Part shown: positions 1 to 64,000 of the stretch, piece by piece | Position numbering within the stretch: the stretch's first letter is position 1 | Layout: the number at the start of each line of letters is the position of its first letter | Assembly (NCBI GenBank): GCA_018063245.1 | Contig: JAGPBS010000001.1 | Span: 8-64,007, forward strand | DNA length: 64,000 nt | DNA from: Alphaproteobacteria bacterium | Lineage (GTDB): Bacteria; Pseudomonadota; Alphaproteobacteria; JAGPBS01 | Direction of reading: 5' to 3' | Position numbers and translations under genes: made by a program | The notes under the pieces: model-generated | What the model saw: the letters and a program-made list of their open reading frames with translations, nothing else | Told to the model about the DNA's origin: nothing | The model's database searches: none

Positions 1-123
1 TAGGTGTTGTTCGTGCGTTAGCGTGTAATTTTATTTGCATTTGCGTATCCTCTGATGACTAAATAATTTATACCTAATAGCACATTACAAGAGTCTTGGC
101 AATCATCCGTTACTATACACCGC

Positions 124-199
124 GGGGGTGACAAAATGAGGAGCAGGGGTGATAAAGTGAGGAGCGGGAATGACAAAGAAGAAGACGGGAATAAGAAGT
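124..199. repeat. degenerate ~21-bp tandem repeat, ~3.6 copies
   Basis: Read directly: GGGGTGACAAAATGAGGAGCA / GGGGTGATAAAGTGAGGAGCG / GGAATGACAAAGAAGAAGACG / GGAATAAGAAG. The 18..215 minus ORF is just a translation of this repeat. Confidence 0.5.
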
Positions 200-229
200 A
201 ATTGATAAATATCAATTACTTCTTTGATT
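194..229. terminator. perfect 14-bp inverted repeat AGAAGTAATTGATA-AA-TATCAATTACTTCT followed by a T-rich tract; possible bidirectional terminator or operator
   Basis: The palindrome is read directly and overlaps the stop codon (216-218) of the minus-strand CDS. The run TTGATTTTGG follows it on the plus strand. Confidence 0.3.
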
Positions 230-1730
230 TTGGAAATGCGAAATGATTCAGTTTCATATTGCCTGCCTCATCCAGTGTAAAATCATATTCTCTTTCTGAT
301 GGCTTGCGCACGCCTTCTTGCGGAATACCAATTTCTCTCATGAGTTTCAATGTGATCAGCGTCGAGAAGAGGCCAAAATCAGGATTTTGAATTTGCGCTG
401 CTGTGAGTTGATGAATAAAGCTATCGATATCTTTTACGGTAAAGTTCGCTTGAGCTGTCATGTCCCGCTCGGCCAGGGGTTTGAAATTGAAATTGCCTTG
501 GCCAATTAGCTTAAAGACGTCATTTTCATAAAGAGCTCTATTGATTCTAAATTGGGTGCCTGCTTGCTTCATAGCTTTGATGAATGGAGGCAGGCTCCAA
601 TCGAGATTGATTTTATTGCCAGGCAAATGGGAGTCAACAAGAAATTGCCGAACAGCTGTCCAGAAAGCGGTTTGGGGAATTTTCTCTCCTGTTATATTGA
701 ACATCACAACTTCAGGGAGAATATTTTTGGGTAATGAGGGGTTGAGAAGATGCGGGTTATCAAGGCGGAATCCGACAAGTAAGCCAAACTGATTTTGATC
801 GAGGTTCTGGAGATCGATATGTTGTTCAAGATTTTCAAAAGTTAAATCGTATTTTTCAATCTGATGATTCACAGTCACGTTTTTTAACGAAAACTGGACG
901 TGTAATCCGTTGATAGAAGGCTCGAGCCTCTCTAGATTTTGATGCTGTACTTGCGCTTCGTCCTGGTTCCATTCAGCAAGGCCCATTGGCTTTAAGAGGC
1001 TCAAGTAAGTAATGAGCTCGAAGATATTTTGGTAGTGATCTTTCGACATGCCTTCTGATCTCGAGATAATTTTGAATTGATCCACTTTGATGGAGGGGAG
1101 CGTTTTACTCTCATGATGCCAGAGTTTTGTGATGTCGTAGACGAGAGAACTTTTAAGAGACTGAGGCCTGAGAGATTCAATTTTTTCTGAGATTGTGAGG
1201 CCCTCAATCTCTAAAAGAGGCTGTTTGAGTGCATCTGTTATATCAAAGGCTTTTGATCCTAGAGTCAAAGATGAGACAGCCTTTTGGCTGTAATCCCAGT
1301 CGCCTTCAAGGGTGCCTTGATGAATGTGAATCTCTCCAGTCGGAACATCACTCTCACCCAAAATTTTGATTGTACCAGGCAGCAGTGCTTTAAAGTGAAA
1401 TCCTTTTTGATCTGCATGCTTTTGGCAATTGATTGAAAATTGCCCAAGTCGAATCTTATGGGTGACTTTGCCGGAGGTAACTTGGTTGGCTGGGATCAGA
1501 TAGAGGTTTGCAATATCGAGCGTATATTGATCTTTCCCAATCTCTCTGACGTCAATTGTGCCTTCGGTTTGAGGAGCGTACTCAGACGGCAGAATGGGCG
1601 TGACTGCTTTTAAAAAGGAGGGGAGATCAACCACTTCCTTTTTGAAATCATCAAGGTCATAGGCCAGGCCTTTGACAGAAAAAAGAATGAGAATGCTGAG
1701 CGTGATAGCAAAAAAATGTTTTTTGATCAT
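216..1730 (-). CDS. secreted hypothetical protein (~504 aa) with N-terminal signal peptide
   Basis: Long ORF whose N-terminus MIKKHFFAITLSILILFSVKGLA looks like a signal peptide. Its start overlaps the ubiG stop by 4 nt (ATGA), so it is co-transcribed with ubiG. No recognisable catalytic motif. Confidence 0.6.
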   Translation of the reverse strand: MIKKHFFAITLSILILFSVKGLAYDLDDFKKEVVDLPSFLKAVTPILPSEYAPQTEGTIDVREIGKDQYTLDIANLYLIPANQVTSGKVTHKIRLGQFSINCQKHADQKGFHFKALLPGTIKILGESDVPTGEIHIHQGTLEGDWDYSQKAVSSLTLGSKAFDITDALKQPLLEIEGLTISEKIESLRPQSLKSSLVYDITKLWHHESKTLPSIKVDQFKIISRSEGMSKDHYQNIFELITYLSLLKPMGLAEWNQDEAQVQHQNLERLEPSINGLHVQFSLKNVTVNHQIEKYDLTFENLEQHIDLQNLDQNQFGLLVGFRLDNPHLLNPSLPKNILPEVVMFNITGEKIPQTAFWTAVRQFLVDSHLPGNKINLDWSLPPFIKAMKQAGTQFRINRALYENDVFKLIGQGNFNFKPLAERDMTAQANFTVKDIDSFIHQLTAAQIQNPDFGLFSTLITLKLMREIGIPQEGVRKPSEREYDFTLDEAGNMKLNHFAFPKSKK

Positions 1731-2506
1731 GTGGAAGGCTCATTTTCTTTTTTGGCATAAAGCATGTAATTGATGGAAAGATCTTTGGGGTTTAATGAAA
1801 AACGGTCGCTTAAAGGCGAGTAAGTAATGCCCATGAGGTTTTGAACTTTTAAGCCATTGCCTTGAATTTCAGCGATGAGTTCTGAGGGTTTCAAAAACTT
1901 TTGCCAGCTATGTGTTCCTTTTGCAAGCCATCTTAAAACATATTCAGCGCCGATAATGCCAAAGAGATATGATTTCGCTGTTCTATTTAAGGTTGACATG
2001 AAAAGCAATCCATCCTTAGCAACCAATTGGCTGATGGAAGTGATAAAGAAGGAAACATCATCCACGTGCTCCACAATCTCCATAGCAAGCACAATGTCGA
2101 ATCGTTTTTTGCCTTTGAGCATGTCTTCAGCCGTTTTGTGATGAGAGGTGATATCAAGCCCCATTTGTTCAGCATGGAGCTTTGCTATTTTGATGTTTCT
2201 TTCTGCGGCATCAATGCCAATAACCTCAGCGCCTAATCTTGCAAATGGTTCTGATAAAAGGCCGCCACCTGAGCCAACATCTAAGATGGTAAGGCCTTGA
2301 AATGGTTTATCTTTTGTAAGATCGCGATTGAATTCTGTTGCAATGACTTTTGTCATGTAATCAAGACGCACAGGGTTAAATTTGTGCAGAGGAGCAAATT
2401 TTCCTTTAGGATCCCACCAACTTTCAGCTAAAGAATTGAAAAATGAAATTTCATTCTCATTCGCTGTTGTTTTTTTTTGTTTTGCCATATAATCTTGAGG
2501 AGTCAT
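1727..2506 (-). CDS. ubiG: bifunctional 3-demethylubiquinone 3-O-methyltransferase / 2-polyprenyl-6-hydroxyphenol methylase UbiG
   Basis: SAM-methyltransferase motif LDVGSGGGLLSEPFARLGAEVIGIDAAE and UbiG-type FDIVLAMEIVEHV. It is divergent from lysC, as in many alphaproteobacteria. The true start may be the internal MAKQKK at 2488. Confidence 0.85.
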   Translation of the reverse strand: MTPQDYMAKQKKTTANENEISFFNSLAESWWDPKGKFAPLHKFNPVRLDYMTKVIATEFNRDLTKDKPFQGLTILDVGSGGGLLSEPFARLGAEVIGIDAAERNIKIAKLHAEQMGLDITSHHKTAEDMLKGKKRFDIVLAMEIVEHVDDVSFFITSISQLVAKDGLLFMSTLNRTAKSYLFGIIGAEYVLRWLAKGTHSWQKFLKPSELIAEIQGNGLKVQNLMGITYSPLSDRFSLNPKDLSINYMLYAKKENEPST

Positions 2507-2559
2507 CTTAATTTGTTAATCCTTGAAGTTAGTTCACAGTTTACTGCAAAGTATCGTAC

Positions 2560-3849
2560 ATGAAAAGACTTGTTTTAAAATTCGGCGGCACATCGATGGC
2601 ATCAATGCCTCAAATCAAAAGAGTTGCCCAAAAAATCGCTCACGAATATCAAACACATAAAGAGATATGCGTTGTTGTCTCTGCTATGGCAGGCGTTACA
2701 GATGAATTGGTTCAGCTTTGTTCTGAGGCTAGTCTTTTGCATGATACAAAAGAGTATGACTCAGTTGTCTCAACAGGGGAGCAAGTCTCAGCTGCCCTTC
2801 TTTCCATGTGTTTACAACAGCTTGGACTCATGTCACGATCATGGCTTGGGTGGCAAATACCGATCATCACGAATGATCATCATGGCTCTGCACATATTCA
2901 GAGAATTGAAACGGCTCATTTAGAAGAGGCCTTTCAAGAGCAGGAAATCGCTATTGTCTCAGGTTTTCAAGGCGTGACTCAAAAAGGAAGAATCACAACG
3001 CTTGGACGCGGCGGCTCAGATGTTTCAGCTGTTGCACTCGCTGCAGCTTTGGGTGCTAGCAGATGTGATATCTACACTGATGTTGATGGTGTTTATACAG
3101 CCGATCCACGGATTGTGCCCCAAGCTCAAAAGATCAATCAAATCTCCTTGTCCGAAATGCGCATGCTTGCCTATATGGGCGCGAAGGTTTTACACCCGCG
3201 ATCAGTTGATCTTGCAGATCGGCATTCTGTTTCAGTTCAGGTTCTTTCAACATTCTCAGACAGGATTGGGAGTGAAATGCCAGGTACCTTGGTGATTCCA
3301 GATGACCAATCGGCTTCCCTTTCACGTATTTCAGGCGTTGCTCAATTGCGTGCTCTTCATGTTGTGCGCTTCAATTTGACAGCCGGTGATAATGCATTTT
3401 TAGAAGGGTTTCTTGACCGTTTGAGACAAAATCATGTCACGATATTGTCCCTGAATGAAAGGGTTTTACATGATAAACTCACTGTGACAATTGGCTTCTT
3501 ATCAAAAGATTTGCCTAAAGTTGAAAAGATATTACAGAATTCAAAGAGAGATCTTGGCTCAAAATCATATGAAATCTTGCTTTCTTATGCAAAAGTGTCT
3601 ATTATAGGGATGCATTTGGCCAGAAAAGCTGAGTATATTGAGCGATTTATTAATTTATTTCATGAAAAAAAGATTTCTTATCTTCATTTTTCATTTTCTG
3701 ACCAGAATTTAACAGCTCTTATCCCTGAAGATTATGTCGAGCTTGTTGTAAGAAGCTTGCATCAAGGGTTCGAACTTGATAAAAGTATAAATGAAACGTC
3801 GTTGTTATTACAGGATGAACAAAGTGGATATGCAACAAAAATTAGATAG
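2560..3849 (+). CDS. lysC: aspartate kinase
   Basis: N-terminal KFGGTSMAS signature, 429 aa, and a C-terminal regulatory (ACT-like) region. Confidence 0.9.
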   Translation: MKRLVLKFGGTSMASMPQIKRVAQKIAHEYQTHKEICVVVSAMAGVTDELVQLCSEASLLHDTKEYDSVVSTGEQVSAALLSMCLQQLGLMSRSWLGWQIPIITNDHHGSAHIQRIETAHLEEAFQEQEIAIVSGFQGVTQKGRITTLGRGGSDVSAVALAAALGASRCDIYTDVDGVYTADPRIVPQAQKINQISLSEMRMLAYMGAKVLHPRSVDLADRHSVSVQVLSTFSDRIGSEMPGTLVIPDDQSASLSRISGVAQLRALHVVRFNLTAGDNAFLEGFLDRLRQNHVTILSLNERVLHDKLTVTIGFLSKDLPKVEKILQNSKRDLGSKSYEILLSYAKVSIIGMHLARKAEYIERFINLFHEKKISYLHFSFSDQNLTALIPEDYVELVVRSLHQGFELDKSINETSLLLQDEQSGYATKIR

Positions 3850-4837
3850 GCTCTGGAAACGTGGTACTGATTTCCTAGGGTGTGAGTATGCAATTTTAGG
3901 TGGGGCCATGACGTGGGTTTCTGAGCGTCATTTGGTCTCAGCGATTTCCAATGCGGGTGGTTTCGGGATTCTAGCCTGTGGTGCGATGACTCCAGATTTG
4001 CTGAGTCAAGAAATTGCAGCCACAAAAGCGCTCACAAAAAAGCCATTTGGTGTGAACTTAATCACAATGCATCCAGACATTGAGAAATTAATCGAGGTTG
4101 CAGCATCGCATCAAGTTGGTCACATTATTTTGGCAGGCGGCTTGCCTTCTGCGCGTCAAATTGAAGCTGTAAAAGCCTCAGGTGCAAAGTTGATTTGCTT
4201 TGCCCCAGCTCTGGTAATTGCAAAAAAGCTCCTTAAAATGGGAACAGATGCTTTTATCATTGAAGGGATGGAAGCGGGTGGTCATATTGGATCTGTGTCA
4301 ACATCTGTTCTTGCACAAGAAATTCTGCCAGAAATTCGTGATGTGCCGGTTTTTGTTGCTGGTGGTATTGGTCGCGGAGAGGCAATTTTATCTTATCTTG
4401 ATCAAGGTGCTGCAGGTGTTCAGCTGGGAACCCGTTTTGTTTGTGCCTCTGAATCAATTGCACATCCACAGTTCAAAAATGCATTTATCAAGTCTCATGC
4501 CCGTGATGCGCAGACTTCAGTTCAATTAGACCCAAGATTGCCTGTAATCCCTGTGAGAGCTATTAAAAACAAGGCATCGCAAGCCTTTTTGGATAGGCAG
4601 CGTGAAATTGTCAAACAGCTTGATGATGGATTGCTTGAGTTAAAAGAAGCACAGCTTGCTGTTGAACATTTTTGGGCAGGATCTCTACGCCGCGCCGTTG
4701 TCGAGGGTGATATTGAAAATGGTTCTGTAATGGCAGGGCAATCTGTTGTTTTTGTGACAGAAGAGCAGCCTGTTGAAATAATCATCAATGACCTGCGCGC
4801 GCAAATCCATAGCGCTTTGATGCAAAGAGCTGCGTAA
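3830..4837 (+). CDS. nitronate monooxygenase family / FabK-like enoyl-ACP reductase II
   Basis: FLGCEYAILGGAMTWVS...AISNAGGFGILA matches the FMN-binding NMO/FabK N-terminus. The ORF track start at 3791 lies inside lysC, so the ATG at 3830 is more likely; it overlaps the lysC 3' end by ~20 nt. Confidence 0.75.
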   Translation: MQQKLDRLWKRGTDFLGCEYAILGGAMTWVSERHLVSAISNAGGFGILACGAMTPDLLSQEIAATKALTKKPFGVNLITMHPDIEKLIEVAASHQVGHIILAGGLPSARQIEAVKASGAKLICFAPALVIAKKLLKMGTDAFIIEGMEAGGHIGSVSTSVLAQEILPEIRDVPVFVAGGIGRGEAILSYLDQGAAGVQLGTRFVCASESIAHPQFKNAFIKSHARDAQTSVQLDPRLPVIPVRAIKNKASQAFLDRQREIVKQLDDGLLELKEAQLAVEHFWAGSLRRAVVEGDIENGSVMAGQSVVFVTEEQPVEIIINDLRAQIHSALMQRAA

Positions 4838-4984
4838 TACCAATCGCCATTTTAAATGATCATTAAAAAGTGCTTTTTGATATTCAAGATTCGATTTATT
4901 AAAAAAATGTTTACATTTAAATAGTTTTTGTTATATACTGACCTTAAGGGCAGTAATATGCCTTTTTTATTTTTAGAGGTGAGT

Positions 4985-5500
4985 ATGTTTCGGAGAGTTG
5001 TGAGTCTGTTAGGGCTGTTACTGGGTATTTGTGTTTTATTTGCTCCATCAAGTCTGGCGATCCTAGAAAAGAAACCAATGAAGATGGTTGACTATATTCT
5101 GGTTGAAAAAAAGAAGCGTCGTATGACACTCTTTTCGCAGAATGAAAAATTGAGAGAATATCAGATTGCCTTGGGATTTAATCCTGTTGGGCATAAGCAG
5201 AAAAAGGGTGATGGGAAAACGCCTGAGGGAATCTATACGATTGCCAAAAAGAATCCCAAAAGTGCTTTTTATCGGACACTGAAGATTTCTTATCCGAATG
5301 ATCAAGATCGAGCAAAAGCACGCAGCAAAGGTGTTTCACCTGGTGGCGATATCATGATTCATGGCCTCAAGCATGGGAGAGTTGGTAAGAAACATCTCCA
5401 GTGGGACTGGACCCATGGCTGTATGGCTCTCACTAATGAAGAAATGAGAGAGATCTATGATTCGACAAGAGTCGGGACTGTGATTGAGATTCGGCCTTAG
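4985..5500 (+). CDS. L,D-transpeptidase (YkuD domain) with signal peptide
   Basis: THGCMAL catalytic Cys motif (cf. SHGCIRL) with a conserved His upstream. Signal peptide MFRRVVSLLGLLLGICVLFAPSSLA. RBS AGAGGTGAGT precedes the ATG at 4985 (the ORF-track TTG start is at 4928). Confidence 0.8.
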   Translation: MFRRVVSLLGLLLGICVLFAPSSLAILEKKPMKMVDYILVEKKKRRMTLFSQNEKLREYQIALGFNPVGHKQKKGDGKTPEGIYTIAKKNPKSAFYRTLKISYPNDQDRAKARSKGVSPGGDIMIHGLKHGRVGKKHLQWDWTHGCMALTNEEMREIYDSTRVGTVIEIRP

Positions 5501-5533
5501 TCATTATCAAGACTTTTGAACGTTGTCATTATG

Positions 5534-5657
5534 CGTCACTCAGAGGGCTCCCACAGGAGCCCGTGGAGTCTTTGCGATATATCAAGAATAATTATTCTTA
5601 GTCATTATATTGATGAGATTCCACACCACCTCTTGGGGAGGTGGCTCTGAATGACGG
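5534..5657 (+). repeat. type-A palindromic element, copy A1
   Basis: CGTCACTCAGAGGGCTCC-N-GGAGCCCGTGGAGTCT...GAGATTCCACACCACCTCTTGGGGAGGTGGCTCTGAATGACGG, with terminal inverted repeats and three internal hairpins. Confidence 0.8.
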
Positions 5658-5674
5658 TATGGATGGTACGTGCT

Positions 5675-5782
5675 CGTCATTGCGAGCCCTTTAGGGCGTG
5701 GCAATCTACTTATTTAGTTTGATGAGATTGCCACGTCAGCTCCGTCTTCGCTCCGCTACGACGAGGCTTCCTCGCAATGACG
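5675..5782 (+). repeat. type-B palindromic element, copy B1 (adjacent to A1)
   Basis: CGTCATTGCGAGCCCTTTAGGGCGTGGCAATCT...AGATTGCCACGTCAGC...CCTCGCAATGACG, with perfect terminal inverted repeats CGTCATTGCGAG/CTCGCAATGACG. Confidence 0.8.
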
Positions 5783-5845
5783 TTCTTTTTCCTTGCCTTA
5801 TTATTGGCGTCCATATATGACGGGTGAGTGAATCGGCTATGTGAC

Positions 5846-7279
5846 CTATAAAGGTAAAGTAATCTTGACTCTAAGGCCGCCTTTAGGACTATCAGAGAGT
5901 TTGATATCGCCGCCGTGTGAGAGAATAATATCGCGTGTGATCGGAAGGCCAAGGCCGATGTTGCTATTTCTTTTTATAGAATCAGTGCTTGCAAGGCGAA
6001 CGAAGGGTTTAAAGACACTCTCTCTATCTTGTTTAGGGATGCCTGGACCATTGTCATCAATGTAAATGATGAGAAATTGAGTGAGCTTCTTTGTGCGGAG
6101 CCAGACGGTATCGCCATAGTCAAAACCGTTGTTGATGAGGTTAATGAGGGCGCGTTTGAGCGCATTCGGTTTGATTGGCATTTTAAAATCAAGATCCGGA
6201 CTCTCATCTGATGAAAAAATGAACTTGCGATGTTGACGTTTCACTTGCGAGGTCAAATCTGTTAGAAAGTTTGAGATTTTGACGGATTGATTTTCCTCTG
6301 TGCCTTCTCCTTTTGCAAAGGTGAGATAGGCATTGATCATCTCTTCCATATCGATAATGTCATGATCGATTTCAGAGACATATTTGTCGATATTCTTTTT
6401 AGAGGCTTGGCTTGATTTGATCATCTCAAGGGCAAGATTCATGCGCGTGAGGGGGGTTCTTAAATCGTGTGAAACACCAGCGAGCATTTCAGTTCGTTGC
6501 TGAATTTGCTGTGTGATTCTTTGTTTCATTTTAATGAATGCATTGGCAGCCTGCCGAACCTCAAGGGCGCCTTTGGGCCTGAAATTTTTATCATCGCGGC
6601 CTTTACCAAAATTGTCAGCCGCATTGGCAAGGCGAATAATAGGCCTGATTTGATTGCGCAAGAAGATGATTGCGATGGTGAAAAGAATGATGGATGAACC
6701 AATCATCCAGACAATGAAAATATAGGTTGTTGAGGTTGAAAGACGTCTTTTATGGATGTCAAAAATCAAAATACCATCTTTGACCTGAACGCTAATGAGC
6801 ATGTGATCTTGCTTTGATTTTGCATCAATTGCGTAGTTTGCATCGAGAGAAGATTCGAGTGCATTGCTGAGGATTTGGGTTGTGAGCGATGGGTAGGTTC
6901 TGATTTTATTTTTGAGCTTTAATTTTTTTTCATATTGCACTTTGATTTTGAAAAATTTTTCAATTTGATCGAACAGTGGTTTTGAGGATTGAGGATTTGG
7001 CAGTTTTTCAAATTCAGAGATTGTATATTCAATTTCTGTAATAAGATGTCCTGCTAATTTTTGAGTGAGTGTTTCCACATGACGAACATAGAAAACATAA
7101 GTTGAAATGAGCTGCAGTAAAATAAGTGGAACAATAATGATGAGTAGCGCTCTTTTAAAAAGAGTGCGAGGTATAAAGGCCTTTAATTTTGAGAATGGAT
7201 CATAAGGTTGGGACAAGCAGAAGGTATCCTTTGTTGCGAATTGTTTTGAGGTAGTTAGGGTGCTTTGGGTCATCGCCAA
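5846..7279 (-). CDS. EnvZ-like sensor histidine kinase (membrane, HAMP + HisKA + HATPase)
   Basis: H-box AGVSHDLRTPLTRM, two TM segments, G-box GLGLPITRDIILSHGG. It overlaps the response regulator 3' end (7200-7279), so the true start is probably downstream of 7279. Confidence 0.85.
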   Translation of the reverse strand: MAMTQSTLTTSKQFATKDTFCLSQPYDPFSKLKAFIPRTLFKRALLIIIVPLILLQLISTYVFYVRHVETLTQKLAGHLITEIEYTISEFEKLPNPQSSKPLFDQIEKFFKIKVQYEKKLKLKNKIRTYPSLTTQILSNALESSLDANYAIDAKSKQDHMLISVQVKDGILIFDIHKRRLSTSTTYIFIVWMIGSSIILFTIAIIFLRNQIRPIIRLANAADNFGKGRDDKNFRPKGALEVRQAANAFIKMKQRITQQIQQRTEMLAGVSHDLRTPLTRMNLALEMIKSSQASKKNIDKYVSEIDHDIIDMEEMINAYLTFAKGEGTEENQSVKISNFLTDLTSQVKRQHRKFIFSSDESPDLDFKMPIKPNALKRALINLINNGFDYGDTVWLRTKKLTQFLIIYIDDNGPGIPKQDRESVFKPFVRLASTDSIKRNSNIGLGLPITRDIILSHGGDIKLSDSPKGGLRVKITLPL

Positions 7280-7895
7280 TTTTTTTACGCAAACGCGTGA
7301 CTAGAATGTCAAAGGAGCGTGAGAAATAATCTGTTTGAAAAGCATTTGACAAGAGATCACGCGAGACCGGTTCTCCATTTTTCTCCCAAAGAATATGCAG
7401 AAACTTTGATTCCGTTTGGGTGAGGGGAATTTCAATCTGATCAATGAGCAGCTTTTGTTGCCCTGGGGAGAATTGCCAGAGGCCTTTTTTCAAGAAAAGA
7501 TTTGTGTGCGGTGCTTTTGTTTGATTCTGCCTTTTCAGAATCGATTTAATGCGGAGCAATAGTTCTTTCGGGTCAAATGGCTTTGCCAGATAGTCATCAG
7601 CGCCTTTCTCAAGGCCAGTGATTCTGTCTTCCGTATTGCCTCTAGCGGTCAATAGAAGGATCGGAACATCATTGTGGAATTTGTTCCGGATTTCATCTGT
7701 GAGTGAAAGACCATCTTGTCCAGGCATGGTGATATCCATAATGATGAGATCAAATCTTTGGTCTTTCAGAATTTTTTTAGCGGCATTTGCATTTTCTGCC
7801 GTTGTGACTAAGTAATCGTGATCAGAGATATAAGTGTGCAGCAGATCTCTCAATCTTTCATCATCATCAATAATTAAAATCGAAAAGTCTGACAT
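7200..7895 (-). CDS. OmpR-family response regulator
   Basis: Receiver domain MSDFSILIIDDDERL...DLIIMDITMPGQDG plus a winged-helix C-terminus. SD AAGGAAAG precedes the ATG at 7895. The ORF track extends to 7976 through a TTG. Confidence 0.85.
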   Translation of the reverse strand: MSDFSILIIDDDERLRDLLHTYISDHDYLVTTAENANAAKKILKDQRFDLIIMDITMPGQDGLSLTDEIRNKFHNDVPILLLTARGNTEDRITGLEKGADDYLAKPFDPKELLLRIKSILKRQNQTKAPHTNLFLKKGLWQFSPGQQKLLIDQIEIPLTQTESKFLHILWEKNGEPVSRDLLSNAFQTDYFSRSFDILVTRLRKKIGDDPKHPNYLKTIRNKGYLLLVPTL

Positions 7896-7909
7896 GTTGT
7901 CTTTCCTTG

Positions 7910-8599
7910 CTAAATATGATACTTCTGCTGTAATGATGCGTAGCTTTTCATCATGATAGGAAGGTAAGTTTTGCACTCGTTATATATCATATTTGCTGTA
8001 GGTTGCTTGTAAGTATGTGAGGTGAGATTGCGATTTTCCATCATTTTTAACCATACTGTTTCATCGTCGATCAATTTGAGAGCAAAGGATTGTTGAAAAG
8101 TTGCTCGAGGAGATTGAACCTCGATCCCTTCTTGATAGCAGATTTTTTTGAGCATTTTCCAATAAAGTTTAAAGCTATATTCAAAAATTTGAATTGTTGC
8201 TTCTGTTAGATAAGGGTGTTTATCTTTATCCATTTGTGAGACATCTTGAAATTTCTCAAGAGCTTCGCCTAGGTCTAAAAAGAGTTCGTACCAGTCATAA
8301 TTATTCTCAACTCTTTTAAAGAGAACAGACTTTGTTTTTTCAATGTCAGCTTTTAGGGCAGAATCTTTCAGTTGATCAAACCTGAGGCAGTCAATTTTTA
8401 AGAGAGTATCAGCAGAATCAATAATATTTCGAATATTTTGCCATTCTTCGCTTGTGGCCTTTGGACAGAGAATAGCCAAATCGATATCAGATCGTTCAAG
8501 AGATGTGTTTTTGGATCTTGAGCCAAATAACCATATTTCATTTACATAGGGAAGGCTTCGGAGACGATAATAGAATTCATATTGTTTGATAGAATGCAT
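7910..8599 (-). CDS. fused Pol-beta-type nucleotidyltransferase + HEPN/KNTase_C-like protein (MNT-HEPN or ANT-like)
   Basis: N-terminal LFGSRSKNTSLERSDIDLAIL matches the GS-x(9-10)-SDxD nucleotidyltransferase motif. The C-terminal helical region carries ENRNLTSH, an R-x4-H HEPN motif. Its start overlaps the upstream gene stop (TAATG), and its stop is 14 nt from the response-regulator RBS. Confidence 0.6.
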   Translation of the reverse strand: MHSIKQYEFYYRLRSLPYVNEIWLFGSRSKNTSLERSDIDLAILCPKATSEEWQNIRNIIDSADTLLKIDCLRFDQLKDSALKADIEKTKSVLFKRVENNYDWYELFLDLGEALEKFQDVSQMDKDKHPYLTEATIQIFEYSFKLYWKMLKKICYQEGIEVQSPRATFQQSFALKLIDDETVWLKMMENRNLTSHTYKQPTANMIYNECKTYLPIMMKSYASLQQKYHI

Positions 8600-9543
8600 T
8601 ATTTTTTCCTTTTTAGAGTTGGTGACTCTGTCATTTCTTGATCAGGGCAGACGTCAAGGAGTCGGATGCCTCTGACAGTTGTTTGATCTGGATCTTTGTA
8701 TTGTGCCAGATAATCTTCTAATAAAACATCTACAACTTGTTTAGGCTCATTTGAGGTTGCATGACGGAAACGAACTTGTCCATCATAGGCTCTGATTGTA
8801 AAACCAAGATGAGAAATCACAAGATCAGTTCCTGTGGACTCTTTCATGTTCCAATTGGGTCTGACAATCCAGAGGATTGTTCCTGTTTCGAGGAGTTTCA
8901 GTTTTTCAGGATTTTGGAGAAGATCTTGAATCGATAAGTAAGGGCAGGAAACGTTTTCACCTTTTAAACAATCGGGCATTTGATTATCATCTATCATTTT
9001 TTGAAGGAGGGCATCCCATTCTTCGCGTGAGTTAACTTTGTATTCTTTTTTGAGCTCATCAAAATGGGACTTTTCAAAAAAGCCCTTTGGGTCAGCAAAG
9101 GATTCAGCATGGTGAACTTGAATTTGCATTTGCTCTGCATAGCGTTCGGTTACGTCTTTGACAAGGCCTTTTTTGATATTTTCAGGAATCCAGCTTTGTT
9201 CAACAATATGATGACGACGTACGAAACCAACTTGCGCATCTTTATATCGAATTTGGTCCATTACACTCCGAATATTTTTCTCAGAAGCCTTGCGTGAGAA
9301 AGCAAGGACTGTCTCAACATAAGTGACACAATCAAACCCATCGTAACGGATTCTGCGGTCAGAATCATTTAATGGATTCTCAACATAAGGTTTTCCAAGA
9401 TACTGAGAGCTAAGTAATTCAATATCACTGCGTATTGAATCTGATGTTTTTTGTGTTGGCATTGAAAATAATCCTTGAATTGTTTTGTAATCGTTGTATA
9501 TTTCAGTAGGAGGCTTGGTTCTCATTTTAAATAATCTTCTCAC
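8599..9543 (-). CDS. hypothetical protein, possible papain/NlpC-P60-like cysteine hydrolase (tentative; family not identified)
   Basis: 314-aa ORF with YDGFDCVTYVETVLAF, a Cys-nucleophile-like motif. First gene of the minus-strand operon. The true start may be an internal Met (9525 or 9462). Confidence 0.4.
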   Translation of the reverse strand: MRRLFKMRTKPPTEIYNDYKTIQGLFSMPTQKTSDSIRSDIELLSSQYLGKPYVENPLNDSDRRIRYDGFDCVTYVETVLAFSRKASEKNIRSVMDQIRYKDAQVGFVRRHHIVEQSWIPENIKKGLVKDVTERYAEQMQIQVHHAESFADPKGFFEKSHFDELKKEYKVNSREEWDALLQKMIDDNQMPDCLKGENVSCPYLSIQDLLQNPEKLKLLETGTILWIVRPNWNMKESTGTDLVISHLGFTIRAYDGQVRFRHATSNEPKQVVDVLLEDYLAQYKDPDQTTVRGIRLLDVCPDQEMTESPTLKRKK

Positions 9544-9553
9544 TTAAGTATAG

Positions 9554-10558
9554 ATGATCGGGGTCATGAAAGTAAATACACCTTCAATGATTAAAATTAG
9601 ACACCTGGATGATAAAGGTGAATGTGTGCCGGGGCCGCTTCCTCAGACACGCAAAGTGAGTGGGAAAAATCATCATCATCAAAAAAGTTACGAGTGGATT
9701 CATCTGGAATCTCTGGATGAAGAAAATATTGCATGGCTTGAAGCAGAATCTAACATTCCGAAAGATATTCTGGAAAGCTTTATTACTGAGGACAGCCGGG
9801 CACGTTTAACGATATTTCCTGAAGGGATCTTTATTGTTTTAAAAGCTCTCAATTATGATCCGGGCCATGATATCGATGAAATGGCATCGATTCGTCTTTG
9901 GATTGATGATAATAAGCTGATTTCATCCCGCGTTCACAGAACAGGGACCTTTGAATACATAGAAGATAAGATTCGCCATAATAAATCGCCCAAGTCAATC
10001 GGGGAGATCATCATTATGATCGTCCAGAAGATTTATGATGAAATGGAAGAAACCATTCATGGTCTTGATGACAAGATTTATAAGATTGAGCAAAAGCTTC
10101 TTGATGATGAGGCTGATTATGAGCCTGGCGATTTTATCTCGTACCGCTTATTGAGTATTAACTTGCGTAAGAACTTGGTGCCTGAAATGTCTGTGCTGCA
10201 TGGTCTTGCGAATAGTGAGTTGACTTTTTTATCAAAGCAGCAGCGTTTGGTTCTAAAAGAACATACAGAATATTTCACTAAGCTGTTAGAGACTCTAAAT
10301 ACTTGCCGCGAGCGTTTGCACTATATCCAAGACGAGCGCGCAAATAAACTAACACAAAAAGTGAACTACAACATTTATGTGCTGTCAGTGATTACGGTTT
10401 TCTTCTTGCCACTCACCTTCTTTACAGGCCTATTAGGGATGAACTTGGCAGGTATCCCAGGAGCAGGCTCAGATAGCTCCTTTATATTCTATACCCTGAT
10501 TCTTGTTGCATTAGGCCTCGTTGAGCTATGGATATTGCGCAAAATTAAATGGGTGTAA
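9554..10558 (+). CDS. corA: CorA-family divalent cation transporter (CorA/ZntB superfamily)
   Basis: Two C-terminal TM helices with GMN signature FFTGLLGMNLAGIP, a long cytosolic N-domain and an acidic loop. The true start is probably MKVNT (9566) or MIKIRHLDD (9587), because the ORF start leaves only 10 bp between divergent genes. Confidence 0.8.
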   Translation: MIGVMKVNTPSMIKIRHLDDKGECVPGPLPQTRKVSGKNHHHQKSYEWIHLESLDEENIAWLEAESNIPKDILESFITEDSRARLTIFPEGIFIVLKALNYDPGHDIDEMASIRLWIDDNKLISSRVHRTGTFEYIEDKIRHNKSPKSIGEIIIMIVQKIYDEMEETIHGLDDKIYKIEQKLLDDEADYEPGDFISYRLLSINLRKNLVPEMSVLHGLANSELTFLSKQQRLVLKEHTEYFTKLLETLNTCRERLHYIQDERANKLTQKVNYNIYVLSVITVFFLPLTFFTGLLGMNLAGIPGAGSDSSFIFYTLILVALGLVELWILRKIKWV

Positions 10559-10741
10559 GCAATACCAGACGCCATTTTGAAATTCTACTGCTTCCTCCTA
10601 CGCACTGCGTGCTTCGGTGGACAGGTCACTCGTTGCTTACCTGACGCTGATTCATTCATTTGAGAGCAGTTATATTGGGCAATATACATCATCGTCATCG
10701 CTGTAAAGGTCACGTAATTCGTTGATGAAAAGATTAAATTC

Positions 10742-10865
10742 CGTCACTCAGAGGGCTCCTGCGGGAGCCCGTGGAGTCTCTGTAGTCTCTCAAAAGAAAT
10801 TGCACTCAGTTGTTAATTAGATGAGATTCCACGTCACCCCTTTTGGGGGTGACTCTGAATGACGG
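10742..10865 (+). repeat. type-A palindromic element, copy A2 (within the 10560..10932 insertion)
   Basis: CGTCACTCAGAGGGCTCCTGCGGGAGCCCGTGGAGTCTC...GAGATTCCACGTCACCCCTTTTGGGGGTGACTCTGAATGACGG. Its interior is nearly identical to copy A6 (63072..63194, opposite orientation). Confidence 0.8.
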
Positions 10866-10913
10866 TTCTCAAATTATGAGTTAATCTCATTATGTATCGG
10901 ATCTCTATCTAAA

Positions 10914-10958
10914 AAATTAAATGGGTGTAAGACACGCTATACACCCATTTAATTTTTT
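10914..10958. terminator. bidirectional rho-independent terminator (16-bp perfect stem AAATTAAATGGGTGTA/TACACCCATTTAATTT, 10-nt loop, A-run before and T-run after)
   Basis: Read directly. It serves the minus-strand gene 10998..11429. Its left arm is a duplicate of the corA 3' end at 10541..10559. Confidence 0.7.
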
Positions 10959-10997
10959 AAACCAAAATCTTGTGATTTTGGTGATATCTTTCGTTTC

Positions 10998-11429
10998 CTA
11001 ATCTTTAACTCCCATGAACATGTGCACAACAATACCGCCCACCATAAACACAACAGCCATTGCAAGAAGCCAAACAACTGTTAAGCCAAAGGCGTGGACA
11101 GACATTGTATAGTCAAAAAGACCATAAGCCGCAAATAACAACCAGACATAGAAGCCAAACATGACACCCTTCATTATACCATGATGATCAACAGCATGAT
11201 GAAAGTGATGATAAAGATATGTATAGACATAACCCATGACGAATGCCGCAAAAGGCATGCCATACATTACCATGGTATCACCTGCGGGACGCATAAAGCT
11301 TGCATAATCTGTTAGCATATGTGCGAAGAAGTGGTCAAAGAAGACCCACCACACAACGTAGAACACGAGGCCAAAGCCAAGGCTGGAAAGAACCATTTTA
11401 CCTACTGGATAGTTGGACATAGAACTCAC
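10998..11429 (-). CDS. hypothetical polytopic membrane protein with His-rich loop (HHFHHAVDHHG)
   Basis: About 4 predicted TM helices rich in F/Y/M/W. No family recognised. Confidence 0.5.
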   Translation of the reverse strand: MSSMSNYPVGKMVLSSLGFGLVFYVVWWVFFDHFFAHMLTDYASFMRPAGDTMVMYGMPFAAFVMGYVYTYLYHHFHHAVDHHGIMKGVMFGFYVWLLFAAYGLFDYTMSVHAFGLTVVWLLAMAVVFMVGGIVVHMFMGVKD

Positions 11430-11714
11430 CCCCTCTCCAAGACCATTGCATAATGCCTCTTTTCGGTGATTTTAGCTTTAAGGCTTGTCTACGCTCCTCA
11501 AATATGTCCATATATTCTGCGGTGCTTATCTGCGCCTTTCCTAAAACTCTCTCGAAAATAATCTATTATGCACGCGTCTTTCCCGTTTTCTGGAGGGATT
11601 CGATGCTACCATCTCCCCCTCTTAGTTATATTATATATCATTTTTCATAAAATAACAAATATACCCCTTTTTGTATCATGGGTATATCTTTGATTTTTTT
11701 GTATGTTTTATGGA

Positions 11715-12185
11715 TTATCGTTTTTTGTAAATGGCTTCGCCATAAGATTGTAGAATTTCTTTAAGTTCTTGATTTTCAAATGTATTTATAGATGAGTTGA
11801 TAGTGGATTTATCGGCTTCTGAGAGAGGGTTGGTCTTGATTACATTTTGTTTTAGAGGATTATTTTTGAGGCTTTTGGGATTTGTCATGATTTGTTTGAG
11901 TTTGATAGATCCGACAGCCTGATACCCCATGTAAGAATTGATTTTATCAATTAGGTAAGGGATTTGATATTGGCATTCTGTTGCAAAGTAAGTTTGGACA
12001 GCCAAAGTGACTGTTGCATTGCCTCTTTCGTCTTTCTTGAAATCTATTTTTTCAATCGAACATTTGCTTGCAAAGTCAGTGCCCATGACATTTGGCCAAG
12101 CGATAATTAAGTTACCAAAATCAACACCGATCTTTCCCATTGCATTTTTGGCCAATTTTGGCATGATAGTCGATAGAGCTTTCAT
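11715..12185 (-). CDS. DUF721 / DciA-like protein
   Basis: ~156-aa basic protein, divergent from mutY with only 30 bp between start codons. This position is typical of the DUF721 (COG5389) gene in alphaproteobacteria. The family call is from context plus size and charge, not a strong motif. Confidence 0.45.
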   Translation of the reverse strand: MKALSTIMPKLAKNAMGKIGVDFGNLIIAWPNVMGTDFASKCSIEKIDFKKDERGNATVTLAVQTYFATECQYQIPYLIDKINSYMGYQAVGSIKLKQIMTNPKSLKNNPLKQNVIKTNPLSEADKSTINSSINTFENQELKEILQSYGEAIYKKR

Positions 12186-12215
12186 CTTCTTTCATCATTT
12201 TATAGTGTTGTTATC

Positions 12216-13295
12216 ATGAATCACCAGACCGTTGCCTCAGCACTCTTAGATTGGTTTGATCAATCTGGGAGAAGTTTACCATGGCGCGCTCAAAAAGAGC
12301 AGACAAAAAATCCGTATTTCATTTGGTTATCTGAAATTATGCTTCAGCAAACAACTGTTGCAACTGTTTATGCCTATTTTAATAAGTTTACTCAAAAATG
12401 GCCAACGGTTTTTGATTTGGCAAAAGCTGATATTGATGATGTTTTGAGGGAGTGGGCAGGTCTTGGTTATTATTCCCGCGCTCATAATTTACATAAATGT
12501 GCAAAGGTCATTGTCCAAAAATTTGATGGTATCGTGCCGAGTCTTGAAAAAGAACTTCTTGAGCTGCCAGGTGTTGGTCCTTACACAGCAGCAGCCATCT
12601 CTGCAATTGCCTATGATCAGCCAAATACAATTGTTGATGGAAATGTTGAAAGAGTGATTTCAAGATTGTTTTTGATTGAAGAGCCTTTGCCAACCGCGAA
12701 GCCTTTGATTCGTGAAAAAGCAATGACTTTAACGCCCAAAGTGCGGCCTGGCAATTATGCTGAAGCGATCATGGATTTGGGAGCAACTGTTTGCAAACCT
12801 CAAAAGCCCATGTGTATCTTATGCCCTCTACAGTCATTTTGTAAGGCAACAAAAGTTGGTAGACCAGAGGATTATCCAAGGCGTCTACCAAAATCAGAAA
12901 GACCTGTGCGAAAAGCAACACTATTTTGGGTTGAGTCGGCAGGGCATATCATTTTGAGAAAAAGACCTTTAAAGGGCCTGCTGGGTGGGCTGTGGGAGTT
13001 GCCTTCAACACCGTGGGATACAAAGACATATAAAGCTTATGCTGACAATCCAGATATGGCTCCATTTATGCCCGTTCAAGATGAGGCAATTAAATGGATT
13101 GCTCTCGATGGGTTTGTGACACATCAATTTACGCACTTTCAATTAGAGATGACAATTTTGAAAACAACACTGAACAAACGATCTCAAGAACATGAGTGGG
13201 TGCATTTGCAAAATCTTGATCAATATGCTCTGCCGACGATGATTCAAAAGGCATTAAAATTTGCAAGAAATTCATACGGAAAGATTGGTTCTTAA
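12216..13295 (+). CDS. mutY: A/G-specific adenine DNA glycosylase MutY
   Basis: HhH-GPD region YFIWLSEIMLQQTTVATV, and a 4Fe-4S cluster loop CKPQKPMCILCPLQSFC (C-x6-C-x2-C-x5-C). C-terminal NUDIX-like domain. Confidence 0.9.
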   Translation: MNHQTVASALLDWFDQSGRSLPWRAQKEQTKNPYFIWLSEIMLQQTTVATVYAYFNKFTQKWPTVFDLAKADIDDVLREWAGLGYYSRAHNLHKCAKVIVQKFDGIVPSLEKELLELPGVGPYTAAAISAIAYDQPNTIVDGNVERVISRLFLIEEPLPTAKPLIREKAMTLTPKVRPGNYAEAIMDLGATVCKPQKPMCILCPLQSFCKATKVGRPEDYPRRLPKSERPVRKATLFWVESAGHIILRKRPLKGLLGGLWELPSTPWDTKTYKAYADNPDMAPFMPVQDEAIKWIALDGFVTHQFTHFQLEMTILKTTLNKRSQEHEWVHLQNLDQYALPTMIQKALKFARNSYGKIGS

Positions 13296-13415
13296 GATTT
13301 CCTTGACAATTAGGTTAATATCTTATTAAAATGAGTGGCTATTGAACAGGTATTGACCCTAGATAGCCATGTATTTTAGACGGCAATATTGATATTAATT
13401 TGAAGGACATCGAAG

Positions 13416-14240
13416 ATGAAAAAGACATTACCAATTTTATTGTTAAGCTCAACCATTTTGATGAGCGCTTGTACAGATTTAGGCACTTATTCTGCATCAA
13501 GAGAAATTTACGGTGTTGAGGAATCAGTTTGGTATCAGATGACGCCAGATCAACAGAACCGTGTGATGAATAATTACTTAGCTGAGCAAAAGCGTAAGCA
13601 AAGAGCGCTTGAGCGTCAAAGAGAACAAGATCGCCTTTTTAATTTGAAACTTGAAAATGATCGTCTTAGAAGAGAAAAGGAAGATCACAGAAATGCTGAA
13701 GCAAGACGTGTAAAGTTTGAAAAAGATGCACTTGAACGTCAAAGAAGAGAGCTTGAAGATGCAAGAAGAGACAGTCAAAGACAAACGAGAGCGAATGAGC
13801 ATCAAAGACGTGAGTTGATGAGACTGCAAGATCAACAAAGATTTGAAGAGCAACAAAGAGAAAATCAGCGTCGCGTTCAAAGAGAACAACAGCAACAAAA
13901 TGAAGCAGCGGCAGCTCAAAGGGCACAAGATGAGCGTCGCACAATTGAGCTTCAGCAGAAAGAATTTGATCGCATTGCTCGAGAAAATGCACAACGTCAA
14001 CAGCAACAGCAACAACAAGTCCAGCAGCAACGTGAAGCAGCAGAAAGAGCTCAAAGAGAGCAAAGTGCTATTGAAAGACAAAGAGTAGAATTAGAGCGCA
14101 TTGCACGTGAACATGCAGCTCGTCAGCAACAGCAGCAAGCGCCTCCGGCAGCTGCCCAAGCTCCTGCCGCTGGTCAAGATGAAAACCATCAGCTGCTCGA
14201 AGAGTCTGAGATGTTTGGCACAATGTTTAAAGAAGAGTAG
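13416..14240 (+). CDS. lipoprotein with a long E/R/Q-rich predicted single alpha-helix / coiled-coil
   Basis: Signal peptide plus lipobox LMSAC. About 200 aa of ERQRRELEDARR, QQQQQQQ and REQ repeats. RBS GAAGGA precedes the start. Confidence 0.6.
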   Translation: MKKTLPILLLSSTILMSACTDLGTYSASREIYGVEESVWYQMTPDQQNRVMNNYLAEQKRKQRALERQREQDRLFNLKLENDRLRREKEDHRNAEARRVKFEKDALERQRRELEDARRDSQRQTRANEHQRRELMRLQDQQRFEEQQRENQRRVQREQQQQNEAAAAQRAQDERRTIELQQKEFDRIARENAQRQQQQQQQVQQQREAAERAQREQSAIERQRVELERIAREHAARQQQQQAPPAAAQAPAAGQDENHQLLEESEMFGTMFKEE

Positions 14241-14255
14241 GATCTGTTAATTTTC

Positions 14256-14409
14256 CCTCACTCAGAGGGCCCGTGGAGTCTCAGCAATCTCACCATTTAG
14301 TCATCCTGAACTTGTTTCAGGATCTGGAGATGCTAAAATAAATTCAGCATGACGAGTTAGGTCTTGATAAGATTCCACGCCACCCTTAAGGGGTGGCTCT
14401 GAATGACGA
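14256..14409 (+). repeat. type-A palindromic element, copy A3 (longer; contains an extra internal palindrome)
   Basis: CCTCACTCAGAGGGCCCGTGGAGTCTC...ATCCTGAACTTGTTTCAGGAT...GCATGACGAGTT...GATTCCACGCCACCCTTAAGGGGTGGCTCTGAATGACGA. Confidence 0.75.
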
Positions 14410-14564
14410 TTTTCTAAATTGTTGTTACTGAACGATGAAGGCATATGCAATGACAAAGTGTGCGTTGTTAACAGTTCTTGCCTTTTTAAGATTGTAGCCT
14501 TAGGCGCAATCTGCTAGACTGCCTATGGATACCATTCTTCAGCTAATATAGGAATAAAAGCTTT

Positions 14565-15884
14565 ATGTTCAATTACTTAAAGGTCTATAAAGATCCTCGA
14601 TTGCTCGCTATTGCTTTCTTGGGTATTTCAAGCGGATTTCCTTTGATTCTTGTTGGGGCAACGCTTGATCGTTGGCTTGTTGAAGAAGGGTTGTCAAAAA
14701 CAGGGATTGGTCTTTTTTCTTTTGTTGCTTTGCCTTACATGCTCAAATTTTTATGGGCGCCTTTAATGGATCACATTCACTTGCCTTATTTTGCCAAAAG
14801 ATTTGGCCAAAGGCGAAGCTGGTGCGTGCTCTCACAGATTGGATTGTTTTTCTCGGTTGTTTTACTCGGCACCTCAGATCCTGCAAATCATATATTCCAA
14901 ACAGCTTTTTTTGCCCTACTGGTTGCCTTCTTTAATGCGAGTCAAGATATTGTGATTGAAGCCTTTCGTGTTGAATCTTTAAGCGATCGCCAGCAAGCTG
15001 CTGGTGCTGCGAATATTGTTTTAGGTTACAGAATTGGTATGTTGATATCAGGTGCTGGAGCGCTCTATATGGCTGAGTTTCTATCTTGGCAGGCTGTTTA
15101 TTCACTTGTTGCCTGTGTTAGTTTTGTTGGGATGATCACCATTTTTTATTCTAAAGAACCGGAGGTTTCACCTGATAAGATGATTCGAGAAGAATCTGAT
15201 TCTATGGGTGGTTTTTTGAAAAAAGCTGTGATTCTTCCTTTTGCGGATTTTATGAAAAAACCTTGTTGGGTATGGCTTTTACTCCTTATTGTTTTGTATA
15301 AGGTAGGCGAAGTTTTGCTTGCTAAGATGGCTATGCCTTTCTATACAGAGATTGGTTTTAGTAAGACAGAAATTGCGAGCGTGTCAAAATTTTATGGCCT
15401 CTTTGCCACGATTATTGGTGGGTTGATTGGAGGGGCGATTGCAAGTCGCTTTGGTATTTTGCGATCAATGATGATTTGTGGTATTCCTCAGATGTTGACG
15501 AACCTTTTATATGTATTGCTTGCATACATTGGTTATGATCTGAAAATGCTGATGATTGCAGTGACGCTTGATAATCTAACAGCGGGGATGGCAACGGCTT
15601 GCCTTGTGGCTTTGATGTCACGTCTTTGCACAAAGGGGATTGCAGCCTCGCAATATGCCCTGTTTTCATCTTTCACGGGTATTAGTCATAAATATTTTGG
15701 AGCCTTTAGTGGCTATTTAGCTGATCACATGGCTTGGACAACTTATTTCTTGATCACAACCTTTGCTTGTCTTCCAGGTCTTTGTTTGTTGGGGTGGCTG
15801 ATGGTTAGAAATCACCAGATGCGGTTTTTGCCGGTTGTGATGCCTAGTGCTGAGACCAAAGGGCCTATCACAAGATTTAAATAA
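14565..15884 (+). CDS. ampG: muropeptide permease AmpG (MFS)
   Basis: 439 aa with 12-14 TM helices. Characteristic N-terminus LLAIAFLGISSGFPLILVGATLDRWL. RBS AGGAATAAAAG. Confidence 0.8.
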   Translation: MFNYLKVYKDPRLLAIAFLGISSGFPLILVGATLDRWLVEEGLSKTGIGLFSFVALPYMLKFLWAPLMDHIHLPYFAKRFGQRRSWCVLSQIGLFFSVVLLGTSDPANHIFQTAFFALLVAFFNASQDIVIEAFRVESLSDRQQAAGAANIVLGYRIGMLISGAGALYMAEFLSWQAVYSLVACVSFVGMITIFYSKEPEVSPDKMIREESDSMGGFLKKAVILPFADFMKKPCWVWLLLLIVLYKVGEVLLAKMAMPFYTEIGFSKTEIASVSKFYGLFATIIGGLIGGAIASRFGILRSMMICGIPQMLTNLLYVLLAYIGYDLKMLMIAVTLDNLTAGMATACLVALMSRLCTKGIAASQYALFSSFTGISHKYFGAFSGYLADHMAWTTYFLITTFACLPGLCLLGWLMVRNHQMRFLPVVMPSAETKGPITRFK

Positions 15885-16397
15885 TTAATCCTTATCGCGG
15901 TCATATTTTTGGTAGCGATCTGGTTTTTCAGGAACGCGCTTGTGATAGCGATTTTTGTCTTCATTCCGTTTCTCATTCTGTATTTTTGTATTTTCATCGC
16001 TGAGGTAACGACTTTTGTCGCGGCGTCGTTGTTTTTGATCTTCTTCTTTTTGAAGCTCAGCTGGTGTCTTTGGTTTTTCTTTGGGCGCGAATGGGTCATA
16101 AGCTTCATAAGGGTTTTGTTTCTCAAACGGATCAGCCACATTGTTATCTTGGATTTCTTGCTCTGCTTCAGGGTCAAGGTCTTCAAGACCGCTTGGATTT
16201 TCCTCAGGTGCTTTTTGGGTAGGTATCTCTAATCCACTTGGGTTTTTCTCTTCTGTTGTTTTTGGCGCTGGTTTTTCAAGACCACTTGGATTTTCTTGTT
16301 TTGGCTTTTGATCATCTGCTGTTTCATTCGCAAAAAGATTTTGAGCCGTGCTAAAAAAGGTTGTTGCAGTCAGGAAAAGGAATAGGGATTTTTTCAT
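15885..16397 (-). CDS. secreted protein with three ENPSGLE repeats and a K/R/D/E-rich C-terminus
   Basis: Signal peptide MKKSLFLFLTATTFFSTAQNLFA, so the start at 16397 is more likely than the ORF-track 16457. The repeats are KQENPSGLE, EKNPSGLE, EENPSGLE. Its stop codon directly abuts the ampG stop (convergent, 0 bp gap). Confidence 0.55.
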   Translation of the reverse strand: MKKSLFLFLTATTFFSTAQNLFANETADDQKPKQENPSGLEKPAPKTTEEKNPSGLEIPTQKAPEENPSGLEDLDPEAEQEIQDNNVADPFEKQNPYEAYDPFAPKEKPKTPAELQKEEDQKQRRRDKSRYLSDENTKIQNEKRNEDKNRYHKRVPEKPDRYQKYDRDKD

Positions 16398-16585
16398 GGG
16401 ATTGCTCTTCTGGAAAGATGTTAGGCATATTATACAGATGAATCGTATATAAACCATTACCTCTCATAAATATAAACCTTCTGCATTGTCAATCTTTCTT
16501 TATTTATTTCTATTAAAATGAAAAAGAGAAAGTCTTTTTAATAAGTGCGGTGCTTGTTCATCGAAGATACGAGGAGGAGAGCCTT

Positions 16586-26024: not shown

Positions 26025-27404
26025 ATGACCATGAACTTCTCTATTTTTTCCAAAAAGTCCTTAGGCTATTTTGGACTATTAATGATTGCTCTTTTTGTGG
26101 CACCAGCGACCTCAAAAGCAGAAATGCAAGTTGAAGTGACCAAAGGAATGATGGAAGCAATGCCAATTGCAGTCAGTGATCTTTATGGTGAAAAGAGTGA
26201 AGAAAAGTCCATGGGTGAGCGCATCGCAGGTGTTATTACAGATGACTTGCATGGCTCTGGTCTTTTCAAGCTTATTGATCAAAGTTCATTTTTACAATCT
26301 CCAGCAGATTTACGCAATCAGCCACGTTTTGATGACTGGCGTATGATTCATGCGCAAGCTCTTTTGACAGGTGAAGTGGTTGCTAAAGCCGATCCTGCAG
26401 CTGTTGCGGGGGCCCCAACAACTTATGTTGTTACGTTTAAACTATGGGATATTTTTGCCAATCAACAAATGTCAGCCTTTTCATATGAAATGAGTGAGAA
26501 AGACTGGCGTCGTGTGGCTCATAAAATTGCTGACGTTGTTTATAAAAGATTGATTGGTGAAGAAGGCTACTTTGATACGCGTATCGTTTATGTTGCTGAA
26601 ACACTTTCTGGAAAGACCAAGAAAAAGCGTCTTGCGATTATGGATCAAGATGGGGCCAATAATAAATTTATCACAGATGACCAAAACCTTGTATTAACGC
26701 CTCGCTTTTCGCCAAATTCACTGAAGGTGGCTTATATGGGCTATTATAATAAAAAGCCGCGCGTCTATATTCTCGATTTACAAACTGGCTTTAGAGAAGT
26801 TTTGGGTGATTTTCCGAATATGACTTTCGCCCCGAGATTCTCACCAGATGGACAAGATGTCATTATGAGTCTTTCAAAAAATGGTGAAGCTGAAGTCTAT
26901 GAGATGAATTTGAAAACAAAAAAAATCACGCAGCTGACAAATAGTGTTGGGATTAGTACAAGTCCATCCTATTCACCTGATGGGAAAAGAATTGTGTTTG
27001 AATCAGATAGAGGCGGCACACAGCAGCTCTATGTTGCGAATCGTGATGGGAGTGATCCAAAGCGTATTTCCTTTGGTGAGGGGCGCTATGCGAATCCAGT
27101 TTGGTCTCCGCGTGGTGATTTGATCGCTTTCACAAAGCTTGCTCAGAAGAAATTCCATGTGGGCGTGATCCGACCCGACGGGTCGGGTGAGAGAATATTA
27201 GTGCAGGACTTCCACGTAGAAGGTCCAACTTGGGCACCAAATGGCCGGACTCTTCTCTACTTTAAACAAGAGAGAGAGAAAGAAGGCAGACGGACAATCA
27301 CGAACGGAAGATTATATCAAATTGATCTAACAGGTTATTTTGAGCGTGAAGTGAAAACACCAACAGGTGCGTCTGATCCGGCTTGGTCCACAATATTACC
27401 GTAG
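26025..27404 (+). CDS. tolB: TolB periplasmic beta-propeller protein
   Basis: Signal peptide, then beta-propeller repeats (SP.FSPDG..I.F.S.R.G...LY). 459 aa. Confidence 0.9.
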   Translation: MTMNFSIFSKKSLGYFGLLMIALFVAPATSKAEMQVEVTKGMMEAMPIAVSDLYGEKSEEKSMGERIAGVITDDLHGSGLFKLIDQSSFLQSPADLRNQPRFDDWRMIHAQALLTGEVVAKADPAAVAGAPTTYVVTFKLWDIFANQQMSAFSYEMSEKDWRRVAHKIADVVYKRLIGEEGYFDTRIVYVAETLSGKTKKKRLAIMDQDGANNKFITDDQNLVLTPRFSPNSLKVAYMGYYNKKPRVYILDLQTGFREVLGDFPNMTFAPRFSPDGQDVIMSLSKNGEAEVYEMNLKTKKITQLTNSVGISTSPSYSPDGKRIVFESDRGGTQQLYVANRDGSDPKRISFGEGRYANPVWSPRGDLIAFTKLAQKKFHVGVIRPDGSGERILVQDFHVEGPTWAPNGRTLLYFKQEREKEGRRTITNGRLYQIDLTGYFEREVKTPTGASDPAWSTILP

Positions 27405-27468
27405 GATGTTTTATCATCTGCGGTATCACAGATAAATGATAAAATTCAGTTAGGAATAAGGTTTTAAA

Positions 27469-28260
27469 ATGTTAACGATTCAAAAATGGAGTCAGGCTCT
27501 CATCAAGATGGGTGTCCTGTTCTCAGTTGCACTTCTATCAATGTGTATAGCAGCTTGCGATGAAAAAGAAGATAGGTCAAATGTACTAGTGGTTGCAACC
27601 TCCGCAGATAACCCGCCTTTTGTCTATTTTTCAACAACAGGTCAAAATAAAGAAATTGTTGGTTTTGAGATGGATCTTGTGCAGGAATTAGCAAAGGCCA
27701 TGGGGAAAAAGCTTGAAGTTCAAGATATCGATTTTTCAAGTATCATCCCAGCCATTCAAGCCAAAAGAGCAGATTTGGGTATTGCTGCTTTTTCTGTGAC
27801 AGAAGAGCGTTTGAAGAATGTTGATTTCTCTCATCCTTATTATGAGGTTTCAACCGTTCTGATAACGCCTGAAGAGTCAAACTTTATGGCCCAGTCTGAT
27901 TTTCAGGGTCAAAAGATTGGCGTGTTGCTCGGCTCTTATCAGGAAGCTCAGGCCAAAGAATTGGCAACGCAGAAAGCAGGGCTTACAGTTCAATCAATGA
28001 ATCGCTATCCTGATTTGTTTCAAGAGCTTCAAAATGGTCGTATTCAAGCCATCTTGATTGAAGAGACAACAGGGAATGCTTTTCTGAAGAACTATGCAGG
28101 ACATCATTGGAAATTAGAAAAGGCTGACTTGCCTGGATCTCACTATGCGATTGTTTTGCCAAAAGGTTCTAAACTGGCTGTTCCTCTTAATGAAGCTTTG
28201 GATAAATTAAAAGCAGATGGAACTGTCGCTGCTTTAAAAAAGAAATGGTTTCAGAAGTAA
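27469..28260 (+). CDS. polar amino-acid ABC transporter substrate-binding protein (family 3 SBP)
   Basis: Signal/lipobox LLSMCIAAC and an SBP_bac_3-like sequence. First gene of a 3-gene ABC operon. Confidence 0.8.
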   Translation: MLTIQKWSQALIKMGVLFSVALLSMCIAACDEKEDRSNVLVVATSADNPPFVYFSTTGQNKEIVGFEMDLVQELAKAMGKKLEVQDIDFSSIIPAIQAKRADLGIAAFSVTEERLKNVDFSHPYYEVSTVLITPEESNFMAQSDFQGQKIGVLLGSYQEAQAKELATQKAGLTVQSMNRYPDLFQELQNGRIQAILIEETTGNAFLKNYAGHHWKLEKADLPGSHYAIVLPKGSKLAVPLNEALDKLKADGTVAALKKKWFQK

Positions 28261-28412
28261 GGTCAATGAAAGACTAAATATCATCATTGCAAAAAGGGTC
28301 GCGACAATTTGGGTATATTGTGACAATCTGATTCTATAAGAGTGATTGTCACCTATGCCTCTGTCTTATTCGTCTTTGTGATGATGCATGAAAATGAATT
28401 GAGAAATATAAA

Positions 28413-29072
28413 ATGGTGTTAGATTTTGAACAACTCGTACCGTCCTTACCCTTTTTGTTGGGCGGTGTTCTCGTAACTTTGCAATATGCGGGCCTGTCAA
28501 TTTGTCTTGGTTTTATTGGCGGTACGTTCCTTGCGATCGCAAAGATTTCCTCCTTTATACCCTTTAGAGCCTTTGCGAAAGCCTATGTGTCTCTGTTTAG
28601 GGGAACGCCTTTGCTTGTGCAATTATTGCTTATCTATTTTGGTTTGCCGCATTTGCTCCATATCCAGATCACCCCTTTTGAGGCTGGTATTGCTGCTTTT
28701 TCATTGAATTCAGCTGCTTATGTTTGTGAAATCATCAGGTCTGGGATTCAATCAATTGATAAAGGACAGATGGAAGCAGCTTTGAGTTTGGGTGTGCCTC
28801 GTTCTGTTGCGATGAGGCAAATTATTTTACCCCAAGCGGTGAAAAATATTTTGCCTGCTTTGGTGAATGAGATGGTCAATTTGCTGAAAGAATCGGCGAT
28901 TATATCTGTGATTGGAGAAGCTGATTTATTGAGGCGTGCACAAGTGATTGCAGCAGAAAAATATATCTATTTCGAGCCCTATTTGGCTGTGGCATTGATA
29001 TATTATGTTTTGGTGATGGTCTTAACGCTCTTTGCAAAAATTTTAGAAGACAGGTTGAAACGCAGTGATTAA
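28413..29072 (+). CDS. polar amino-acid ABC transporter permease
   Basis: HisM/GlnP-type permease with EAA-like loop [22 protein letters not shown]. Confidence 0.85.
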
Positions 29073-29790
29073 AGTAAAAAACATTCATAAATCTTTTGGT
29101 GCATTACATGTATTAAAGGGTGTATCTATTGACATTCCACAAGGTCAGGTGGTGGCTGTGATTGGCCCATCTGGATCAGGGAAATCAACTTTTTTAAGAT
29201 GCCTCAATTTCCTTGAAAAACCGGATCAAGGAGATGTGCTCATTGACAAGCAGTCTTTGTCAGATACGAAGGATCGTCAGCTGGAGAAAATAAGATCAAA
29301 GACCGGTTTTGTTTTTCAGCATTTTCATCTGTTTCCTCATATGAATTTGAAAGACAATATTACTTATGCGCCATGCAAGGTGATGGGAATGAATCAAAAA
29401 GAAGCAGATGCGACAGCAAAGGAGTTGCTCGCTAAAGTCGGTCTATCAGATAAGGCGAAGGCTTTTCCGAACCATTTATCAGGCGGGCAAAAGCAAAGGG
29501 CTGCAATTGCACGCTCACTTGCCATGAGCCCAACTTTGATGCTTTTTGATGAGCCAACATCGGCCTTAGATCCGGAAATGGTCAAAGAGGTTTTAGATGT
29601 GATTAAAGGACTTGCCCATACGGGTATTACAATGGTGATTGTGACTCATGAAATGGCTTTTGCAAAAGAAGTAGCGGATAGAATTTTATTTATGGATCAT
29701 GGTAAAATTGTTGAAGATGCAGCTCCCAAGGCATTTTTTGATAATCCTCAAACAAAAAGGGCGCAATCATTTTTAGAAAAAATACTCTAA
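29065..29790 (+). CDS. polar amino-acid ABC transporter ATP-binding protein
   Basis: Walker [13 protein letters not shown] signature [15 protein letters not shown], Walker [13 protein letters not shown]. Confidence 0.9.
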
Positions 29791-29930
29791 GAGTGCTTTT
29801 TTAAGAAATTCGATATATATTCAATGAAAAAGGTGAATCCTGTAATTAATATTGAAAAATACCTTGAAAAAAACTAGCATGAGAAATAAAAAGAAAATAT
29901 AATTAGCTCAAAAAGCAGGGGAATAATAAG

Positions 29931-30503
29931 ATGTCGAGTGCAACGGTACCAGTTAAAGAATCTCATAAAACAAGTGCTCATTCGCATGAAAATGAGGATA
30001 GGCGTGATTTTTTATACTTAGCAACTGGAGCAATGGCGGCGATTGGGGCTTGTAGTGTTGCGTGGCCATTTATCAATAGCATGAATCCTGCAAAAGACAC
30101 GCTTGCCGTTTCATCTATTGATGTCGATTTGGGCCCCCTTGCTGAAGGGCAATCTATTACTGTTACTTGGCGCGGAAAGCCTTTGTTTCTACGTCATAGA
30201 ACGCCGGCAGAGATAACAGCTGCAAATGATACAGATATCAAAACGCTGCGTGATCCACAAACAGATGCGCAAAGAGCACAGAAGCCAAAATATTTAATTA
30301 TGATTGGGATTTGTACGCACCTTGGTTGTGTGCCTTTAGGTCAAAAACCAACCGATCCAAAAGGTGATTTTGGCGGATGGTTCTGTCCATGCCATGGATC
30401 TCACTATGATACAGCGGGTCGTATTCGTAAAGGACCAGCACCACATAATTTATATTTGCCGCCTTATCAATATACGAGTGATACGATGGTTCGTATTGGA
30501 TAA
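29931..30503 (+). CDS. petA: ubiquinol-cytochrome c reductase Rieske iron-sulfur subunit
   Basis: Rieske boxes CTHLGCV and CPCHGSHYD. Possible Tat-like N-terminus RRDFLYLATGAMAA. Confidence 0.9.
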   Translation: MSSATVPVKESHKTSAHSHENEDRRDFLYLATGAMAAIGACSVAWPFINSMNPAKDTLAVSSIDVDLGPLAEGQSITVTWRGKPLFLRHRTPAEITAANDTDIKTLRDPQTDAQRAQKPKYLIMIGICTHLGCVPLGQKPTDPKGDFGGWFCPCHGSHYDTAGRIRKGPAPHNLYLPPYQYTSDTMVRIG

Positions 30504-30561
30504 TAGGCGCTAGAAGATAAAGAATTTAATAATAAGAAAAATGCAAGAATGAGGTTAATCA

Positions 30562-31842
30562 ATGGCAAGAGCCCGAAATAAATTCAAAAATCCAGTTATA
30601 AAATGGGTTGATGAGCGTTTACCAGTTTTCTCGCTGATGGAGAAAGAATATGGTCAATTCCCAACACCAAAAAATTTCAATTATTTCTGGAATTTTGGTG
30701 CCATTGCCATGGTTGTCCTGATTGTGATGATTCTCACAGGCGTGTTTTTAGCCATGCATTATGCAGCAAGTACTTTACTTGCTTTTGATTCTGTTGAGCG
30801 TATAACACGTGATGTGAATTATGGTTGGCTCATGCGAAACATTCACATGAATGGAGCCTCGATGTTTTTCATTGCTGTCTATGTCCATATGTTCCGTGGG
30901 CTTTATTACGGATCATACAAAGGACCCCGTGAATTGCTTTGGATTTTGGGTGTTGTGATTTTCTTGATGATGATGGCAACTGCATTTATGGGCTATGTTC
31001 TGCCTTGGGGGCAAATGAGTTTCTGGGGCGCAACAGTGATTACAAATCTTTTCTCATCTATACCACTTGTTGGTGATAGCATTGTGACTTGGCTTTGGGG
31101 TGGCTTCTCTGTTGATAATCCAACATTGAATCGATTCTTTTCTTTGCACTATCTTTTCCCATTCTTGATTGTTGCTGTTGTCTTTTTGCATGTTTGGGCT
31201 TTGCATATTACAGGATCGAACAATCCAACGGGGATTGAGCCAAAAACAGAGAAAGATACGATTCCTTTCCACCCTTATTACACAATGAAAGATAGTTTTG
31301 GTCTGTTGCTTTTCCTCATCTTGTGGTCAGCATTTATTTTCTTTATGCCTGACAAATTAGGACACCCTGATAACTATATTCCAGCGAATCCACTCGTGAC
31401 GCCTGCTCATATTGTGCCGGAATGGTATTTCTTGCCTTTCTATGCAATCTTACGTGCGGTCACCATGGATGTGTCTATTTTTGGTATTACTATTATTGAT
31501 GCAAAATTAGGTGGGGTGATTTTAATGTTTGGTTCGATCATTCTATTGTTCTTTTTACCTTGGCTTGATAGATCACCAGTGAAGAGTGCGCGTTTTAGAC
31601 CGCTCTACCGGATCTTCTTCTGGATTTTGGTTGTGGCTTGTGTGACCCTTGGTTATGTTGGTGGTAAACCCCCAGAGGCGCCATATGTTCAAATTGGTCA
31701 GCTTGCAACGGCTTATTATTTCCTACATTTCTTGGTGATATTGCCGCTGCTTGTCAAGTATGAAAAGCCTTTGCCCTTGCCGAACAGTATTCATGAAGCT
31801 GTTTTAAAAAACAAAAAACCATCTGCGGGGGCTTCAGCTTAA
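30562..31842 (+). CDS. petB: cytochrome b
   Basis: Cytochrome b haem-ligand and PEWY region ([16 protein letters not shown]). Confidence 0.95.
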
Positions 31843-31857
31843 GCTGAGGAGATTAGA

Positions 31858-32637
31858 ATGAAACAATTGATTTTACCTTTTGCTAAAACACTGACAACAG
31901 CTTTGATGTTAACCTTTGTCTCAAGTGTGTCTTTTGGGTCAACTGAAGGGACTTTAGAGCCTCCAAAACATTATTGGAAACAAGATGGCATTTTTGGCAC
32001 CTATGACCGTGGTGCGCTTCAGCGAGGTTTTCAGGTCTATAAAGAGGTTTGTGCCACTTGCCATTCAATGAATCACGTGCATTACCGTAATTTGACCGAT
32101 TTGGGGTATACAGAAGCACAAGTGAAAGCCATTGCTGCACAGTACCAAGTGACGGATGGCCCAAATGATGAAGGCGAAATGTTTGAGCGCCCTGCAATTC
32201 CTGCCGATAAATTTGTTGCTCCTTTTAAAAATGAGAAGCAAGCCAGAGCTGCAAACAATGGTGCTTTGCCACCAGATTTGTCACTTATGGTGAAAGCCAG
32301 AGAAGGTGGTGCTGACTACCTACATGGTATTTTGGTTGGTTATGCAGAACCACCAGAAGGTGTCACTGTTGCTGATGGTATGCATTATAATGTTTATTTC
32401 CCAGGCCATCAGATTGCAATGCCACAAATGCTTATGGATAATAGCGTGAGTTATGCAGATGGGACGCCAGCAACTTTAGAACAAGAATCAAGTGACGTTG
32501 TCGCTTTTCTTGCTTGGGCATCTGATCCAAACATGGAAGCGCGTAAACAGATGGGAATCAAGACAATTATATTCTTGGCTATTTTTGCTATCATGATGTA
32601 TTTTGTGAAAAAGAAAATCTGGAAAGATGTTGAATAG
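31858..32637 (+). CDS. petC: cytochrome c1
   Basis: Haem-binding CATCHS, C-terminal TM anchor. Confidence 0.9.
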   Translation: MKQLILPFAKTLTTALMLTFVSSVSFGSTEGTLEPPKHYWKQDGIFGTYDRGALQRGFQVYKEVCATCHSMNHVHYRNLTDLGYTEAQVKAIAAQYQVTDGPNDEGEMFERPAIPADKFVAPFKNEKQARAANNGALPPDLSLMVKAREGGADYLHGILVGYAEPPEGVTVADGMHYNVYFPGHQIAMPQMLMDNSVSYADGTPATLEQESSDVVAFLAWASDPNMEARKQMGIKTIIFLAIFAIMMYFVKKKIWKDVE

Positions 32638-32757
32638 ATTTTGAGGATTTGGTCATTCCAAATATCTCGGAGGTCTTGTTCAGTCTTTTGTGTAGATAAA
32701 GGACACTGCGCTTTTCTCTTATAGTGTTTTTATCTGGTATTAGAGAAAGAGTCGTTC

Positions 32758-34068
32758 ATGTCTGTTAGCCAGTTTAGCCTGTTAAAAACAAGAAGGTTTT
32801 TACCTCTTTTTATTGTTCAGTTTTTGACGGCTTTCAATGACAATGCATTTAAGAACGCTTTTTTGATCTGGTTTACGTATGACCTTGTTCAATATTCTAC
32901 AATCAGTGCGCCTGTGATGGTGAATATCGCAGCGGCTCTTTTTATTGTACCATTCTTTTTATTTTCATCTATTGCGGGACAACTGGCGGATCGATTTGAT
33001 AAGGCTATTTTAACGCGCTATTTGAAATACGCAGAAATAATCTTGATGATTTTAGCAGCAGCCTGTTTTTATTTTAAGACGGTGACAGGGCTTTTAATTG
33101 TCTTATTCTTTTTGGGTGTGCAGGCCACTCTTTTTGGTCCAATCAAATATAGTCTTTTACCAGAGCAGCTTAAAGATAACGAGCTTATTGCAGGTAATGC
33201 CTTTATTGAAGGCGGTACTTTTTTAGCGATTCTGTTGGGGACAATCTTTGGCGGCCTTCTGGTGATGGGCAGTTTTGGGCGTGAGGCGATTGCCATTACG
33301 TTGATTTTGTTTGCTACAATTGGTTTGATCACAAGCTATTCAATGCCCCTTGCAAAAAAACGGCAAGTCGTAAAATCGACTCCATTTTCGTGGAATATTG
33401 TCACTGGAACAATGCAGATAATTGCTTATTCTCGTGAGACAAAAACGGTTTTTTATTCGATCATAGGCATTTCATGGTTTTGGCTTGTTGGCATTGTTTT
33501 TTTAAGTCAGTTTCCGATTTATGTGAAAGATGTGTTGCATGCGGATGAAGTGATTGTGACTCTGTTGCTGACCATTTTTTCTTTAGGGATTGGCATTGGT
33601 TCATTGCTTTGTAATCGTTTGCTCGATGGTAAAATTGATGGAAAGATGGTCCCCTATGGCGCGCTTGGGATGACTTTGTTCATCTTTTTGTTTACGCTCG
33701 GGAGTCACTTCTATAAGCATACTTACGTAGAGCAGCCAATCTTGATGCTTTTTGATTTTCTAAGATTTGGCTTTCCGGCCTATCTGATTTTATTGGGTCT
33801 GATTGGCCTTGCGATCTGTGGAGGGATTTATATTGTTCCTCTTTATGCAATCATGCAGCATCGCTCAAATCAGGCTCATATGGCGCGTGTTGTTGGTGCA
33901 AATAATGTTTTCAATGCTCTCTTTATGGTTATAGGAAGCGTTGGAACGGTGGGACTCTATGCACTCAATTTATCAGCTGTTGAAATTTTGTTTCTTGTCG
34001 GTCTGTTCAATGTTGGCGTCTTTTTTGTTGTTCAGCATATTGTAAGGCGGGAGAGAAAGCATGCTTAA
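32758..34068 (+). CDS. lplT: lysophospholipid transporter LplT (MFS)
   Basis: 12-TM MFS protein. Its 3' end overlaps the start of aas, the canonical lplT-aas pair. Confidence 0.8.
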   Translation: MSVSQFSLLKTRRFLPLFIVQFLTAFNDNAFKNAFLIWFTYDLVQYSTISAPVMVNIAAALFIVPFFLFSSIAGQLADRFDKAILTRYLKYAEIILMILAAACFYFKTVTGLLIVLFFLGVQATLFGPIKYSLLPEQLKDNELIAGNAFIEGGTFLAILLGTIFGGLLVMGSFGREAIAITLILFATIGLITSYSMPLAKKRQVVKSTPFSWNIVTGTMQIIAYSRETKTVFYSIIGISWFWLVGIVFLSQFPIYVKDVLHADEVIVTLLLTIFSLGIGIGSLLCNRLLDGKIDGKMVPYGALGMTLFIFLFTLGSHFYKHTYVEQPILMLFDFLRFGFPAYLILLGLIGLAICGGIYIVPLYAIMQHRSNQAHMARVVGANNVFNALFMVIGSVGTVGLYALNLSAVEILFLVGLFNVGVFFVVQHIVRRERKHA

Positions 34069-36196
34069 ATCTGTTTTGAAATTGTTCTTTACTGTTTTTT
34101 TTCGTATCAAAGTGATAGGCATTGAAAATTATGTCAAAGCAGGTAAGCGTGTCTTGGTTGTTGTGAATCACCTATCTTTTATCGACGCGATTGCCATTGC
34201 TTTGTATTTACCTGGCAAGCCCATGTTTGTTGTGAATAGCTTTATTGCGGATCATTGGCTCTTTAAACGCGCTCTTTCTTTTGTGAGATATTTTGCCCTT
34301 GATCCGACCAATCCTATGGCTACCAAAGATGTGATTCATGCGCTGCAGCAAGATGAAATCTGTGTGATTTTTCCAGAGGGTAGAATCACAGTGACGGGAT
34401 CACTCATGAAGATCTATGAAGGACCTGCGATGATTGCTGATAAATCCGGCGCTCAAATATTGCCGATTCGGATTGAAGGAGCGCAATATAGTCCTTTTTC
34501 ACGATTAAAGGGAAAGGTACGCATTCGTCTTTTCCCGAAGATTACGATTCATATTTTACCGCCCCGTGTTTTGAATGTGGAAAAGGATATGATGGGTCGA
34601 GAAAGACGCCATGCTTCAGGCGTGAAACTTTATGATGTGATGAGCGAGATGTATTTTGAGAGCTCTGATTACCAAAAGACACTTTTTCATTCGATCATTG
34701 ACATGATGTCTATTCATGGTCGAGACCATTATATTATGGAAGATATCTTGCGTCATCCTATCACTTACGGTCAATTTGTTGCGCGTAGTTTTATTCTGGG
34801 AAAGGCCTTTGTTCGATTTACTCAGAAAGATGAAATAGTTGGTCTATTGTTACCAAATATGATCAGTTCAGTGATTGCTTTTTTTGGACTTCATGCCTAT
34901 GGACGCGTTCCTTCCATGTTGAATTTCTCAGTAGGTGCCCACAATCTGACCCTGGCGGTTGAAGTCGCAAAAATCAAAACAGTGGTTACATCAAGGCGTT
35001 TTATTGCAACAGGTGAGTTAGAGCCGTTGGTTGAGGCTTTAGAGGCAAAAGGCATTATTATTCAGTATTTAGAAGATCTGCGCGATTCAATTTCTTTATT
35101 GGCGCGGATGACAGGCTTTGTGAAGTCATATGTGCCTCTTTTCTTTTACAAAAAGCAGAGACGTCTTGATTCAAAAGATGCAGCCGTTGTTCTTTTTACC
35201 TCAGGCTCGGAGGGCGTGCCTAAAGGGGTTGTTCTCTCGCACGAGAATATCCAAGCCAATCGCTTTCAGCTCGCATCGCGCGTTGATTTTGGTCCAACGG
35301 ATATTGTTTTTAATGCTTTGCCGATCTTCCATTCATTTGGCCTTACGGGCGGAACTCTTCTGCCGCTTCTTGCGGGCATTAAAACATTTTTTTATCCATC
35401 CCCTTTGCATTATCGAATTATTCCGGAATTGGTTTATGATCGCAATGCAACGATCATGTTTGGGACCGATACATTTTTGTCAGGCTATGCCAAATATGCG
35501 CACCCTTATGATTTTTATTCCATTCGCTATGTTTTTGCCGGCGCTGAAAAGCTGAAGGAGGAGACACGTAAAGTTTGGTCTGAAAAATATGGCGTGCGTA
35601 TTTTTGAAGGCTATGGCGCAACGGAAACGGCACCTGCTTTGTCAACAAATACACCAATGCATAATAAGCCAACAACAGTGGGCCGGCTTTTGCCATCAAT
35701 TGACTATCGGATTGAAAAAGTACCAGGCGTTGAGGCAGGAGGGCGTCTCTTTGTAAAAGGCCCAAATGTGATGAAGGGATATTTATTGCATGATGAGCCT
35801 GGTGTGATTGTGCCGCCGAAAGATGGATGGTATGACACAGGTGATATTGTTGATTTTGATGAAGAGGGATTTATATCCATTAAAGGCAGAGCAAAGCGTT
35901 TTTCAAAAATTGCTGGTGAGATGATTTCACTGACAGCTGTTGAAAAATTTATTGCAGACCTATGGCCCCAATATCAACATGCTGTGGTCGCGGTCCCTGA
36001 TGAGAAAAAGGGTGAGGCTTTGGTTCTTTTGACAAATTATGTTGGCGTGAATCGCGAAGAGATCAGTCTTTTTGCAAAACAAAATGGGATTACAGAGCTT
36101 TCTGTGCCAAGAGTTGTTAAATATCTTGAGAAGATGCCGATTCTGGCGACTGGTAAAGTTGATTATGTCGCCTTGCAGAAATTGGTGTCTCTCTAG
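34061..36196 (+). CDS. aas: bifunctional 2-acylglycerophosphoethanolamine acyltransferase / acyl-ACP synthetase Aas
   Basis: N-terminal PlsC HxxxxD motif VVNHLSFIDAIAI, then an AMP-binding domain (LFTSGSEGVPKGVVLSHENI; GYGATETAP). Confidence 0.85.
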   Translation: MLKSVLKLFFTVFFRIKVIGIENYVKAGKRVLVVVNHLSFIDAIAIALYLPGKPMFVVNSFIADHWLFKRALSFVRYFALDPTNPMATKDVIHALQQDEICVIFPEGRITVTGSLMKIYEGPAMIADKSGAQILPIRIEGAQYSPFSRLKGKVRIRLFPKITIHILPPRVLNVEKDMMGRERRHASGVKLYDVMSEMYFESSDYQKTLFHSIIDMMSIHGRDHYIMEDILRHPITYGQFVARSFILGKAFVRFTQKDEIVGLLLPNMISSVIAFFGLHAYGRVPSMLNFSVGAHNLTLAVEVAKIKTVVTSRRFIATGELEPLVEALEAKGIIIQYLEDLRDSISLLARMTGFVKSYVPLFFYKKQRRLDSKDAAVVLFTSGSEGVPKGVVLSHENIQANRFQLASRVDFGPTDIVFNALPIFHSFGLTGGTLLPLLAGIKTFFYPSPLHYRIIPELVYDRNATIMFGTDTFLSGYAKYAHPYDFYSIRYVFAGAEKLKEETRKVWSEKYGVRIFEGYGATETAPALSTNTPMHNKPTTVGRLLPSIDYRIEKVPGVEAGGRLFVKGPNVMKGYLLHDEPGVIVPPKDGWYDTGDIVDFDEEGFISIKGRAKRFSKIAGEMISLTAVEKFIADLWPQYQHAVVAVPDEKKGEALVLLTNYVGVNREEISLFAKQNGITELSVPRVVKYLEKMPILATGKVDYVALQKLVSL

Positions 36197-36248
36197 GCTT
36201 TTTTGGCTACGGCTTCTGCTTGAAAATGAATGAGAGACGGTTAATATT

Positions 36249-36338
36249 CGTCATTGCGAGCCCTTTAGGGCGTGGCAATCTCATTGTAATTAAGAAAGAA
36301 GATTGCCACGTCAGCCTCCGGCTTCCTCGCAATGACGG
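36249..36338 (+). repeat. type-B palindromic element, copy B2
   Basis: CGTCATTGCGAGCCCTTTAGGGCGTGGCAATCTC...AGATTGCCACGTCAGCCTCCGGCTTCCTCGCAATGACGG. Confidence 0.8.
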
Positions 36339-36447
36339 CTTCTCAATATCTTCTAACGTTTATTATCACTTCCAAGTTTATTCTCTCAAAATTTTTATGT
36401 GCCGTCCTTAAGCATCCTCAAGGCCACCTTATGAAATAATCAAAAAA

Positions 36448-37761
36448 CTAAAACTGAAAGTCTCTTGTTGGATACAAGGCTCTCATTTCTTGCCAAAGCT
36501 GTTTTATGTCAACTCCAATTTGGTTAAACCCAAGATTAAGGCTTGTCAGCGTCCTGTTCACTTTGAGAGCCTCAGCAAAAGCTTTTGCGCCTTTATCTCC
36601 AATTTTGTTGCACCCAAGATCAAGACTTGTCAGCGTCGTGTTCATGGTAAGGGCATAAGCAAGGGCTTTTGCGCCTTTATCTCCAATTTGGTTAAACCCA
36701 AGATGAAGACTTGTAAGCGTCTCGTTCATATCAAGAGCCTTTGCAAGAGCTTTTGCACCTTTATCTCCAATTTCGTTAGCATTAAGATGAAAGCTTGTTA
36801 ATGTTTCGTTCTCTTTGAGGGCATCAGCAAATACTCTTGCATCTTCGTCTCTCATTTGAGCAGATACAATTTCAAAGCTTGTCAGTGTCTTGTTTATTTT
36901 AAGAGCGTCAGCAAACAATATTGCGCCTTCGTGCCCAATATTATTCATTACAAGTTCAAATCTTTTCAGGGTCTCGTTTTCTTTCAGAGCCTCAGCTAGG
37001 GTTCGTGCCCCTTCAGCTTTAACTTCGTTAAGTCCAAGATAAAGGCTTGTCAGCGTTCGGTTCTCTTTGAGGGCATCAGCAAGCACCTGTGCGCCTTCAT
37101 CTCCAACTGAATTGTCTTCAAGCTCAAGATTTGTGAGCGTTTTATTCACTTTAAGAAAACCTGCAAGTACTTCTGTGCCCGTAGTATTCATTTTATAAAA
37201 GATTTTGATCTGCGTGATAAAAGTCTGCTTTTGGAACATGACAGAAAGCTCTTCTTGATTTTGGATCTCGAAGAGATACCAGAGCCCGAACATTTCGTAG
37301 AGGGTGATATCTTTAGAATGAGCCACTGTTTTTGAAAGAAAATCTTCCAATTTCATGAATGGCATTCTATTTTCTGCCACTTTTTGAATGATTGGTTTCA
37401 TGTAAGAATTGAAGATGTCAGCATCAAAGACAGCCTCTGTCGAACAGAGCATTTTGATTTCTTGAAAAAGAGGGAGAAAAGCATCAAATGTCTGAGCTTC
37501 TCTCAGTTTTTGCTCTATTGTTGGTTGAAGGAGCCTCATCTTGATATCCAATGTCAATAGAGTGTTTTGAATGGTTCCCACTCTTTCAGCAAGTGGTAAC
37601 TTATTGAACTCACCCAATTGATATGTAAAAGCAATGTCAGATAATTTAGGGATTTGCTTTCCTACGACTGCTTGAATTGAGTGTGTCCTTTGCTCTTGGA
37701 GTCCAGCGGTTGAACTGAGTTCTTTTAGTGGATTTAAATGTGTCATGTCTGTATCTTTCAA
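36448..37761 (-). CDS. ribonuclease-inhibitor-type (RI-like) leucine-rich-repeat protein, eukaryote-like putative effector
   Basis: At least 10 tandem 28-aa repeats of the form LTSLxLGxNxIGDKGAKALAxALxxNxTLTSL. The plus-strand ORF 36490..36801 is the antisense of these repeats. The start is ambiguous (TTG at 37761 or ATG at 37746). Confidence 0.75.
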   Translation of the reverse strand: MKDTDMTHLNPLKELSSTAGLQEQRTHSIQAVVGKQIPKLSDIAFTYQLGEFNKLPLAERVGTIQNTLLTLDIKMRLLQPTIEQKLREAQTFDAFLPLFQEIKMLCSTEAVFDADIFNSYMKPIIQKVAENRMPFMKLEDFLSKTVAHSKDITLYEMFGLWYLFEIQNQEELSVMFQKQTFITQIKIFYKMNTTGTEVLAGFLKVNKTLTNLELEDNSVGDEGAQVLADALKENRTLTSLYLGLNEVKAEGARTLAEALKENETLKRFELVMNNIGHEGAILFADALKINKTLTSFEIVSAQMRDEDARVFADALKENETLTSFHLNANEIGDKGAKALAKALDMNETLTSLHLGFNQIGDKGAKALAYALTMNTTLTSLDLGCNKIGDKGAKAFAEALKVNRTLTSLNLGFNQIGVDIKQLWQEMRALYPTRDFQF

Positions 37762-37888
37762 GTTATAAGAGGTCTATAAAATATATTTTGCAAAGAATGC
37801 ACCAACTCAATTGTATTTGCAATCAATATTGAAACAATTTTGCAGAATAGATTCATAAACCTGCTGTGAATAGAATTCGCCAGATCAG

Positions 37889-38590
37889 TTACTTCTTCAC
37901 AGCAGGTTTAAATCTCTTATCCAGAAATTGTGAGGCCTTGACGATGCCTTCATATGAAATGCCGTGGTCTAATTGAGGGCAGCTGAGTGTTTCAGTTGGA
38001 ATGCCAAGGCCAGTTAAGCTATCCTTGGCTTTTGAGAGTTCACTGAAAGGCACAACGGAATCATCTTGCCCATGAATCAGGAGCGTTGGTGTTTTAGAGA
38101 TGATTTCTGAGCCGAATTCAGGCCTATGGAGGAATGAACCGGAAAATCCAACGATGCCGCCAAGCGGCTCTTTGCGACGAAGTGCTGTGTGCAAGGCCAT
38201 CATGGTGCCCTGAGAAAAGCCAACAAGAATAAGATCGTTGCTTTTGAGATCGTAGGTTTCAAGCATTTCATCAATGTACTTATCGAGGACAGGCGCTGCA
38301 ATCTGAGCCCCTTGAAACATATTCTCAAAGTCTCTTTTTTGGAGTGAAAACCACTGGCGGCCAAAAGGAGCGAGTTCAAAAGGAAAAGGCGCATCTGGTG
38401 AAGCAAAAAGACAATCTTTCCAGAACGCATGCTCTTTGAAAGATTCTGAAAGGGAAATGAGATCCTGACCATCAGCGCCGTAACCGTGCAGGAAAATGAC
38501 CATATGCCGGATATCACTTGATTGAGGTTCAAGGATAGGGCCATCTAATGTTGGCAGTGCTTTTACATTTTGCATTTGGATAGGAGACAT
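37889..38590 (-). CDS. phospholipase/carboxylesterase-family alpha/beta hydrolase
   Basis: GFSQGTMMAL nucleophile elbow (GxSxG) and LLIHGQDDSVVPF. SD AGAGGTG precedes the start. It lies 17 bp downstream of the GDSL lipase gene. Confidence 0.8.
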   Translation of the reverse strand: MSPIQMQNVKALPTLDGPILEPQSSDIRHMVIFLHGYGADGQDLISLSESFKEHAFWKDCLFASPDAPFPFELAPFGRQWFSLQKRDFENMFQGAQIAAPVLDKYIDEMLETYDLKSNDLILVGFSQGTMMALHTALRRKEPLGGIVGFSGSFLHRPEFGSEIISKTPTLLIHGQDDSVVPFSELSKAKDSLTGLGIPTETLSCPQLDHGISYEGIVKASQFLDKRFKPAVKK

Positions 38591-38607
38591 AAAACACCTC
38601 TGATTGT

Positions 38608-40521
38608 CTAGAATTCAAGTGCGTAATGGACTTGAATTTGCTTCTCACGAGAATGCGCTTTATTGTCAGAAAAATCAAGATTGAAAAACAAACCTCCTAT
38701 TTTTTCAAAGGCGAGATCAGCTTCATAATGCATGTTCACAAATTGATTCTGAGATTGATTTTTAAAGGAGGCACGGCTGCGATCAAACTGATAGGCATGT
38801 TGACTTTCTGCAGTGCTGTGCGTGAGGCCTAATTTTAGATGATGGCTCAAAAAACCAAGGTGTGTTTTTTGAGATGGTAAGAAAAACTGTCCGCCAAGAC
38901 TGTATGCTTCTTTCTTGTAGCTTTGATTTTTTTCAGTAAGAGATGAACAGGATCCACTATTCAAGCGATCATGATGATGAGATGAAAACTCAACAAGAGG
39001 GCCATAAAGAAAATGTCCATTTGTCATCAGTGATCCCATTTCAATAAAGATATTTTGACTCTGTCCCCGATGCGAGCTTGAATCCTTGCCGTAAGATTGC
39101 CTGCCGAGGCTGAGTCCCCAATCAAGATAATGTGTGGTTTTGGCCTTTGATAGATAATCGATAGATCCCGAGATGCCGACTTCTTGATGGGACAGAGAGG
39201 TTGAAGATGAGAGATTTGAATCCGCAATATGCGTAAAGGCACCGATGGAAAATGTATTATTCAATTGATAGTTCAGATGAACCCGGTGCGCATCAAGCGA
39301 TTTGGATCCTTTGTGTTTTTCACGCTCTTGAAAGGAGAGGGGTTTTTCAAGGGCTGTTGATTGCGCGCTGATCAAGAGAGTATTTTGCGTTGAATCATTC
39401 TGATTTAACTGTGCATAAATTGATTTTTGAGTCACCGAAGGAGATTGCCTGCGCAGTCCTTTTCCATCAAGACTTCGAGAGAGCCGCTTTTGCTGAATGG
39501 GTGATAGAACAAGGCTTTTTGTTTGCGCTTCAAGTTGATCCATCAGAGGAAGAAACGTATCGTTTTTACTCAATTTTTTAGCTTCTTCAAAAGCTTTTTG
39601 AGAAAGATAATAATGAACGGCCGCTGATGGATGGACATCATCTGCATAAAACCAAGCGCCATCAATTTTGCCATCTTGACGATTGAGAGCATCCGTTGTG
39701 TTTGAAAAGCCATAGTGCTCAGGATCAGCGAGCATCGCCTCAATGCTTGAAAAAATATCCACAATTTCAATGCCTTGTTCGGGGCCTAAATTTTCTCTGA
39801 GTGTTGCAACGGAAGCCGAGAGCGCCTGATTATGGCTGACAGAAAATTGTCTCATGATTCGCTTGAGATTATCGACTTCTTTTTGTGTTAAGTTTGGGAA
39901 GAGTTCTGAGATTCTTTTGATAATGGGTGTTTTTGAAAAATCAGGTAAGTTGGCAATTAAGAGAGAATCTGCGCCCGCATTTAAAAGTGTTTCCATACCT
40001 TGTGATATGTTTTGAACAGATTCTGTTACGTGAGAGCGAAATTTAGAGGCGAAGTCTTGAATCGCCTCAGGACTTTTTGATGTTGCCATGAGTTGATAAA
40101 ATCGAGGATTTTGGAAGAGGCTTAGATAATCATTTGCGCCTGCATATAAAAGGATGAGATCTGTTGATTTAGGATCATGCTCATTGGTAAAGAGTCCAAT
40201 TTGTTGAGTCAGCATTGGTACTGGAGATTTTAAAAGGGCACCAAAACTTGCATGAGGTCCTGTGAGAGCGCCACCAAAAGCATAATTGAGAACTTGTTCA
40301 TTTGACATATTGAGGGAGCTTTTCAAATGATCAATATAGATAGGTCCATTGGTAAAGCGCCCGCTCCATCTTTTGTCTTGATCAACGGGCTTCACATTTC
40401 CTGTATCGGAGAGGGAGTCTCCAAAGACGATCATTCTGTCAAAACCAGCCATTGCATTGTGTGATGTCATGGCGATGATAAGGGCGAAAAAAAACACCAG
40501 ATAGAATCTTACATAGACCAT
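38608..40521 (-). CDS. autotransporter SGNH/GDSL lipase-esterase (EstA/ApeE-like)
   Basis: Signal peptide, GDSL block I FGDSLSDTGN, block V DDVHPSAAVH, and a C-terminal beta-barrel ending ...HYALEF. Strong SD AAGGAGAG precedes the ATG at 40521 (the ORF track extends to 40554). Confidence 0.85.
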   Translation of the reverse strand: MVYVRFYLVFFFALIIAMTSHNAMAGFDRMIVFGDSLSDTGNVKPVDQDKRWSGRFTNGPIYIDHLKSSLNMSNEQVLNYAFGGALTGPHASFGALLKSPVPMLTQQIGLFTNEHDPKSTDLILLYAGANDYLSLFQNPRFYQLMATSKSPEAIQDFASKFRSHVTESVQNISQGMETLLNAGADSLLIANLPDFSKTPIIKRISELFPNLTQKEVDNLKRIMRQFSVSHNQALSASVATLRENLGPEQGIEIVDIFSSIEAMLADPEHYGFSNTTDALNRQDGKIDGAWFYADDVHPSAAVHYYLSQKAFEEAKKLSKNDTFLPLMDQLEAQTKSLVLSPIQQKRLSRSLDGKGLRRQSPSVTQKSIYAQLNQNDSTQNTLLISAQSTALEKPLSFQEREKHKGSKSLDAHRVHLNYQLNNTFSIGAFTHIADSNLSSSTSLSHQEVGISGSIDYLSKAKTTHYLDWGLSLGRQSYGKDSSSHRGQSQNIFIEMGSLMTNGHFLYGPLVEFSSHHHDRLNSGSCSSLTEKNQSYKKEAYSLGGQFFLPSQKTHLGFLSHHLKLGLTHSTAESQHAYQFDRSRASFKNQSQNQFVNMHYEADLAFEKIGGLFFNLDFSDNKAHSREKQIQVHYALEF

Positions 40522-40562
40522 CTTTCTCTCCTTAATCGTAGAATCAGGAATCAACTCTAAGG

Positions 40563-41288
40563 CTATTGTCCTTTTGCAGGATTTGCTGTTGTGTTTTCAG
40601 CAGAAGCAGGTTTTGTGTCAGCTGGTGTTGTCTTTGCTGCCGCTGGAGAACTTGTTGCAACGCCTTTGATTTCGCCTGTCTTTACGGTTTTATCTTTAAT
40701 CACAACTTTACCATTGCCGCTTTCAAAAGTGATTGAACCTGTGATATCTGTTTTGCCTTTTAGCTCAACAATTTGCTGTTTTGTGGCATCAGTACTTTTT
40801 TTGATCAGAATCGATTCTGCTTTACAATTGCTCAGTTCCATTTTTTCAACTTCAGCAATGATTGCTTTGAAGGTTGAATCTTCAGCGTCAAATTCACCTG
40901 AAGCTGTCACGGTGTCACCAAAAGTTGATTTTTTAATCTTTGTGTTGCCGTTTATGGTCGTTTGTTTTGTAATTGAGACTGATTCAAGTTCAGTGTCGCC
41001 ATTGCTTGTAAAAGAGCCAGTAAAACTTGACTTTTCAACTTCTGTTTTACCGTTAAAGGTTCCATCTTGTAATTCTGAGTCTTTAATATCTGCATCACCC
41101 ATAGATGTGAGTGATTGTGCCAGTTTGCTTTTGTCAATTTTCAAGCGACCCATAGAAGTGACAGCCTCTTGAAATGTTTGATTTTTAAGCTCAGCATCGC
41201 CCATAAATTGAGCAGGGCCTGCATAGCTTGCTAAAGGGCTAAAGGCAATGAGTGAAACACTGAGAAGAAGAGATTTAGAAAAAGACAT
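40563..41288 (-). CDS. secreted repeat protein (GD-x-[ED]-[LI]-K...TF repeats; possible beta-helical fold)
   Basis: Signal peptide MSFSKSLLLSVSLIAFSPLASYA with SD AAGGAG. Repeated MGDAELKNQTF / MGDADIKDSELQDGTF / NGDTELESVSI / SGEFDAEDSTF. It lies 8 bp upstream of the lipase gene. Confidence 0.55.
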   Translation of the reverse strand: MSFSKSLLLSVSLIAFSPLASYAGPAQFMGDAELKNQTFQEAVTSMGRLKIDKSKLAQSLTSMGDADIKDSELQDGTFNGKTEVEKSSFTGSFTSNGDTELESVSITKQTTINGNTKIKKSTFGDTVTASGEFDAEDSTFKAIIAEVEKMELSNCKAESILIKKSTDATKQQIVELKGKTDITGSITFESGNGKVVIKDKTVKTGEIKGVATSSPAAAKTTPADTKPASAENTTANPAKGQ

Positions 41289-41362
41289 AGAAGAACTCCT
41301 TTATTGATTTTATTTGTTATTTGGTATTCTCTTTTTACGAAATGTTCACCCTGAATGCAATT

Positions 41363-42097
41363 TTATTTTTTTCGTTTTGCGGGGGTGGGTTTTTTTGTTC
41401 GGCGACCTGTGAGAATATTGATTGTCTCGACCGCAAGCGAGAAGCCCATCGCAAAATAGAGATAGGCTTTTGGAATCTTAAGGCTGAAGGCATCAATCAC
41501 AAGTAAGAATCCAATCATCAAAACAAAGGCAATGGCTAGAATTTTTAAGGTCGGGTACTTATCAATAAAGTGAGCAATTGAGCTTGATGCAAAAACCATG
41601 AAAAACATGGCAACCGTCATTGCAACAATAATGATGCCGATATTATTGGTAAGACCAATCGCCGTTGCGACAGAATCAAATGAAAAGACAAGATCAATGA
41701 TAATGATTTGAAATATTGTGCTCATCATACCACCCTTGAATTTTCTGAGGTCTTGATCGTGCTGTTTTGTGATTTCTTCATGAAGGCTTGTCGTTGCTTT
41801 GCTAATGAGGAAAAGACCACCAGCTAACATTAACAAATCGCGGGCTGAGAAATGCATATCCAAAACTGAAAAAAGAGGCGCTTGATGTTCCATCACCCAC
41901 CCAATGCCCATGAGCATGATGATACGCATAATCAAAGCAAGAGACAGACCAATAAGGCGGGCTTTTCGGCGATCTTCTGCGGGCAAATGCTGAATGACAA
42001 GGGCAATAAAAATAATATTATCAATCCCTAAAACAATTTCAAGGAAGCTGAGGGTTAAAAAACTTGCCCATATATTGGCGTCAAATAAAAAATCCAT
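41363..42097 (-). CDS. TerC-family integral membrane protein
   Basis: SFLEIVLGIDNIIFIALVIQHLP TerC signature, ~7 TM helices. Confidence 0.8.
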   Translation of the reverse strand: MDFLFDANIWASFLTLSFLEIVLGIDNIIFIALVIQHLPAEDRRKARLIGLSLALIMRIIMLMGIGWVMEHQAPLFSVLDMHFSARDLLMLAGGLFLISKATTSLHEEITKQHDQDLRKFKGGMMSTIFQIIIIDLVFSFDSVATAIGLTNNIGIIIVAMTVAMFFMVFASSSIAHFIDKYPTLKILAIAFVLMIGFLLVIDAFSLKIPKAYLYFAMGFSLAVETINILTGRRTKKPTPAKRKK

Positions 42098-42296
42098 CTG
42101 TCATTCCTCGTTTTGTTAAATCAACCCTTGCCTCAGTCCCATTTTTCTGGCAGATTTAGTTTGCCCTATTTTTATTAGGTGGGGAAGAGAAGAATATTTA
42201 ACAAAACTTTACTTTTTGATTCGATTTTTGGTTGAGAAAATAATGCATCTGTCAATGAAAAAAATTGCACGCTTACGAAAAAAAAGAGATGACGAT

Positions 42297-42346
42297 ACCA
42301 CGATATGTAGTATATCATTTTAAGAATGATCACAATATATAGTGTC
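42297..42346 (+). promoter_or_regulatory. tandem NrdR boxes upstream of nrdA
   Basis: Box 1 is TCACAATATATAGTGT (42330-42345), a near-perfect palindrome matching the NrdR-box consensus acaCwAtATaTwGtgt. Box 2 is ACCACGATATGTAGTAT (42297-42313), degenerate. Their centres are ~32 bp apart, and the ATG is at 42376. Confidence 0.6.
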
Positions 42347-42375
42347 TATAGAGATGAAAAGAAGAAATTGAGGGA

Positions 42376-44217
42376 ATGATGGCAGACGAGACAATGACAG
42401 GGATGTTTGATATTGCACAAACAAAAAAAGGCGCAAGACTAAGGAAAGATCCGTCACGTGATGCACTTTTAACAGAATTCGGAAAAGCAACGCTGATTGA
42501 TCGTTATTTAATGCCGGGTGAGTCTTTTCAGGATTTGTTTGCTCGTGTTGCGCTTGCTTATGCTGACAATAGTGAACATGCTCAGCGTCTTTATGACTAT
42601 ATTAGTCGTTTTTGGTTTATGCCGGCAACGCCAGTCCTCAGTAATGGGGGAACAGAGCGTGGTTTGCCAATCTCATGCTTTTTGAATGAAGCAGACGATA
42701 GCTTGAAAGGCATTGTTGATTTATGGAATGAGAATGTTTGGCTTGCCTCACTTGGTGGCGGTATCGGCAGCTATTGGGGGAATTTACGCTCAATTGGTGA
42801 AACAGTCAGAGGCAATGGAAAGACATCTGGTATTATTCCTTTCATTCGCGTGATGGATAGTTTGACTTTGGCAATTAGCCAAGGGAGTTTGCGCCGTGGA
42901 TCGGCTGCTTGCTATTTACCAGTGTGGCATCCTGAAATTGAAGAATTTGTTGAGATGAGGCGTCCAACAGGGGGCGATCCAAATCGAAAAGCATTGAATC
43001 TGCACCATGGTATTGTTCTTTCAGATGCCTTTATGAGAGCTGTTGAAAATGATGAAGAATGGGCGCTCTTGAGTCCGAAAGATCATTCTGTGATTCGTAA
43101 AATCAGTGCACGTGATTTGTGGATTCGTATATTAACAGCGCGTGTTGAGACAGGCGAGCCTTACATGCTCTTTATTGATCATGTGAATCGTGCAATACCA
43201 GAGCATCACAAGATAGCTGGTCTGAATGTGAAAATGTCAAACTTGTGCAGTGAAATTACATTGCCAACGGGTATTGATCCCTATGGGAAAAAGAGAACAG
43301 CTGTTTGCTGTTTATCATCACTCAATTTAGAAACATTCGAAGAATGGAAAGACCATCCAACTTTCATTGAAGATACAATGCGTTTCTTAGATAATGTTTT
43401 ATCAGACTTCATTAAAAAAGCACCTGATGCCATGTCTGCAGCGAAATATGCAGCTGAGCGTGAGAGATCTGTTGGATTGGGCGTGATGGGTTTCCACTCA
43501 TTTTTACAATCCAAAAATATCCCTTTTGAATCTGCGATGGCAAAAGCTTGGAATAACCGAATTTTTGCTCACATTCGTAAGCAAGCCAATGATGCATCGC
43601 AGCTTTTAGCAGAAGAAAAAGGTGCTTGTCCAGATGCTGCTCAATATGGATATGATGAAAGATTCTCAAATAAAATCGCGATTGCGCCAACGGCATCAAT
43701 CTCAATTATTTGTGGCGGAACATCACCAGGAATCGAGCCAAATGCAGCAAATGCCTTTACGCATAAAACTTTGTCAGGATCGTTCCCTGTCCGTAATAAG
43801 TATTTGAAAAAATTACTGGCCGAGAAGGGTGAGGATAATGAAGACACATGGTCTTCAATCACAACAACTGGTGGATCTGTTCAACATTTAGATTTTCTGT
43901 CTGATGATGAAAAGTCTGTCTTTAAGACCGCCTTTGAGCTTGATCAAAGATGGCTGATTGATTTGGCTGCGGATCGGACGCCGCATATTTGTCAGGCACA
44001 GTCATTGAATCTTTTCATGCCTGCAAATATTCATAAAAGAGATTTGCACCAGATTCATATGATGGCCTGGAAAAGAGGTGTAAAGTCTCTCTATTATGTG
44101 AGATCTCAATCCATTCAACGTGCTGAATCAAAAAGCTCTAGTAATCTAGGGAAAGCTCAGCAAGAGGCGCCGAAAGTGGAATTGAAAGATTACGAAGAGT
44201 GCCTTGCTTGTCAATAA
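42376..44217 (+). CDS. nrdA: ribonucleoside-diphosphate reductase alpha subunit (class I, short form without recognisable ATP-cone)
   Basis: Active-site NLCSEI and radical-transfer regions, C-terminal CLACQ cysteine pair, 613 aa. Confidence 0.9.
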   Translation: MMADETMTGMFDIAQTKKGARLRKDPSRDALLTEFGKATLIDRYLMPGESFQDLFARVALAYADNSEHAQRLYDYISRFWFMPATPVLSNGGTERGLPISCFLNEADDSLKGIVDLWNENVWLASLGGGIGSYWGNLRSIGETVRGNGKTSGIIPFIRVMDSLTLAISQGSLRRGSAACYLPVWHPEIEEFVEMRRPTGGDPNRKALNLHHGIVLSDAFMRAVENDEEWALLSPKDHSVIRKISARDLWIRILTARVETGEPYMLFIDHVNRAIPEHHKIAGLNVKMSNLCSEITLPTGIDPYGKKRTAVCCLSSLNLETFEEWKDHPTFIEDTMRFLDNVLSDFIKKAPDAMSAAKYAAERERSVGLGVMGFHSFLQSKNIPFESAMAKAWNNRIFAHIRKQANDASQLLAEEKGACPDAAQYGYDERFSNKIAIAPTASISIICGGTSPGIEPNAANAFTHKTLSGSFPVRNKYLKKLLAEKGEDNEDTWSSITTTGGSVQHLDFLSDDEKSVFKTAFELDQRWLIDLAADRTPHICQAQSLNLFMPANIHKRDLHQIHMMAWKRGVKSLYYVRSQSIQRAESKSSSNLGKAQQEAPKVELKDYEECLACQ

Positions 44218-44264
44218 GGCGAAAGCGATTATTTTAACATACAATTAAATGAACTGAGGAGATA

Positions 44265-45287
44265 TTGATGTCAGCCCCAAAAAATGAAGATCAGATTGAA
44301 GTTGGATCAGGCGCTTGCCGCTTAATGACCCCGAATCCTGTTTATAAGCCATTTTATTACCCATGGGCTTATGAGGCTTGGATGATGCAGCAACGAATTC
44401 ATTGGCTTCCTGAAGAAGTGCCTTTGGCAGACGATGTAAAAGATTGGCAAAAAAATCTAACACCGATTGAGAAAAATCTTCTGACTCAGATTTTCCGTTT
44501 CTTTACACAAGCTGACGTTGAAGTCAATAACTGCTATATGAAGCATTATTCAAAAGTCTTTATGCCAACAGAGATTCAAATGATGCTCGCCGCTTTTTCA
44601 AATATGGAAACAATCCACGTTGCTGCTTATTCTCATTTGCTTGATACAGTGGGAATGCCTGAAATTGAGTATTCTTCTTTCTTGAAATACAAGGAAATGA
44701 AAGACAAGTATGATTATATGCATGAATTTTCTGTAGAAAATCCACACGAAATTGCAAAAACACTCGCTGTTTTTGGTGCTTTTACAGAAGGTCTTCAACT
44801 TTTTGCATCATTTGCGATTTTGATGAACTTCCCACGTTTTAATAAAATGAAGGGGATGGGGCAAATTGTGACATGGTCTGTGCGTGATGAAACATTACAC
44901 ACCCACTCTATCATTCGCCTTTTCAAGACATTTGTGTATGAGAATCCAGATATTTGGACGCCCAAATTACAAGATGATTTGTATACAGCTTGCCGTACGA
45001 TTATTGAACATGAAGATGCCTTTATTGATTTGGCATTTGAATTTGGTGAAGTTCAAGGGTTGAATGCACAAGAAGTAAAAGATTATATTCGTTACATTGC
45101 GGATCGTCGCTTGGATCAGTTGGGTCTTGAGCCAATCTATGGTGCTAAGAAAAATCCTTTGCCATGGATGGATGAAATGCTCAATGGTATCGAGCATGCG
45201 AACTTCTTTGAAAATAGAGCAACAGAATATACGAAAGCTGCAACCCAAGGGTCTTGGGAAGATGCTTTTGCTGTTCTCGTTCAGTAA
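44265..45287 (+). CDS. nrdB: ribonucleoside-diphosphate reductase beta subunit
   Basis: Di-iron ligands (…EAWMMQQRIHW…, …ETIHVAAYSHLL…) with the radical Tyr present. 340 aa. Confidence 0.9.
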   Translation: MMSAPKNEDQIEVGSGACRLMTPNPVYKPFYYPWAYEAWMMQQRIHWLPEEVPLADDVKDWQKNLTPIEKNLLTQIFRFFTQADVEVNNCYMKHYSKVFMPTEIQMMLAAFSNMETIHVAAYSHLLDTVGMPEIEYSSFLKYKEMKDKYDYMHEFSVENPHEIAKTLAVFGAFTEGLQLFASFAILMNFPRFNKMKGMGQIVTWSVRDETLHTHSIIRLFKTFVYENPDIWTPKLQDDLYTACRTIIEHEDAFIDLAFEFGEVQGLNAQEVKDYIRYIADRRLDQLGLEPIYGAKKNPLPWMDEMLNGIEHANFFENRATEYTKAATQGSWEDAFAVLVQ

Positions 45288-45311
45288 TATCAAATACCAT
45301 TTTAAAATGAC

Positions 45312-45346
45312 GGCACCGCCATCTTACAGGATGGCGGTTGTTTTTT
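45312..45346 (+). terminator. rho-independent terminator after nrdB
   Basis: Stem ACCGCCATC / GATGGCGGT, loop TTACAG, then TGTTTTTT. Confidence 0.7.
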
Positions 45347-45425
45347 GACTTAATTATTCTGCAATCATTTCTGTGCTATTTTTGTTTCATAATGCGTTGT
45401 CCTAGAGTGATGAAGGGAAAAGCCA

Positions 45426-46778
45426 ATGACACAAAATAATGATATTCAAAAACGTTTAGATTTTTTGGGCATTAATGACGGTGTGCGGAGTACATTAAGA
45501 GAATTTAAGCCAATTGCAGCCAGGGCATTGGGTCCGATTTTAGATGGTTTTTATGCTCATATTAGTGGATGGTCTGATTTAGCAAAAATGTTTGGTAGTC
45601 AAGACCGTATAAATTATGCAAAACAAAAGCAGATTGACCATTGGATGAATATTCTGAATGGGACTTTTGATGACTCATACGTTGAATCTGTTACAAAAAT
45701 CGGGATGACCCATAATCGTTTGGGACTTGAACCAAGATGGTATATTGGGGGCTATAATTTTATCGGCATAGGTCTGATTGCTGAGGCTGTGAAATATTAT
45801 CAAAAGGGGTGGAGCCATAAAAAAGCGCAAGAAAACATTATTCGGACCGCTGATGCGATTAATAAAGCGCTTATGCTTGATATGGATTTTGCAATTTCAG
45901 TTTACCTAGAAGCGCAGGCAGATGATCGAAAAAATTTATTGAATCAACTTGGGTCAGAATTTGAAGGATCGGTCAAAAAAGTTGTTGATAATGTCATTAG
46001 TTCTGCAACATCCGTTCAGAATCATTCAGAGGTGATGGTGAGAAACACTGATCTTGTAAATCAACAATCATCAACAGCGGCAGCTGCATCAACACAAGCT
46101 TCTTCAAATGTTCAAACCGTCTCAGCGGCAGCAGAAGAACTGTCAGCATCAATTCAGGAAATCTCACGTCAAGTGCAGCAATCGAACCAAATGACAAAGA
46201 ATGCAAGTGATGTTGCGCGTCAGACAAATGAGACAGTGTCTGGTCTTGTTGAAGCTGCTCAGAAAATTGGTGAAGTTGTTGGGATTATTAATGACATTGC
46301 AGATCAAACAAATCTCCTTGCACTGAATGCAACGATTGAAGCTGCACGTGCAGGTGAGGCAGGTAAAGGATTCGCAGTTGTTGCGAATGAAGTGAAGTCA
46401 CTTGCCAATCAAACGGCAAAATCAACAGATGAAATTAATGAGCAGATTTTAAACATCCAAAAAGTGTCTGAGGAAGCCGCTGTTCAAATTCGGAATATTG
46501 CAGATACGATTGCTCAGATTAGCGAAATTTCAGGCAGTATTGCAGCTTCAGTTGAAGAGCAAAGTTCTGCAACAGGTGAGATTGCTCGCAATGTTCAGCA
46601 AGCATCACAGGGTACATCTGAGGTTTCACAAAGTGTTGAAAGCATGAATCGTGCGACACATGAAACAGAACAAGGGGCACGTGAGTTGGTTAATTCCTCA
46701 AAAGAACTCCTCTCACAAGCTGATGAGTTAAATCAGGATGTTGATGCTTTCTTGAATAAAATTCGGACAGCTGCTTAG
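45426..46778 (+). CDS. globin-coupled sensor methyl-accepting chemotaxis protein (HemAT-like)
   Basis: The N-terminal ~175 aa match the protoglobin/GCS pattern ([13 protein letters not shown]..., FYAHI..., [41 protein letters not shown]), with a proximal His candidate in MTHNRLG. The C-terminal MCP signalling domain has the highly conserved [32 protein letters not shown]. Confidence 0.8.
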
Positions 46779-46882
46779 TGTAAGCATCGGTTCTACCTTA
46801 AAAGTCAGCACCTGGGTGTTGACTTTTTTGTTTGGCCTGTGGGATGATGGTGGACTGTTTTCTCAGAAAAGAAAGTGTGACG

Positions 46883-47635
46883 ATGGCTAAAAAAAGAGTT
46901 GATGTTTTATTGGTTGAAAAAGCCCTTGTGCCAAGCAGACAAATGGCTCAGTCATTGATCATGGCTCAGAAAATATTTGTTGGAGATCAGGTTGTTCTAA
47001 AGTCTGGTCAAACTTTCCCTGAAGAAACAGACTTTATCGTAAAAGGGAAAGAACATCCCTGGGTCTCACGCGGCGGTATGAAGCTTGAGTCAGGGCTATC
47101 TCATTTCAAGATTGACCCATCACATCGAATTGCGGTCGATATTGGCGCCTCAACCGGTGGTTTTACAGATGTTTTGTTACATCATGGGGCGAAATCTGTC
47201 TATGTAGTGGATGTTGGCCATAATCAACTTGCTTTTAAATTACGTCAAGATCCACGCGTGATTGTTCTTGAAAAAACAAATGCACGCTACTTAAGCGCTG
47301 AGCAGATCCCGGGGCTTTTTACGCTGATTGTGTGTGATGCAAGTTTTATTAGTTTGACAAAGGTTTTGCCTGCCATTATGGATATGGCGCCCCTTAATTG
47401 TGATATGATCGCTCTCATTAAGCCCCAGTTCGAGGCAGCGCGCGATCAGATTGGAAAAAAGGGTGTGGTGCGTGATCCGCTCGTTCACAAAGAGGTCTGT
47501 GATCGAATTGCAGCGTGGCTCGCGGAGTCTGGTTGGGAAGTGCTCGGTTTAAAAGAGAGCCCAATAACAGGTCCTGAGGGAAATGTGGAGTTTTTGATTT
47601 GGGCACAAAAAAAGGAGCAGATGCGTCATGAGTGA
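46883..47635 (+). CDS. tlyA: TlyA-family rRNA 2'-O-methyltransferase / haemolysin A-like
   Basis: S4-like N-terminus RVDVLLVEKALVPSRQMAQSLIMAQKIFV, then an FtsJ-like MTase (DIGASTGGFTDVLL). ATG at 46883 (the ORF track starts at 46832). Confidence 0.8.
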   Translation: MAKKRVDVLLVEKALVPSRQMAQSLIMAQKIFVGDQVVLKSGQTFPEETDFIVKGKEHPWVSRGGMKLESGLSHFKIDPSHRIAVDIGASTGGFTDVLLHHGAKSVYVVDVGHNQLAFKLRQDPRVIVLEKTNARYLSAEQIPGLFTLIVCDASFISLTKVLPAIMDMAPLNCDMIALIKPQFEAARDQIGKKGVVRDPLVHKEVCDRIAAWLAESGWEVLGLKESPITGPEGNVEFLIWAQKKEQMRHE

Positions 47636-48353
47636 TTGGGAAGATCAAGGCATATTACTCAATGTGAAGCCACACGGCGAATCATCAGCCATCTTATCGA
47701 TTCTCACAAAAGAAAAAGGGCGCCATCCTGGTTATGTCAAAGGCGCTTTATCCAAGAAAGACAAGGGTCTCTATCAGCCAGGGAATTTGGTTGATGTTTT
47801 CTGGCAGGGAAGACTTGAGGAGCAATTGGGATTTTTCCGCGTTGAGATGATTACCAATTACGGCGTGAAATATTACGATGAGCCTTTAAAATTGATGGCG
47901 CTTAATTCTGTCTGCGCGCTTGCGCATTCTTGCCTGTCAGAGCGTTTTCCATTCCCGCAGATTTATGAAGGGCTTAAGGCCTTCTTGCTTTTGATGGAAA
48001 CAGAAGATTTTTGGCCAGCTCTTTACGTTCATTTTGAAAAGAGTTTGCTCCATGCGCTTGGATTTGGTTTGGACTTAGAAAGGTGCACGGTTTGTCAGCG
48101 TGAGGATGATTTGATTTATGTGAGCCCCAAAACAGCACGTGCTGTTTGTAGAGCTGATGGTGAGCCTTATAAAGAAAAGCTATTGCTTCTGCCGCCCTTT
48201 TTGCAAAAAGGAGGGGCCTATCATGAAGAGGATTTGATAGATGGTTTAAGGCTGACGGGTTATTTTTTAGGAGAGCATATCTTTACGCATCTCTATAGTG
48301 GCGAGCCATTTGCGCGTAGTCAATTTGTGCAGATGTGTCATACTAAGCAATAG
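47628..48353 (+). CDS. recO: DNA repair protein RecO
   Basis: N-terminal OB fold, C-terminal CTVCQ...C zinc motif. Overlaps the tlyA stop. Confidence 0.8.
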   Translation: MSDWEDQGILLNVKPHGESSAILSILTKEKGRHPGYVKGALSKKDKGLYQPGNLVDVFWQGRLEEQLGFFRVEMITNYGVKYYDEPLKLMALNSVCALAHSCLSERFPFPQIYEGLKAFLLLMETEDFWPALYVHFEKSLLHALGFGLDLERCTVCQREDDLIYVSPKTARAVCRADGEPYKEKLLLLPPFLQKGGAYHEEDLIDGLRLTGYFLGEHIFTHLYSGEPFARSQFVQMCHTKQ

Positions 48354-48411
48354 GCATTAAATAGCACATTTAAAGCGGTGATTAGAAGTATCAGTTGCAG
48401 TATTGACAAGT

Positions 48412-48532
48412 CGTCACTCAGAGCCCTCCTTAGGAGGGCGTGGAGTCTCTTGGCGTTAACAAATGGGTGCATCTTTTTGAGACTTTGCAGAGATTCCACG
48501 CCACCTCTTATGGAGGTGGCTCTGAATGACGG
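48412..48532 (+). repeat. type-A palindromic element, copy A5
   Basis: CGTCACTCAGAGCCCTCCTTAGGAGGGCGTGGAGTCTC...GAGATTCCACGCCACCTCTTATGGAGGTGGCTCTGAATGACGG. Confidence 0.8.
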
Positions 48533-48595
48533 ATTCTAATGTTACGATGCTTTTAATGCGAGAAAATTTTATAGAAAGTGAATGAATTTGATATG

Positions 48596-48629
48596 AAAAA
48601 AACCCCAGATCATAAATCTGGGGTTTTCC
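48596..48629 (-). terminator. rho-independent terminator of mucR (stem CCCCAGAT/ATCTGGGG; T-run on the minus strand)
   Basis: AAAAAAACCCCAGATCATAAATCTGGGGTTTTCC read directly, immediately 3' of the mucR stop (48643-48645). Confidence 0.7.
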
Positions 48630-48642
48630 TAAATAGTGTTTA

Positions 48643-49077
48643 TTACGCTGTTACAACTTTTTTCTTACGACCACCGTTTTTGCCGAGACCGAGGTCGCGT
48701 GCATAACGTGAACGAACTTCAGCGTAGTTTGGTGCAACCATTGGGTAGTTCGGTGGAAGATTCCAACGACGACGATACTCTTCTGGGCTCATGTTGTAAG
48801 CTGAACGCAGGTGACGCTTAAGCATTTTAAGTTGTTTGCCGTCTTCAAGGCAAATGATGTAGTCTGGTGTTACTGATTTTGCAATCGGAACTGCAGGCTG
48901 TTTGCCTTCAGGTGCAACGTGCGAACCTGAACGAATTGCTTTCAAGCTTTGGAAAACAATGTTTACGATCTCAGGAATGCTCTCAGGAGAAACCTGGTGG
49001 TTTGCAACATATGCGCTAACAATATCAGATGTAATTAATAAAATATCTGAAAAATCACGATTTTGGTTATCTGTCAT
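48643..49077 (-). CDS. mucR: MucR/Ros-family zinc-finger transcriptional regulator
   Basis: 144 aa. A Ros/MucR C2H2-like zinc motif is present (…CLEDGKQLKMLKRHLRSAYNMSPEEYRRRWNL…), and the N-terminus matches the family (ITSDIVSAYVANH). Confidence 0.85.
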   Translation of the reverse strand: MTDNQNRDFSDILLITSDIVSAYVANHQVSPESIPEIVNIVFQSLKAIRSGSHVAPEGKQPAVPIAKSVTPDYIICLEDGKQLKMLKRHLRSAYNMSPEEYRRRWNLPPNYPMVAPNYAEVRSRYARDLGLGKNGGRKKKVVTA

Positions 49078-49301
49078 TCTCGAACTCCTTTTAAATTCCT
49101 TAAACGAATGGTTTTAATCAATACAGAGTAAAATAACTTTGCATGCCGTAAATATATTAACATTTTATATATATGTCAAGTATTTTTTTTAATAAATAAT
49201 TAACTTTTCACCAGTTCTATCAGTGATCAAAAATGATTTAATCTCTTGGCGGATGGATCAAATTGATGTAAGCTATCTTGAAGTTTTAAAAAGGTTTATT
49301 A

Positions 49302-49766
49302 TTGATGGGTGATCAAGCAGAAATACGTCAGATTTTAGTTGCAAATGACCATGCTGGTGTTGAGTTTAAGGCTCAATTACGCAGCTCTTCTTCATTAAAA
49401 GATGTCACCTTTGTTGATCTTGGGGTTTTTGAAACCACTTCTGTTGATTATCCCGATGTTGCTGTCACTTTAGCTGAAAAAATGAAAAATGTACCCAATG
49501 CATTAGGCCTTTTGATTTGCGGATCGGGCATTGGCGTTTCAATGGCTGCGAATCGTTTTTCACATATGAGGGCTGCTTTGTGTCATGACGTGACCACAGC
49601 AAGGCTTGCAAGACAGCATAATGATGCAAATGTTCTTGTGATGGGCGCCAGAACAACAGGGATTCAAACAGCTATTGACATGATCTTGGCTTTTATGTCC
49701 GCGTCTTTTGAAGGTGGGCGTCATCAGGGGCGCGTTGATAAATTAAATCATTTAACGAATAAATAG
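49302..49766 (+). CDS. rpiB: ribose-5-phosphate isomerase B
   Basis: LacAB_rpiB motifs: ANDHAGVEFK and LICGSGIGVSMAANR. Confidence 0.85.
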   Translation: MMGDQAEIRQILVANDHAGVEFKAQLRSSSSLKDVTFVDLGVFETTSVDYPDVAVTLAEKMKNVPNALGLLICGSGIGVSMAANRFSHMRAALCHDVTTARLARQHNDANVLVMGARTTGIQTAIDMILAFMSASFEGGRHQGRVDKLNHLTNK

Positions 49767-49778
49767 AGGGAGATTATT

Positions 49779-51110
49779 ATGAGTGCAACACATAATTTAG
49801 CAAGGAAAGATCAGATGAGTACACAGAATCACACAGAGGCTTCCTCCTTTTTTCAGCAGCAGCTTGCAACAAGTGATCCAGCGATTGCAGCGATCATCAA
49901 AAAAGAAAATGCAAGACAGCAAAATCAAATTGAAATGATTGCCTCTGAGAATTACACCTCAGCAGCAGTGATGGCAGCGCAAGGATCTGTCCTTACCAAT
50001 AAATATGCCGAAGGTTATCCAAACCGTCGTTATTATGGTGGGTGTGAAGTTGTTGATGAGGCGGAAACACTCGCCATTGAGCGCGCATGCGAGTTGTTCG
50101 GTTGCGACTTTGCCAATGTGCAGCCTCATTCAGGAGCGCAAGCAAACCAAGCTGTGATGCTCGCTTTGCTTGAGCCTGGAGATTCTTTCATGGGCCTTTC
50201 TTTGAATGCAGGGGGACACTTAACGCACGGATCTCCTGTGAATCTATCAGGAAAATGGTTCAAGCCAATTCCTTACATGGTAAAGCCTGATACACATCTG
50301 ATCGATTTTGATGAAGTTGAAGCTTTAGCTTTAGAGCATCGCCCTAAGCTTATTATTACAGGTGGTTCAGCTTATCCACGTACGATTGACTTTAAAAAAT
50401 TCCGCGAGATTGCGGATAAAATCGGAGCCTACTTATGGGTTGATATGGCTCACTTTGCTGGTCTTGTTGCGGGTGGTGCACATCCAAATCCCCTTGATTA
50501 TGCGCATATCGTCACAACAACAACGCATAAAACCTTACGTGGCCCACGCGGAGGGATGATTCTAAGCCGCGATGTTGAGCTTGGTAAAAAGATCAATTCT
50601 GCTGTATTCCCTGGTCTTCAAGGCGGTCCTTTAATGCATGTGATTGCAGCTAAAGCTGTCGCTTTGGGTGAGGCATTGCAGCCATCTTTCAAAACCTACG
50701 CACAGCAAGTTGTGAAAAATGCGAAAAAGCTTAGCGATGTGATTAAAGCGGGTGGTTTAAATCTTGTCTCTGGCGGTACAGACACGCATTTGATTTTGGT
50801 TGATTTGCGCCCCAAAGGTGTGACCGGTAAAGATGCAGAGAAAGTGCTCGAGTCAATCGGCATTGCTTGCAATAAAAATGGGATTCCGTATGATACAGAA
50901 AAGCCGATGATTACCTCAGGCATTCGTTTGGGGACACCAGCTGGCACAACCAGAGGCTTTAAAGAAGCTGAGTTTGAAGAAATCGGCAAGATTATTTGCG
51001 GCGTGATTGATTTAATGTCAAAAGGGCCAGTGAATGAGTCTGATTTGACCTCTTACAAACAGCGCGTTCAAGCTTTGTGCGATGCTTTTCCAATTTATGA
51101 TATGGTATAA
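49779..51110 (+). CDS. glyA: serine hydroxymethyltransferase
   Basis: [23 protein letters not shown], and PLP-Lys region [25 protein letters not shown]. Confidence 0.95.
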
Positions 51111-51112
51111 TC

Positions 51113-51583
51113 ATGAGATGTCCATTTTGTGGCAACGAAGAAACGCAAGTAAAAGATTCGCGGGCGAGTGATGATCAAACATCCATTCGCCGGCGTCGTT
51201 TCTGTCCAAAATGCGTTGGTCGTTTTACGACTTTTGAACGGGTGCAGTTGCGCGAACTGACTGTGATGAAGAATGATGGCGTCAAAGAGGCTTTTGATCG
51301 TGATAAAATTACGCGTTCTATCCAGATTGCCTTGCGCAAAAGACCTGTCTCGTTGGATCAAATTGAGCTTTTGGTGAATAGTTTAATCAGACAGCTTGAA
51401 ACGCATGTTGAGCAAGATGTCACAACAAAGCTGATTGGGCAATTGGTCATGGATGCTCTCTCAGAACTTGATCAAGTTGGTTATGTGCGCTATGCCTCGG
51501 TCTATCATGACTTTCAAAACCCTTCTGACTTTAACCGTTTTGTCCAGAAGCTAAAGCCACAAGAGATTACTCAGCTGTTGTAG
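51113..51583 (+). CDS. nrdR: transcriptional repressor NrdR
   Basis: Zinc ribbon CPFCGNEETQVKDSR...CPKC plus an ATP-cone. Immediately 3' of glyA, the conserved glyA-nrdR linkage. Confidence 0.9.
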   Translation: MRCPFCGNEETQVKDSRASDDQTSIRRRRFCPKCVGRFTTFERVQLRELTVMKNDGVKEAFDRDKITRSIQIALRKRPVSLDQIELLVNSLIRQLETHVEQDVTTKLIGQLVMDALSELDQVGYVRYASVYHDFQNPSDFNRFVQKLKPQEITQLL

Positions 51584-51812
51584 TGCTTGCCCTACGTCTT
51601 GAGATTTGTTGTGATGGATCTTCTAGCGGATGAAAGGATTTGATATGAGGGCTCACGGCTCGCTCGATTGTTCTCGCATCTAAAGATAATCTGAATTCAA
51701 CTGAGTGATTCATATCAACATTATCTTGTGCTGTTTCAAAAATAATAGAGCTTGAATCGCTTGAATGAGGTAGTCCATATTCACGTGGATTGAGTTCAAT
51801 TGTCGGTATCAT
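51567..51812 (-). CDS. small hypothetical protein (81 aa)
   Basis: Strong SD AAGGAGAG with 4-nt spacing precedes its ATG at 51812. It is convergent with nrdR and overlaps its 3' end by 17 nt. No family recognised. Confidence 0.35.
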   Translation of the reverse strand: MIPTIELNPREYGLPHSSDSSSIIFETAQDNVDMNHSVEFRLSLDARTIERAVSPHIKSFHPLEDPSQQISRRRASTTTAE

Positions 51813-51856
51813 GGTTCTCTCCTTTTTTAGGTGTGTAAGTCTCCCTATTCTGAGTA

Positions 51857-51944
51857 CGTCATCGCGAGGAGCGATAGCGACGTGGCGATCTTGTATAGTG
51901 AGATGAGATTGCCACGGCGCAACAAGGAGCGCCTCGCAATGACG
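51857..51944 (+). repeat. type-B palindromic element, divergent copy B3
   Basis: CGTCATCGCGAGGAGCGATAGCGACGTGGCGATCT...GAGATTGCCACGGCGCAACAAGGAGCGCCTCGCAATGACG. Confidence 0.7.
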
Positions 51945-51992
51945 AATGTGCTATTGCTTACAATCTTAGTATAAGAGGAGGGAGTTAATTTT

Positions 51993-53297
51993 TCACCCTA
52001 GTATCACGCCAAACAATTTTTCACCATCAAAATGGGTGATTTTTGCCCGTTGAACGGAACCAATTTGCAATTCAGAGCCTTCTTGCGGCTCCAAATGAAC
52101 TTCAGCAAACTCTGGGCTGCGGCCCATGCTGTTTTTTTCAATCAAAAGCTCTGTCTCACGGCCAACGCAGCTCTGTAAATAAGCTTTGACCTTCTCTTCA
52201 CCTTTGGCTCTGAGGCGTGCAGCTCTTTCTTTGCGAATGACTGATTCAACTTGAGGCATGCGAGCAGCTGGCGTTCCGTCTCGCGGGGAATAAGGGAAAA
52301 CATGGAGCCAGGTCAAATCACATTCATCCACGATGCGCATTGTGTTTTCAAACATCTCATCTGTTTCTGTCGGAAAGCCAGCAATTAAATCAGCGCCAAA
52401 GACAATATTTGGGCGAACGGCTCTCGCTCTTTTGCAAAATTCGATGGCATCATCTCTTAAGTGACGACGTTTCATGCGCTTGAGAATCATGTCGTCACCC
52501 GCCTGAAGGCTCACATGGAGATGCGGCATGAGTCTTTCTTCATGCGCAATCAAATCCCAAAGATCATCATCAATCTCAACGGGATCAAGGGATGAAAGGC
52601 GCAGGCGTTTAAGGCCAGGGTTCTGGTTTAGAACACGGCGGATCATCTGGCCAAAGGTGGGTGAGCCTGGTAAATCAGCGCCGTAAGCTGTTACGTCAAC
52701 GCCGGTGAAAACAATTTCCTGATACCCAGAGTCGATGAGTTTTTTGACATGATCAGCAATAACGCCGATCGGGACTGATCTTGAATTGCCGCGTCCAAAA
52801 GGGATTGTACAAAAGGTGCAACGATGATCGCAGCCATTTTGAACCTGTAAAAAGGCGCGAGATTTTTCTTCAAAACCCTCAATCAGCTGATGAGCTGTTT
52901 CTTGAATGGTCATGATATCAGTCACTTGAACGCGTTCAACATCATTGCCGACACGTGGCTTATAGGATTCAAATAGCATTTTTTCATGATTGCCGAGCAA
53001 AAGGTCAATCTCGGGCATAGCGGCAAATTGCTCTGGGCGAATCTGAACGGCACAGCCAGTGACAATGATTTTGGCATCAGGATTTTGGCGACGCATTTTG
53101 CGGATCGATTGCCTTGCTTGTCTTTCAGCCTCTGCAGTCACGGCGCAGGTATTGATAATGATTGTGTTTTCAAGGCCAGCTGTTGTGGCATGACTTTTCA
53201 TCACTTCAGATTCGTAACTGTTGAGACGACAGCCGAAGGTGACAAGTTGAACAGAATCATCTGATTTTTGAAGAGCATCTTTTGACATAAGATCCAT
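51993..53297 (-). CDS. mtaB: MiaB-like radical-SAM methylthiotransferase (MtaB-type)
   Basis: N-terminal MTTase domain VTFGCRLNSYESE, radical-SAM CDHRCTFC, C-terminal TRAM domain. Confidence 0.8.
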   Translation of the reverse strand: MDLMSKDALQKSDDSVQLVTFGCRLNSYESEVMKSHATTAGLENTIIINTCAVTAEAERQARQSIRKMRRQNPDAKIIVTGCAVQIRPEQFAAMPEIDLLLGNHEKMLFESYKPRVGNDVERVQVTDIMTIQETAHQLIEGFEEKSRAFLQVQNGCDHRCTFCTIPFGRGNSRSVPIGVIADHVKKLIDSGYQEIVFTGVDVTAYGADLPGSPTFGQMIRRVLNQNPGLKRLRLSSLDPVEIDDDLWDLIAHEERLMPHLHVSLQAGDDMILKRMKRRHLRDDAIEFCKRARAVRPNIVFGADLIAGFPTETDEMFENTMRIVDECDLTWLHVFPYSPRDGTPAARMPQVESVIRKERAARLRAKGEEKVKAYLQSCVGRETELLIEKNSMGRSPEFAEVHLEPQEGSELQIGSVQRAKITHFDGEKLFGVILG

Positions 53298-53330
53298 AAA
53301 ATAAACAAATTAAAAGTAAAAGGCAAGAGA

Positions 53331-53861
53331 TTATTTTTCGCAGTCAAGAAGGCGTTGTTTCACATCAAGTCCCCAGGCATAGCCACAGAGTCCTTTATTC
53401 GATCCAATCACGCGGTGGCATGGAATAAAAAGTGAGATTGGATTTTTGCCAATGGCTGATCCTGTCGCTCTCACACTTTTTGGGCGCCCAATTTGGGTGG
53501 CTATTTGCTGATAAGTTGTGGTTTTTCCGTATGGGATATCAAGAAGAGCCTTCCAGATTGACACTTGAAAGTCGGTTCCATTCACACAAAATTGGATAGA
53601 AGAGTCAATCGGCTTGTCTGTCAGAAAGGTGTTGATTTGCTCTGTCCAAAAGGGATCCGTTTTGTTGATGTCAGAGAAAGTCACAGATTTTGCTTTGAGT
53701 TTGATGATTGATTTTGGATCAGGCATTTCATTTTTGCGATGGATACTGGCCCAGTAGAGCTTTTTACCTTGAGCGCCAATTAAGATATTAAAGTGAGGCA
53801 TGGAAATGAGCGATAGATCAATTGAAAGTGTATCAAGAGGGCTGTGTAAAAAGGTCATCAT
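53331..53861 (-). CDS. ogt: methylated-DNA-protein-cysteine methyltransferase
   Basis: Active site IPCHRVIGSNKGLCGYAWG. Confidence 0.85.
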   Translation of the reverse strand: MMTFLHSPLDTLSIDLSLISMPHFNILIGAQGKKLYWASIHRKNEMPDPKSIIKLKAKSVTFSDINKTDPFWTEQINTFLTDKPIDSSIQFCVNGTDFQVSIWKALLDIPYGKTTTYQQIATQIGRPKSVRATGSAIGKNPISLFIPCHRVIGSNKGLCGYAWGLDVKQRLLDCEK

Positions 53862-54014
53862 TGTCTCCGTCGTTTATATGGTGTGACTTACAATAGCATC
53901 ATTGTTAGCCTCTTCACACTTTTTTTGTTTGCTTGTGATAAAATTCTGGCGTGGGTGGTTTAAATATTGTATTAATAGGACCATCAATGTTTATTCAAGT
54001 CGAGGGATCCAAAA

Positions 54015-54566
54015 ATGACAAAAGCAAATGATGCTCCAAAACAACAGGCGCCAACACAAATTATTATCAATGCTCAATATATCAAGGATCTTTCTTTTGA
54101 AAATCCAAATGCGCCTTTCAGCCTATTGCCAAGCAAAGAAGCCCCAAAGATCAATATTGAATTTAATGTAACGGCTAATGATCTTGACGTTGCGGATGAT
54201 GCATCTCAAGGTAAAACGGATGGTGAGGCGAAAAACAAGCTTACAGAAATCACAATGATTTTTAAGGCTGAAGCTGTTACGCAAAATAAAACATCATTTG
54301 TGATTGAGCTATCCTATGCTGGTGTTTTCACAACAACAGGCCTTACAGATCAACAAAAGCACTTCTTGGTTCATATTGAAGGGCCACATATTCTATTCCC
54401 ATTCTGCAGAGCCATTATCGCACAAACAACCAGAGAAGGTGGTTTTCCGCCTCTCTTCTTAGCACCGCCAGATTTTGGTCATCTTTACCAACAAAGAATG
54501 CAACAAGAAATGCAGGCAGCTGAAAAGATAACGGAAGACAATCCTAAGAATAAAACCATCAATTAA
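54015..54566 (+). CDS. secB: protein-export chaperone SecB
   Basis: QIIINAQYIKDLSFENPNAP..., GPHILFPFCRAIIAQTTREGGFPPLFLAPPDFGHLY. RBS GAGGGA. Confidence 0.85.
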   Translation: MTKANDAPKQQAPTQIIINAQYIKDLSFENPNAPFSLLPSKEAPKINIEFNVTANDLDVADDASQGKTDGEAKNKLTEITMIFKAEAVTQNKTSFVIELSYAGVFTTTGLTDQQKHFLVHIEGPHILFPFCRAIIAQTTREGGFPPLFLAPPDFGHLYQQRMQQEMQAAEKITEDNPKNKTIN

Positions 54567-54575
54567 TACAGGGCG

Positions 54576-55763
54576 TTAGAGCGATTTAGATGCCCGAGGA
54601 GCGATTCGTTTGGGAAGCATCTTTTGCGCTGCTTCTTCGTAGCCATTTTTTGCTGCTTCTTGAAACCAAAAGTAGGCTTTTGTGAGGTTTTGATGAGGTC
54701 CTGTCATTTCATAAATCTCAGCAAGCTCAAATTGAGCCTCTACGTATAGTTCTGTCGCTTTTGTTAAATAAGCGATTGCTGTTTCAAGTTCTTTTTCTTC
54801 TTTATAAACAAGGCCTAGCTCTAATTGAGACTCACCGTGCCCATTGTCAGAGGCTCTTTCTAAGTAGAACATTCCTTTATCATAATCTTCAGGTGTGTTG
54901 ATTCCATGGAGATACATACATCCCAATTTGTGTGTGGATGGATTAAAATTATGATCAGCAGCAATTTGATAGTAGGCTATTGCTTTTTGAATGTTAATCT
55001 CTGTACCAAAGCCAAGTTCAAACATGACACCAAGTTGATGATTTGCTTTGATGTGGCCTTTCTGTGCTGCATTTAGAAAACACTCAAATGCAGTTTCTCT
55101 AGGATTTTCAAATTCAGGAAACTCTATATGGACCATTCCAAGATAAAATTGAGCCTCTGCACTCCCTTGGGATGCAGCCTTAACCAAGTAGTCTTTTGCT
55201 ATGCCTAAATCCCTGCCGACAAGCTCTCCTTTACGGTAATGAATACCTAAATAAAGCTGTGCAGTCATGTCATTTTCTTTTGCAGCCTCGGTCCATAGCT
55301 CAATGATTCTATTTCTTATATCTGCGTTTAAGTTAATGCTTGGTTCAGTATTATAGATAAAGCCAAGGATGACCTTTGCAGGGGTAAAATTGAGCTCTGC
55401 AGAAATCTCAAGATAATGAATTGCTTTTGTAAGCTGTTTTGCATCATCATTAATTTCATAATGCTTAATCCCCAAATTGTATAGAGCTTCGGGATGCTCT
55501 AGATTAGCTGCTTTTTGAAGATACACATTTGCTTTTGCATCGTCTGTTGTATTGACATAAAGGTCAAAATAATAATCACCGTCTTTTTCATGCTTAAGGC
55601 GTTTAGCTGCAGAGTCTCGGCTCATGATGGTTTTAATATCAACCTTTACTGAAGGTTGAGTGGATTCGATATTTCTTTTTGTGGCCTTCTCAATACTGAT
55701 ATTTTCATCAGTTTGAGTTAGATTTTGGGTGTTTGAGTTGGTATTAAATTGAATGCCTGACAT
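54576..55763 (-). CDS. Sel1-repeat (TPR-like) protein, ~9 repeats
   Basis: Recurring A-x-x-Y-L-G-x-x-Y Sel1 motifs, e.g. AQFYLGMVHIEF, AQLYLGIHYRKGELVGRDLGIAKDYLVKAASQG, AQFELAEIYEMT. Confidence 0.8.
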   Translation of the reverse strand: MSGIQFNTNSNTQNLTQTDENISIEKATKRNIESTQPSVKVDIKTIMSRDSAAKRLKHEKDGDYYFDLYVNTTDDAKANVYLQKAANLEHPEALYNLGIKHYEINDDAKQLTKAIHYLEISAELNFTPAKVILGFIYNTEPSINLNADIRNRIIELWTEAAKENDMTAQLYLGIHYRKGELVGRDLGIAKDYLVKAASQGSAEAQFYLGMVHIEFPEFENPRETAFECFLNAAQKGHIKANHQLGVMFELGFGTEINIQKAIAYYQIAADHNFNPSTHKLGCMYLHGINTPEDYDKGMFYLERASDNGHGESQLELGLVYKEEKELETAIAYLTKATELYVEAQFELAEIYEMTGPHQNLTKAYFWFQEAAKNGYEEAAQKMLPKRIAPRASKSL

Positions 55764-55974
55764 GAAAATACTCTCAGTTACAAATATAGATTTCTTTAAA
55801 AAAATGGATGAAACGTTAAAGAATGTTCATCTCTGCGGTATGTAAAAATAGTTATCTAACTATAAGAATATATTATATTAAAAAAATATGCAAGAAATAA
55901 GTGGGGTTATGGTTGTGAAGCCAAGGTCACATAATTTGTTGATGAAAGTGTATGTAAGAGTTATCAATAAATAC

Positions 55975-56093
55975 CGTCATGGTGAGGAGCGACTTGTCGC
56001 GACGTGACCATCCAGAAATCTTTCAATAGATGCCGTTCGTTGATCCTTCAGGGCTGGATCCTCGCGGCCCGCCTTGCGGGCCTCAGGATGACG
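55975..56093 (+). repeat. divergent GC-rich palindromic element (type-B-related termini)
   Basis: CGTCATGGTGAGGAGCGACTTGTCGCGACGTGACC...GGATCCTCGCGGCCCGCCTTGCGGGCCTCAGGATGACG. Inverted termini plus internal GGCCCGC-CTT-GCGGGCC hairpin. Confidence 0.6.
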
Positions 56094-56124
56094 AGTTAGA
56101 GACATTGAGCTCCATTGGAGCCTT

Positions 56125-58701
56125 CTAAGCTGCTTTTGCTTTTTGTACCGTTAAAGACAGGCCGTCAGCATTGCCTGTGATCTCTACATTTTCATTTTGT
56201 GTGATCTTTCCTTCCAGAATCATGGAGGCGAGGGGATTTTGAATATGGTGTTGAATGATGCGTTTGAGGGGGCGAGCACCATAGACTTGATCGAATCCTT
56301 CATTGCCAAGCCATTCTTTTGCAGAAGAGGTGAGCGTGATTGTGATCCCATGCTGTGTGAGTAATTTTTGTAATTTGGCAATATTGATATCAACAATGAT
56401 ATCCATATCATCGCGGCTGAGGCGGTGGAACAGAAGGATTTCATCGAGCCTGTTTAAAAACTCAGGCCTAAAGTGCGCTTTGACAGCTTCCATGACTTTG
56501 TCTTTGACATCAGCAAGCGCTTCTGTGGGACTCATATATTCTGAACCAAGGTTTGATGTAAGGATGATGAGCGTATTTTTAAAATCAACCTTGCGTCCTT
56601 GTCCATCGGTTAGATGTCCTTCATCGAGAACTTGCAAGAGAACATTGAAAACATCCCGGTGCGCTTTTTCAATTTCATCAAACAGGATCACTTGATAAGG
56701 TCTTCTGCGGACAGCTTCAGTGAGAGCGCCGCCTTCTTCATAGCCTACATATCCGGGAGGGGCACCAATGAGCCTTGCAACCGAATGTTTTTCCATATAT
56801 TCAGACATATCAACACGTACCATGGCTGTTTCGTCATCAAACATAAATTCAGCCAAAGCTTTGGTGAGTTCTGTTTTCCCAACACCTGTGGGGCCTAAAA
56901 ACATGAATGATCCCATAGGTCTGTTTGGATCTTGAAGGCCGGCTCTTGCTCTGCGGATCGCATTTGAGACGGCTGTTACGGCTTCATCTTGGCCGACAAC
57001 ACGTCGGCGGAGATGGTCTTCCATGGTGAGCAGTTTTTCACGCTCGCCCGTGAGCATGCGCTGGACAGGAATGCCTGTCCAACGGCTCACAACAGTTGCA
57101 ATGTCATTTTCTGAGACTTCTTCTTTGAGCAATTCAAGGGAGGAGTGATCTTGTGCAGCTTTTAATTTACGTTCAAGTTCAGGGATGAGGCCATAGGCAA
57201 TTTCACCTGCTTTTGAGAGATTGCCTTGTCTTTGTGCAATCTCCAGTTCAGAGCGGCGCATATCAAGCTCTTCTTTGATTTTTTGAGCAGAACTCATCTG
57301 ATCTTTTTCAGCGCGCCATTTTTGAGTGAGCTCTTTTGATTTGGTATGAAGCTCTTGAAGCTCTGTTTCAAGGTGAGCAAGGCGTTTTTTTGCGCCTTCA
57401 TCTTTTTCCTTTTTCAGCGCCTCACTTTCCATGGTGAGCTGCATGATCCGACGATCAAGCTCATCAAGCTCAACAGGCTTGCTTTCAGCTTCCATCCTGA
57501 TTTTTGCAGCGGCCTCATCAATGAGATCGATCGCTTTATCAGGTAAAAATCGATCTGTAATATAGCGGTTTGAAAGCTGTGCTGCTGCGACAATTGCGCC
57601 ATCTGTAATCCGGATACCGTGATGCAGTTCATATTTTTCCTTCAGACCGCGCAGGATTGAAATTGTATCTTCAACGGTTGGTTCATCCACAAAAGTTGGC
57701 TGAAATCTGCGGGCAAGGGCTGCATCTTTTTCAATATATTTTCGATATTCATCAAGGGTTGTTGCGCCAACGCAATGGAGCTCTCCACGAGCCAAAGCGG
57801 GTTTGAGCATGTTTGAAGCATCCATTGCGCCATCGGCTTTTCCAGCGCCAATAAGTGTGTGGAGCTCGTCAATGAAAACAATGACTTGACCTTCTGCTTT
57901 GGTGATTTCTTGCAGAACGGCTTTGAGTCTTTCCTCAAACTCACCCCGGAATTTTGCACCAGCGACAAGAGCTCCTAAATCAAGGACGAGCAATTTTTTA
58001 TGTCTGAGACTTTCAGGAACATCGCCATTTATAATTCTTTGGGCAAGGCCTTCGATGATGGCTGTTTTCCCAACGCCAGGCTCACCAATAAGAACAGGGT
58101 TGTTTTTTGTGCGACGAGAGAGGATTTCAATTGTGCGCCTAATTTCTTCATCGCGTCCAATGACAGGGTCAAGCTTACCGTCTTGAGCTTTTGCGGTAAG
58201 GTCTTGTGTGTATTTTTCAAGAGCTTCAAAGGTTTGTTCAGCGTTTGGGTTGTTGATGTTTTGACCGCTTCTCATTTCTTTTAATACCTCTTTTGCTTTG
58301 GATTTTTGGCCAGATGCTCCTTCAACCAACTCACCGATTTCTGTGTGATAGAGAAGGGAGATGATGAGCACATCTGTGCCTAAAAATTGATCTTTGAGTT
58401 CTTGAGCATATTTCTCAGCCTCTGCGAAGGCCCGTGCGAGTTTGGGCTCGAAATAAACTTGACCTGCTCCAGATCCTTCCACTTTTGGGATCTTATCCAA
58501 TTCTGTTTTGAGAGATGATTTGAGTGAGGTTAGGTTTGTTCCAATCTTTTTGAGAAAGCGTGTTCCGTAGCTTGTTGGGTCTTCAAGAATCGCCAAAAAA
58601 ATATGCACAGCGCTGATTTGCTGATTTTTTTGTGTTAAAGCGAGGGATTGAGCCTTTTGCAAGATTGTTTGGACATCTTCTGTGATCTTATTGAAATCCA
58701 T
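56125..58701 (-). CDS. clpB: chaperone ClpB (AAA+ disaggregase)
   Basis: Two AAA+ modules ([18 protein letters not shown]), a coiled-coil middle domain, ~858 aa. Strong SD AAGGAAG precedes the ATG at 58701 ([11 protein letters not shown]). The ORF track extends to 58752. Confidence 0.95.
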
Positions 58702-58783
58702 GTGAAACTTCCTTTCCAATTCTCTTACTATATTAATTGGAAATTGTTTCAAAAATTACAAGAGGGGGTGATATGTATTTTGT

Positions 58784-60658
58784 TTAACCTTGAGCCTGAT
58801 CTTTATAAAAGGCGATGAGTGTTTTTCTGATATCCGCTAGAGCGCCTTTATCGAGATGAGTCTCGCCCTTGTGCGGGGCATGAGCACCAATTGTATAGTT
58901 ACCTAAAGTCACACGATCGATACCACCACTTTTAGACATTTGACGACTTGTCGCTTCTTTTGTTGTTTTGAGATACTGAACAAAAGTTTGTAAGTTTTCT
59001 TTTGTCACTTTTCCTTTTGTCATAATCTCATTGTAGATTTTTTTGATCTGGTTTGGGGCTTTTTGTATATAGAATCTTTCAATTCTTGTTTCTTCCTCTT
59101 TGAGTTGTTTTGTAAGATCTTGAATGACGCGTTGTGTATCTTGTATCCGCGTTTTGATTTTAACAGTTGGTTCTTTTTTTACTTTTGGGATCGCTTGCGC
59201 AGCAGGTGTTTGTTTGGGTGGCTCAGGATTTTCTGCAACCGTTGGCACTTCTACAGTTTCAGCTTCAGCTTCAGGTTCTTGGGATTGTGGTTTTTTCTTT
59301 TGTGGCTTTGAAGGCATAGCGAGTTGATATGACTCAGCGATTTCTTCTTTGGTTGGTTGTCTGATTTTGTAGCGTCGTGAAATTTCTGAGAGAGATTTGC
59401 TGAGTTTGATCATTAAATCATGCAGCATCATAATATATTTGGGGTAATAATAGATGATTTCATTCTCAGAAAGCGTAAAGACGAGATCAAGCATGTCGAG
59501 CGTTGCGAGAGCTTTTTCAGGTGATAGTTCTTGCATTGCAAGTGTTTCAAAGACAGGGCGAAACATCTGTAAAGCAAATTTAAAACGATTGACTGTCTCA
59601 GGTTTGCGGATGTCTACTGGTCTTTTGAGATAAGGGGTGATGAGTTTTTCATAAATAATTTCAATTGTCATGAGTTTAACAGGAAGCATCTGTCGGCGAC
59701 TTGGATGATTTAGATATTGGACATATTCAAGCGCTTTTTCAATGTTCGAATAGGGCATTCCTGGTTGCGCTAAATAGGCTGCGAGCTGTGCGTAGCCTGC
59801 CATGACAAAGCCAATCGGTGTTTTGAAAGGAGTTTCTTGAAGCAAGTTTTCTTGTCTGACTTCTTTGAGCCAATTATTAAGAATCGTCATTGCTTTGTTA
59901 GCGTTTTTTTCGGTGCCTTGTCCAAAGAAATGGCAGATAGACAGAAAGAGTTTAACTTCTTTAAAGCCGCCATCTTCCTCGATTTCTGTGAAGTAATTAA
60001 AGGCTTTTTTGAAATCTGCTTCATTGCCTTCCAGCTCGGCACTTTCATAGTAGATGATGCCCAAATCTAAAAGTCCAATGGTACGAACTGGTTTCTGAGG
60101 GTTTTCATGAGCAAGGTTTAACATAAAGATGGCTTTATCTAGATCCGCTTCTGAACGCCCTGATTTGGTATAATAATATTGGCCAACAGCAAGTTGAGCG
60201 CGCCAGAATTTTTTTGTAGCACTGATTTCTAAAAAGGAAAGACCTTCTTGAATCGATCCTTGGTCCATCAGCTGTGTTCCATATTCGTAACAAGCGGTCA
60301 CATCTTGATGCTCAGTTGCCATTCTTTTAATAAGCTCTGCTTCAAATGCATCTGGGTCCTCTGTCACAAAGGGGGCAAGAGTTCGCATTGTTGCAAGATT
60401 CGGAGAATTGAGATGCGCAATGCGCGATAGGTAAAACTCTTTTCTCTTTACGTTTTTGAGACAAAAAGTATAGGCAATGTCTCTTTCAAGAAGCGGAATA
60501 TTTTCGACCGTGAAGGTTTGAGGATTTTGAAAACGGGTGAGAATGTCTGTGAGTAATATTTTGATGGCCGGGGTGTCATAGGTTTGAATCCATGCGTGTG
60601 CATCATAGATAAGTGTTGTGATCTCTGGTGTTAAATGTTTTTCAAATGCGCTCATCAA
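58784..60658 (-). CDS. large hypothetical protein with Sel1-like repeats, a Pro/Glu-rich linker and a C-terminal coiled coil; putative effector
   Basis: AQLAVGQYYYTKSGRSEADLDKAIFMLNLA is Sel1-like. A PQKKKPQSQEPEAEAETVEVPTVAENPEPPKQTP segment follows. Directly upstream of clpB. Confidence 0.55.
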   Translation of the reverse strand: MMSAFEKHLTPEITTLIYDAHAWIQTYDTPAIKILLTDILTRFQNPQTFTVENIPLLERDIAYTFCLKNVKRKEFYLSRIAHLNSPNLATMRTLAPFVTEDPDAFEAELIKRMATEHQDVTACYEYGTQLMDQGSIQEGLSFLEISATKKFWRAQLAVGQYYYTKSGRSEADLDKAIFMLNLAHENPQKPVRTIGLLDLGIIYYESAELEGNEADFKKAFNYFTEIEEDGGFKEVKLFLSICHFFGQGTEKNANKAMTILNNWLKEVRQENLLQETPFKTPIGFVMAGYAQLAAYLAQPGMPYSNIEKALEYVQYLNHPSRRQMLPVKLMTIEIIYEKLITPYLKRPVDIRKPETVNRFKFALQMFRPVFETLAMQELSPEKALATLDMLDLVFTLSENEIIYYYPKYIMMLHDLMIKLSKSLSEISRRYKIRQPTKEEIAESYQLAMPSKPQKKKPQSQEPEAEAETVEVPTVAENPEPPKQTPAAQAIPKVKKEPTVKIKTRIQDTQRVIQDLTKQLKEEETRIERFYIQKAPNQIKKIYNEIMTKGKVTKENLQTFVQYLKTTKEATSRQMSKSGGIDRVTLGNYTIGAHAPHKGETHLDKGALADIRKTLIAFYKDQAQG

Positions 60659-60933
60659 AATCTCCTTAAAATAATAGGCTCACTCTAACGGAACTGAGGA
60701 TAAATTTCAAGTATAATATTGTTAATTTTAAAAACTGTAATTTTTTTGTTGATTTTTTATTTAATGTATGGTAATTCTATAAATAATAACGCAAATGAAT
60801 AATCAGTATTGAAAGTTATTTTGAGTTATATCAACGTAAGATTTTTATTTTTAGAGATCTGACTGGAAACCAAACTGAAGAGTGAGAAGCTGGAATTTAA
60901 CATTCTTCAATAAGTTTAAAACTGGAGACTAAA

Positions 60934-61437
60934 ATGGTACATCTACCTGCTGGAACAGGGGATGAGAGCCCCACAACAAAAGCACTGAGCGTCAAACTCA
61001 GTGCTTCTCTCACAAAAAAACCACCGCTTCCTTCTCGATCACATAAAGTGAATCGGGCTTTTGCAAATCCTTCGGGATCTGTATTGCTTGACACACAGCT
61101 TCAATATAGGCCTTTTCCTTTGAGTGAGGCCTATGCCTATATGAATGATACAGGCGTTGTGAAATGTTATAAAACAGATCGACTCATTGCCTTTGAAAAT
61201 GTTGTTTTAAGACAATTGCCGCAGAAAAAATGCCTTTACGATGGCCCTGTGCATTTAAAAATGATGGTTGAAAGCGATCGAGGATTTGAGACTTTTCCGC
61301 TGCAGAATTTCCTAGGCTTGCTTGAAGAGTCTGTCTTATGGGGTGTTCATCAGATTCAATCATTTTCGGTGACTTTTACACCCAGTAAAGAAGGAGATCT
61401 TCGCATCCTCAGATTGACAATCAGTAAATCAATCTAA
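60934..61437 (+). CDS. hypothetical protein (167 aa)
   Basis: RBS GGAGA precedes the ATG. Low-complexity N-terminus followed by a ~100-aa globular region. No family recognised. Confidence 0.45.
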   Translation: MVHLPAGTGDESPTTKALSVKLSASLTKKPPLPSRSHKVNRAFANPSGSVLLDTQLQYRPFPLSEAYAYMNDTGVVKCYKTDRLIAFENVVLRQLPQKKCLYDGPVHLKMMVESDRGFETFPLQNFLGLLEESVLWGVHQIQSFSVTFTPSKEGDLRILRLTISKSI

Positions 61438-61449
61438 ACGGAGGGGCGA

Positions 61450-61875
61450 ATGTTAAATCAAGATGAGAGGCCAGTCACCTGGGCTCATGAAGAGGCTGCA
61501 CAGCCAAAGTTAGATACCTTTATTGATCGCTTTCTAGAAAAGGGATTGATTACAAGAAGGCAAGCGCATTTAGCACTGGCATGGCGCGAAGATTTTATGA
61601 TGGCGGGGCTCTTGAGATTGGGCTCAAGTTGTCGTCATTTAGCCCGCATTGATAGAACAATGTTCGGTTATGATCAAGATCATTGGAAAAGGCGTAAGGC
61701 CTATCAGCGATGGCAAAAGCAATTTATGAGTTTTAAGCGCCGGCAAGATCGATCAGATTTAGTTGATCTCTGTTGTTTGGACTTGATCCCAGAGACATTT
61801 CACCGGATGTATGCAATCAAGAACCGGTTGCATTATTTATTTAGCCTCTTTGAAGACGAGCATTTTAAGAGCTAA
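61450..61875 (+). CDS. hypothetical basic protein (141 aa)
   Basis: RBS GGAGGGG precedes the ATG. R/K/W-rich. Its 3' end overlaps the convergent gtrA-like gene by 39 bp. Confidence 0.45.
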   Translation: MLNQDERPVTWAHEEAAQPKLDTFIDRFLEKGLITRRQAHLALAWREDFMMAGLLRLGSSCRHLARIDRTMFGYDQDHWKRRKAYQRWQKQFMSFKRRQDRSDLVDLCCLDLIPETFHRMYAIKNRLHYLFSLFEDEHFKS

Positions 61876-62280
61876 GTAATTGAGAATTGTCACAACACCC
61901 ATGGTGAGAACCCAAGAAATGGTAGGCGTAAGCTCTGCATCTTGAATCAGATAGTGAATGGATGTCGAGCTTATGACCATGAAAAAGATCTGGCTCAGGA
62001 CAAAAAACACAAATTGGTACCTGTGTTTTTTCTGTACTTTGAAGGACCATTTACGGTTCCAATGATAGCTCCAGAGCATGGCAAGAGCATAGCTTAATCC
62101 TTGTGAGATAAAAGGAGCATAAGTTAAAGAATAGGGCGCTGTAAAGTGATAGGTCACAATAAAGATGATATAGGCAAGTAAAGTGTTACTTGCGCCAATC
62201 AAGATAAAGCGCGAAAAAGTTTTGGGACAAAAAAAGGAATATTCCTTTTTAAGAATTCTGTTGATGGGATCAAGGGTCAT
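61837..62280 (-). CDS. GtrA-family small membrane protein
   Basis: 147 aa with 4 TM helices. The N-terminal FFCPKTFSRFILIGASNTLLAYIIF fits the GtrA-like pattern. Confidence 0.6.
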   Translation of the reverse strand: MTLDPINRILKKEYSFFCPKTFSRFILIGASNTLLAYIIFIVTYHFTAPYSLTYAPFISQGLSYALAMLWSYHWNRKWSFKVQKKHRYQFVFFVLSQIFFMVISSTSIHYLIQDAELTPTISWVLTMGVVTILNYLALKMLVFKEAK

Positions 62281-62288
62281 GAGATCTA

Positions 62289-63029
62289 TTATACAAAATT
62301 ATTCTTGGCTTGTCGAATTTTTTGAAATTCTTGAATGGATTCTGCTTTTAAAAAAGGATTGGTCAAGAGCTCTTCTGCCAAGGTAAAGGGGATGCTTGGC
62401 TGATGTTTTTCTCTCAGATTTGTCACTTTTTTCATTCGGTCTTGGACAGCGATGTCAGCTGGATCAAGATGGAGAACAAATCGTCCATTGGCAAGAGTAT
62501 ATTCATGACCGCAGTAGATTTGCGTGTCATGGGGCAGGTTTTTGATTTTTTGAAGCGATTCAAACATTTGCTCATAAGTGCCTTCAAAGAGCCGCCCGCA
62601 GCCCATGCCAAAGAGAGTATCACCTGAAAAGAGAATGTGGCGGAGAGGCTCATAGAAAAGGATATGCCCAAGCGTATGGCCTGGTGTTTCAATGACCGTG
62701 AAATTTGCATCGCCAAAGGCAAGCTGATCGCCCTCTTTGACAGGATGGGTGATTTGAGGAATTTGTGCCTGATTGAGCGCAGGACCAAAGATTTGTGGGC
62801 GATAGAGCCTCGCGAGTTTTTCAACGCCGCCAATATGATCAGAGTGATGGTGCGTTAAAAAAATATGCGTCAGGGTGAGGTGATGTTTTGTGAGATACTC
62901 ATTCGCTGTATCAAAATCACCAGGATCCACAAGAGCTGTGAGGGTATGGGACTTGTTGTGTAAGAGGTAGATATAATTATCCTCAAAGGCTGGAATCAAG
63001 GTAATGGTGAAAGAGGGCGCGTTTGTCAT
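62289..63029 (-). CDS. gloB: hydroxyacylglutathione hydrolase (glyoxalase II)
   Basis: Metallo-beta-lactamase motif LTHHHSDHIGG plus the GloB-type C-terminus (GHEYTLAN). Confidence 0.85.
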   Translation of the reverse strand: MTNAPSFTITLIPAFEDNYIYLLHNKSHTLTALVDPGDFDTANEYLTKHHLTLTHIFLTHHHSDHIGGVEKLARLYRPQIFGPALNQAQIPQITHPVKEGDQLAFGDANFTVIETPGHTLGHILFYEPLRHILFSGDTLFGMGCGRLFEGTYEQMFESLQKIKNLPHDTQIYCGHEYTLANGRFVLHLDPADIAVQDRMKKVTNLREKHQPSIPFTLAEELLTNPFLKAESIQEFQKIRQAKNNFV

Positions 63030-63071
63030 GAGGACGGTCTCGTGGGTTAATGTGAGTTGCTATAAATTAAC

Positions 63072-63194
63072 CGTCATTCAGAGCCACCCCATAAGGGGTG
63101 GCGTGGAATCTCAGTTAACAATCAATTGAGTGCAATCCCTTTTTAGAGAATGCAGAGACTCCACGGGCTCCTGTAGGAGCCCTCTGAGTGACGG
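63072..63194 (-). repeat. type-A palindromic element, copy A6 (inverted orientation)
   Basis: CCGTCATTCAGAGCCACCCCATAAGGGGTGGCGTGGAATCTC...GAGACTCCACGGGCTCCTGTAGGAGCCCTCTGAGTGACGG. The reverse complement of its interior closely matches A2. Confidence 0.8.
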
Positions 63195-63243
63195 TTGAGG
63201 TTTCTTTCTCTCGATGCTATCCCTCTTTGCTTTTCATGACAAG

Positions 63244-63271
63244 AAAAAAGCCCTCAGGAGAGGGCTTTTTT
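63244..63271. terminator. bidirectional rho-independent terminator (A6-GCCCTC-AGGA-GAGGGC-T6)
   Basis: Read directly. It lies 3' of the minus-strand PEP-CTERM gene (stop 63286-63288). Confidence 0.7.
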
Positions 63272-63285
63272 GATCAAGGGTGATC

Positions 63286-63771
63286 TTATTTCTTACGAGA
63301 TGAGGCAAAGCGAAGGGCGCCTAATCCCATTAAAGATGCAAAGAGCAATGAGAGCATCTCCGGTTCAGGTGTTGGTGTTGTGTAGGTAAACTGAACCACA
63401 AGGCCAAGAGTGCTTGTTGCGGGCGTACCTGATGTTGTGAAGGCCGTAGACGTTTGATCTGTATTGGATAAAGTAGCATCAAAAGCATTGTTCCAGAACC
63501 CAGCGCCAAATGTTGATTGTATGTCAAAAAGCAGGTTCCCTTGTGTTGGATCATAAAGGAAGGGGGTTGCAAAGGTGAAGACATAGTCAAAATCATAAGT
63601 GATGCCATTTGTTCTGACTGATGTGCTTGGTTGAGAAAGGCTAGATGGGCTACTGATAACAACCGTTGCATCGCTGCCGAGATTTGATGTCAAAGAGGTT
63701 GAGAGACCATCAACAGCTGCAGATGGTGTTGACATAGTAACCTGTAGGCTGTTTAGGATTATTGGCGACAC
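63286..63771 (-). CDS. Ser/Thr-rich PEP-CTERM sorting-signal protein (N-terminus unresolved)
   Basis: C-terminus TPTPEPEMLSLLFASLMGLGALRFASSRKK: PEP, then a TM helix, then a basic tail. The reading frame stays open upstream to a stop at 63979-63981 with no start codon and no signal peptide, so the 5' end may be frameshifted or truncated. Confidence 0.55.
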   Translation of the reverse strand: MSPIILNSLQVTMSTPSAAVDGLSTSLTSNLGSDATVVISSPSSLSQPSTSVRTNGITYDFDYVFTFATPFLYDPTQGNLLFDIQSTFGAGFWNNAFDATLSNTDQTSTAFTTSGTPATSTLGLVVQFTYTTPTPEPEMLSLLFASLMGLGALRFASSRKK

Positions 63772-64000
63772 TGGACTGTTCAGTGTATAACCCTCATTAA
63801 GGCGAAAAGCAAAAGAACTGATGAGAATAGGACTCGTTCCAAAAAGACTTGATCCAAAGACTTGTTGGTATTCTAGAGTTGGTGTAACGCTGAACCCAAT
63901 AGGTCTTGTGGAGGCAGAGTTTCCATTTGTATTTGTTAGAAGAGGATCAGGTGTGACTAGGTAGTGTCGACATTCACTTTAGCCACAAATAAATAGCAGA

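Follow-up and report, generated by a model that had tools for sequence, protein, structure and literature searches.

Elements of the window

The window, the whole 64-kb stretch of DNA analysed here, contains ten structured palindromic elements. The six type A copies, three type B copies and one GC-rich relative proposed by the sequence-only reading were all located in the window sequence, with the termini and hairpins quoted for them:

5534..5657, + strand: A1, type A dimer (sequence and half-wise fold); left unit 5534-5574, right unit 5616-5657 read on the - strand
5675..5782, + strand: B1, type B dimer; left unit 5675-5709, right unit 5720-5782
10742..10865, + strand: A2, type A dimer; units 10742-10782 and 10824-10865
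14256..14409, + strand: A3, type A dimer; degenerate left unit 14256-14284, right unit 14369-14409
20160..20198, no strand: A6, perfect 39-nt palindrome ("double-foot"); fold of -21.2 kcal/mol
36249..36338, + strand: B2, type B dimer; units 36249-36283 and 36298-36338
48412..48532, + strand: A4, type A dimer; units 48412-48452 and 48492-48532
51857..51944, + strand: B3, type B heterodimer; left unit 51857-51893 (ATCGC/GCGAT), right unit 51904-51944 (ATTGC/GCAAT)
55975..56093, + strand: GC-rich heterodimer; left unit 55975-56016 (ATGGT/ACCAT), right unit 56054-56093 (ATCCT/AGGAT, CCA tail)
63072..63194, - strand: A5, type A dimer in opposite orientation; ATTC/GAAT unit 63072-63113, ACTC/GAGT unit 63154-63194

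Types A and B, already suspected to be related, share the terminus CGTCAYNNNGAG, which matched the window 20 times against 0.39 ± 0.58 matches expected from dinucleotide-preserving shuffles. Nineteen of these matches are element ends; the remaining one, at 24454 inside a gene, is probably due to chance. In A1, an AT-rich spacer separates a left unit with the lower stem ACTC/GAGT from a right unit with ATTC/GAAT. B1, only 17 nt away in the gap where genes 4928-5500(+) and 5846-7279(-) converge, has the lower stem ATTGC/GCAAT in both units and a long upper region (36 nt) in the right one. A2 is flanked by the stop codon of a CorA-like gene (10558) and a perfect 20-bp hairpin (10910-10959), A4 by the RecO stop and a conserved bidirectional terminator, and A5 lies downstream of the minus-strand gene 63286-63771. 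A6 consists of two left-type ends joined via the upper hairpin (CGTCACTCAGAG-GGCTCC-TA-GGAGCC-CTCTGAGTGACG). In an alignment, the break point of a Logan assembly contig falls within B2.

The termini and hairpins ascribed to type A hold in general; the exception is A3, whose left end reads CCTCAC instead of CGTCAC (a CCTC tag) and whose first hairpin has collapsed to GGGCCC. The type A core had been described as variable, and that of A3 holds an additional dimer missing from the original list: a nested pair of simpler CGTC-tagged hairpins, 14299-14327(+) and 14327-14355(-), with lower stems ATCCT/AGGAT and ATGCT/AGCAT.

Anatomy and folding of the units

Each element joins two hairpin units in inverted orientation, their CGTC tags outermost ("HH" dimer). 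Read as single-stranded DNA, each unit opens with an unpaired (C)GTC tag. A lower stem of 4-5 bp follows, with A-T as its basal pair, then a conserved internal loop (G.G / A-T / G.G, that is, GAG opposite GTG) and a free, variable, GC-rich upper hairpin; the nucleotide directly 3' of the stem is C. When 21 unit sequences were folded as DNA, 17 showed all four parts from tag to upper hairpin, and GTC 5' of the palindrome and C 3' of it are present in all clearly folded units. All eight units of the window found by the scaffold regular expression have a fully complementary lower stem (5/5), with four different stem sequences among them. Differences between the two halves of an element are self-compensated (ACTC/GAGT versus ATTC/GAAT; ATCGC/GCGAT versus ATTGC/GCAAT; ATGGT/ACCAT versus ATCCT/AGGAT), whereas between the termini they leave C.A or G.T mismatches; pairing is thus preserved within each half and not end-to-end. 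The type A heterodimer of ACTC and ATTC units recurs in four unrelated metagenome contigs (L135, L138, L149 and L150). In palindromes, template-switch repair can yield compensatory changes without selection, and we counted such an origin against the explanation favoured below.

The nested hairpins of the sequence-only reading do exist as the minimum-energy fold of the whole single strand (z = -5.9 to -8.1 in five of the six dimers folded), but the 12-nt termini and inner 10-nt arms make better sense as the paired arms of a hairpin local to each half. The GC-rich element has a weak whole-element fold (z = -1.4), and both of its halves fold locally.

Relation to described repeats

No named family had been recognised for these repeats, but their kind already has a name, CGTC-tagged REP dimers (PMC3733652), of which the NTS member is linked to Ssn (PMC11893778). 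According to Di Nocera, De Gregorio & Rocco (2013; PMC3733652), the CGTC-tagged REP superfamily (families CGTC-1 to -4) takes in Neisseria dRS3/NTS and Rickettsia RPE-4 and RPE-6 (assigned to CGTC-4 and CGTC-1, respectively), and consists mostly of tags-outside dimers downstream of ORFs. The window elements resemble these repeats in the unpaired CGTC tag (variants TGTC, CCTC) abutting a palindrome with A-T as first pair, in the short tail beginning with C, in the prevalence of tags-outside dimers with 20-100 bp spacers and frequent heterodimers, in their place 3' of ORFs between convergent or co-directional genes, and in their host, an alphaproteobacterial MAG, the published repeats being mostly from Alphaproteobacteria. 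The stems and loops described there measure 8-9 bp and 4-5 nt, whereas the main units of the window are two-storey and 33-63 nt long: above a lower stem of 4-5 bp come the conserved GAG/GTG internal loop and, as a separate hairpin, the variable upper part. Only the pair nested in A3 resembles the simple published form, and the two-storey form may overlap a variant listed there. A Rickettsia-endosymbiont locus (L023) bears a CGTCATTGCGAG...GTGGCAATCT unit; Rickettsia palindromic elements are, however, known for in-frame insertion in protein-coding genes, and the ten copies of the window are intergenic.

In Neisseria, the GIY-YIG nuclease SsnA binds NTS/dRS3 repeats in single-stranded form and cuts them, and gene and repeats make up an IS-like NTS-ssnA-NTS architecture (Chenal 2025; PMC11893778). 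The reported determinants of SsnA cleavage and binding, GTC 5' of the palindrome and C 3' of it, are conserved in the window units, and SsnA acts on DNA only, with no binding of RNA (PMC11893778). Unlike NTS controls, neither the window units nor the two-storey units around nine ssn genes matched the published SRM pattern, HGTCWYN(0-2)YYVSBRHN(0-5)WNVSBRGN(0-2)RNCYNB (PMC11893778).

Distribution and association with a GIY-YIG gene

Copies are not confined to the window: the CGTCATTGCGAG...GTGGCAATCT scaffold was found in at least 120 loci from many phyla (Bacteroidota, Chloroflexota, candidate-phyla (CPR) lineages, Atribacterota, Rickettsiales, Bradyrhizobium, Coxiellaceae and others). Its 159 units have 133 distinct upper sequences; an inverted partner end lies within 260 nt in 84, and 75 are single half-units. 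When 935 neighbouring ORFs were compared all-against-all, the sole element-specific recurrent protein was a GIY-YIG domain protein of ~95 aa (PF01541), the remaining recurrent neighbours scanned being housekeeping genes. Its gene lies beside or enclosed by two-storey units at nine loci in other organisms, six of which have lower stems common to the window. It sits within a dimer, between left and right unit (L006, L077), is flanked by dimers (L029, L075), is preceded by a left unit and followed by a full dimer (L055), or is bracketed by type-A-like ACTC units (L137).

A reciprocal profile search with the GIY-YIG proteins retrieved 39 IMG/VR loci, with a forward unit upstream in 18, a reverse unit downstream in 17 and both in 14. 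The canonical NTS sequence CGTCATTCCCGCGAAGGCGGGAATCCA accounts for most of these units and thereby connects the proteins with the published Ssn family. The same single-domain family is flanked by canonical NTS or by two-storey units, depending on the locus, in the motif-gene-motif layout known for NTS and SsnA. In contrast to that system, the 64-kb window has no GIY-YIG ORF and the gene calls for the relatives' syntenic loci include none, so the cognate nuclease for the window's genome is putative.

At L006, the ssn-bearing copy less ~355 internal nt equals the gene-less dimers, and by sequence the short dimers look like gene-less derivatives of ssn-bearing units. In the reverse order, the dimers would be older and the GIY-YIG gene would have invaded their spacers in the manner of a homing endonuclease, making the dimers targets of ssn and not its derivatives. 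The position of the gene in L006 and L077, the spacer ends common to gene-less dimers, and GIY-YIG domains typical of homing endonucleases (weak matches) fit this order. Internal deletion fits the same data equally well, though, and the arrival of gene-less dimers at new sites is left without explanation; we regard the reverse order as quite unlikely, and as a sub-variant of the favoured explanation, not a true alternative.

The general design, in which hairpin units carry a conserved tetranucleotide at the 5' end and form inverted doublets outside genes, is also that of the REP/BIME/REPIN systems of E. coli and Pseudomonas, whose single-stranded hairpins are recognised by a small dedicated nuclease, as those of the window putatively are. 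Mobilisation as REPINs or BIMEs by a REP-associated tyrosine transposase (RAYT / TnpA-REP) is nevertheless highly improbable. The tag is CGTC and not GT[AG]G (GTAG in those systems), the associated enzyme is GIY-YIG and not HUH-Y1, and no RAYT is associated here: the gene calls for the relatives' loci include no Y1 transposase, and across the 120 loci only the GIY-YIG protein recurs beside units. Di Nocera 2013 (PMC3733652) likewise found no tyrosine transposase gene between CGTC repeats.

Conservation and turnover in relatives

Among close relatives the copies are fixed in place. A1 is kept in the close relative L125 (99.6% identity), A2 is 100% conserved in L125-L127, and B2 is conserved in L122/L123. 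Together with the mutual likeness of the window copies, only about 70-86%, these fixed positions argue against recent mobility. A4 is missing from the more distant relatives L129 and L131, and B3 from L129 but not from L131, which has one additional NTS-like unit. At neither site could a clean empty site or target-site duplication be reconstructed.

In a close relative, two type A units carry an IS110-family insertion sequence directly after CGTCA, at the ends of a ~28 kb inversion. An IS110-family element interrupts A4 after CGTCA in the close JGI relative, and the A6 site of the close relative holds a different, longer element together with an IS110 insertion. The ends of the IS110 element are unrelated to those of the units, into which it merely inserts. 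The units are specific insertion targets of an IS110-family element, which accounts for their presence at inversion breakpoints. Neisseria dRS3 is the integration site of the Nf prophage. Coxiella QMITE2, the target of IS1111, is similarly a repeat specifically targeted by an IS110/Piv-type recombinase, but has a GTAG REP and 7-11-nt direct repeats.

Of the features implied by the label "MITE-like" given earlier, neither a target-site duplication nor a DDE-transposase parent was found. Classical MITEs, internally deleted forms of a DDE-transposase insertion sequence moved via terminal inverted repeats, would have the 12-nt inverted termini, 90-150 nt length and variable cores seen here, and would differ in presence among relatives. 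Yet none of the ten copies shows a target-site duplication, end differences are compensated within halves, and half-units are often single elsewhere (75/159). The sole cargo-bearing relatives of the elements hold a GIY-YIG gene and no DDE transposase, and the IS110 element of the relative has unrelated ends. We give a MITE origin very little credence.

Placement relative to genes

On a crude ORF map all elements are intergenic and each lies 3' of at least one stop codon, which bears out their description as REP/RPE-like repeats at gene 3' ends. An element is present in every convergent gene pair that offers the space, five out of eight. The five type A dimers share one orientation relative to the upstream gene.

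Some E. coli REPs protect mRNA 3' ends against exonucleases. A comparable role in 3' UTRs, with co-transcribed hairpins terminating transcription or shielding mRNA 3' ends, would account for the conservation of the elements. It is in keeping with the stop codon upstream of every copy, the uniform orientation of type A and the very stable whole-element folds (z = -6 to -8); A2 and A4, each preceded by a stop codon and followed by a terminator-like hairpin, are probably transcribed. However, no Rfam family matches, as the check proposed with the original description showed, and only A6 scores as terminator-like, with a weak T-tract. A2 and A4 have separate adjoining terminators, and that of A4 persists in relatives that lack A4. 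The unpaired CGTC tag, G.G mismatches and 3' C fit the determinants of a DNA-only nuclease, and in other genomes the units occur singly and flank ssn genes. An RNA-level role is therefore unlikely as the primary explanation and could be a secondary effect of the elements.

Origin and maintenance of the elements

The best explanation, which we consider probable, is that the elements are non-autonomous selfish DNA repeats, HH dimers of CGTC-tagged REP-type units that are a structural variant of Ssn-related motifs and are maintained or spread via Ssn; under it, they are neither RNA genes nor classical TIR transposons. We know of no demonstration to date of transposition by an Ssn nuclease. In Neisseria, a ~95-aa Ssn-family GIY-YIG nuclease binds the NTS hairpin only as single-stranded DNA and nicks a few nt upstream of the tag (PMC11893778), and in other organisms an ssn-like gene is flanked or bracketed, much as in an IS, by units built on the scaffold seen in the window. 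The 90-150-nt dimers of the window would be gene-less derivatives of such ssn-flanking units. They would accumulate where insertion harms little, in 3' UTRs and convergent intergenic gaps, and may be maintained or spread in trans by a putative Ssn encoded elsewhere in the genome.

Palindromic elements at gene 3' ends

A reading of the sequence alone had proposed ten palindromic elements, and a sequence check found all ten in place, with the quoted termini and hairpins. Combined, they cover about 1.7% of the window.

Palindromic elements in the window (window coordinates)
5534-5657: A1, type A dimer
5675-5782: B1, type B dimer
10742-10865: A2, type A dimer
14256-14409: A3, type A dimer
14299-14355: core of A3, nested dimer of simple CGTC-type hairpins without spacer, absent from the first list
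20160-20198: A6, perfect 39-nt palindrome with two left-type ends
36249-36338: B2, type B dimer
48412-48532: A4, type A dimer
51857-51944: B3, type B dimer
55975-56093: GC-rich element
63072-63194: A5, type A dimer

Twenty copies of the shared terminus CGTCAYNNNGAG are present in the window, where shuffles predict 0.39, and 19 of the 20 are element ends. CGTCA is found at 19 element ends and CCTCA at one. The proposed location at gene 3' ends held as well: a crude ORF map places every element between genes, with at least one stop codon upstream, and all five convergent gene pairs with any room between them contain an element. The tags face outward in 10/10 elements and also in the pair nested within A3. 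The left end of A3 is degenerate, with a CCTC tag and an upper hairpin collapsed to GGGCCC. Its nested pair consists of AGTC-ATCCTGAA-...-TTCAGGAT-CTG and the partner CGTC-ATGCT...AGCAT-CTC, and is also present, inverted, in a GNAT-adjacent element of a close relative (locus L122, ~17653-17714). The pair was spotted with a generic scan for GTCA plus a 5-bp stem, which was too permissive for any other use (41 matches versus 25 in shuffles).

Two side observations concern the type A dimers. In heterodimers A1-A5, the ACTC-type unit is the one nearest the co-directional upstream gene (5/5; two-sided p ~0.06). A2, together with about 250 nt of flanking DNA, is bracketed by a 19-nt direct repeat AAAATTAAATGGGTGTAAG (10541-10559 and 10913-10931, 372 nt apart). 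The stop codon of a CorA-like gene falls within the first copy, and the second forms the left arm of a 20-bp hairpin with perfect pairing (10910-10959); the repeat pair may be a trace left by a larger insertion that included A2.

Architecture of the hairpin units

The elements had been described as termini plus three nested hairpins. Whole-strand folding of the dimers agrees with this (z = -5.9 to -8.1 for five of the six dimers folded), but that fold is secondary to a local hairpin unit in each half. The GC-rich element reaches only z = -1.4 as a whole, yet both of its halves fold locally. The left half of type A reads CGTC-ACTC...GAGT-CT and the right half CGTC-ATTC...GAAT-CT; the half stems are ATCGC/GCGAT and ATTGC/GCAAT in B3, and ATGGT/ACCAT and ATCCT/AGGAT in the GC-rich element. 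All differences between halves are compensated within their own half, and each produces a C.A or G.T mismatch when the termini are paired with each other, which points to the local hairpin half, and not the terminal repeats, as the unit of conservation. Each element is a pair of inverted hairpin units rather than one element with terminal repeats.

When 21 unit sequences were folded separately as DNA, 17 shared one architecture with the CGTC tag unpaired: a lower stem of 4-5 bp, a 3x3 internal loop G.G / A-T / G.G (GAG opposite GTG), a GC-rich upper hairpin of 4-8 bp and a tail starting with C. We call this design two-storey. The first stem pair is A-T in every unit; the second is C-G in left type A units and T-A in all others. 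Tails read CT(N) or CCA, their first base invariably C, and all clearly folded units have GTC directly 5' and C directly 3' of the palindrome. The upper hairpins vary by compensatory changes, for example GCCACCTC/GAGGTGGC, GCCACCCC/GGGGTGGC and GTCACCCC/GGGGTGAC. We take such changes as weak evidence of selection; template-switch repair of quasi-palindromes yields the same pattern.

Relation to CGTC-tagged REPs and Ssn-related motifs

The comparison with REP and rickettsial palindromic elements was right in spirit. The tag, the A-T first pair, the tail and the tags-outside dimers fit the CGTC superfamily. The view that the family is unnamed did not stand: the elements are a structural variant of a named system (Di Nocera 2013; Chenal 2025). 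Rfam returned no match at the gathering threshold over the whole window, and a literature search with the raw sequence GTCATTGCGAG gave chance matches in primers only.

According to the available text of Di Nocera 2013 (PMC3733652), REPs are sorted into GTAG- and CGTC-tagged superfamilies. The CGTC repeats are described there as mostly alphaproteobacterial and located downstream of ORFs, with an unpaired tag that may also read TGTC or CCTC, stems beginning with A/T and a short unpaired tail of consensus CCA. They mostly form tags-outside dimers, often heterodimers, include Neisseria dRS3 and Rickettsia RPE-4/-6, and "apparently lack a dedicated transposase". Tag, stem start, tail, tags-outside dimers and 3'-end location are all common to the window elements. 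CGTC families 1-4, as far as that text describes them, have an 8-9 bp stem and a 4-5 nt loop, which the main window units do not fit; only the nested A3 pair resembles this simple form, its unit 14299-14327 folding with an 8-bp stem and a 5-nt loop.

In the available text of Chenal 2025 (PMC11893778), the Neisseria repeat NTS, CGTCATTCCCGCGMAVGCGGGAATCYRG, is a substrate of the single-domain GIY-YIG nuclease SsnA (94 aa), which both binds and cleaves it. The enzyme acts on ssDNA only and on one strand only, and its cut falls upstream of the tag at a distance of a few nucleotides. Cleavage depends most on the three bases preceding the palindrome, and binding most on the C that follows it. In the same text, ssn genes are typically flanked by the motif in an IS-like layout. 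Window units have these GTC-5' and C-3' determinants in common with the Ssn-related motif (SRM). The published SRM pattern, however, had no match in the window (0.16 in shuffles) or around nine ssn genes flanked by two-storey units; as a control, our implementation returned 2-3 matches around NTS-flanked ssn genes. We conclude that the elements are a structural variant of the CGTC/Ssn system, distinct from the forms that the text of the two papers describes; an overlap with a variant listed there is conceivable.

A REPIN/RAYT system was also considered and rejected. The tag is CGTC and not GT[AG]G, and a Y1 transposase was neither found among the called genes of the loci from the window's relatives nor recurrent at 120 loci among the matches listed. 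This absence of a RAYT is in line with the lack of a dedicated transposase for CGTC repeats in the available text of Di Nocera 2013 (PMC3733652).

Distribution beyond the window

A joint scaffold for types A and B, scanned over one genome per species, matched at least 120 loci, for a pattern with an estimated chance expectation of about 1600 matches over the whole collection. The loci listed span Bacteroidota, Chloroflexota, candidate-phyla (CPR) lineages, Atribacterota and Desulfobacterota, as well as Rickettsiales, Bradyrhizobium, Coxiellaceae and others. At the degenerate positions, nearly all listed matches share precisely the reading CGTCATTGCGAG-x-GTGGCAATCT, and an inverted partner lies 70-250 nt away from about half of them; judged by this near-uniform reading and by the partners, the matches are clearly not chance. 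Among the matches listed, 159 units carry 133 distinct upper sequences; 84 of the 159 have an inverted partner end within 260 nt, and 67 form an upper hairpin of at least 4 bp versus 12 after shuffling. The left unit of type A is much rarer than the joint scaffold (18 loci in the metagenome collection, GC 31-59%), and the ACTC-left/ATTC-right heterodimer recurs in unrelated metagenome contigs.

The upper sequence GA-GCGNAGC-GAC is frequent across phyla (20/159 units among the matches listed). It contains d(GCGNAGC), an unusually stable DNA mini-hairpin, which fits structure at the DNA level rather than the RNA level. As for a role as intrinsic terminators, a scan of 5000-21000 (A1, B1, A2, A3 and A6) listed only A6, and that weakly. 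Terminators beside A2 and A4 are separate hairpins, and the A4 terminator is kept in relatives without A4. An effect on the upstream mRNA at the RNA level could conceivably occur as a by-product.

Association with GIY-YIG genes

We compared all against all the 935 ORFs lying within 1.5 kb of units at 120 loci among the matches listed. The only element-specific recurrent neighbour among them was a GIY-YIG protein of about 95 aa, encoded by what we call ssn genes; the four other recurrent clusters scanned were housekeeping (S1, ABC ATPase, RNase III and epimerase). Two-storey units flank the GIY-YIG gene at nine loci from other organisms (L006, L029, L055, L075, L077, L137, L152, L153 and L175), and the lower stems of the window are common to six of the nine. 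In L006 and L077, the gene lies within a dimer, the forward unit upstream in gene orientation and the reverse unit past the stop codon. It sits between two short dimers in L029 and L075; in L055, a left unit precedes it and a full dimer follows; and type-A-like ACTC units bracket it in L137, the only one of 18 type-A-like metagenome loci with a GIY-YIG gene. The gene-less dimers of L006 correspond to the gene-bearing copy minus about 355 internal nt.

A reciprocal profile search with these GIY-YIG proteins returned 39 IMG/VR loci, with a forward unit upstream in 18, a reverse unit downstream in 17 and both in 14. Most units there are canonical NTS, and three loci (L152, L153 and L175) have two-storey units. 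Canonical NTS around the homologues link the proteins to the published Ssn family, and a putative assignment to cd10448 is supported through these NTS-flanked homologues. The GIY-YIG family is very large (at least 8000 proteins at E <= 1e-10), and searches of PDB, NCBIfam and PADLOC with the proteins gave nothing specific. No GIY-YIG gene was found in the 64-kb window or among the called genes of the syntenic loci in its relatives.

Many Ssn-like GIY-YIG proteins lie on contigs of 0.5-1.5 kb, as assembly-breaking repeats would give. A Logan contig of the organism of the window (L001) likewise ends within B2.

Turnover in relatives and IS110 insertions

A 2.07-Mb JGI contig from a close relative is 95-100% identical to the window and has A1, B1, A2, A3, B2, B3 and the GC-rich element in place. 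In more distant relatives, A4 is absent from both loci compared (L129 and L131) and B3 from L129. L131 has in addition a canonical NTS-like 'double-foot' unit TGTCATCCCCGCGAAGGCGGGGATGACA (~7472-7510, orthologous to window ~48620-48640) just past the RecO/MucR terminator, which is absent from the window, from L129 and from the close-relative locus L128. The elements thus turn over, but slowly.

Comparison of occupied and empty A4 and B3 sites (L129/L131) revealed no clean target duplication, the distant intergenic DNA being too diverged. At the A4 site (48330-48660), 251 nt of the window are missing from L129 and L131, of which A4 accounts for 121 nt, and the C-terminus of RecO also differs (241 versus 245 aa). 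A4 may have brought neighbouring DNA along, or later remodelling may have altered the region. We rejected a classical MITE, as direct repeats are lacking around the ten copies, no clean duplication is seen at A4 or B3, no parent IS with the same termini was found, and the only cargo-bearing relatives carry a GIY-YIG gene.

Other differences between relatives lie outside the elements. The gene for a leucine-rich repeat (LRR) protein (36448-37761, minus strand) contains at least seven tandem 84-nt repeats encoding 28-aa leucine-rich units (36513-37184). Its orthologue in the close relative has 460 aa versus 437 aa, so the repeat number varies between strains. The close relative also has an extra 712-bp segment (L122, 8236-9000) with a 219-aa ORF for which no Pfam match is on record, flanked by a direct repeat of about 29 nt, TTCACCC..TGCAATTTTATTTTTTCC. 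In the window, this repeat occurs once (~41343-41371) and the ORF is missing. An initial placement of the organism in Legionellales, based on sub-threshold NCBIfam matches, was dropped, as identical NrdR and SHMT proteins belong to an alphaproteobacterial MAG and a Ros/MucR regulator is present.

The close relative with the 2.07-Mb contig (JGI 3300056850) carries two 1571-bp copies of an IS110-family element, 99.9% identical and encoding a 362-aa DEDD_Tnp_IS110 transposase; the element is not found in the window. Both copies (L122 16042-17612 and L128 5723-7293) interrupt a type A unit at an identical position, CGTCA|: one sits in A4, the other in the GNAT-adjacent unit at the A6 site. The stretch of approximately 28 kb that separates them (window 20128-48416) has the opposite orientation to that in the window. 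Since both copies entered at the same point, CGTC units serve as specific targets of IS110 here, and by way of the IS copies they mark rearrangement breakpoints.

Probable mechanism and meaning

The window elements are dimers of CGTC-tagged hairpin units; elsewhere, in other organisms, Ssn-type genes are flanked or bracketed by units built in the same way. NTS hairpins are recognised and nicked as ssDNA by an Ssn nuclease, according to the available text of Chenal 2025 (PMC11893778). By extension, the window dimers would be gene-less derivatives that depend on a putative Ssn encoded elsewhere in the genome. They would persist in 3' UTRs and convergent gaps, where insertions are presumably tolerated.

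A bolder and rather unlikely reading is that two-storey units form a separate, multi-phylum Ssn class, with unit-ssn-unit modules and gene-less dimers as a transposon pair moved by the GIY-YIG nuclease. Recognition by the nuclease would then be confined to the tag, the lower stem of 5 bp, the G.G/A-T/G.G loop and the 3' C, leaving the upper hairpin free to vary; modules of about 500 bp would be autonomous and gene-less dimers non-autonomous. If true, this would be GIY-YIG-driven bacterial transposition, without precedent, and the Ssn-motif counts in print would be substantially too low.

Within the window alone, the elements are ordinary selfish repeats. Their placement in the CGTC/Ssn system bears on how CGTC repeats spread, for which the available texts offer no dedicated transposase (Di Nocera 2013) and only an IS-like layout (Chenal 2025). 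The IS110 insertions provide a concrete case of CGTC repeats as IS targets at the ends of an inversion. Further candidate substrate/enzyme pairs come from the two-storey design, for a class of single-strand-specific nucleases already suggested as ssDNA tools. A repeat that had been called unnamed now has its place in a known system, and that system reaches further than its descriptions so far: a hairpin design that escapes the published SRM pattern occurs in many phyla, still associated with Ssn-type genes.

What the first reader, a model, noticed from the sequence alone, without database searches (positions are those of the whole stretch)
5846..9543. Four-gene operon linking a cysteine-hydrolase-like protein and a nucleotidyltransferase+HEPN fusion to an OmpR/EnvZ-type two-component system
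On the minus strand the 314-aa FDCVTYVE protein (9543→8599) and the NTase-HEPN fusion (8599→7910) overlap as TAATG. The response regulator's SD follows 14 nt later, and the response regulator overlaps the sensor kinase. The NTase-HEPN fusion has GSRSKN…SDIDL and an R-x4-H motif in one polypeptide. It could be a fused MNT-HEPN toxin-antitoxin-like unit or an ANT/KNTase-like nucleotidylyltransferase. I have not seen such proteins described as co-operonic with an envelope-stress-type two-component system.
Basis: partly seen in the sequence, partly recalled or inferred. Interest (0 to 1): 0.5.

Follow-up and report, generated by a model that had tools for sequence, protein, structure and literature searches.

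The report
Fused toxin-antitoxin gene lodged in an operon
The four tightly packed genes are real, but the odd one is a single-chain version of a known toxin-antitoxin module (a self-modifying RNase) that lodges in unrelated operons in many intracellular bacteria, and a close relative has deleted it from this exact spot, so there is no sign of a special link to the two-component sensor.

Summary
On the minus strand there are four genes: a DUF1460/AmiA-like NlpC/P60 amidase, a 229-aa MNT(NTase)+HEPN fusion, an OmpR-family regulator and an EnvZ-like kinase. They are joined by a TAATG overlap, a 14-nt gap with an AAGGAAAG ribosome-binding site, and an RR/HK overlap.

The fusion is a single-chain form of the Legionella/HI0073-HI0074-type type VII HEPN-MNT toxin-antitoxin pair. 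It has GSx10DxD plus D70, R190x4H195xY197 and E140, all conserved in 34 homologs. Fused MNT-HEPN proteins ("FhepTA") were described in 2026 as self-oligoAMPylating RNases. The ANT/KNTase reading is not supported.

The implied link to the two-component system is not supported:
- None of 80 loci from other species has the amidase or the RR/HK next to a family member.
- Homologs at 65-71% identity sit in other contexts.
- About half of family members are embedded just as tightly behind unrelated housekeeping genes.
- A syntenic close relative (L091) keeps amidase→RR→HK, with only a 20-codon scar of the fusion.

The arrangement is confined to a shallow clade, and the fusion is dispensable and mosaic (dS 1.9 against 0.32 for RR/HK).

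Verdict: an ordinary new member of a known kind, and low interest.

The parts
8599..9543 (-). DUF1460/AmiA-like NlpC/P60-type amidase gene. This is the longest ORF, 314 aa. The probable true start is ATG 9462, giving 287 aa. There is no N-terminal hydrophobic signal, so it is probably cytoplasmic.
   Evidence: Pfam PF07313 E 1.1e-30. PDB 2IM9 (Legionella DUF1460) E 5e-30, with the FDC..(Cys) and SHLGF (His) stretches aligned; B. uniformis AmiA 4H4J E 1e-6. The 287-aa start is used by gene callers and relatives.
7910..8599 (-). Single-chain MNT-HEPN (type VII toxin-antitoxin-like) gene, 229 aa. The MNT domain is about residues 1-100 (8599-8300). The HEPN domain is about residues 104-229 (8290-7913).
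   Evidence: Pfam Polbeta 1.6e-11, NTP_transf_2 3e-8, NTase_sub_bind 2e-26. NCBIfam HI0074 4e-25, above its cutoff. AF2 pLDDT 93.7. Foldseek: TTHA0048 TMt 0.92, L. pneumophila HEPN toxin 0.85, MNT antitoxin 0.75.
8480..8524 (-). NTase catalytic motif G26-S27-x10-D38-x-D40. The third carboxylate, D70, is at 8392-8390.
   Evidence: Invariant in 34 homologs. The same GSX10DXD motif is required for AMPylation in L. pneumophila MNT (PMC11586414) and in FhepTA (PMC13000451).
8009..8032 (-). HEPN motif R190-x4-H195-x-Y197 (RX4HXY). Y197 is the predicted AMP acceptor.
   Evidence: N191 and Y197 are invariant; R190 and H195 are at least 90% conserved. The motif and its acceptor Tyr are described in PMC11586414 and PMC13000451.
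8180..8191 (-). Q137-x-x-E140, equivalent to the Mg2+-site residues Q44/E47 of the L. pneumophila HEPN toxin.
   Evidence: Mapped by hand through the HMMER profile alignment to 8XDJ. E140 is invariant in A1. Q44/E47 are the catalytic site in PMC11586414.
7896..7909 (-). 14-nt spacer between the fusion stop and the RR start. It holds the AAGGAAAG Shine-Dalgarno sequence.
   Evidence: Read directly from the sequence.
7200..7895 (-). OmpR-family response regulator, 231 aa.
   Evidence: Pfam Response_reg 1.7e-31 and Trans_reg_C 4.6e-15. The best NCBIfam match is OmpR at 196 bits, below its 331-bit equivalog cutoff.
5846..7279 (-). EnvZ-like sensor histidine kinase with two hydrophobic segments, HAMP, HisKA and HATPase_c. 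The start is TTG 7216 (456 aa) or ATG 7273/TTG 7279. Either way it overlaps the RR 3' end.
   Evidence: Pfam. NCBIfam EnvZ 226 bits, below its 415-bit cutoff. Gene calls in public contigs.
5676..5781 (.). Palindromic repeat element of about 106 nt between the convergent kinase and YkuD genes. It is a possible bidirectional terminator and marks the end of the cluster.
   Evidence: Arms GTCATTGCGAG at 5676 (+) and 5781 (-), with further copies at 36250-36336 and 51858-51943: 7 matches against 1.2 expected. Fold -63 kcal/mol, z -4.9.

Best explanation
The cluster is a clade-specific juxtaposition, not a dedicated four-component system.

The 229-aa protein is a single-chain version of the HI0073/HI0074-type (Legionella-type) HEPN-MNT type VII toxin-antitoxin pair. 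By inference from the characterised two-gene system and from fused FhepTA, it works as follows. The N-terminal MNT domain uses ATP/Mg2+ to oligo-AMPylate Tyr197, next to the R-x4-H loop of the C-terminal HEPN RNase domain. This happens in the same or a partner chain. The covalently attached MNT domain probably also hinders HEPN dimerisation. Together these keep the RNase off. Loss of AMPylation through low ATP, removal of AMP, or proteolysis of the MNT part would free an RNase that arrests growth.

This gene has no conserved partners. It habitually lodges, translationally coupled, inside whatever host operon it lands in. In the ancestor of a shallow alphaproteobacterial clade it sat between a cytoplasmic DUF1460 amidase gene and an OmpR/EnvZ-type two-component pair. 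The amidase probably recycles anhydro-muropeptides.

Shown here: domain identity, motif conservation, purifying selection, lack of conserved neighbours, and loss by deletion in a sister lineage. Inferred: RNase toxicity, self-AMPylation, co-transcription.
For: Domain identity:
- Pfam and NCBIfam hits.
- PDB profile hits to TTHA0048 (1e-28), L. pneumophila HEPN toxin 8XDJ (3.5e-21), HI0074, HI0073, and the MNT antitoxins 8XEH_E and 5YEP.
- High-confidence AF2 model. Its two domains superpose on the HEPN toxin and MNT antitoxin structures.

Active sites:
- G26, S27, D38, D40, D70, E140, N191 and Y197 are invariant in 34 homologs; R190 and H195 are at least 90% conserved.
- dN/dS is 0.03-0.07.

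Mechanistic precedent:
- PMC11586414: Y105 poly-AMPylation, GSX10DXD, Q44/E47.
- PMC13000451: fused FhepTA self-tri-AMPylates its Tyr, and its MNT domain blocks HEPN dimerisation.

No functional link to the neighbours:
- 0 of 80 loci from other species have an AmiA-like gene or the RR/HK adjacent.
- Unbiased neighbour clustering finds no recurrent partner.
- Homologs at 65-71% identity are next to an ABC transporter and an ankyrin gene, amgK/murU-like genes, rpmE, and others.
- 40 of 78 family loci lie within 60 nt behind a same-strand gene, and 18 are coupled on both sides.
- Fused and split forms occupy the same queA-zapE slot in Rickettsia.
- Homologs occur on plasmids, and several MAGs carry 3-4 copies.

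Dispensability:
- L091/L092 are fully syntenic (CorA 98%, RR 98%, HK 94%). They retain only a 20-codon scar, MNRTAHIHSNHYSLKQKYHL*, which keeps the TAATG start and the C-terminal ...QKYH(I/L)* codons.

Separate history:
- Between the window and L090, nucleotide identity jumps from about 0.80 to about 0.94 at the fusion/RR junction.
- dS is 1.9 for the fusion against 0.32 for RR/HK.
Against: - Within the shallow clade the amidase-TAATG-fusion junction is kept in at least the window lineage and L103, and fusion-RR-HK is kept in L090. Some local benefit of the placement cannot be excluded.
- No transcript data exist, so co-transcription is inferred from spacing only.
- RNase activity, toxicity and AMPylation are untested for this protein.
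- In the L. pneumophila homolog the R and H of RX4H were not needed for activity, so the catalytic mechanism in this subfamily is itself unsettled.
- The FhepTA redox switch uses two HEPN cysteines. The window protein's HEPN cysteines are not conserved across the 34 aligned homologs.
- No integrase or other mobile-element gene flanks the gene here.
Confidence: 0.72

Rival explanations
1. One reading: a dedicated four-gene system in which the NTase-HEPN protein and the amidase act with the OmpR/EnvZ-type pair. For example, envelope or muropeptide signals would control the RNase, or the NTase would modify a signalling component.
For: - Same strand, with a TAATG overlap, a 14-nt SD-containing gap and an RR/HK overlap.
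- No terminator-like site at the junctions.
- The layout is retained in several lineages of a shallow clade.
- The neighbours are envelope-related: a DUF1460 amidase and a convergent YkuD L,D-transpeptidase.
Against: - The arrangement is absent from all 80 loci of other species and from homologs at 65-71% identity.
- AmiA-like homologs at 44% and 35% identity, and RR/HK relatives at 37-44%, lack the partners.
- L091/L092 deleted the fusion and kept the rest intact.
- Tight coupling to unrelated neighbours is the rule in this family.
- The fusion has a different divergence history from the RR/HK beside it.
Confidence: 0.08
2. A KNTase/ANT-like two-domain nucleotidyltransferase. The helical C-terminal domain would bind a small-molecule substrate (an antibiotic or a cell-wall metabolite) and would not be an RNase.
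For: - The domain order, NTase then helical bundle, is the same as in KNTase/ANT.
- Pfam names the C-terminal domain 'NTase substrate binding'.
- HI0073/HI0074 was first interpreted this way (PDB titles of 1JOG and 1NO5).
- PMC3710099 notes that HEPN domains fused to MNT are typically inactive.
Against: - There is no Pfam hit to a KNTase_C or aminoglycoside-NT C-terminal family.
- ANT, AAD and KNTase structures match only at TM 0.22-0.29, rmsd 15-17 Å and 8-13% identity. TA toxin and antitoxin structures match each domain at TMt 0.75-0.92.
- RX4HXY and the Mg-site Glu are conserved under purifying selection. That would not be expected for an inactive substrate-binding module.
Confidence: 0.07
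3. A domesticated housekeeping regulator of intracellular bacteria. The single-chain MNT-HEPN would be an ATP-sensing RNase kept for host benefit, such as growth arrest under energy stress, rather than a selfish or defence module. Its operon placement would simply supply constitutive expression.
For: - The family is concentrated in Rickettsiales, Holosporales-like alphaproteobacteria, Legionellales and Chlamydiae among the loci returned.
- It is stably syntenic within sub-lineages: after gyrB in 6 loci, and in queA-zapE in Rickettsia.
- There is strong purifying selection.
- It is embedded in housekeeping operons.
Against: - Multi-copy genomes, plasmid copies and patchy distribution.
- Clean loss in L091.
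- Mosaic divergence suggesting allele exchange.
- Fused/split flips and frameshifted copies.
- All of these are typical of TA-like selfish modules. No enrichment statistic was computed.
Confidence: 0.13

Closest known systems
Legionella pneumophila HEPN-MNT type VII toxin-antitoxin pair (PDB 8XDJ, 8XEH, 8XEO, 8YUF; PMC11586414), with the older structural-genomics members HI0073/HI0074 and TTHA0048
   Same: - Same Pfam and NCBIfam families: PF08780/TIGR01987 for HEPN, and Polbeta/MNT.
- GSX10DXD, RX4HXY, and a Glu equivalent to E47.
- Each domain superposes: TMt 0.85 for HEPN, 0.75 for MNT, 0.92 for TTHA0048.
- The order, MNT then HEPN, is the same as the gene order of the pair.
   Different: - One polypeptide instead of two genes.
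- About 24-25% identity to the Legionella proteins.
- No experimental data for this protein.
- Embedded in a host operon rather than standing alone.
FhepTA (SO_1440), the fused MNT-HEPN of a Shewanella oneidensis prophage (PMC13000451, NAR 2026)
   Same: - Single chain with an N-terminal MNT, a short linker and a C-terminal HEPN.
- Conserved NTase motif and R-x4-H-x-Y.
- Closely related fused and split forms coexist. Here that is seen at the Rickettsia queA-zapE site.
   Different: - FhepTA is 276 aa, is related (28-34% identity) to the Shewanella MntA/HepT pair, and is carried on a prophage.
- The window protein is 229 aa, belongs to the HI0074/PF08780 subfamily, and is chromosomal among housekeeping genes.
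- The two HEPN cysteines of the FhepTA redox switch have no family-wide conserved counterparts in the aligned homologs. Instead C45 and C71 in the MNT domain are nearly invariant.
- Direct sequence comparison with SO_1440 was not done.
Shewanella/Aphanizomenon HepT-MntA (DUF86-type type VII TA; PDB 5YEP, 7AE2)
   Same: MNT antitoxin fold and HEPN four-helix toxin fold. The neutralisation logic is oligo-AMPylation of the Tyr after R-x4-H.
   Different: A different HEPN subfamily: the NCBIfam HepT_toxin hit is only E 0.009, 15.9 bits against a cutoff of 60. The MntA equivalog scores 40 bits against a cutoff of 60. These systems have two genes.
Kanamycin/aminoglycoside nucleotidyltransferases (KNTase, ANT(4'), AAD(9))
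   Same: An NTase domain followed by a helical, HEPN-derived domain in one chain.
   Different: - Whole-chain TM is 0.22-0.29 with 8-13% identity.
- ANTs lack the RNase-type motif, which is conserved here.
- There is no resistance-gene context.
DUF1460 / AmiA (Bacteroides uniformis; Legionella lpg0564, PDB 2IM9): the first gene of the cluster
   Same: Pfam PF07313. The Cys- and His-containing stretches are aligned. It is an NlpC/P60-type N-acetylmuramoyl-L-alanine amidase family acting on GlcNAc-1,6-anhydro-MurNAc-peptides (PMC4600125, citing Xu et al. 2014).
   Different: 31% or lower identity to most homologs found outside its own clade. No signal peptide, so it probably acts in the cytoplasm like AmpD. 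The substrate is untested.

Membership tests
Type VII HEPN-MNT (HepT/MntA) toxin-antitoxin, HI0073/HI0074 subfamily | MNT (pol-beta-type) nucleotidyltransferase with GSX10DXD and a third carboxylate | tested here: met
   G26 S27 x10 D38 x D40 and D70 are invariant in 34 homologs. Pfam Polbeta and NTP_transf_2 score above their cutoffs. Foldseek to 8XEO and 1NO5.
Type VII HEPN-MNT (HepT/MntA) toxin-antitoxin, HI0073/HI0074 subfamily | HEPN domain with RX4HXY, including the acceptor Tyr | tested here: met
   R190-N-L-T-S-H195-T-Y197. N191 and Y197 are invariant; R190 and H195 are at least 90% conserved. TIGR01987 scores 88 bits against a cutoff of 55.8.
Type VII HEPN-MNT (HepT/MntA) toxin-antitoxin, HI0073/HI0074 subfamily | Mg2+-site residues of the L. 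pneumophila HEPN toxin (Q44/E47) | tested here: met
   Q137 and E140 align to Q44 and E47 through the 8XDJ profile alignment. E140 is invariant. Q137 is replaced by K or H in some homologs.
Type VII HEPN-MNT (HepT/MntA) toxin-antitoxin, HI0073/HI0074 subfamily | Two adjacent genes, MNT upstream of HEPN | tested here: not met
   There is one 229-aa ORF with no internal stop. Related loci L058-L086 carry the split two-gene form, for example L070 with 100 aa and 137 aa.
Type VII HEPN-MNT (HepT/MntA) toxin-antitoxin, HI0073/HI0074 subfamily | HEPN is a growth-arresting RNase neutralised by MNT-catalysed oligo-AMPylation | not testable with these tools
   This needs toxicity assays, RNase assays and intact-mass MS. 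It is known only for homologs (PMC11586414, PMC13000451).
FhepTA (fused MNT-HEPN) | Single polypeptide: N-terminal MNT, short linker, C-terminal HEPN, both motifs intact | tested here: met
   The AF2 secondary structure shows alternating strands and helices to residue 95 and a helical bundle from residue 104.
FhepTA (fused MNT-HEPN) | Two HEPN-domain cysteines forming a redox switch | tested here: inconclusive
   The window protein has C154 and C208 in its HEPN domain. Across the 34 aligned homologs these positions are not listed among the invariant or nearly invariant columns, and the consensus shows other residues there. Nearly invariant cysteines are C45 and C71, both in the MNT domain. The cysteine positions in FhepTA itself were not looked up, so equivalence could not be judged.
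FhepTA (fused MNT-HEPN) | Carried on prophages or mobile islands | tested here: not met
   Here the gene lies between an amidase gene and a two-component pair, in a syntenic housekeeping region. Relatives do occur on plasmids.
FhepTA (fused MNT-HEPN) | Direct sequence homology to SO_1440 | not tested
The paper reports that its halves are 28-34% identical to the Shewanella MntA/HepT pair. The window protein's HEPN domain matches the NCBIfam HepT_toxin model only weakly (E 0.009) and belongs to HI0074/PF08780.
Aminoglycoside/kanamycin nucleotidyltransferase (ANT/KNTase) | Sequence or structural match to the ANT NTase plus its C-terminal substrate-binding domain | tested here: not met
   There is no Pfam hit to an ANT or KNTase C-terminal family. 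Foldseek TM is 0.22-0.29 with rmsd 15-17 Å to 1KNY, 6UN8, 6XZ0 and 7UY4.
OmpR/EnvZ two-component system | Receiver plus winged-helix RR, and an HK with two TM segments, HAMP, HisKA and HATPase_c; orthology to E. coli OmpR/EnvZ | tested here: inconclusive
   The domain architecture is met. The best NCBIfam models are OmpR and EnvZ, but both score below the equivalog cutoffs: 196 against 331 bits, and 226 against 415 bits. The pair belongs to the family; orthology is unproven.
DUF1460 / AmiA-like NlpC/P60 amidase | PF07313 match with the catalytic Cys and His stretches | tested here: met
   107 bits against a cutoff of 27. The alignment to 2IM9 conserves DGFDC and ISHLGF. Activity is untested.
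Operon (single transcription unit of four genes) | Same strand, short or overlapping junctions, no internal terminator; one transcript | tested here: inconclusive
   The geometry is met and there are no junction terminators. A weak promoter-like site (9 of 12 matches) at 8013-7986 lies inside the fusion's 3' end. No RNA data are available.

The most novel reading that the evidence does not exclude
In this shallow alphaproteobacterial clade, the self-AMPylating MNT-HEPN RNase has been captured into the transcription unit of an envelope-sensing OmpR/EnvZ-type system and a muropeptide amidase. Envelope or peptidoglycan-turnover signals, through autoregulation of the operon, would then set the dose of an ATP-gated RNase, coupling cell-wall stress to translational arrest. 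More broadly, single-chain HI0074-type MNT-HEPN genes would be domesticated, promoter-less ATP sensors that intracellular bacteria plug into different housekeeping operons.
Probability: 0.07. Interest if true: 0.5.

Novelty: new member of a known kind. Interest (0 to 1): 0.15.

Why it matters
It matters little for the original claim. The apparent link between a toxin-antitoxin-like enzyme and an envelope two-component system comes from where a promiscuous single-gene module happened to lodge.

Three by-products are modestly useful:
1. The fused architecture recently characterised in Shewanella (FhepTA) also exists in the HI0073/HI0074 (Legionella-type) subfamily. That form is common in Rickettsiales, Holosporales-like alphaproteobacteria, Legionellales and Chlamydiae.
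2. These genes are usually inserted promoter-less and translationally coupled into housekeeping operons. This warns against guilt-by-association annotation.
3. The presence/absence pair (the window against L091) is a clean natural deletion. It could be used to ask what the module does in an uncultured symbiont lineage.

Tried and rejected
- Rfam scan of the whole window at gathering thresholds: no hits, so no riboswitch or leader explains the cluster.
- PADLOC: only weak PDC-S09 hits to the MNT half and none to the amidase, so there is no known defence-system assignment.
- Promoter and terminator pattern scans: not above shuffled expectation, so they neither prove nor disprove an operon.
- Search for a conserved partner by tblastn of all six local proteins against 80+ loci and by all-against-all clustering of 503 neighbouring ORFs. 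The largest cluster was ABC-transporter-like proteins in 12 loci at varied distances and orientations. This was rejected as a specific partner.
- A peptidoglycan-recycling theme. One homolog, P0005, overlaps an APH+NTP_transferase (amgK/murU-like) pair. No AmiA-like gene and no recurrent cell-wall gene appears in the 80 loci, so this is treated as coincidence.
- Metagenome scan with the kinase: only 6 loci, the closest at 37-42% identity. None has the amidase or the fusion upstream.
- The ANT/KNTase reading was rejected on structure and motifs.
- Insertion rather than deletion as the explanation for L091. This was rejected because the 77-nt spacer keeps both the TAATG start and the last ~9 codons of the fusion gene.
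- Second copies in the window: none found.

Full report
**1. What is in the sequence**

On the minus strand there are four consecutive ORFs.
- An ORF at 9543->8599 (314 aa as the longest ORF).
- A 229-aa ORF at 8599->7910.
- A response regulator whose real start is ATG 7895 (231 aa), ending at 7200.
- A histidine kinase ending at 5846, with possible starts at TTG 7279, ATG 7273 or TTG 7216.

- The first stop TAA (8601-8599) shares a base with the next ATG, giving TAATG.
- The second gene's TAG (7912-7910) is followed by 14 nt containing AAGGAAAG, then the RR ATG.
- The RR TGA (7202-7200) lies inside the kinase ORF.

A CorA-type transporter gene diverges upstream (9554-10558, +). A YkuD L,D-transpeptidase gene converges downstream (4928-5500, +). 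Simple promoter and terminator scans are not above shuffled expectation and place no terminator-like site at a junction. The first gene most likely starts at ATG 9462 (287 aa), as in public gene calls and close relatives. The GTG-7976 extension of the RR in the ORF list is an artefact of ORF listing.

**2. What the four proteins are**

- Protein 1 matches Pfam PF07313 (AmiA-like, formerly DUF1460) at E 1e-30. It matches the Legionella DUF1460 structure 2IM9 at 5e-30, with the Cys- and His-bearing stretches aligned. The family is an NlpC/P60-type N-acetylmuramoyl-L-alanine amidase specific for GlcNAc-1,6-anhydro-MurNAc-peptides (PMC4600125, citing Xu et al. 2014). The protein has no signal peptide, so a cytoplasmic AmpD-like recycling role is the reasonable inference.
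- Proteins 3 and 4 have the OmpR-family and EnvZ-like architectures. They score below NCBIfam's equivalog cutoffs.
- Protein 2 combines a pol-beta-type minimal nucleotidyltransferase (Polbeta 1.6e-11) with PF08780/TIGR01987, the HI0074-type HEPN (2e-26 and 4e-25, above cutoffs).

**3. The fusion protein in detail**

A database search returned more than 120 clusters of similar proteins, nearly all about 229 aa and carrying both domains. In an alignment of 34 of them (39-87% identical to the window protein), G26, S27, R28, D38, D40 and D70 are invariant. These make up GSx10DxD plus the third carboxylate. E140, N191 and Y197 are also invariant, and R190 and H195 are at least 90% conserved, giving R-x4-H-x-Y.

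A profile search of the PDB hits:
- TTHA0048 (1e-28);
- the L. pneumophila HEPN toxin 8XDJ (3.5e-21);
- HI0074;
- for the N-terminal half, HI0073, the L. pneumophila MNT antitoxin and Shewanella MntA.

The AlphaFold model is confident (pLDDT 93.7). Its C-terminal domain superposes on TTHA0048 (TMt 0.92) and the Legionella HEPN toxin (0.85). Its N-terminal domain superposes on the Legionella MNT antitoxin (0.75). ANT, AAD and KNTase chains match only at TM 0.22-0.29 with rmsd 15-17 Å. The KNTase-like alternative is therefore not supported.

**4. What is known about this kind of protein**

In L. pneumophila, MNT poly-AMPylates Tyr105 of the RX4HXY loop of the HEPN toxin using its GSX10DXD motif and Mg2+. 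RNase activity depends on a Mg2+ site formed by Q44 and E47 (PMC11586414). Through the 8XDJ profile alignment, these map by hand onto Y197, Q137 and E140 of the window protein.

The occasional fusion of PF08780/DUF86 HEPN to MNT was noted in 2013 (PMC3710099). A 2026 paper characterised fused MNT-HEPN proteins (FhepTA, SO_1440) in Shewanella (PMC13000451):
- the MNT domain self-tri-AMPylates the Tyr after R-x4-H;
- the MNT domain blocks HEPN dimerisation;
- two HEPN cysteines add a redox switch;
- fused and split forms are more than 90% similar.

The window protein is therefore a new member of a described architecture, in the HI0073/HI0074 subfamily. The most likely mechanism is inferred, not shown: an ATP-dependent, self-AMPylating, auto-inhibited RNase. 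The HEPN cysteines of the window protein are not conserved across the 34 aligned homologs, whereas C45 and C71 in the MNT domain are nearly invariant.

**5. Is the four-gene arrangement meaningful?**

This was the crux, and four lines of evidence say no.

(a) A scan of one genome per species found 391 stretches encoding relatives. Among the best 80 loci, tblastn with the window's amidase, RR, HK, CorA and YkuD found none with the amidase or the RR/HK beside the family member. Only two loci (L084, L085) have an RR/HK pair, 3-5 kb away on the opposite strand; three others have a lone weak RR or HK hit.

(b) Clustering of 503 neighbouring ORFs found no recurrent partner. The neighbours are housekeeping genes that differ by lineage: gyrB upstream in six loci, queA/zapE in Rickettsia, ileS/valS-like, hbd-like, ABC transporters. 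Homologs at 65-71% identity lie in other contexts:
- between an ABC transporter gene and an ankyrin gene;
- overlapping an amgK/murU-like pair beside lptD-surA-pdxA;
- after rpmE;
- next to an opposite-strand gene.

(c) Tight embedding is the family habit. Of 78 loci, 40 lie within 60 nt behind a same-strand gene, 26 lie within 60 nt ahead of one, and 18 do both. In Rickettsia asembonensis the split pair is joined queA-ATGA-MNT, then HEPN-ATGA-zapE. A fused form occupies the same slot in another Rickettsia. The TAATG overlap and the 14-nt gap therefore carry no specific information.

(d) A close relative, L091, shares identical synteny from the MFS transporter gene to the methyltransferase gene. 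Its CorA and RR are 98% identical, its HK 94% and its amidase 85%. It has amidase->RR->HK with only 77 nt in between. That spacer holds a 20-codon ORF, MNRTAHIHSNHYSLKQKYHL*. This ORF keeps the TAATG start and the last codons of the fusion gene...SLQQKYHI* in the window and ...LLQQKYHL* in L090. This is the scar of an internal deletion, so the fusion is dispensable for the neighbours.

Conversely, amidase homologs at 44% and 35% identity, and RR/HK relatives at 37-44%, are not linked to each other or to a fusion.

**6. Extent and history of the arrangement**

- Contigs with the identical fusion protein share the layout.
- L090 (fusion 87%, RR 99%, HK 97%) keeps fusion->RR->HK.
- L103 (amidase 83%, fusion 83%) keeps amidase-TAATG-fusion.

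The arrangement is thus ancestral to a shallow clade of uncultured Alphaproteobacteria (names), and it was lost once.

The fusion is under purifying selection (dN/dS 0.03-0.07) but has a different history from its neighbours. Between the window and L090, dS is 1.9 for the fusion against 0.32 for RR and HK. Nucleotide identity steps from about 0.80 to about 0.94 exactly at the fusion/RR junction. The amidase is similarly diverged against L103 (dS 1.4). This mosaic pattern fits recombinational exchange of alleles. So do the plasmid-borne relatives and the genomes with 3-4 copies. All of this is typical of toxin-antitoxin-like modules.

**7. Verdict**

The KNTase alternative and the suggestion of a functional tie to an envelope two-component system are not supported. 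Within that clade, a natural deletion shows dispensability.

Co-transcription in this organism remains plausible but untested, and if true it is most simply explained as hitch-hiking. The fused protein is a new member of a kind already described. Interest is low.

The residual novel possibility is that the clade has wired an ATP-gated RNase to envelope signalling, or that these single-chain modules are domesticated sensors in intracellular bacteria. I put it at roughly 7%.

Noticed in passing
window 5676-5781; also 36250-36336 and 51858-51943 (partial match at 17573-17583): A palindromic repeat element of about 80-106 nt, with arms GTCATTGCGAG...CTCGCAATGAC and an inner GTGGCAATCT...AGATTGCCAC hairpin. 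There are 7 arm matches against 1.2 expected. The copy after the kinase folds at -63 kcal/mol (z -4.9) and sits between convergent genes, so it could be a REP/MITE-like element acting as a bidirectional terminator. This region aligns poorly with the relative L091.
   Followed up: partly
window 7900-8660 against L090; window 8602-9462 against L103: Mosaic divergence. Between the window and L090, the fusion gene shows about 80% nucleotide identity and dS 1.9. The adjoining RR/HK show about 94% and dS 0.32, with the step exactly at the fusion/RR junction. The amidase is likewise diverged (dS 1.4 against L103). This suggests recombinational allele exchange at the 5' half of the cluster.
   Followed up: partly
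L091 8864-8941 (and L092 2319-2378): A 20-codon scar ORF, MNRTAHIHSNHYSLKQKYHL*, left by deletion of the MNT-HEPN gene. It still overlaps the amidase stop as TAATG. It is a clean natural knockout in a syntenic relative.
   Followed up: yes
JGI contig of P0005 (no DNA held), genes at 5301-7616: A 67%-identical fusion homolog overlaps by 14 nt the end of an APH-family kinase plus NTP_transferase pair. That pair looks like AmgK/MurU (MurNAc recycling) and lies beside lptD-surA-pdxA. This is a second, independent adjacency to a peptidoglycan-recycling gene. No such trend appears in the 80 other loci, so it is probably coincidence.
   Followed up: partly
L070 5916-8750 (Rickettsia asembonensis); L021, L054, L063 at the same site: In Rickettsia the module sits between queA and a zapE/AFG1-like ATPase gene, with ATGA-type overlaps on both sides. 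It is split (100 aa + 137 aa, overlapping reading frames) in some genomes and fused in others. This looks like fused/split interconversion by frameshift at one locus.
   Followed up: partly
alignment A1, residues C45 and C71 of the window fusion (window 8467-8465 and 8389-8387): Two nearly invariant cysteines lie in the MNT domain: LAILCP just after the DxD strand, and KIDC next to the third carboxylate D70. They are unlike the HEPN-domain cysteine pair of FhepTA. They could form a disulfide or bind a metal near the NTase active site.
   Followed up: no
loci L015, L033, L037, L053 (MAG CANGTV01); L013, L017, L035 (MAG CAZSAH01): Single MAGs carry three or four diverged copies of the fused gene in different housekeeping contexts. 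The returned loci are dominated by intracellular lineages: Rickettsiales, Ca. Finniella, Midichloriaceae, Legionellales, Chlamydiae and Francisellaceae. No enrichment statistic was computed.
   Followed up: no
L011 8322-9019, L045 3801-4606, L084 and L086 downstream regions: Additional, unrelated two-gene MNT + HEPN pairs (GSRVDD..GGDIDL and ..RKTRNTLAHEY types) lie within 1 kb of the fused gene in several loci. They form small TA clusters.
   Followed up: no
window 9462-9543 and 9554: The longest-ORF start of the amidase (GTG 9543) leaves only 10 nt to the divergent CorA start. The N-terminal 27 codons are not in frame with the body in L091, so the real start is probably ATG 9462. That leaves a 91-nt divergent promoter region. 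A weak promoter-like site (TTTACT-18-TATACT) lies at 9576-9547.
   Followed up: partly
L091 11141-12347 against window 4928-5500: The relative L091 has two tandem YkuD L,D-transpeptidase genes, the second 54% identical to the window's, where the window has one.
   Followed up: no
window 1-64000: No Rfam family reached its gathering score anywhere in the 64 kb: no tRNA, rRNA, riboswitch or leader.
   Followed up: no

Follow-up and report, generated by a model that had tools for sequence, protein, structure and literature searches.

What an uncultured bacterium does with a protein built from leucine-rich repeats (LRRs) of the ribonuclease inhibitor (RI), NLR, and RanGAP type, and where such repeats came from, is the question raised by the locus described here. 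The gene lies within a stretch of 64,000 nucleotides (the window) of the alphaproteobacterial contig JAGPBS010000001.1. The original prediction had seen in its product a eukaryote-like repeat architecture and, at the 3' end of the gene, a palindromic element.

The open reading frame on the minus strand begins at a TTG codon (36448..37761) and would encode 437 amino acids. We prefer a gene for 432 amino acids (36448..37746, minus strand) starting at an ATG located five codons 3' of the TTG, as both the record annotation and all family members begin at this position (MTHL...). The gene is flanked in the order cytochrome bc1, MFS (LplT-like) transporter, Aas-like acyltransferase/acyl-ACP synthetase, LRR gene, carboxylesterase, GDSL lipase, TerC, and ribonucleotide reductase, and the window as a whole is ordinary bacterial chromosome of about 40% G+C, with ClpB, SHMT, Tol-Pal, and other housekeeping genes encoded elsewhere in it. 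Two MAGs named 'Alphaproteobacteria bacterium' (locus-tag prefixes KBE16 and KBF71) carry an identical protein, annotated as hypothetical. The LRR gene is found between the same bacterial neighbors in independent assemblies, one of them a single contig of 2,075,286 bp (JGI 3300056850, Ga0558718_00008), and its composition is native (G+C 0.399, GC3 0.358, codon-usage rank 12 of 48 genes). Taken together, this conserved locus and native composition exclude contamination and recent acquisition. No secretion system, chaperone, toxin, or nuclease gene adjoins the LRR gene.

With respect to the repeats themselves, the prediction of 28-residue units of the RI/NLR/RanGAP type was borne out. The motif L[TK]x[LF] occurs eight times between residues 204 and 400 at an exact spacing of 28 residues and with no indels, and Tandem Repeats Finder detects part of the array in the DNA as well (Table 1). 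The consensus of 65 units drawn from the family, L-T-S-L-x-L-x-x-N-x-I-G-D-x-G-A-x-A-L-A-E-A-L-K-x-N-x-T, is the motif that had been predicted. A Pfam scan, the proposed test of this assignment, gave a strong match to LRR_6 (148.4 bits, E 5e-45, in seven stretches; cutoff 23.4), with LRR_4 at 29.5 and LRR_8 at 18.3, the latter below its cutoff of 27. Sequence matches in the PDB comprise RI, NLRP3, DRC5, LRRC34, and GALA. By their length of 28 residues (28 to 29 being typical of the class) and their preference for LRR_6 over the models of typical and bacterial LRRs, the units belong to the RI-like (RNI-like) class of Kobe and Kajava; they also have its horseshoe geometry, each unit being modeled with a concave beta-strand and a full convex alpha-helix. 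A literature search on RNI-like repeats in bacteria returned no match.

The original prediction had overlooked half of the protein, namely, a disordered leader, a five-helix head, and three degenerate LRRs. An AlphaFold2 model built on an alignment of 11 family sequences (pLDDT 85, pTM 0.80) shows strands and helices alternating with a period of about 28 residues from approximately residue 130 onward, where three degenerate turns precede the eight canonical units. Since about 300 residues align, the solenoid reaches past the obvious repeats, and the model thus describes one continuous solenoid of about 11 turns. The C-terminal motif of the family, [YVH]P-x-[RK]-x-[FI]-x-[FL] (here ...YPTRDFQF), forms a capping helix and strand.

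The N-terminal parts are less easily matched to known proteins. Throughout the family, the leader has a maximum 12-residue hydropathy below 1.0 and an S/T/Q/N/P content of 35 to 50%, and neither a Sec signal nor a hydrophobic region was found in the family N termini; as a putative role, the leader may provide an export signal or a linear motif. The head, modeled alone, reached a pLDDT of 82. Fold comparison returned only generic helical-repeat matches (Z of 7.8 or less) and no NACHT or HD-like fold, and its identity as an F-box, BTB, U-box, or NACHT-associated domain was rejected by both Pfam and fold comparison. A profile search of the PDB with the head and its module gave at best noise (E 0.08, Listeria LntA), and Pfam at E values up to 1 yielded no family common to the members. 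The protein is a soluble RI-class binding scaffold without a catalytic domain. Its head and conserved termini are constant within the family and may cap the solenoid, take part in export, or dock to a second partner.

Table 1. Features of the LRR gene and its surroundings (positions in the window; residues numbered from the preferred ATG)
Feature	Position	Strand	Evidence or remark
LRR protein CDS, stop included	36448..37746	-	100% identical to record protein P0001; family N termini MT[HY]L
Disordered leader, residues 1-33, with conserved MTHLxPL extreme N terminus and no hydrophobic core	37648..37746	-	pLDDT 24-32
Family-specific five-helix head, residues 34-128, starting at conserved IPKL motif	37363..37647	-	
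Three degenerate LRR turns, residues 129-203, solenoid upstream of the canonical units	37138..37362	-	
Eight canonical 28-residue RI-type LRR units, residues 204-427, the last merging into the C-terminal cap helix	36466..37137	-	LRR_6, spacing, consensus; pLDDT 90-98
Tandem array with 84-bp period, 3.2 units, 82% identity; one-unit strain difference at about 36705	36513..36778	-	Tandem Repeats Finder, 3.2 copies, 82% matches; 40-nt exact direct repeat junction
Tail RDFQF, residues 428-432, plus stop; end of conserved ...YPTRxFQF	36448..36465	-	Modeled capping beta-strand 429-431, pLDDT about 77-79
Upstream region of about 110 nt, common to same-genome paralogues	37747..37856	-	TTGCAAAT-type box, ATATTTT(C/T)ATA box, TTAT(G/A)AC, GAAAG Shine-Dalgarno
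Nested palindromic repeat element	36249..36337	.	Lies between the convergent aas and LRR genes; present three times in the window

The N-terminal module delimits a family. A profile search among 1.84 billion proteins found it in 19 cluster representatives, 17 of them with E values below 1e-10 (the LRR protein itself scores 290 bits), and in every member long enough to judge, it is followed by LRR_6 repeats. The members have in common an MT[HY]L N terminus, a head that opens with the IPKL motif, and the C-terminal tail motif, and the LRR protein possesses the complete set of leader, IPKL, head, degenerate LRRs, LRR_6 units, and tail. At least five paralogues are dispersed over a single genome (P0135, P0136, P0137, P0138/9, and P0061); they have from 4 to about 13 repeats and are found at unrelated housekeeping loci. 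Homologues carry the automatic JGI label 'Ran GTPase-activating protein', and in some metagenomic homologues, LRR_6 is combined with NACHT. Relatives on plasmids are confined to Ralstonia GALA type III effectors and a few Rickettsia/Candidatus plasmids.

The module is very rare. Back-translated module patterns gave 195 pattern matches and no relative in 185,579 species-representative genomes; the broader alignment of the module offered no stretch conserved enough for such a scan. Among 80 named loci anchored on aas (best identity, 65%), the lplT-aas pair is kept, and the LRR gene, its N-terminal module, the carboxylesterase, and the GDSL neighbor are all absent. With regard to presence or absence in related bacteria, a comparison proposed for judging the eukaryote-like reading, the aas-anchored collection contains no close relative of this genome, so that it is impossible to make a strict call between insertion and loss.

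Does the repeat class imply that the gene came from a eukaryote? Of the best 120 sequence matches, 49 have a named source, about 39 of which are eukaryotic (including Capsaspora 'NOD3', rotifers, Mortierellaceae, Gigaspora, plants, and NLRC3) and about 10 bacterial (paralogues of the MAG itself, Rickettsiaceae MAGs, the Rickettsiales endosymbiont of Stachyamoeba, and two other MAGs), in a ranking by total score that favors proteins with many repeats. Scored per unit on the family unit profile, bacterial endosymbiont repeats reach 34.7 bits versus 27.9 for eukaryotic ones, in a small sample biased toward top hits. The RI-type and F-box-LRR proteins of the Stachyamoeba lipophora endosymbiont (CP033611) and of Rickettsiaceae MAGs have the same repeat type, and their units, at 27 to 39 bits, equal or exceed the eukaryotic units; their N termini, in contrast, are F-box or unrelated, and they have neither the MTHL...IPKL head nor the ...FQF tail. 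For the full-length architecture and the N-terminal module, no eukaryotic counterpart was found among the 1.84 billion proteins.

The eukaryote-like reading is supported, with qualifications. The repeats are genuinely of the RI class, but bacterial units match them at least as well as eukaryotic ones do, and residues 1 to 200 form a bacterial, lineage-specific module without a eukaryotic counterpart. The data fit direct transfer from a eukaryote no better than they fit a pool of RI repeats shared among intracellular bacteria, and in view of the per-unit scores and the native codon usage, a direct or recent eukaryotic origin is not demonstrated. The case also serves as a caution that 'eukaryote-like' top matches alone do not establish transfer from eukaryote to bacterium.

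The lifestyle of the organism bears on how the protein may be used. The gene comes from an alphaproteobacterium that has not been cultured and whose genome measures about 2.07 Mb, at 40% G+C. Its ClpB is 65 to 67% identical to that of the nearest named bacteria, Rhodospirillales (Stellaceae, Azospirillum), closer matches being metagenome sequences, and the nearest relative of its aas among the 185,579 species-representative genomes stands at 65%; judged by these two distances, the lineage is effectively uncatalogued. The best relatives of aas and lplT belong to Coxiellaceae, Midichloriaceae, Holosporaceae, Rickettsiaceae, Berkiella, and Legionellales MAGs. A TLC-family ATP/ADP translocase adjoins paralogue P0136, the window contains two Sel1 genes and one for a second LRR protein, of another type, and the genome as a whole encodes many Sel1 and LRR proteins. 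The translocase, the Sel1 and LRR proteins, and the relatives of aas and lplT suggest that the bacterium is probably host associated and intracellular. As it has retained flagellar export genes and a HemAT-like chemoreceptor, obligate endosymbiosis is not required.

A binding function is suggested by the way in which the repeats vary. When the 65 units of the family are compared, positions L1, L4, L6, G15, A20, L23, N26, and T28 of the scaffold are invariant or nearly so (entropy of about 0), whereas entropy is 2.9 to 3.8 bits at positions 5, 7, and 8, which lie in the strand of the concave face and the loop that follows. Variable positions set against a fixed scaffold are the pattern expected of a ligand-binding surface that would differ between units and paralogues.

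Repeat number varies as well. A near-identical strain, represented by the 2.07-Mb contig, has a protein that is 100% identical over the 432 residues and contains exactly one additional 28-residue unit. This 84-bp indel is the sole difference within an otherwise identical 2.8-kb block, and its junction falls in a 40-nt exact direct repeat of neighboring units. Such a repeat exceeds the k-mers of some assemblers, so that an assembly artifact is possible in principle; as each allele recurs in several assemblies, a real copy-number polymorphism between eight and nine units is more likely than assembly collapse. Elsewhere, differences between the two strains are confined to four short patches of high divergence, the kind of mosaic that recombination imports typically leave. 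We considered whether the complete lack of substitutions in the LRR gene was a sign of selection and rejected this, since the strains are identical everywhere outside these four patches and the identity of the gene is simply background.

Considering these data, we propose, with a probability of roughly 55%, that the LRR protein is secreted as a host-targeting effector or mimic, which would bind a partner protein and block it. In this scenario, the bacterium would deliver the protein into a eukaryotic host cell, probably a protist, where the concave beta-sheet face would bind its partner stoichiometrically, resulting in sequestration or steric block. Ligand specificity would reside in the hypervariable positions 5, 7, and 8 (strand and loop) of each unit. 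It could be diversified by gene duplication and also by recombination or slippage between near-identical repeats, which would add or remove whole 84-bp units. Ribonuclease inhibitor sequesters and blocks RNases in the same fashion. In Legionella, the translocated LRR protein LegL1 arches over RavJ and sterically blocks its active site (PMC5199130).

The effector proposal fits a rare paralogous family, a host-associated background, a diversifying concave face, and a labile repeat number. RI-type LRRs also exist in free-living bacteria, however, so that the repeat type alone is no proof of host targeting. Nor is the export route obvious from the protein. Its C terminus is modeled as a structured cap, which argues against a classical type IV signal at that end; type IV substrates usually have a free C-terminal tail. 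On the other hand, the disordered, conserved, S/T/Q/N/P-rich leader resembles N-terminal export signals, although such a role is speculative. A bolder combination, in which the family is an undescribed effector class of a protist-associated alphaproteobacterial lineage, with the leader as export signal (maybe for a flagellar-type apparatus such as that encoded near one paralogue), the head as a new docking domain, and the paralogues under common regulation through their upstream box, is a long shot. If it were true, gaining and losing 84-bp units would serve as a contingency mechanism by which strains adjust their binding of host targets.

Several other functions were weighed against an effector aimed at the host. 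The protein might stay within the bacterium as an adaptor, inhibitor, or regulator, for instance, of a nuclease or toxin or as an assembly factor in the flagellar or chemotaxis apparatus. In favor of this role are the lack of a recognizable secretion signal, the structured C terminus, the position of one paralogue about 3 kb from the flagellar export genes flhB, fliR, fliQ, and fliE and near a Fic/HTH pair, and the presence of axonemal LRR proteins among the best eukaryotic structural matches. The family, however, is multicopy and lineage restricted, with a hypervariable concave face and labile repeat number; it is absent from the scanned species-representative genomes and is found together with Sel1 proteins and the TLC translocase, no gene for a toxin or nuclease adjoins the LRR gene, and PADLOC gave zero matches. 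These features speak for interaction with a host rather than for housekeeping, and we consider an intrabacterial role unlikely. A secreted protein could also have a bacterial ligand: once inside the host, it would inhibit a second effector that the bacterium itself produces, in the way that LegL1 inhibits RavJ. In Legionella, legL1 (lpg0945) adjoins ravJ (lpg0944), whereas the neighbors of the LRR gene here are housekeeping genes of lipid metabolism, those of the paralogues are unrelated, and no candidate enzyme partner was found, which makes such a metaeffector decidedly improbable.

Display of the LRR domain on the cell surface, where it would bind a host receptor in the manner of an internalin, is suggested by the classical role of LRR proteins as bacterial adhesins and invasins and by the autotransporter-like GDSL lipase encoded two genes away, but the sequence makes an envelope location unlikely, and we give an adhesin or invasin very little weight. 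Even less probable is an anti-phage function, with the LRRs as the sensor arm of a STAND/NLR-type defense system: the top structural matches are indeed LRR domains of NLRs, and there are the metagenomic homologues with NACHT, yet neither the LRR protein nor its neighbors have an NTPase domain, the head has no NACHT or HD-like match, and PADLOC and PHROGs returned zero matches. That eukaryotic DNA was misbinned or misassembled into a bacterial contig, as the many eukaryotic proteins among the top-ranked LRR matches might lead one to suspect, is hardly credible given the identical bacterial flanks in independent assemblies, including the 2.07-Mb contig, the native G+C and codon usage, a bacterial gene structure with a Shine-Dalgarno sequence, and an N-terminal module without eukaryotic relatives.

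For the host-targeting effector we favor, known systems provide partial parallels. LegL1 of Legionella pneumophila (lpg0945; PDB 4xa9) is a Dot/Icm-translocated LRR metaeffector and a proven type IVB substrate, but it has only 296 amino acids, with nothing that corresponds to the five-helix head, conserved leader, or ...FQF tail, and is encoded beside its target, ravJ, whereas the family described here is multicopy. The NEX1/PEX1 proteins of Parachlamydiaceae, in which an F-box, U-box, or BTB domain is followed by a variable number of LRRs, occur in 70 to 140 copies per genome (PMC4209131). They resemble the present family in joining a conserved N-terminal module to a C-terminal LRR array of variable length, in their multiple copies, and in belonging to protist-associated intracellular bacteria; the head described here, however, is not an F-box, BTB, or U-box by sequence or fold, there are about five copies per genome, and the organism is an alphaproteobacterium rather than a chlamydia. 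The LRR-rich genomes of Neochlamydia offer a further parallel (PMC3991601). The Ralstonia GALA/RipG proteins (PDB 9j7j) differ from our protein, which has 28-residue RI-type repeats and no F-box. GALA/RipG type III effectors are built from 24-residue cysteine-containing (CC-type) repeats and recruit host SKP1 through an N-terminal F-box, and the LRR protein shares neither property.

Among eukaryotic proteins, RNH1, NLRC3/NOD2/NLRP, RanGAP1, LRRC34, and DRC5 agree with the LRR protein in the class and period of their repeats and in their horseshoe shape, and the consensus of their units is nearly the same. The LRR protein differs from these in having no NACHT domain, no acidic tail like that of RanGAP, no alternation of 28- and 29-residue A/B units, and only about 11 turns; its head is missing from all of the eukaryotic RI-class proteins compared, and its gene is bacterial in context and composition. 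Ribonuclease inhibitor proper consists of 15 to 16 alternating 28- and 29-residue units in about 450 amino acids with no extra domain, an architecture that the LRR protein does not share. Likewise, the central NACHT or NB-ARC domain that precedes the LRRs in NLR/STAND proteins is absent, with no NTPase domain detected by Pfam.

The best reading is that these proteins form a new and rare family within a known kind, namely, the eukaryote-like LRR proteins found in intracellular bacteria. They do not call for a new mechanism, and the family stands as a well-documented case of something already established. For host manipulation by uncultured intracellular bacteria, the chief clues come from eukaryote-like repeat proteins. 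To these, the family adds a very rare module with clear boundaries, fused to RI-class LRRs, as well as a natural case in which near-identical strains differ in repeat number. Should export and a host target be confirmed, the family would be a handle on the biology of this alphaproteobacterial lineage.

The noncoding surroundings of the gene deserve brief mention. Scans of the window with Rfam matched no family, a sigma-70 promoter scan identified no site upstream on the strand of the LRR gene, and, apart from the palindromic element, no canonical terminator was found downstream. The upstream regions of the four closer paralogues are 0.60 to 0.78 identical, values that equal or exceed third-codon-position identity for the most divergent pairs, and together with the boxes listed in Table 1, this provides modest evidence of a common regulatory region for the paralogues.

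The palindromic element at the 3' end of the LRR gene is real as well. It lies 111 nt past the stop codon and contains the nested inverted repeats CGTCATTGCGAG/CTCGCAATGACG and CGTGGCAATCT/AGATTGCCACG, and its RNA has a folding energy of -45.6 kcal/mol (z = -7.0). The other two copies in the window are located at about 5676-5781 and 51858-51943, and the terminal 11-mer of the element occurs 7 times, compared with 1.2 expected. 'Type-B', the name under which the element had been predicted, was a label of that prediction's own, and the element matches no Rfam family. An association with the paralogues was rejected, as the terminal repeat does not lie beside the others. The element is an unrelated dispersed repeat that may serve as a terminator or mRNA-stabilizing hairpin. 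Its terminal repeat is also present in a Rickettsia endosymbiont locus.

Lipid genes flank the LRR gene on both sides, among them an LplT-like transporter gene of the MFS and an Aas-like acyltransferase/acyl-ACP synthetase gene (aas), and most of the 80 retrieved loci keep these two genes paired. The closest relatives of this pair are found in Coxiellaceae, Midichloriaceae, Jidaibacter, Holosporaceae, Rickettsiaceae and Berkiella, lineages that are phylogenetically mixed and intracellular. Judged from these sequence affinities, the data hint that the lysophospholipid recycling genes were drawn from a gene pool common to intracellular lineages. The long C-terminal half of the GDSL lipase, encoded two genes away from the LRR gene, may be an autotransporter-like barrel.

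Compared with the retrieved locus L090, 7.3 kb of the window's strain is identical outside four short patches, which contain all 111 mismatches; local divergence reaches ~15% within aas and within the gene for the GDSL lipase. Such a mosaic suggests recombination imports, for which a diverged relative would have been the donor.

Features in the window and in retrieved loci (L numbers)
Feature	Locus	Coordinates	Strand	Details
573-aa and 444-aa ORFs, then 148-aa ORF, then second LRR protein (382 aa)	window	16550-21385	+	
MFS (LplT-like) and Aas-like gene pair	window	32758-36196	+	8-bp overlap
GDSL lipase	window	38608-40554	-	648 aa; Pfam domain at residues 42-316 only
Protoglobin-MCP (HemAT-like aerotaxis receptor)	window	45426-46778	+	
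Two Sel1/TPR-repeat proteins	window	54576-55763; 58784-60658	both -	either side of clpB
Patches divergent from L090	window	35449-35485; 35836-36193; 39031-39352; 40195-40661		
Nested palindromic element	window	5676-5781; 36249-36337; 51858-51943		3 copies/64 kb
Alignable upstream region	window	37747-37856	-	~110 nt
Alignable upstream region	L086	3607-3716		
Alignable upstream region	L092 and L093	3891-4000		
TLC-family ATP/ADP translocase	L092	2281-3789		PF03219; 502 aa; directly adjoins P0136 (4001-5383)
flhB, fliR, fliQ, fliE	L086	within 5716-10549		~3 kb from P0004 (3717-5549)
Two tandem RI-type LRR genes	L089	4001-7750		CP033611, Rickettsiales endosymbiont of Stachyamoeba lipophora
Terminal repeat pair	L054	10335-10509		Rickettsia endosymbiont of Halotydeus destructor

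Upstream, the LRR gene and its same-genome paralogues share a region that is as conserved as coding DNA and includes the boxes TTGCAAAT(G/A)(T/C)AATT, ATATTTT(C/T)ATA and TTAT(G/A)AC, together with a GAAAG Shine-Dalgarno sequence. The stretch may be a promoter, an operator or a 5' UTR that these genes have in common.

With respect to the paralogues' neighborhoods, P0136 on L092 adjoins a TLC ATP/ADP translocase gene, a hallmark of intracellular energy parasitism, and is flanked on its other side by a gene for a 1,038-aa Sel1-like protein. Near another paralogue, P0004 on L086, the presence of flhB, fliR, fliQ and fliE indicates that the organism has kept a flagellar-type export apparatus; an AAA_14/DUF4143 protein and a GIY-YIG/Fic/HTH_3 trio are encoded in between. 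In the endosymbiont locus L089, one of the two tandem LRR genes gives a weak F-box match, and the pair adjoins a resolvase gene and a gene for a 1,577-aa protein without a domain match.

The window itself encodes further repeat proteins. Sel1/TPR-repeat proteins are another repeat-protein class typical of host-associated bacteria, and the two that flank clpB score 124 bits and 27 bits against Sel1, the latter just under the cut-off of 30.7. The second LRR protein differs in class from the RI-type LRR gene product, matching LRR_14 at 35.7 bits, under the cut-off, and the 573-aa and 444-aa ORFs that precede it are without a Pfam match; this stretch may form a further cluster of effector-like genes. 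LRR_14-type proteins are also encoded near the paralogues in loci L003 and L093. The HemAT-like receptor would be surprising in a strongly host-restricted bacterium.

The dispersed palindromic element combines the terminal inverted repeat CGTCATTGCGAG with the inner repeat GTGGCAATCT/AGATTGCCAC and has no match in Rfam. Locus L054, from a Rickettsia endosymbiont of Halotydeus destructor, contains this terminal repeat pair as well.

Follow-up and report, generated by a model that had tools for sequence, protein, structure and literature searches.

The window analysed here, a stretch of 64,000 nucleotides taken as a whole, carries on its minus strand a block of three genes, which encode an exported repeat protein (gene 1), a GDSL lipase (gene 2) and an alpha/beta-hydrolase (gene 3; Table 1). 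All three open reading frames were found where an earlier note on this DNA had placed them. This DNA comes from an uncultured alphaproteobacterium with ~40% GC that possesses eukaryote-like LRR and Sel1 repeat proteins.

Table 1. Positions of the genes and sequence features in the window.
Feature	Position	Strand	Extent	Basis or remark
19-nt motif AAATTGCATTCAGGGTGAA	41345..41363	-	19 nt	conserved; immediately past the terC stop
Gene 1 (exported repeat protein)	40563..41288	-	241 aa	ORF list
Lipase Shine-Dalgarno AAGGAG	40528..40533	-		read off the sequence; 6 nt before the ATG
Gene 2 (GDSL lipase)	40521-38608	-	637 aa	counted from the ATG
Putative lipase signal peptide MVYVRFYLVFFFALIIAMTSHNAMA, followed by G	40447..40521	-	aa 1-25	n-h-c layout and AxA motif, judged by eye
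SGNH/GDSL passenger	39538..40446	-	aa 26-328	Pfam Lipase_GDSL, E 7.7e-24
Linker	39292..39537	-	aa 329-410	polar, partly helical by prediction; conservation in homologue alignments
Orphan C-terminal domain	38611..39291	-	aa 411-637	His-rich; ends IQVHYALEF
Gene 3 (alpha/beta-hydrolase)	37889..38590	-	233 aa	
Long imperfect RNA hairpin	37770..37862	-		spacer between the esterase and LRR genes

The genes are separated by gaps of 41 and 17 nt, and both downstream genes have their own Shine-Dalgarno sequence. The strong Shine-Dalgarno reported earlier for the lipase is indeed present, with a 6-nt spacer to the ATG at 40521, and 17 nt do lie between the lipase stop and the ATG of the esterase gene, as stated. 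The proposed 8 bp from the repeat gene to the lipase are obtained only from an in-frame upstream TTG (40554), whereas the gap amounts to 41 nt from the ATG, a start that the same note also gave. We rejected the TTG, since the Shine-Dalgarno sequence and the lipase homologues, which begin at the equivalent Met, favour the ATG. A consensus scan found no minus-strand terminator inside the three-gene unit, a promoter consensus scan performed no better than on shuffled sequence, and no tRNA or Rfam match was found in the window. The 19-nt motif occurs once in the window, is exact in the relatives L001-L004 and L087, and is duplicated in L001-L003, with one copy before each repeat-protein paralogue; its putative role is that of a promoter or operator for the unit. 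The hairpin beyond gene 3 (MFE -28.5 kcal/mol, z -2.3; 3 of 200 shuffles fold equally well) has no T-run and hence is not a canonical terminator, but the unit may have its 3' end there.

Genes 1 and 3 and the conservation of the block

The product of gene 1, identical to NCBI MBP9693289.1 ('hypothetical protein'), is a signal-peptide repeat protein, as the earlier note had it: a signal peptide (aa 1-23, ...ASYA/GP) is followed by about seven turns of ~17 residues, with a glycine at each interval that is invariant in the homologue alignment (G30/47/64/80/97/114/131), and by a tail rich in Pro/Thr/Ala/Lys. Direct comparison with Pfam Bactofilin (PF04519) gave no match; a homologue of gene 1 (P0104; E 5e-12, 31% identical) reaches 34.9 bits with this model (cut-off 27.9). 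PDB sequence searches with gene 1, run with the single sequence and with a profile, returned nothing meaningful. These features suggest an exported bactofilin-like beta-helix devoid of any hydrolase signature, which does not fit the place in a lipolytic operon that gene 1 had been assigned. Gene 3 matches Pfam PF02230 (Abhydrolase_2; E 1.7e-37, 129.8 bits, cut-off 23) and carries the triad S126 (GFSQG), D177 and H209, aligned with the residues of PDB 4fhz; its PDB matches are 4fhz (E 4e-42) and 5dwd (E 1e-39). Its N-terminus has no signal peptide and no hydrophobic stretch, and the product is probably cytosolic. Thus, its assignment to the phospholipase/carboxylesterase family stands with the PF02230 match, whereas its description as secreted does not, given the missing signal peptide and the resemblance to cytosolic family-VI carboxylesterases. 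The postulated 'secreted lipolytic operon' is supported for the middle gene, which encodes an exported SGNH/GDSL hydrolase, but not for the unit throughout.

All relatives found (68-98% identical) have the three genes in this order. The block runs terC, gene 1 repeat protein, GDSL lipase, carboxylesterase, and its order and short gaps are constant in L001-L004, L087, L085 and L086, while the flanks vary: an LRR gene has been inserted or has disappeared, a paralogue has been acquired or has disappeared, and downstream aas gives way to ftsJ-recO. As far as tight spacing and conserved order are concerned, the earlier idea of a compact unit agrees with these observations, and the three genes are presumably co-transcribed. 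The LRR effector gene described as adjoining the module is absent in the 77% (L085) and 68% (L086) relatives; hence, its adjacency is incidental, and we rejected the LRR protein as a member of the module. It is conceivable, though in our view doubtful, that even the three genes are no functional lipolytic module but mere neighbours passed on together within a narrow clade. No relative is less than 68% identical, and recent common descent could thus account for the synteny; moreover, distant homologues of the repeat protein lie in unrelated contexts (e.g., kdsB, lptCAB), and the esterase belongs to a type that is a common alphaproteobacterial housekeeping enzyme. However, the short gaps, the separate Shine-Dalgarno sequences and the lack of an internal terminator argue for a unit, as does the persistence of the block although both of its flanks have been rearranged.

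The lipase: catalytic domain and C-terminal tail

The lipase signal peptide, with the cleavage site AMA/G, is conserved across the homologue alignment (judged by eye), which suggests that the protein is Sec-exported. The passenger scores 85.4 bits with PF00657 (cut-off 23.6), and its catalytic set is complete (S36, G83/G84, N130, D294, H297; blocks I, II, III and V) and invariant in homologue alignments, including one of nine diverse sequences. GDSL blocks I (GDSLSD, S36) and V (D294-x-x-H297), recognised earlier, are thus accompanied by blocks II and III, and the loss of the catalytic Ser, Asp or His, which had been raised as a possible objection, was not observed. The top PDB match of the catalytic domain is Legionella PlaA (8a24, E 1e-15); together with the Vibrio thermolabile haemolysins, it is the nearest relative of solved structure. 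Since the score of 104.3 bits with NCBIfam PlaA (NF045906) falls below the cut-off of 450, the lipase is, judged by its sequence, a PlaA relative and not an equivalog. The NCBIfam model EstP/EstA (NF041609) gives 37.3 bits (cut-off 1000) in a match confined to aa 24-94, and phmmer with the lipase as query did not find EstA at E<=1. Scanning GTDB genomes with the alignment of the lipase yielded no relative.

The autotransporter beta-barrel that the earlier note placed at the C-terminus was not detected by any sequence method. PF03797 was absent both from the full protein (E<=0.01) and from the C-terminal 310 aa (E<=10), NCBIfam autotransporter and barrel models (including TIGR01414) did not match the lipase even at permissive thresholds, and Pfam and NCBIfam searches with the C-terminal 310 aa returned only noise (DUF3919, Arabino_trans_C, lipoyltransferase). 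Against eight barrels of PF03797-bearing GDSL autotransporters, hhalign gave a probability of 0.1% in local mode and a meaningless 6-column alignment in global mode. A profile search of PDB sequences with the C-terminal domain found 0 matches at E<=10, a profile search run exhaustively through 1.84 billion proteins recovered the domain's own cluster only, and two metagenome scans, with the homologue alignments A2 and A1, found nothing that would have deepened the alignment. The domain is known from only six near-identical sequences, which give no covariation support.

The residue patterns of the tail still point, though more weakly, to a barrel. As claimed earlier, the region ends in F; the terminus IQVHYALEF has F at -1 and hydrophobic residues at -3, -5, -7 and -9, a full beta-signal that is shared by the true autotransporter lipases in the match list and occurs just once among the window's 263 ORFs (six frames, 60 aa or longer), namely in the lipase itself. 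The period-2 amphipathicity of the C-terminal domain is 0.445, within the 0.41-0.53 of true PF03797 barrels, and its z of 1.5 is near the bottom of what true barrels give; in the controls, z was -0.2 for the lipase's own passenger and about -2 for non-autotransporter C-termini. In a 12-strand model, fitted by hand, hydrophobic or Gly residues occupy 71% of the outward versus 38% of the inward positions. The AlphaFold model of the C-terminal domain, of low confidence, shows strands of 11-20 residues over aa 423-619, while in the full-length model, built from six sequences (pLDDT 39), even the GDSL domain is badly modelled. Foldseek with the full-length model retrieved GDSL enzymes only, plus non-significant matches to outer-membrane proteins, and with the C-terminal model nothing below E 0.06. 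The domain contains 7.9% His and 15% Ser. It is preceded by a linker in which the segment LEKPL(S/T)FQE(R/Q)EK, directly before the first clear strand, is conserved; the linker helices, present in both AlphaFold models, are short and of very low confidence (aa 341-351, 365-372 and 397-402). Thus, although the failure to detect an autotransporter barrel, which the earlier note had regarded as fatal to its proposal, holds at the sequence level, the pattern evidence together with the low-confidence fold still favours a barrel, and aa 411-637 probably form an outer-membrane beta-barrel of about 12 amphipathic strands.

A proposed barrel-anchored lipase and its alternatives

We favour, with moderate confidence, the view that gene 2 encodes a Sec-exported GDSL enzyme with a small outer-membrane barrel anchor, laid out like an autotransporter (signal peptide, passenger, linker, barrel). 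The 637-aa protein would be exported by Sec, and its C-terminal ~225-270 residues would probably insert in the outer membrane as a small barrel of ~12 strands, which would be the anchor of the N-terminal SGNH/GDSL (lyso)phospholipase/esterase domain; the analogy with EstA suggests that the barrel may also translocate this domain to the surface. We infer a barrel fold, a membrane location, a surface-exposed enzyme and a phospholipid substrate. The barrel could have diverged extremely from a type Va translocator or be of unrelated origin. In a bolder version, which we regard as improbable, it would represent an unrecognised family, not descended from PF03797 and independently recruited to display or anchor a GDSL phospholipase, and thus a new autotransporter-like subtype restricted to a single clade of host-associated alphaproteobacteria; the upstream bactofilin-like beta-helix might then be its partner (stalk, scaffold or chaperone), and the conserved His-rich lining might confer pH or metal sensitivity.

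Possibly, the tail is not a barrel but a soluble accessory domain, rich in beta structure, that binds, for instance, substrate or membranes, in an enzyme released by type II secretion or in vesicles, like PlaA and TLH. The passenger is indeed nearer to the type II-secreted PlaA and TLH than to EstA (bioRxiv 10.1101/2023.03.24.534060), no barrel family was detected for the C-terminal region, many of the GDSL matches bear non-barrel C-terminal domains and the structure models are of low confidence; we nevertheless consider such a soluble enzyme unlikely. A real barrel, on the other hand, would not have to be a translocator. The GDSL domain could stay on the periplasmic side, attached to the outer membrane's inner face, and trim envelope phospholipids or lysophospholipids, the products of which would feed an LplT-like transporter and re-acylation by Aas. 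An even-stranded barrel leaves both termini in the periplasm, no clear long, convincing pore-spanning helix was found ahead of the first strand in the AlphaFold models, and the barrel has no homology to known translocators; moreover, an LplT-like MFS gene and aas are found at a distance of 1.7 kb, and in L085 the esterase gene has aas as its immediate neighbour. However, the lplT-aas adjacency is gone in L086, and in every characterised EstA-group protein with the equivalent domain order the passenger is on the surface (PMC9289746); we hold a periplasmic tether to be quite improbable.

The lipase with its probable barrel anchor is an unusual form of a known surface-lipase design and not a new kind of system. 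If its tail is truly a barrel, autotransporter-like surface lipases can evade every current sequence model; since this one is currently annotated only as 'SGNH/GDSL hydrolase' (NCBI) or 'thermolabile hemolysin' (JGI), such proteins would be undercounted when type V secretion is surveyed in uncultured, host-associated bacteria. In that case, a very small, His-rich barrel without relatives would also become available for studying BAM substrate recognition. Moreover, a surface phospholipase in a bacterium with LRR and Sel1 eukaryote-like proteins would be a plausible host-membrane factor. Were the tail merely a fast-evolving PF03797 barrel, the lipase would be an ordinary member of the EstA-type design.

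Comparison with known systems

Gene 3 shows nothing unusual when set beside family VI carboxylesterases and acyl-protein thioesterase-like hydrolases (R. sphaeroides 4fhz, P. halotolerans 5dwd, P. fluorescens 1auo and human APT1/LYPLA1), with which it shares a full-length alignment, the GFSQG elbow, the Asp and the His. Described bactofilins are cytoplasmic. Gene 1 resembles these cytoskeletal beta-helix polymers (PF04519) in its ~17-residue periodicity and invariant Gly, but differs from them in its cleavable-looking Sec signal peptide and PT-rich tail; in papers on bactofilins, these are described as cytoskeletal polymer-forming proteins.

The catalytic domain of the lipase finds its best sequence and fold match in Legionella pneumophila PlaA (8a24-8a26) and Vibrio thermolabile haemolysin/PlpA, with which it has the catalytic blocks in common; unlike the lipase, these enzymes are soluble, type II-secreted and without a barrel-like C-terminal domain. 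Classical type Va autotransporters are marked by a translocator that matches PF03797 and by conservation of the barrel sequence (PMC9289746). Further marks of this type are a Sec signal peptide, a 12-stranded outer-membrane barrel with an alpha-helical linker inside its pore, a terminal aromatic residue in the beta-signal that BAM recognises, and a passenger shown on the cell surface or released from it; of these, the lipase has the signal peptide and the beta-signal. In comparison to the GDSL autotransporters of this type (EstA of P. aeruginosa, PDB 3kvn; EstP, ApeE and McaP), the lipase has a C-terminal domain that is unrecognisable as PF03797 and unusually rich in His and Ser and, compared with EstA, a passenger nearer to PlaA/TLH-type enzymes. 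Nevertheless, its length of 637 aa falls among those of the EstA-type matches (575-677 aa), which carry PF03797, and its domain order is equal to theirs.

Gene block and surroundings

The three closely spaced minus-strand reading frames reported in the earlier note (repeat-protein gene 1, the GDSL lipase and esterase gene 3) are indeed present, and their order downstream of terC is kept in all relatives (L001-L004, L087 and the 77 and 68% relatives L085 and L086), while the surroundings vary. The lipase could also begin at an in-frame TTG at 40554 (648 aa); however, the sequence has AAGGAG in front of the ATG, with 6 nt between them, and five of five homologues start at the equivalent Met, and we therefore take the ATG as the start. 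Measured to it, gene 1 and the lipase are separated by 41 nt rather than 8 bp, whereas the strong Shine-Dalgarno sequence and the 17-nt gap before gene 3 had been described correctly.

No terminator-like sites were found between the three genes; a conserved 19-nt motif immediately follows the terC stop, with one copy ahead of each gene 1 paralogue, and the spacer between gene 3 and the LRR gene holds a long predicted hairpin (z -2.3). The three genes fit one transcription unit, with the caveat that every relative is close. The LRR_6 gene (437 aa in the window, 460 aa in L001) is missing in L085 and L086, where aas, abutting gene 3 directly with its partner, and ftsJ-recO, respectively, lie 3' of the block. 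The LRR protein, which the earlier note placed next to the module, does not belong to the unit.

Convergent to the block lies a lysophospholipid uptake and re-acylation pair, an LplT-like MFS gene and aas (acyltransferase and acyl-ACP synthetase), which jointly match the fused acyl-ACP-phospholipid O-acyltransferase PRK06814. Elsewhere, the window encodes housekeeping proteins (TolB, RuvB, ClpB, SHMT, bc1, RNR), two LRR and two Sel1 proteins and several Pfam-less frames. The eukaryote-like repeat proteins suggest a host-associated lifestyle, and a protoglobin-MCP chemoreceptor of the globin-coupled sensor type, kept in all relatives, suggests a motile and aerotactic organism. Against GTDB species representatives, the window's cytochrome b reaches no more than 75% identity, the closest being uncultured alphaproteobacterial and Micavibrio MAGs.

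Features of the window and of two relatives' loci
Feature	Coordinates	Strand	Remark
terC	42097-41363	minus	upstream of gene 1
Gene 1 (repeat protein)	41288-40563	minus	241-aa ORF
Lipase (GDSL protein)	40521-38608	minus	637-aa ORF counted from ATG
Lipase putative barrel region	38611-39291	minus	aa 411-637
Gene 3 (esterase)	38590-37889	minus	233-aa ORF
LRR_6 protein gene	37761-36448	minus	downstream of gene 3
LplT-like gene and aas	32758-36196	plus	8-nt overlap
Protoglobin-MCP gene	45426-46778	plus	adjoins RNR genes
Two LRR and two Sel1-repeat proteins	36448-37761, 20237-21385, 54576-55763, 58784-60658	minus, plus, minus, minus	scattered among housekeeping genes
Four long ORFs	216-1730, 16550-18271, 18310-19644, 24942-25913	minus, plus, plus, plus	504, 573, 444, 323 aa; no Pfam match at E<=1e-5
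Gene 1 paralogue, L001	8484-9143		219 aa
Gene 1 orthologue, L085	9117-9938		273 aa
Protein just past lplT-like gene, L085	16398-20933		1511 aa, no Pfam match

The lipase catalytic domain and the flanking proteins

The lipase matched Pfam Lipase_GDSL (E 7.7e-24), and S36 (GDSLSD), G83/G84, N130 (GANDY), D294 and H297 (DDVHP) are invariant both in the alignment of its family and across nine diverse GDSL proteins. The assignment of the catalytic domain is solid, which bears out the SGNH passenger with GDSL blocks I and V and its catalytic Ser/Asp/His. The N-terminus, judged by eye, is a typical Sec signal peptide (...SHNAMA/GF). The best solved relatives are PlaA (8a24, E 1e-15), a type II-secreted Legionella lysophospholipase A (bioRxiv 10.1101/2023.03.24.534060; PMC5701174), and the Vibrio thermolabile haemolysins; PlaA still ranked top in Foldseek with a poor full-length model. 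Since the NCBIfam scores for PlaA (104 bits, cut-off 450) and for the autotransporter EstP (37 bits, cut-off 1000) both fall short, the lipase is an equivalog of neither; (lyso)phospholipase/esterase activity is a reasonable prediction. The identical NCBI entry, MBP9693290.1, is annotated 'SGNH/GDSL hydrolase family protein'.

Gene 3 encodes an Abhydrolase_2 protein (E 1.7e-37) with a GFSQG elbow (S126), D177 and H209, best matching the carboxylesterases 4fhz (Rhodobacter) and 5dwd (Pelagibacterium). Its N-terminus has no hydrophobic stretch, and the product is probably cytosolic; the proposed hydrolase family holds, but secretion is not supported.

Gene 1 (KBE16_01080, 'hypothetical') has the signal peptide (...ASYA/GP) and repeats recognized earlier, with an invariant Gly every ~17 residues over seven turns, and ends in a Pro/Thr/Ala/Lys tail. 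In the L085 orthologue this tail is enlarged by TPAETKT-like repeats (273 versus 241 aa), and thus behaves as a variable low-complexity spacer. Gene 1 itself had no Pfam match; its distant homologue P0104 (31% identical) matched Bactofilin at 34.9 bits (threshold 27.9), and gene 1 is best described as a predicted exported bactofilin-like beta-helix. Nothing in it suggests a lipolytic role, which removes it from the supposed lipolytic set. Distant homologues adjoin kdsB and lptC-lptA-lptB, not lipases; therefore, the pairing with the lipase is lineage-specific. Relatives with a 98%-identical lipase (L001, L002, L003) have, downstream of terC and ahead of the 241-aa gene, an extra signal-peptide paralogue of ~30% identity; it is missing from the window (41289-41362), and the indel is flanked by a ~28-nt direct repeat that includes AAATTGCANTNNGGGTGAA.

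The C-terminal domain of the lipase

The autotransporter barrel expected earlier failed every sequence test. PF03797 gave no match (E<=0.01 for the whole protein, E<=10 for the last 310 residues), nor did NCBIfam barrel models; hhalign of the C-terminal family profile against the C-termini of eight PF03797 plus PF00657 proteins gave a probability of 0.1%, a profile compared with all PDB sequences found nothing at E<=10, and hmmsearch, run exhaustively against 1.84 billion cluster representatives, recovered only the lipase's own cluster. Among 5.8 billion proteins, only five clusters (68-98% identity) covered the full-length lipase and the remaining 94 matches all end at the GDSL domain; genome and metagenome scans added nothing. 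Residues ~329-637 are, at the sequence level, an orphan region.

Independent, weaker lines nevertheless point to a barrel. A C-terminal Phe with alternating hydrophobics is the assembly signal of outer-membrane proteins, and the last nine residues, IQVHYALEF (hydrophobic at -3, -5, -7 and -9), form a classic beta-signal, whose full pattern is shown by the lipase alone among the window's 263 six-frame ORFs (>=60 aa), and also by the genuine autotransporter lipases among the matches. Period-2 amphipathicity over aa 400-637 (0.445, z 1.5 versus shuffles) falls in the range of true PF03797 barrels (0.41-0.53, z 1.3-4.2), unlike the lipase's own passenger (z -0.2) or beta-sandwich C-termini of other GDSL proteins (z ~-2). 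A hand-fitted model places 12 candidate strands with short loops over 413-637 (one face 71% hydrophobic/Gly, the other 38%), and AlphaFold, from a six-sequence alignment, gave with low confidence (pLDDT 43.6, pTM 0.41) a meander of 11-20-residue strands over 423-619. We consider an outer-membrane beta-barrel of uncertain strand number fairly probable; the terminal Phe of the earlier proposal stands. The domain may or may not derive from PF03797. We saw no long helix that would convincingly span the pore; only a polar segment, LEKPL(S/T)FQE(R/Q)EK, which is conserved, directly precedes the first clear strand. The putative barrel region contains 15% Ser and is unusually rich in His (7.9%, 11 invariant), compared with 0-5.8% His in seven genuine PF03797 barrels and 2.6% in the passenger; the His might make its lining sensitive to pH or metals.

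Proposed mechanism and alternatives

We propose that the lipase would be exported by Sec and its C-terminal barrel inserted by BAM, keeping the GDSL domain attached to the outer membrane and most likely exposed at the cell surface, as in EstA-type proteins, whose passenger is surface-located (PMC9289746); there it would deacylate (lyso)phospholipids. Alternatively, a GDSL domain tethered on the periplasmic side may feed the nearby LplT-like/Aas pair, or the C-terminal domain may be a soluble accessory domain of a secreted enzyme. A further possibility is that the three genes are neighbours that share no function.

The GDSL-autotransporter design favored here is itself an already known class. 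Compared with its known members, what is unusual is that the translocator-like domain has no detectable relatives anywhere searched, and that it is limited to one narrow clade and paired with an exported bactofilin-like protein.
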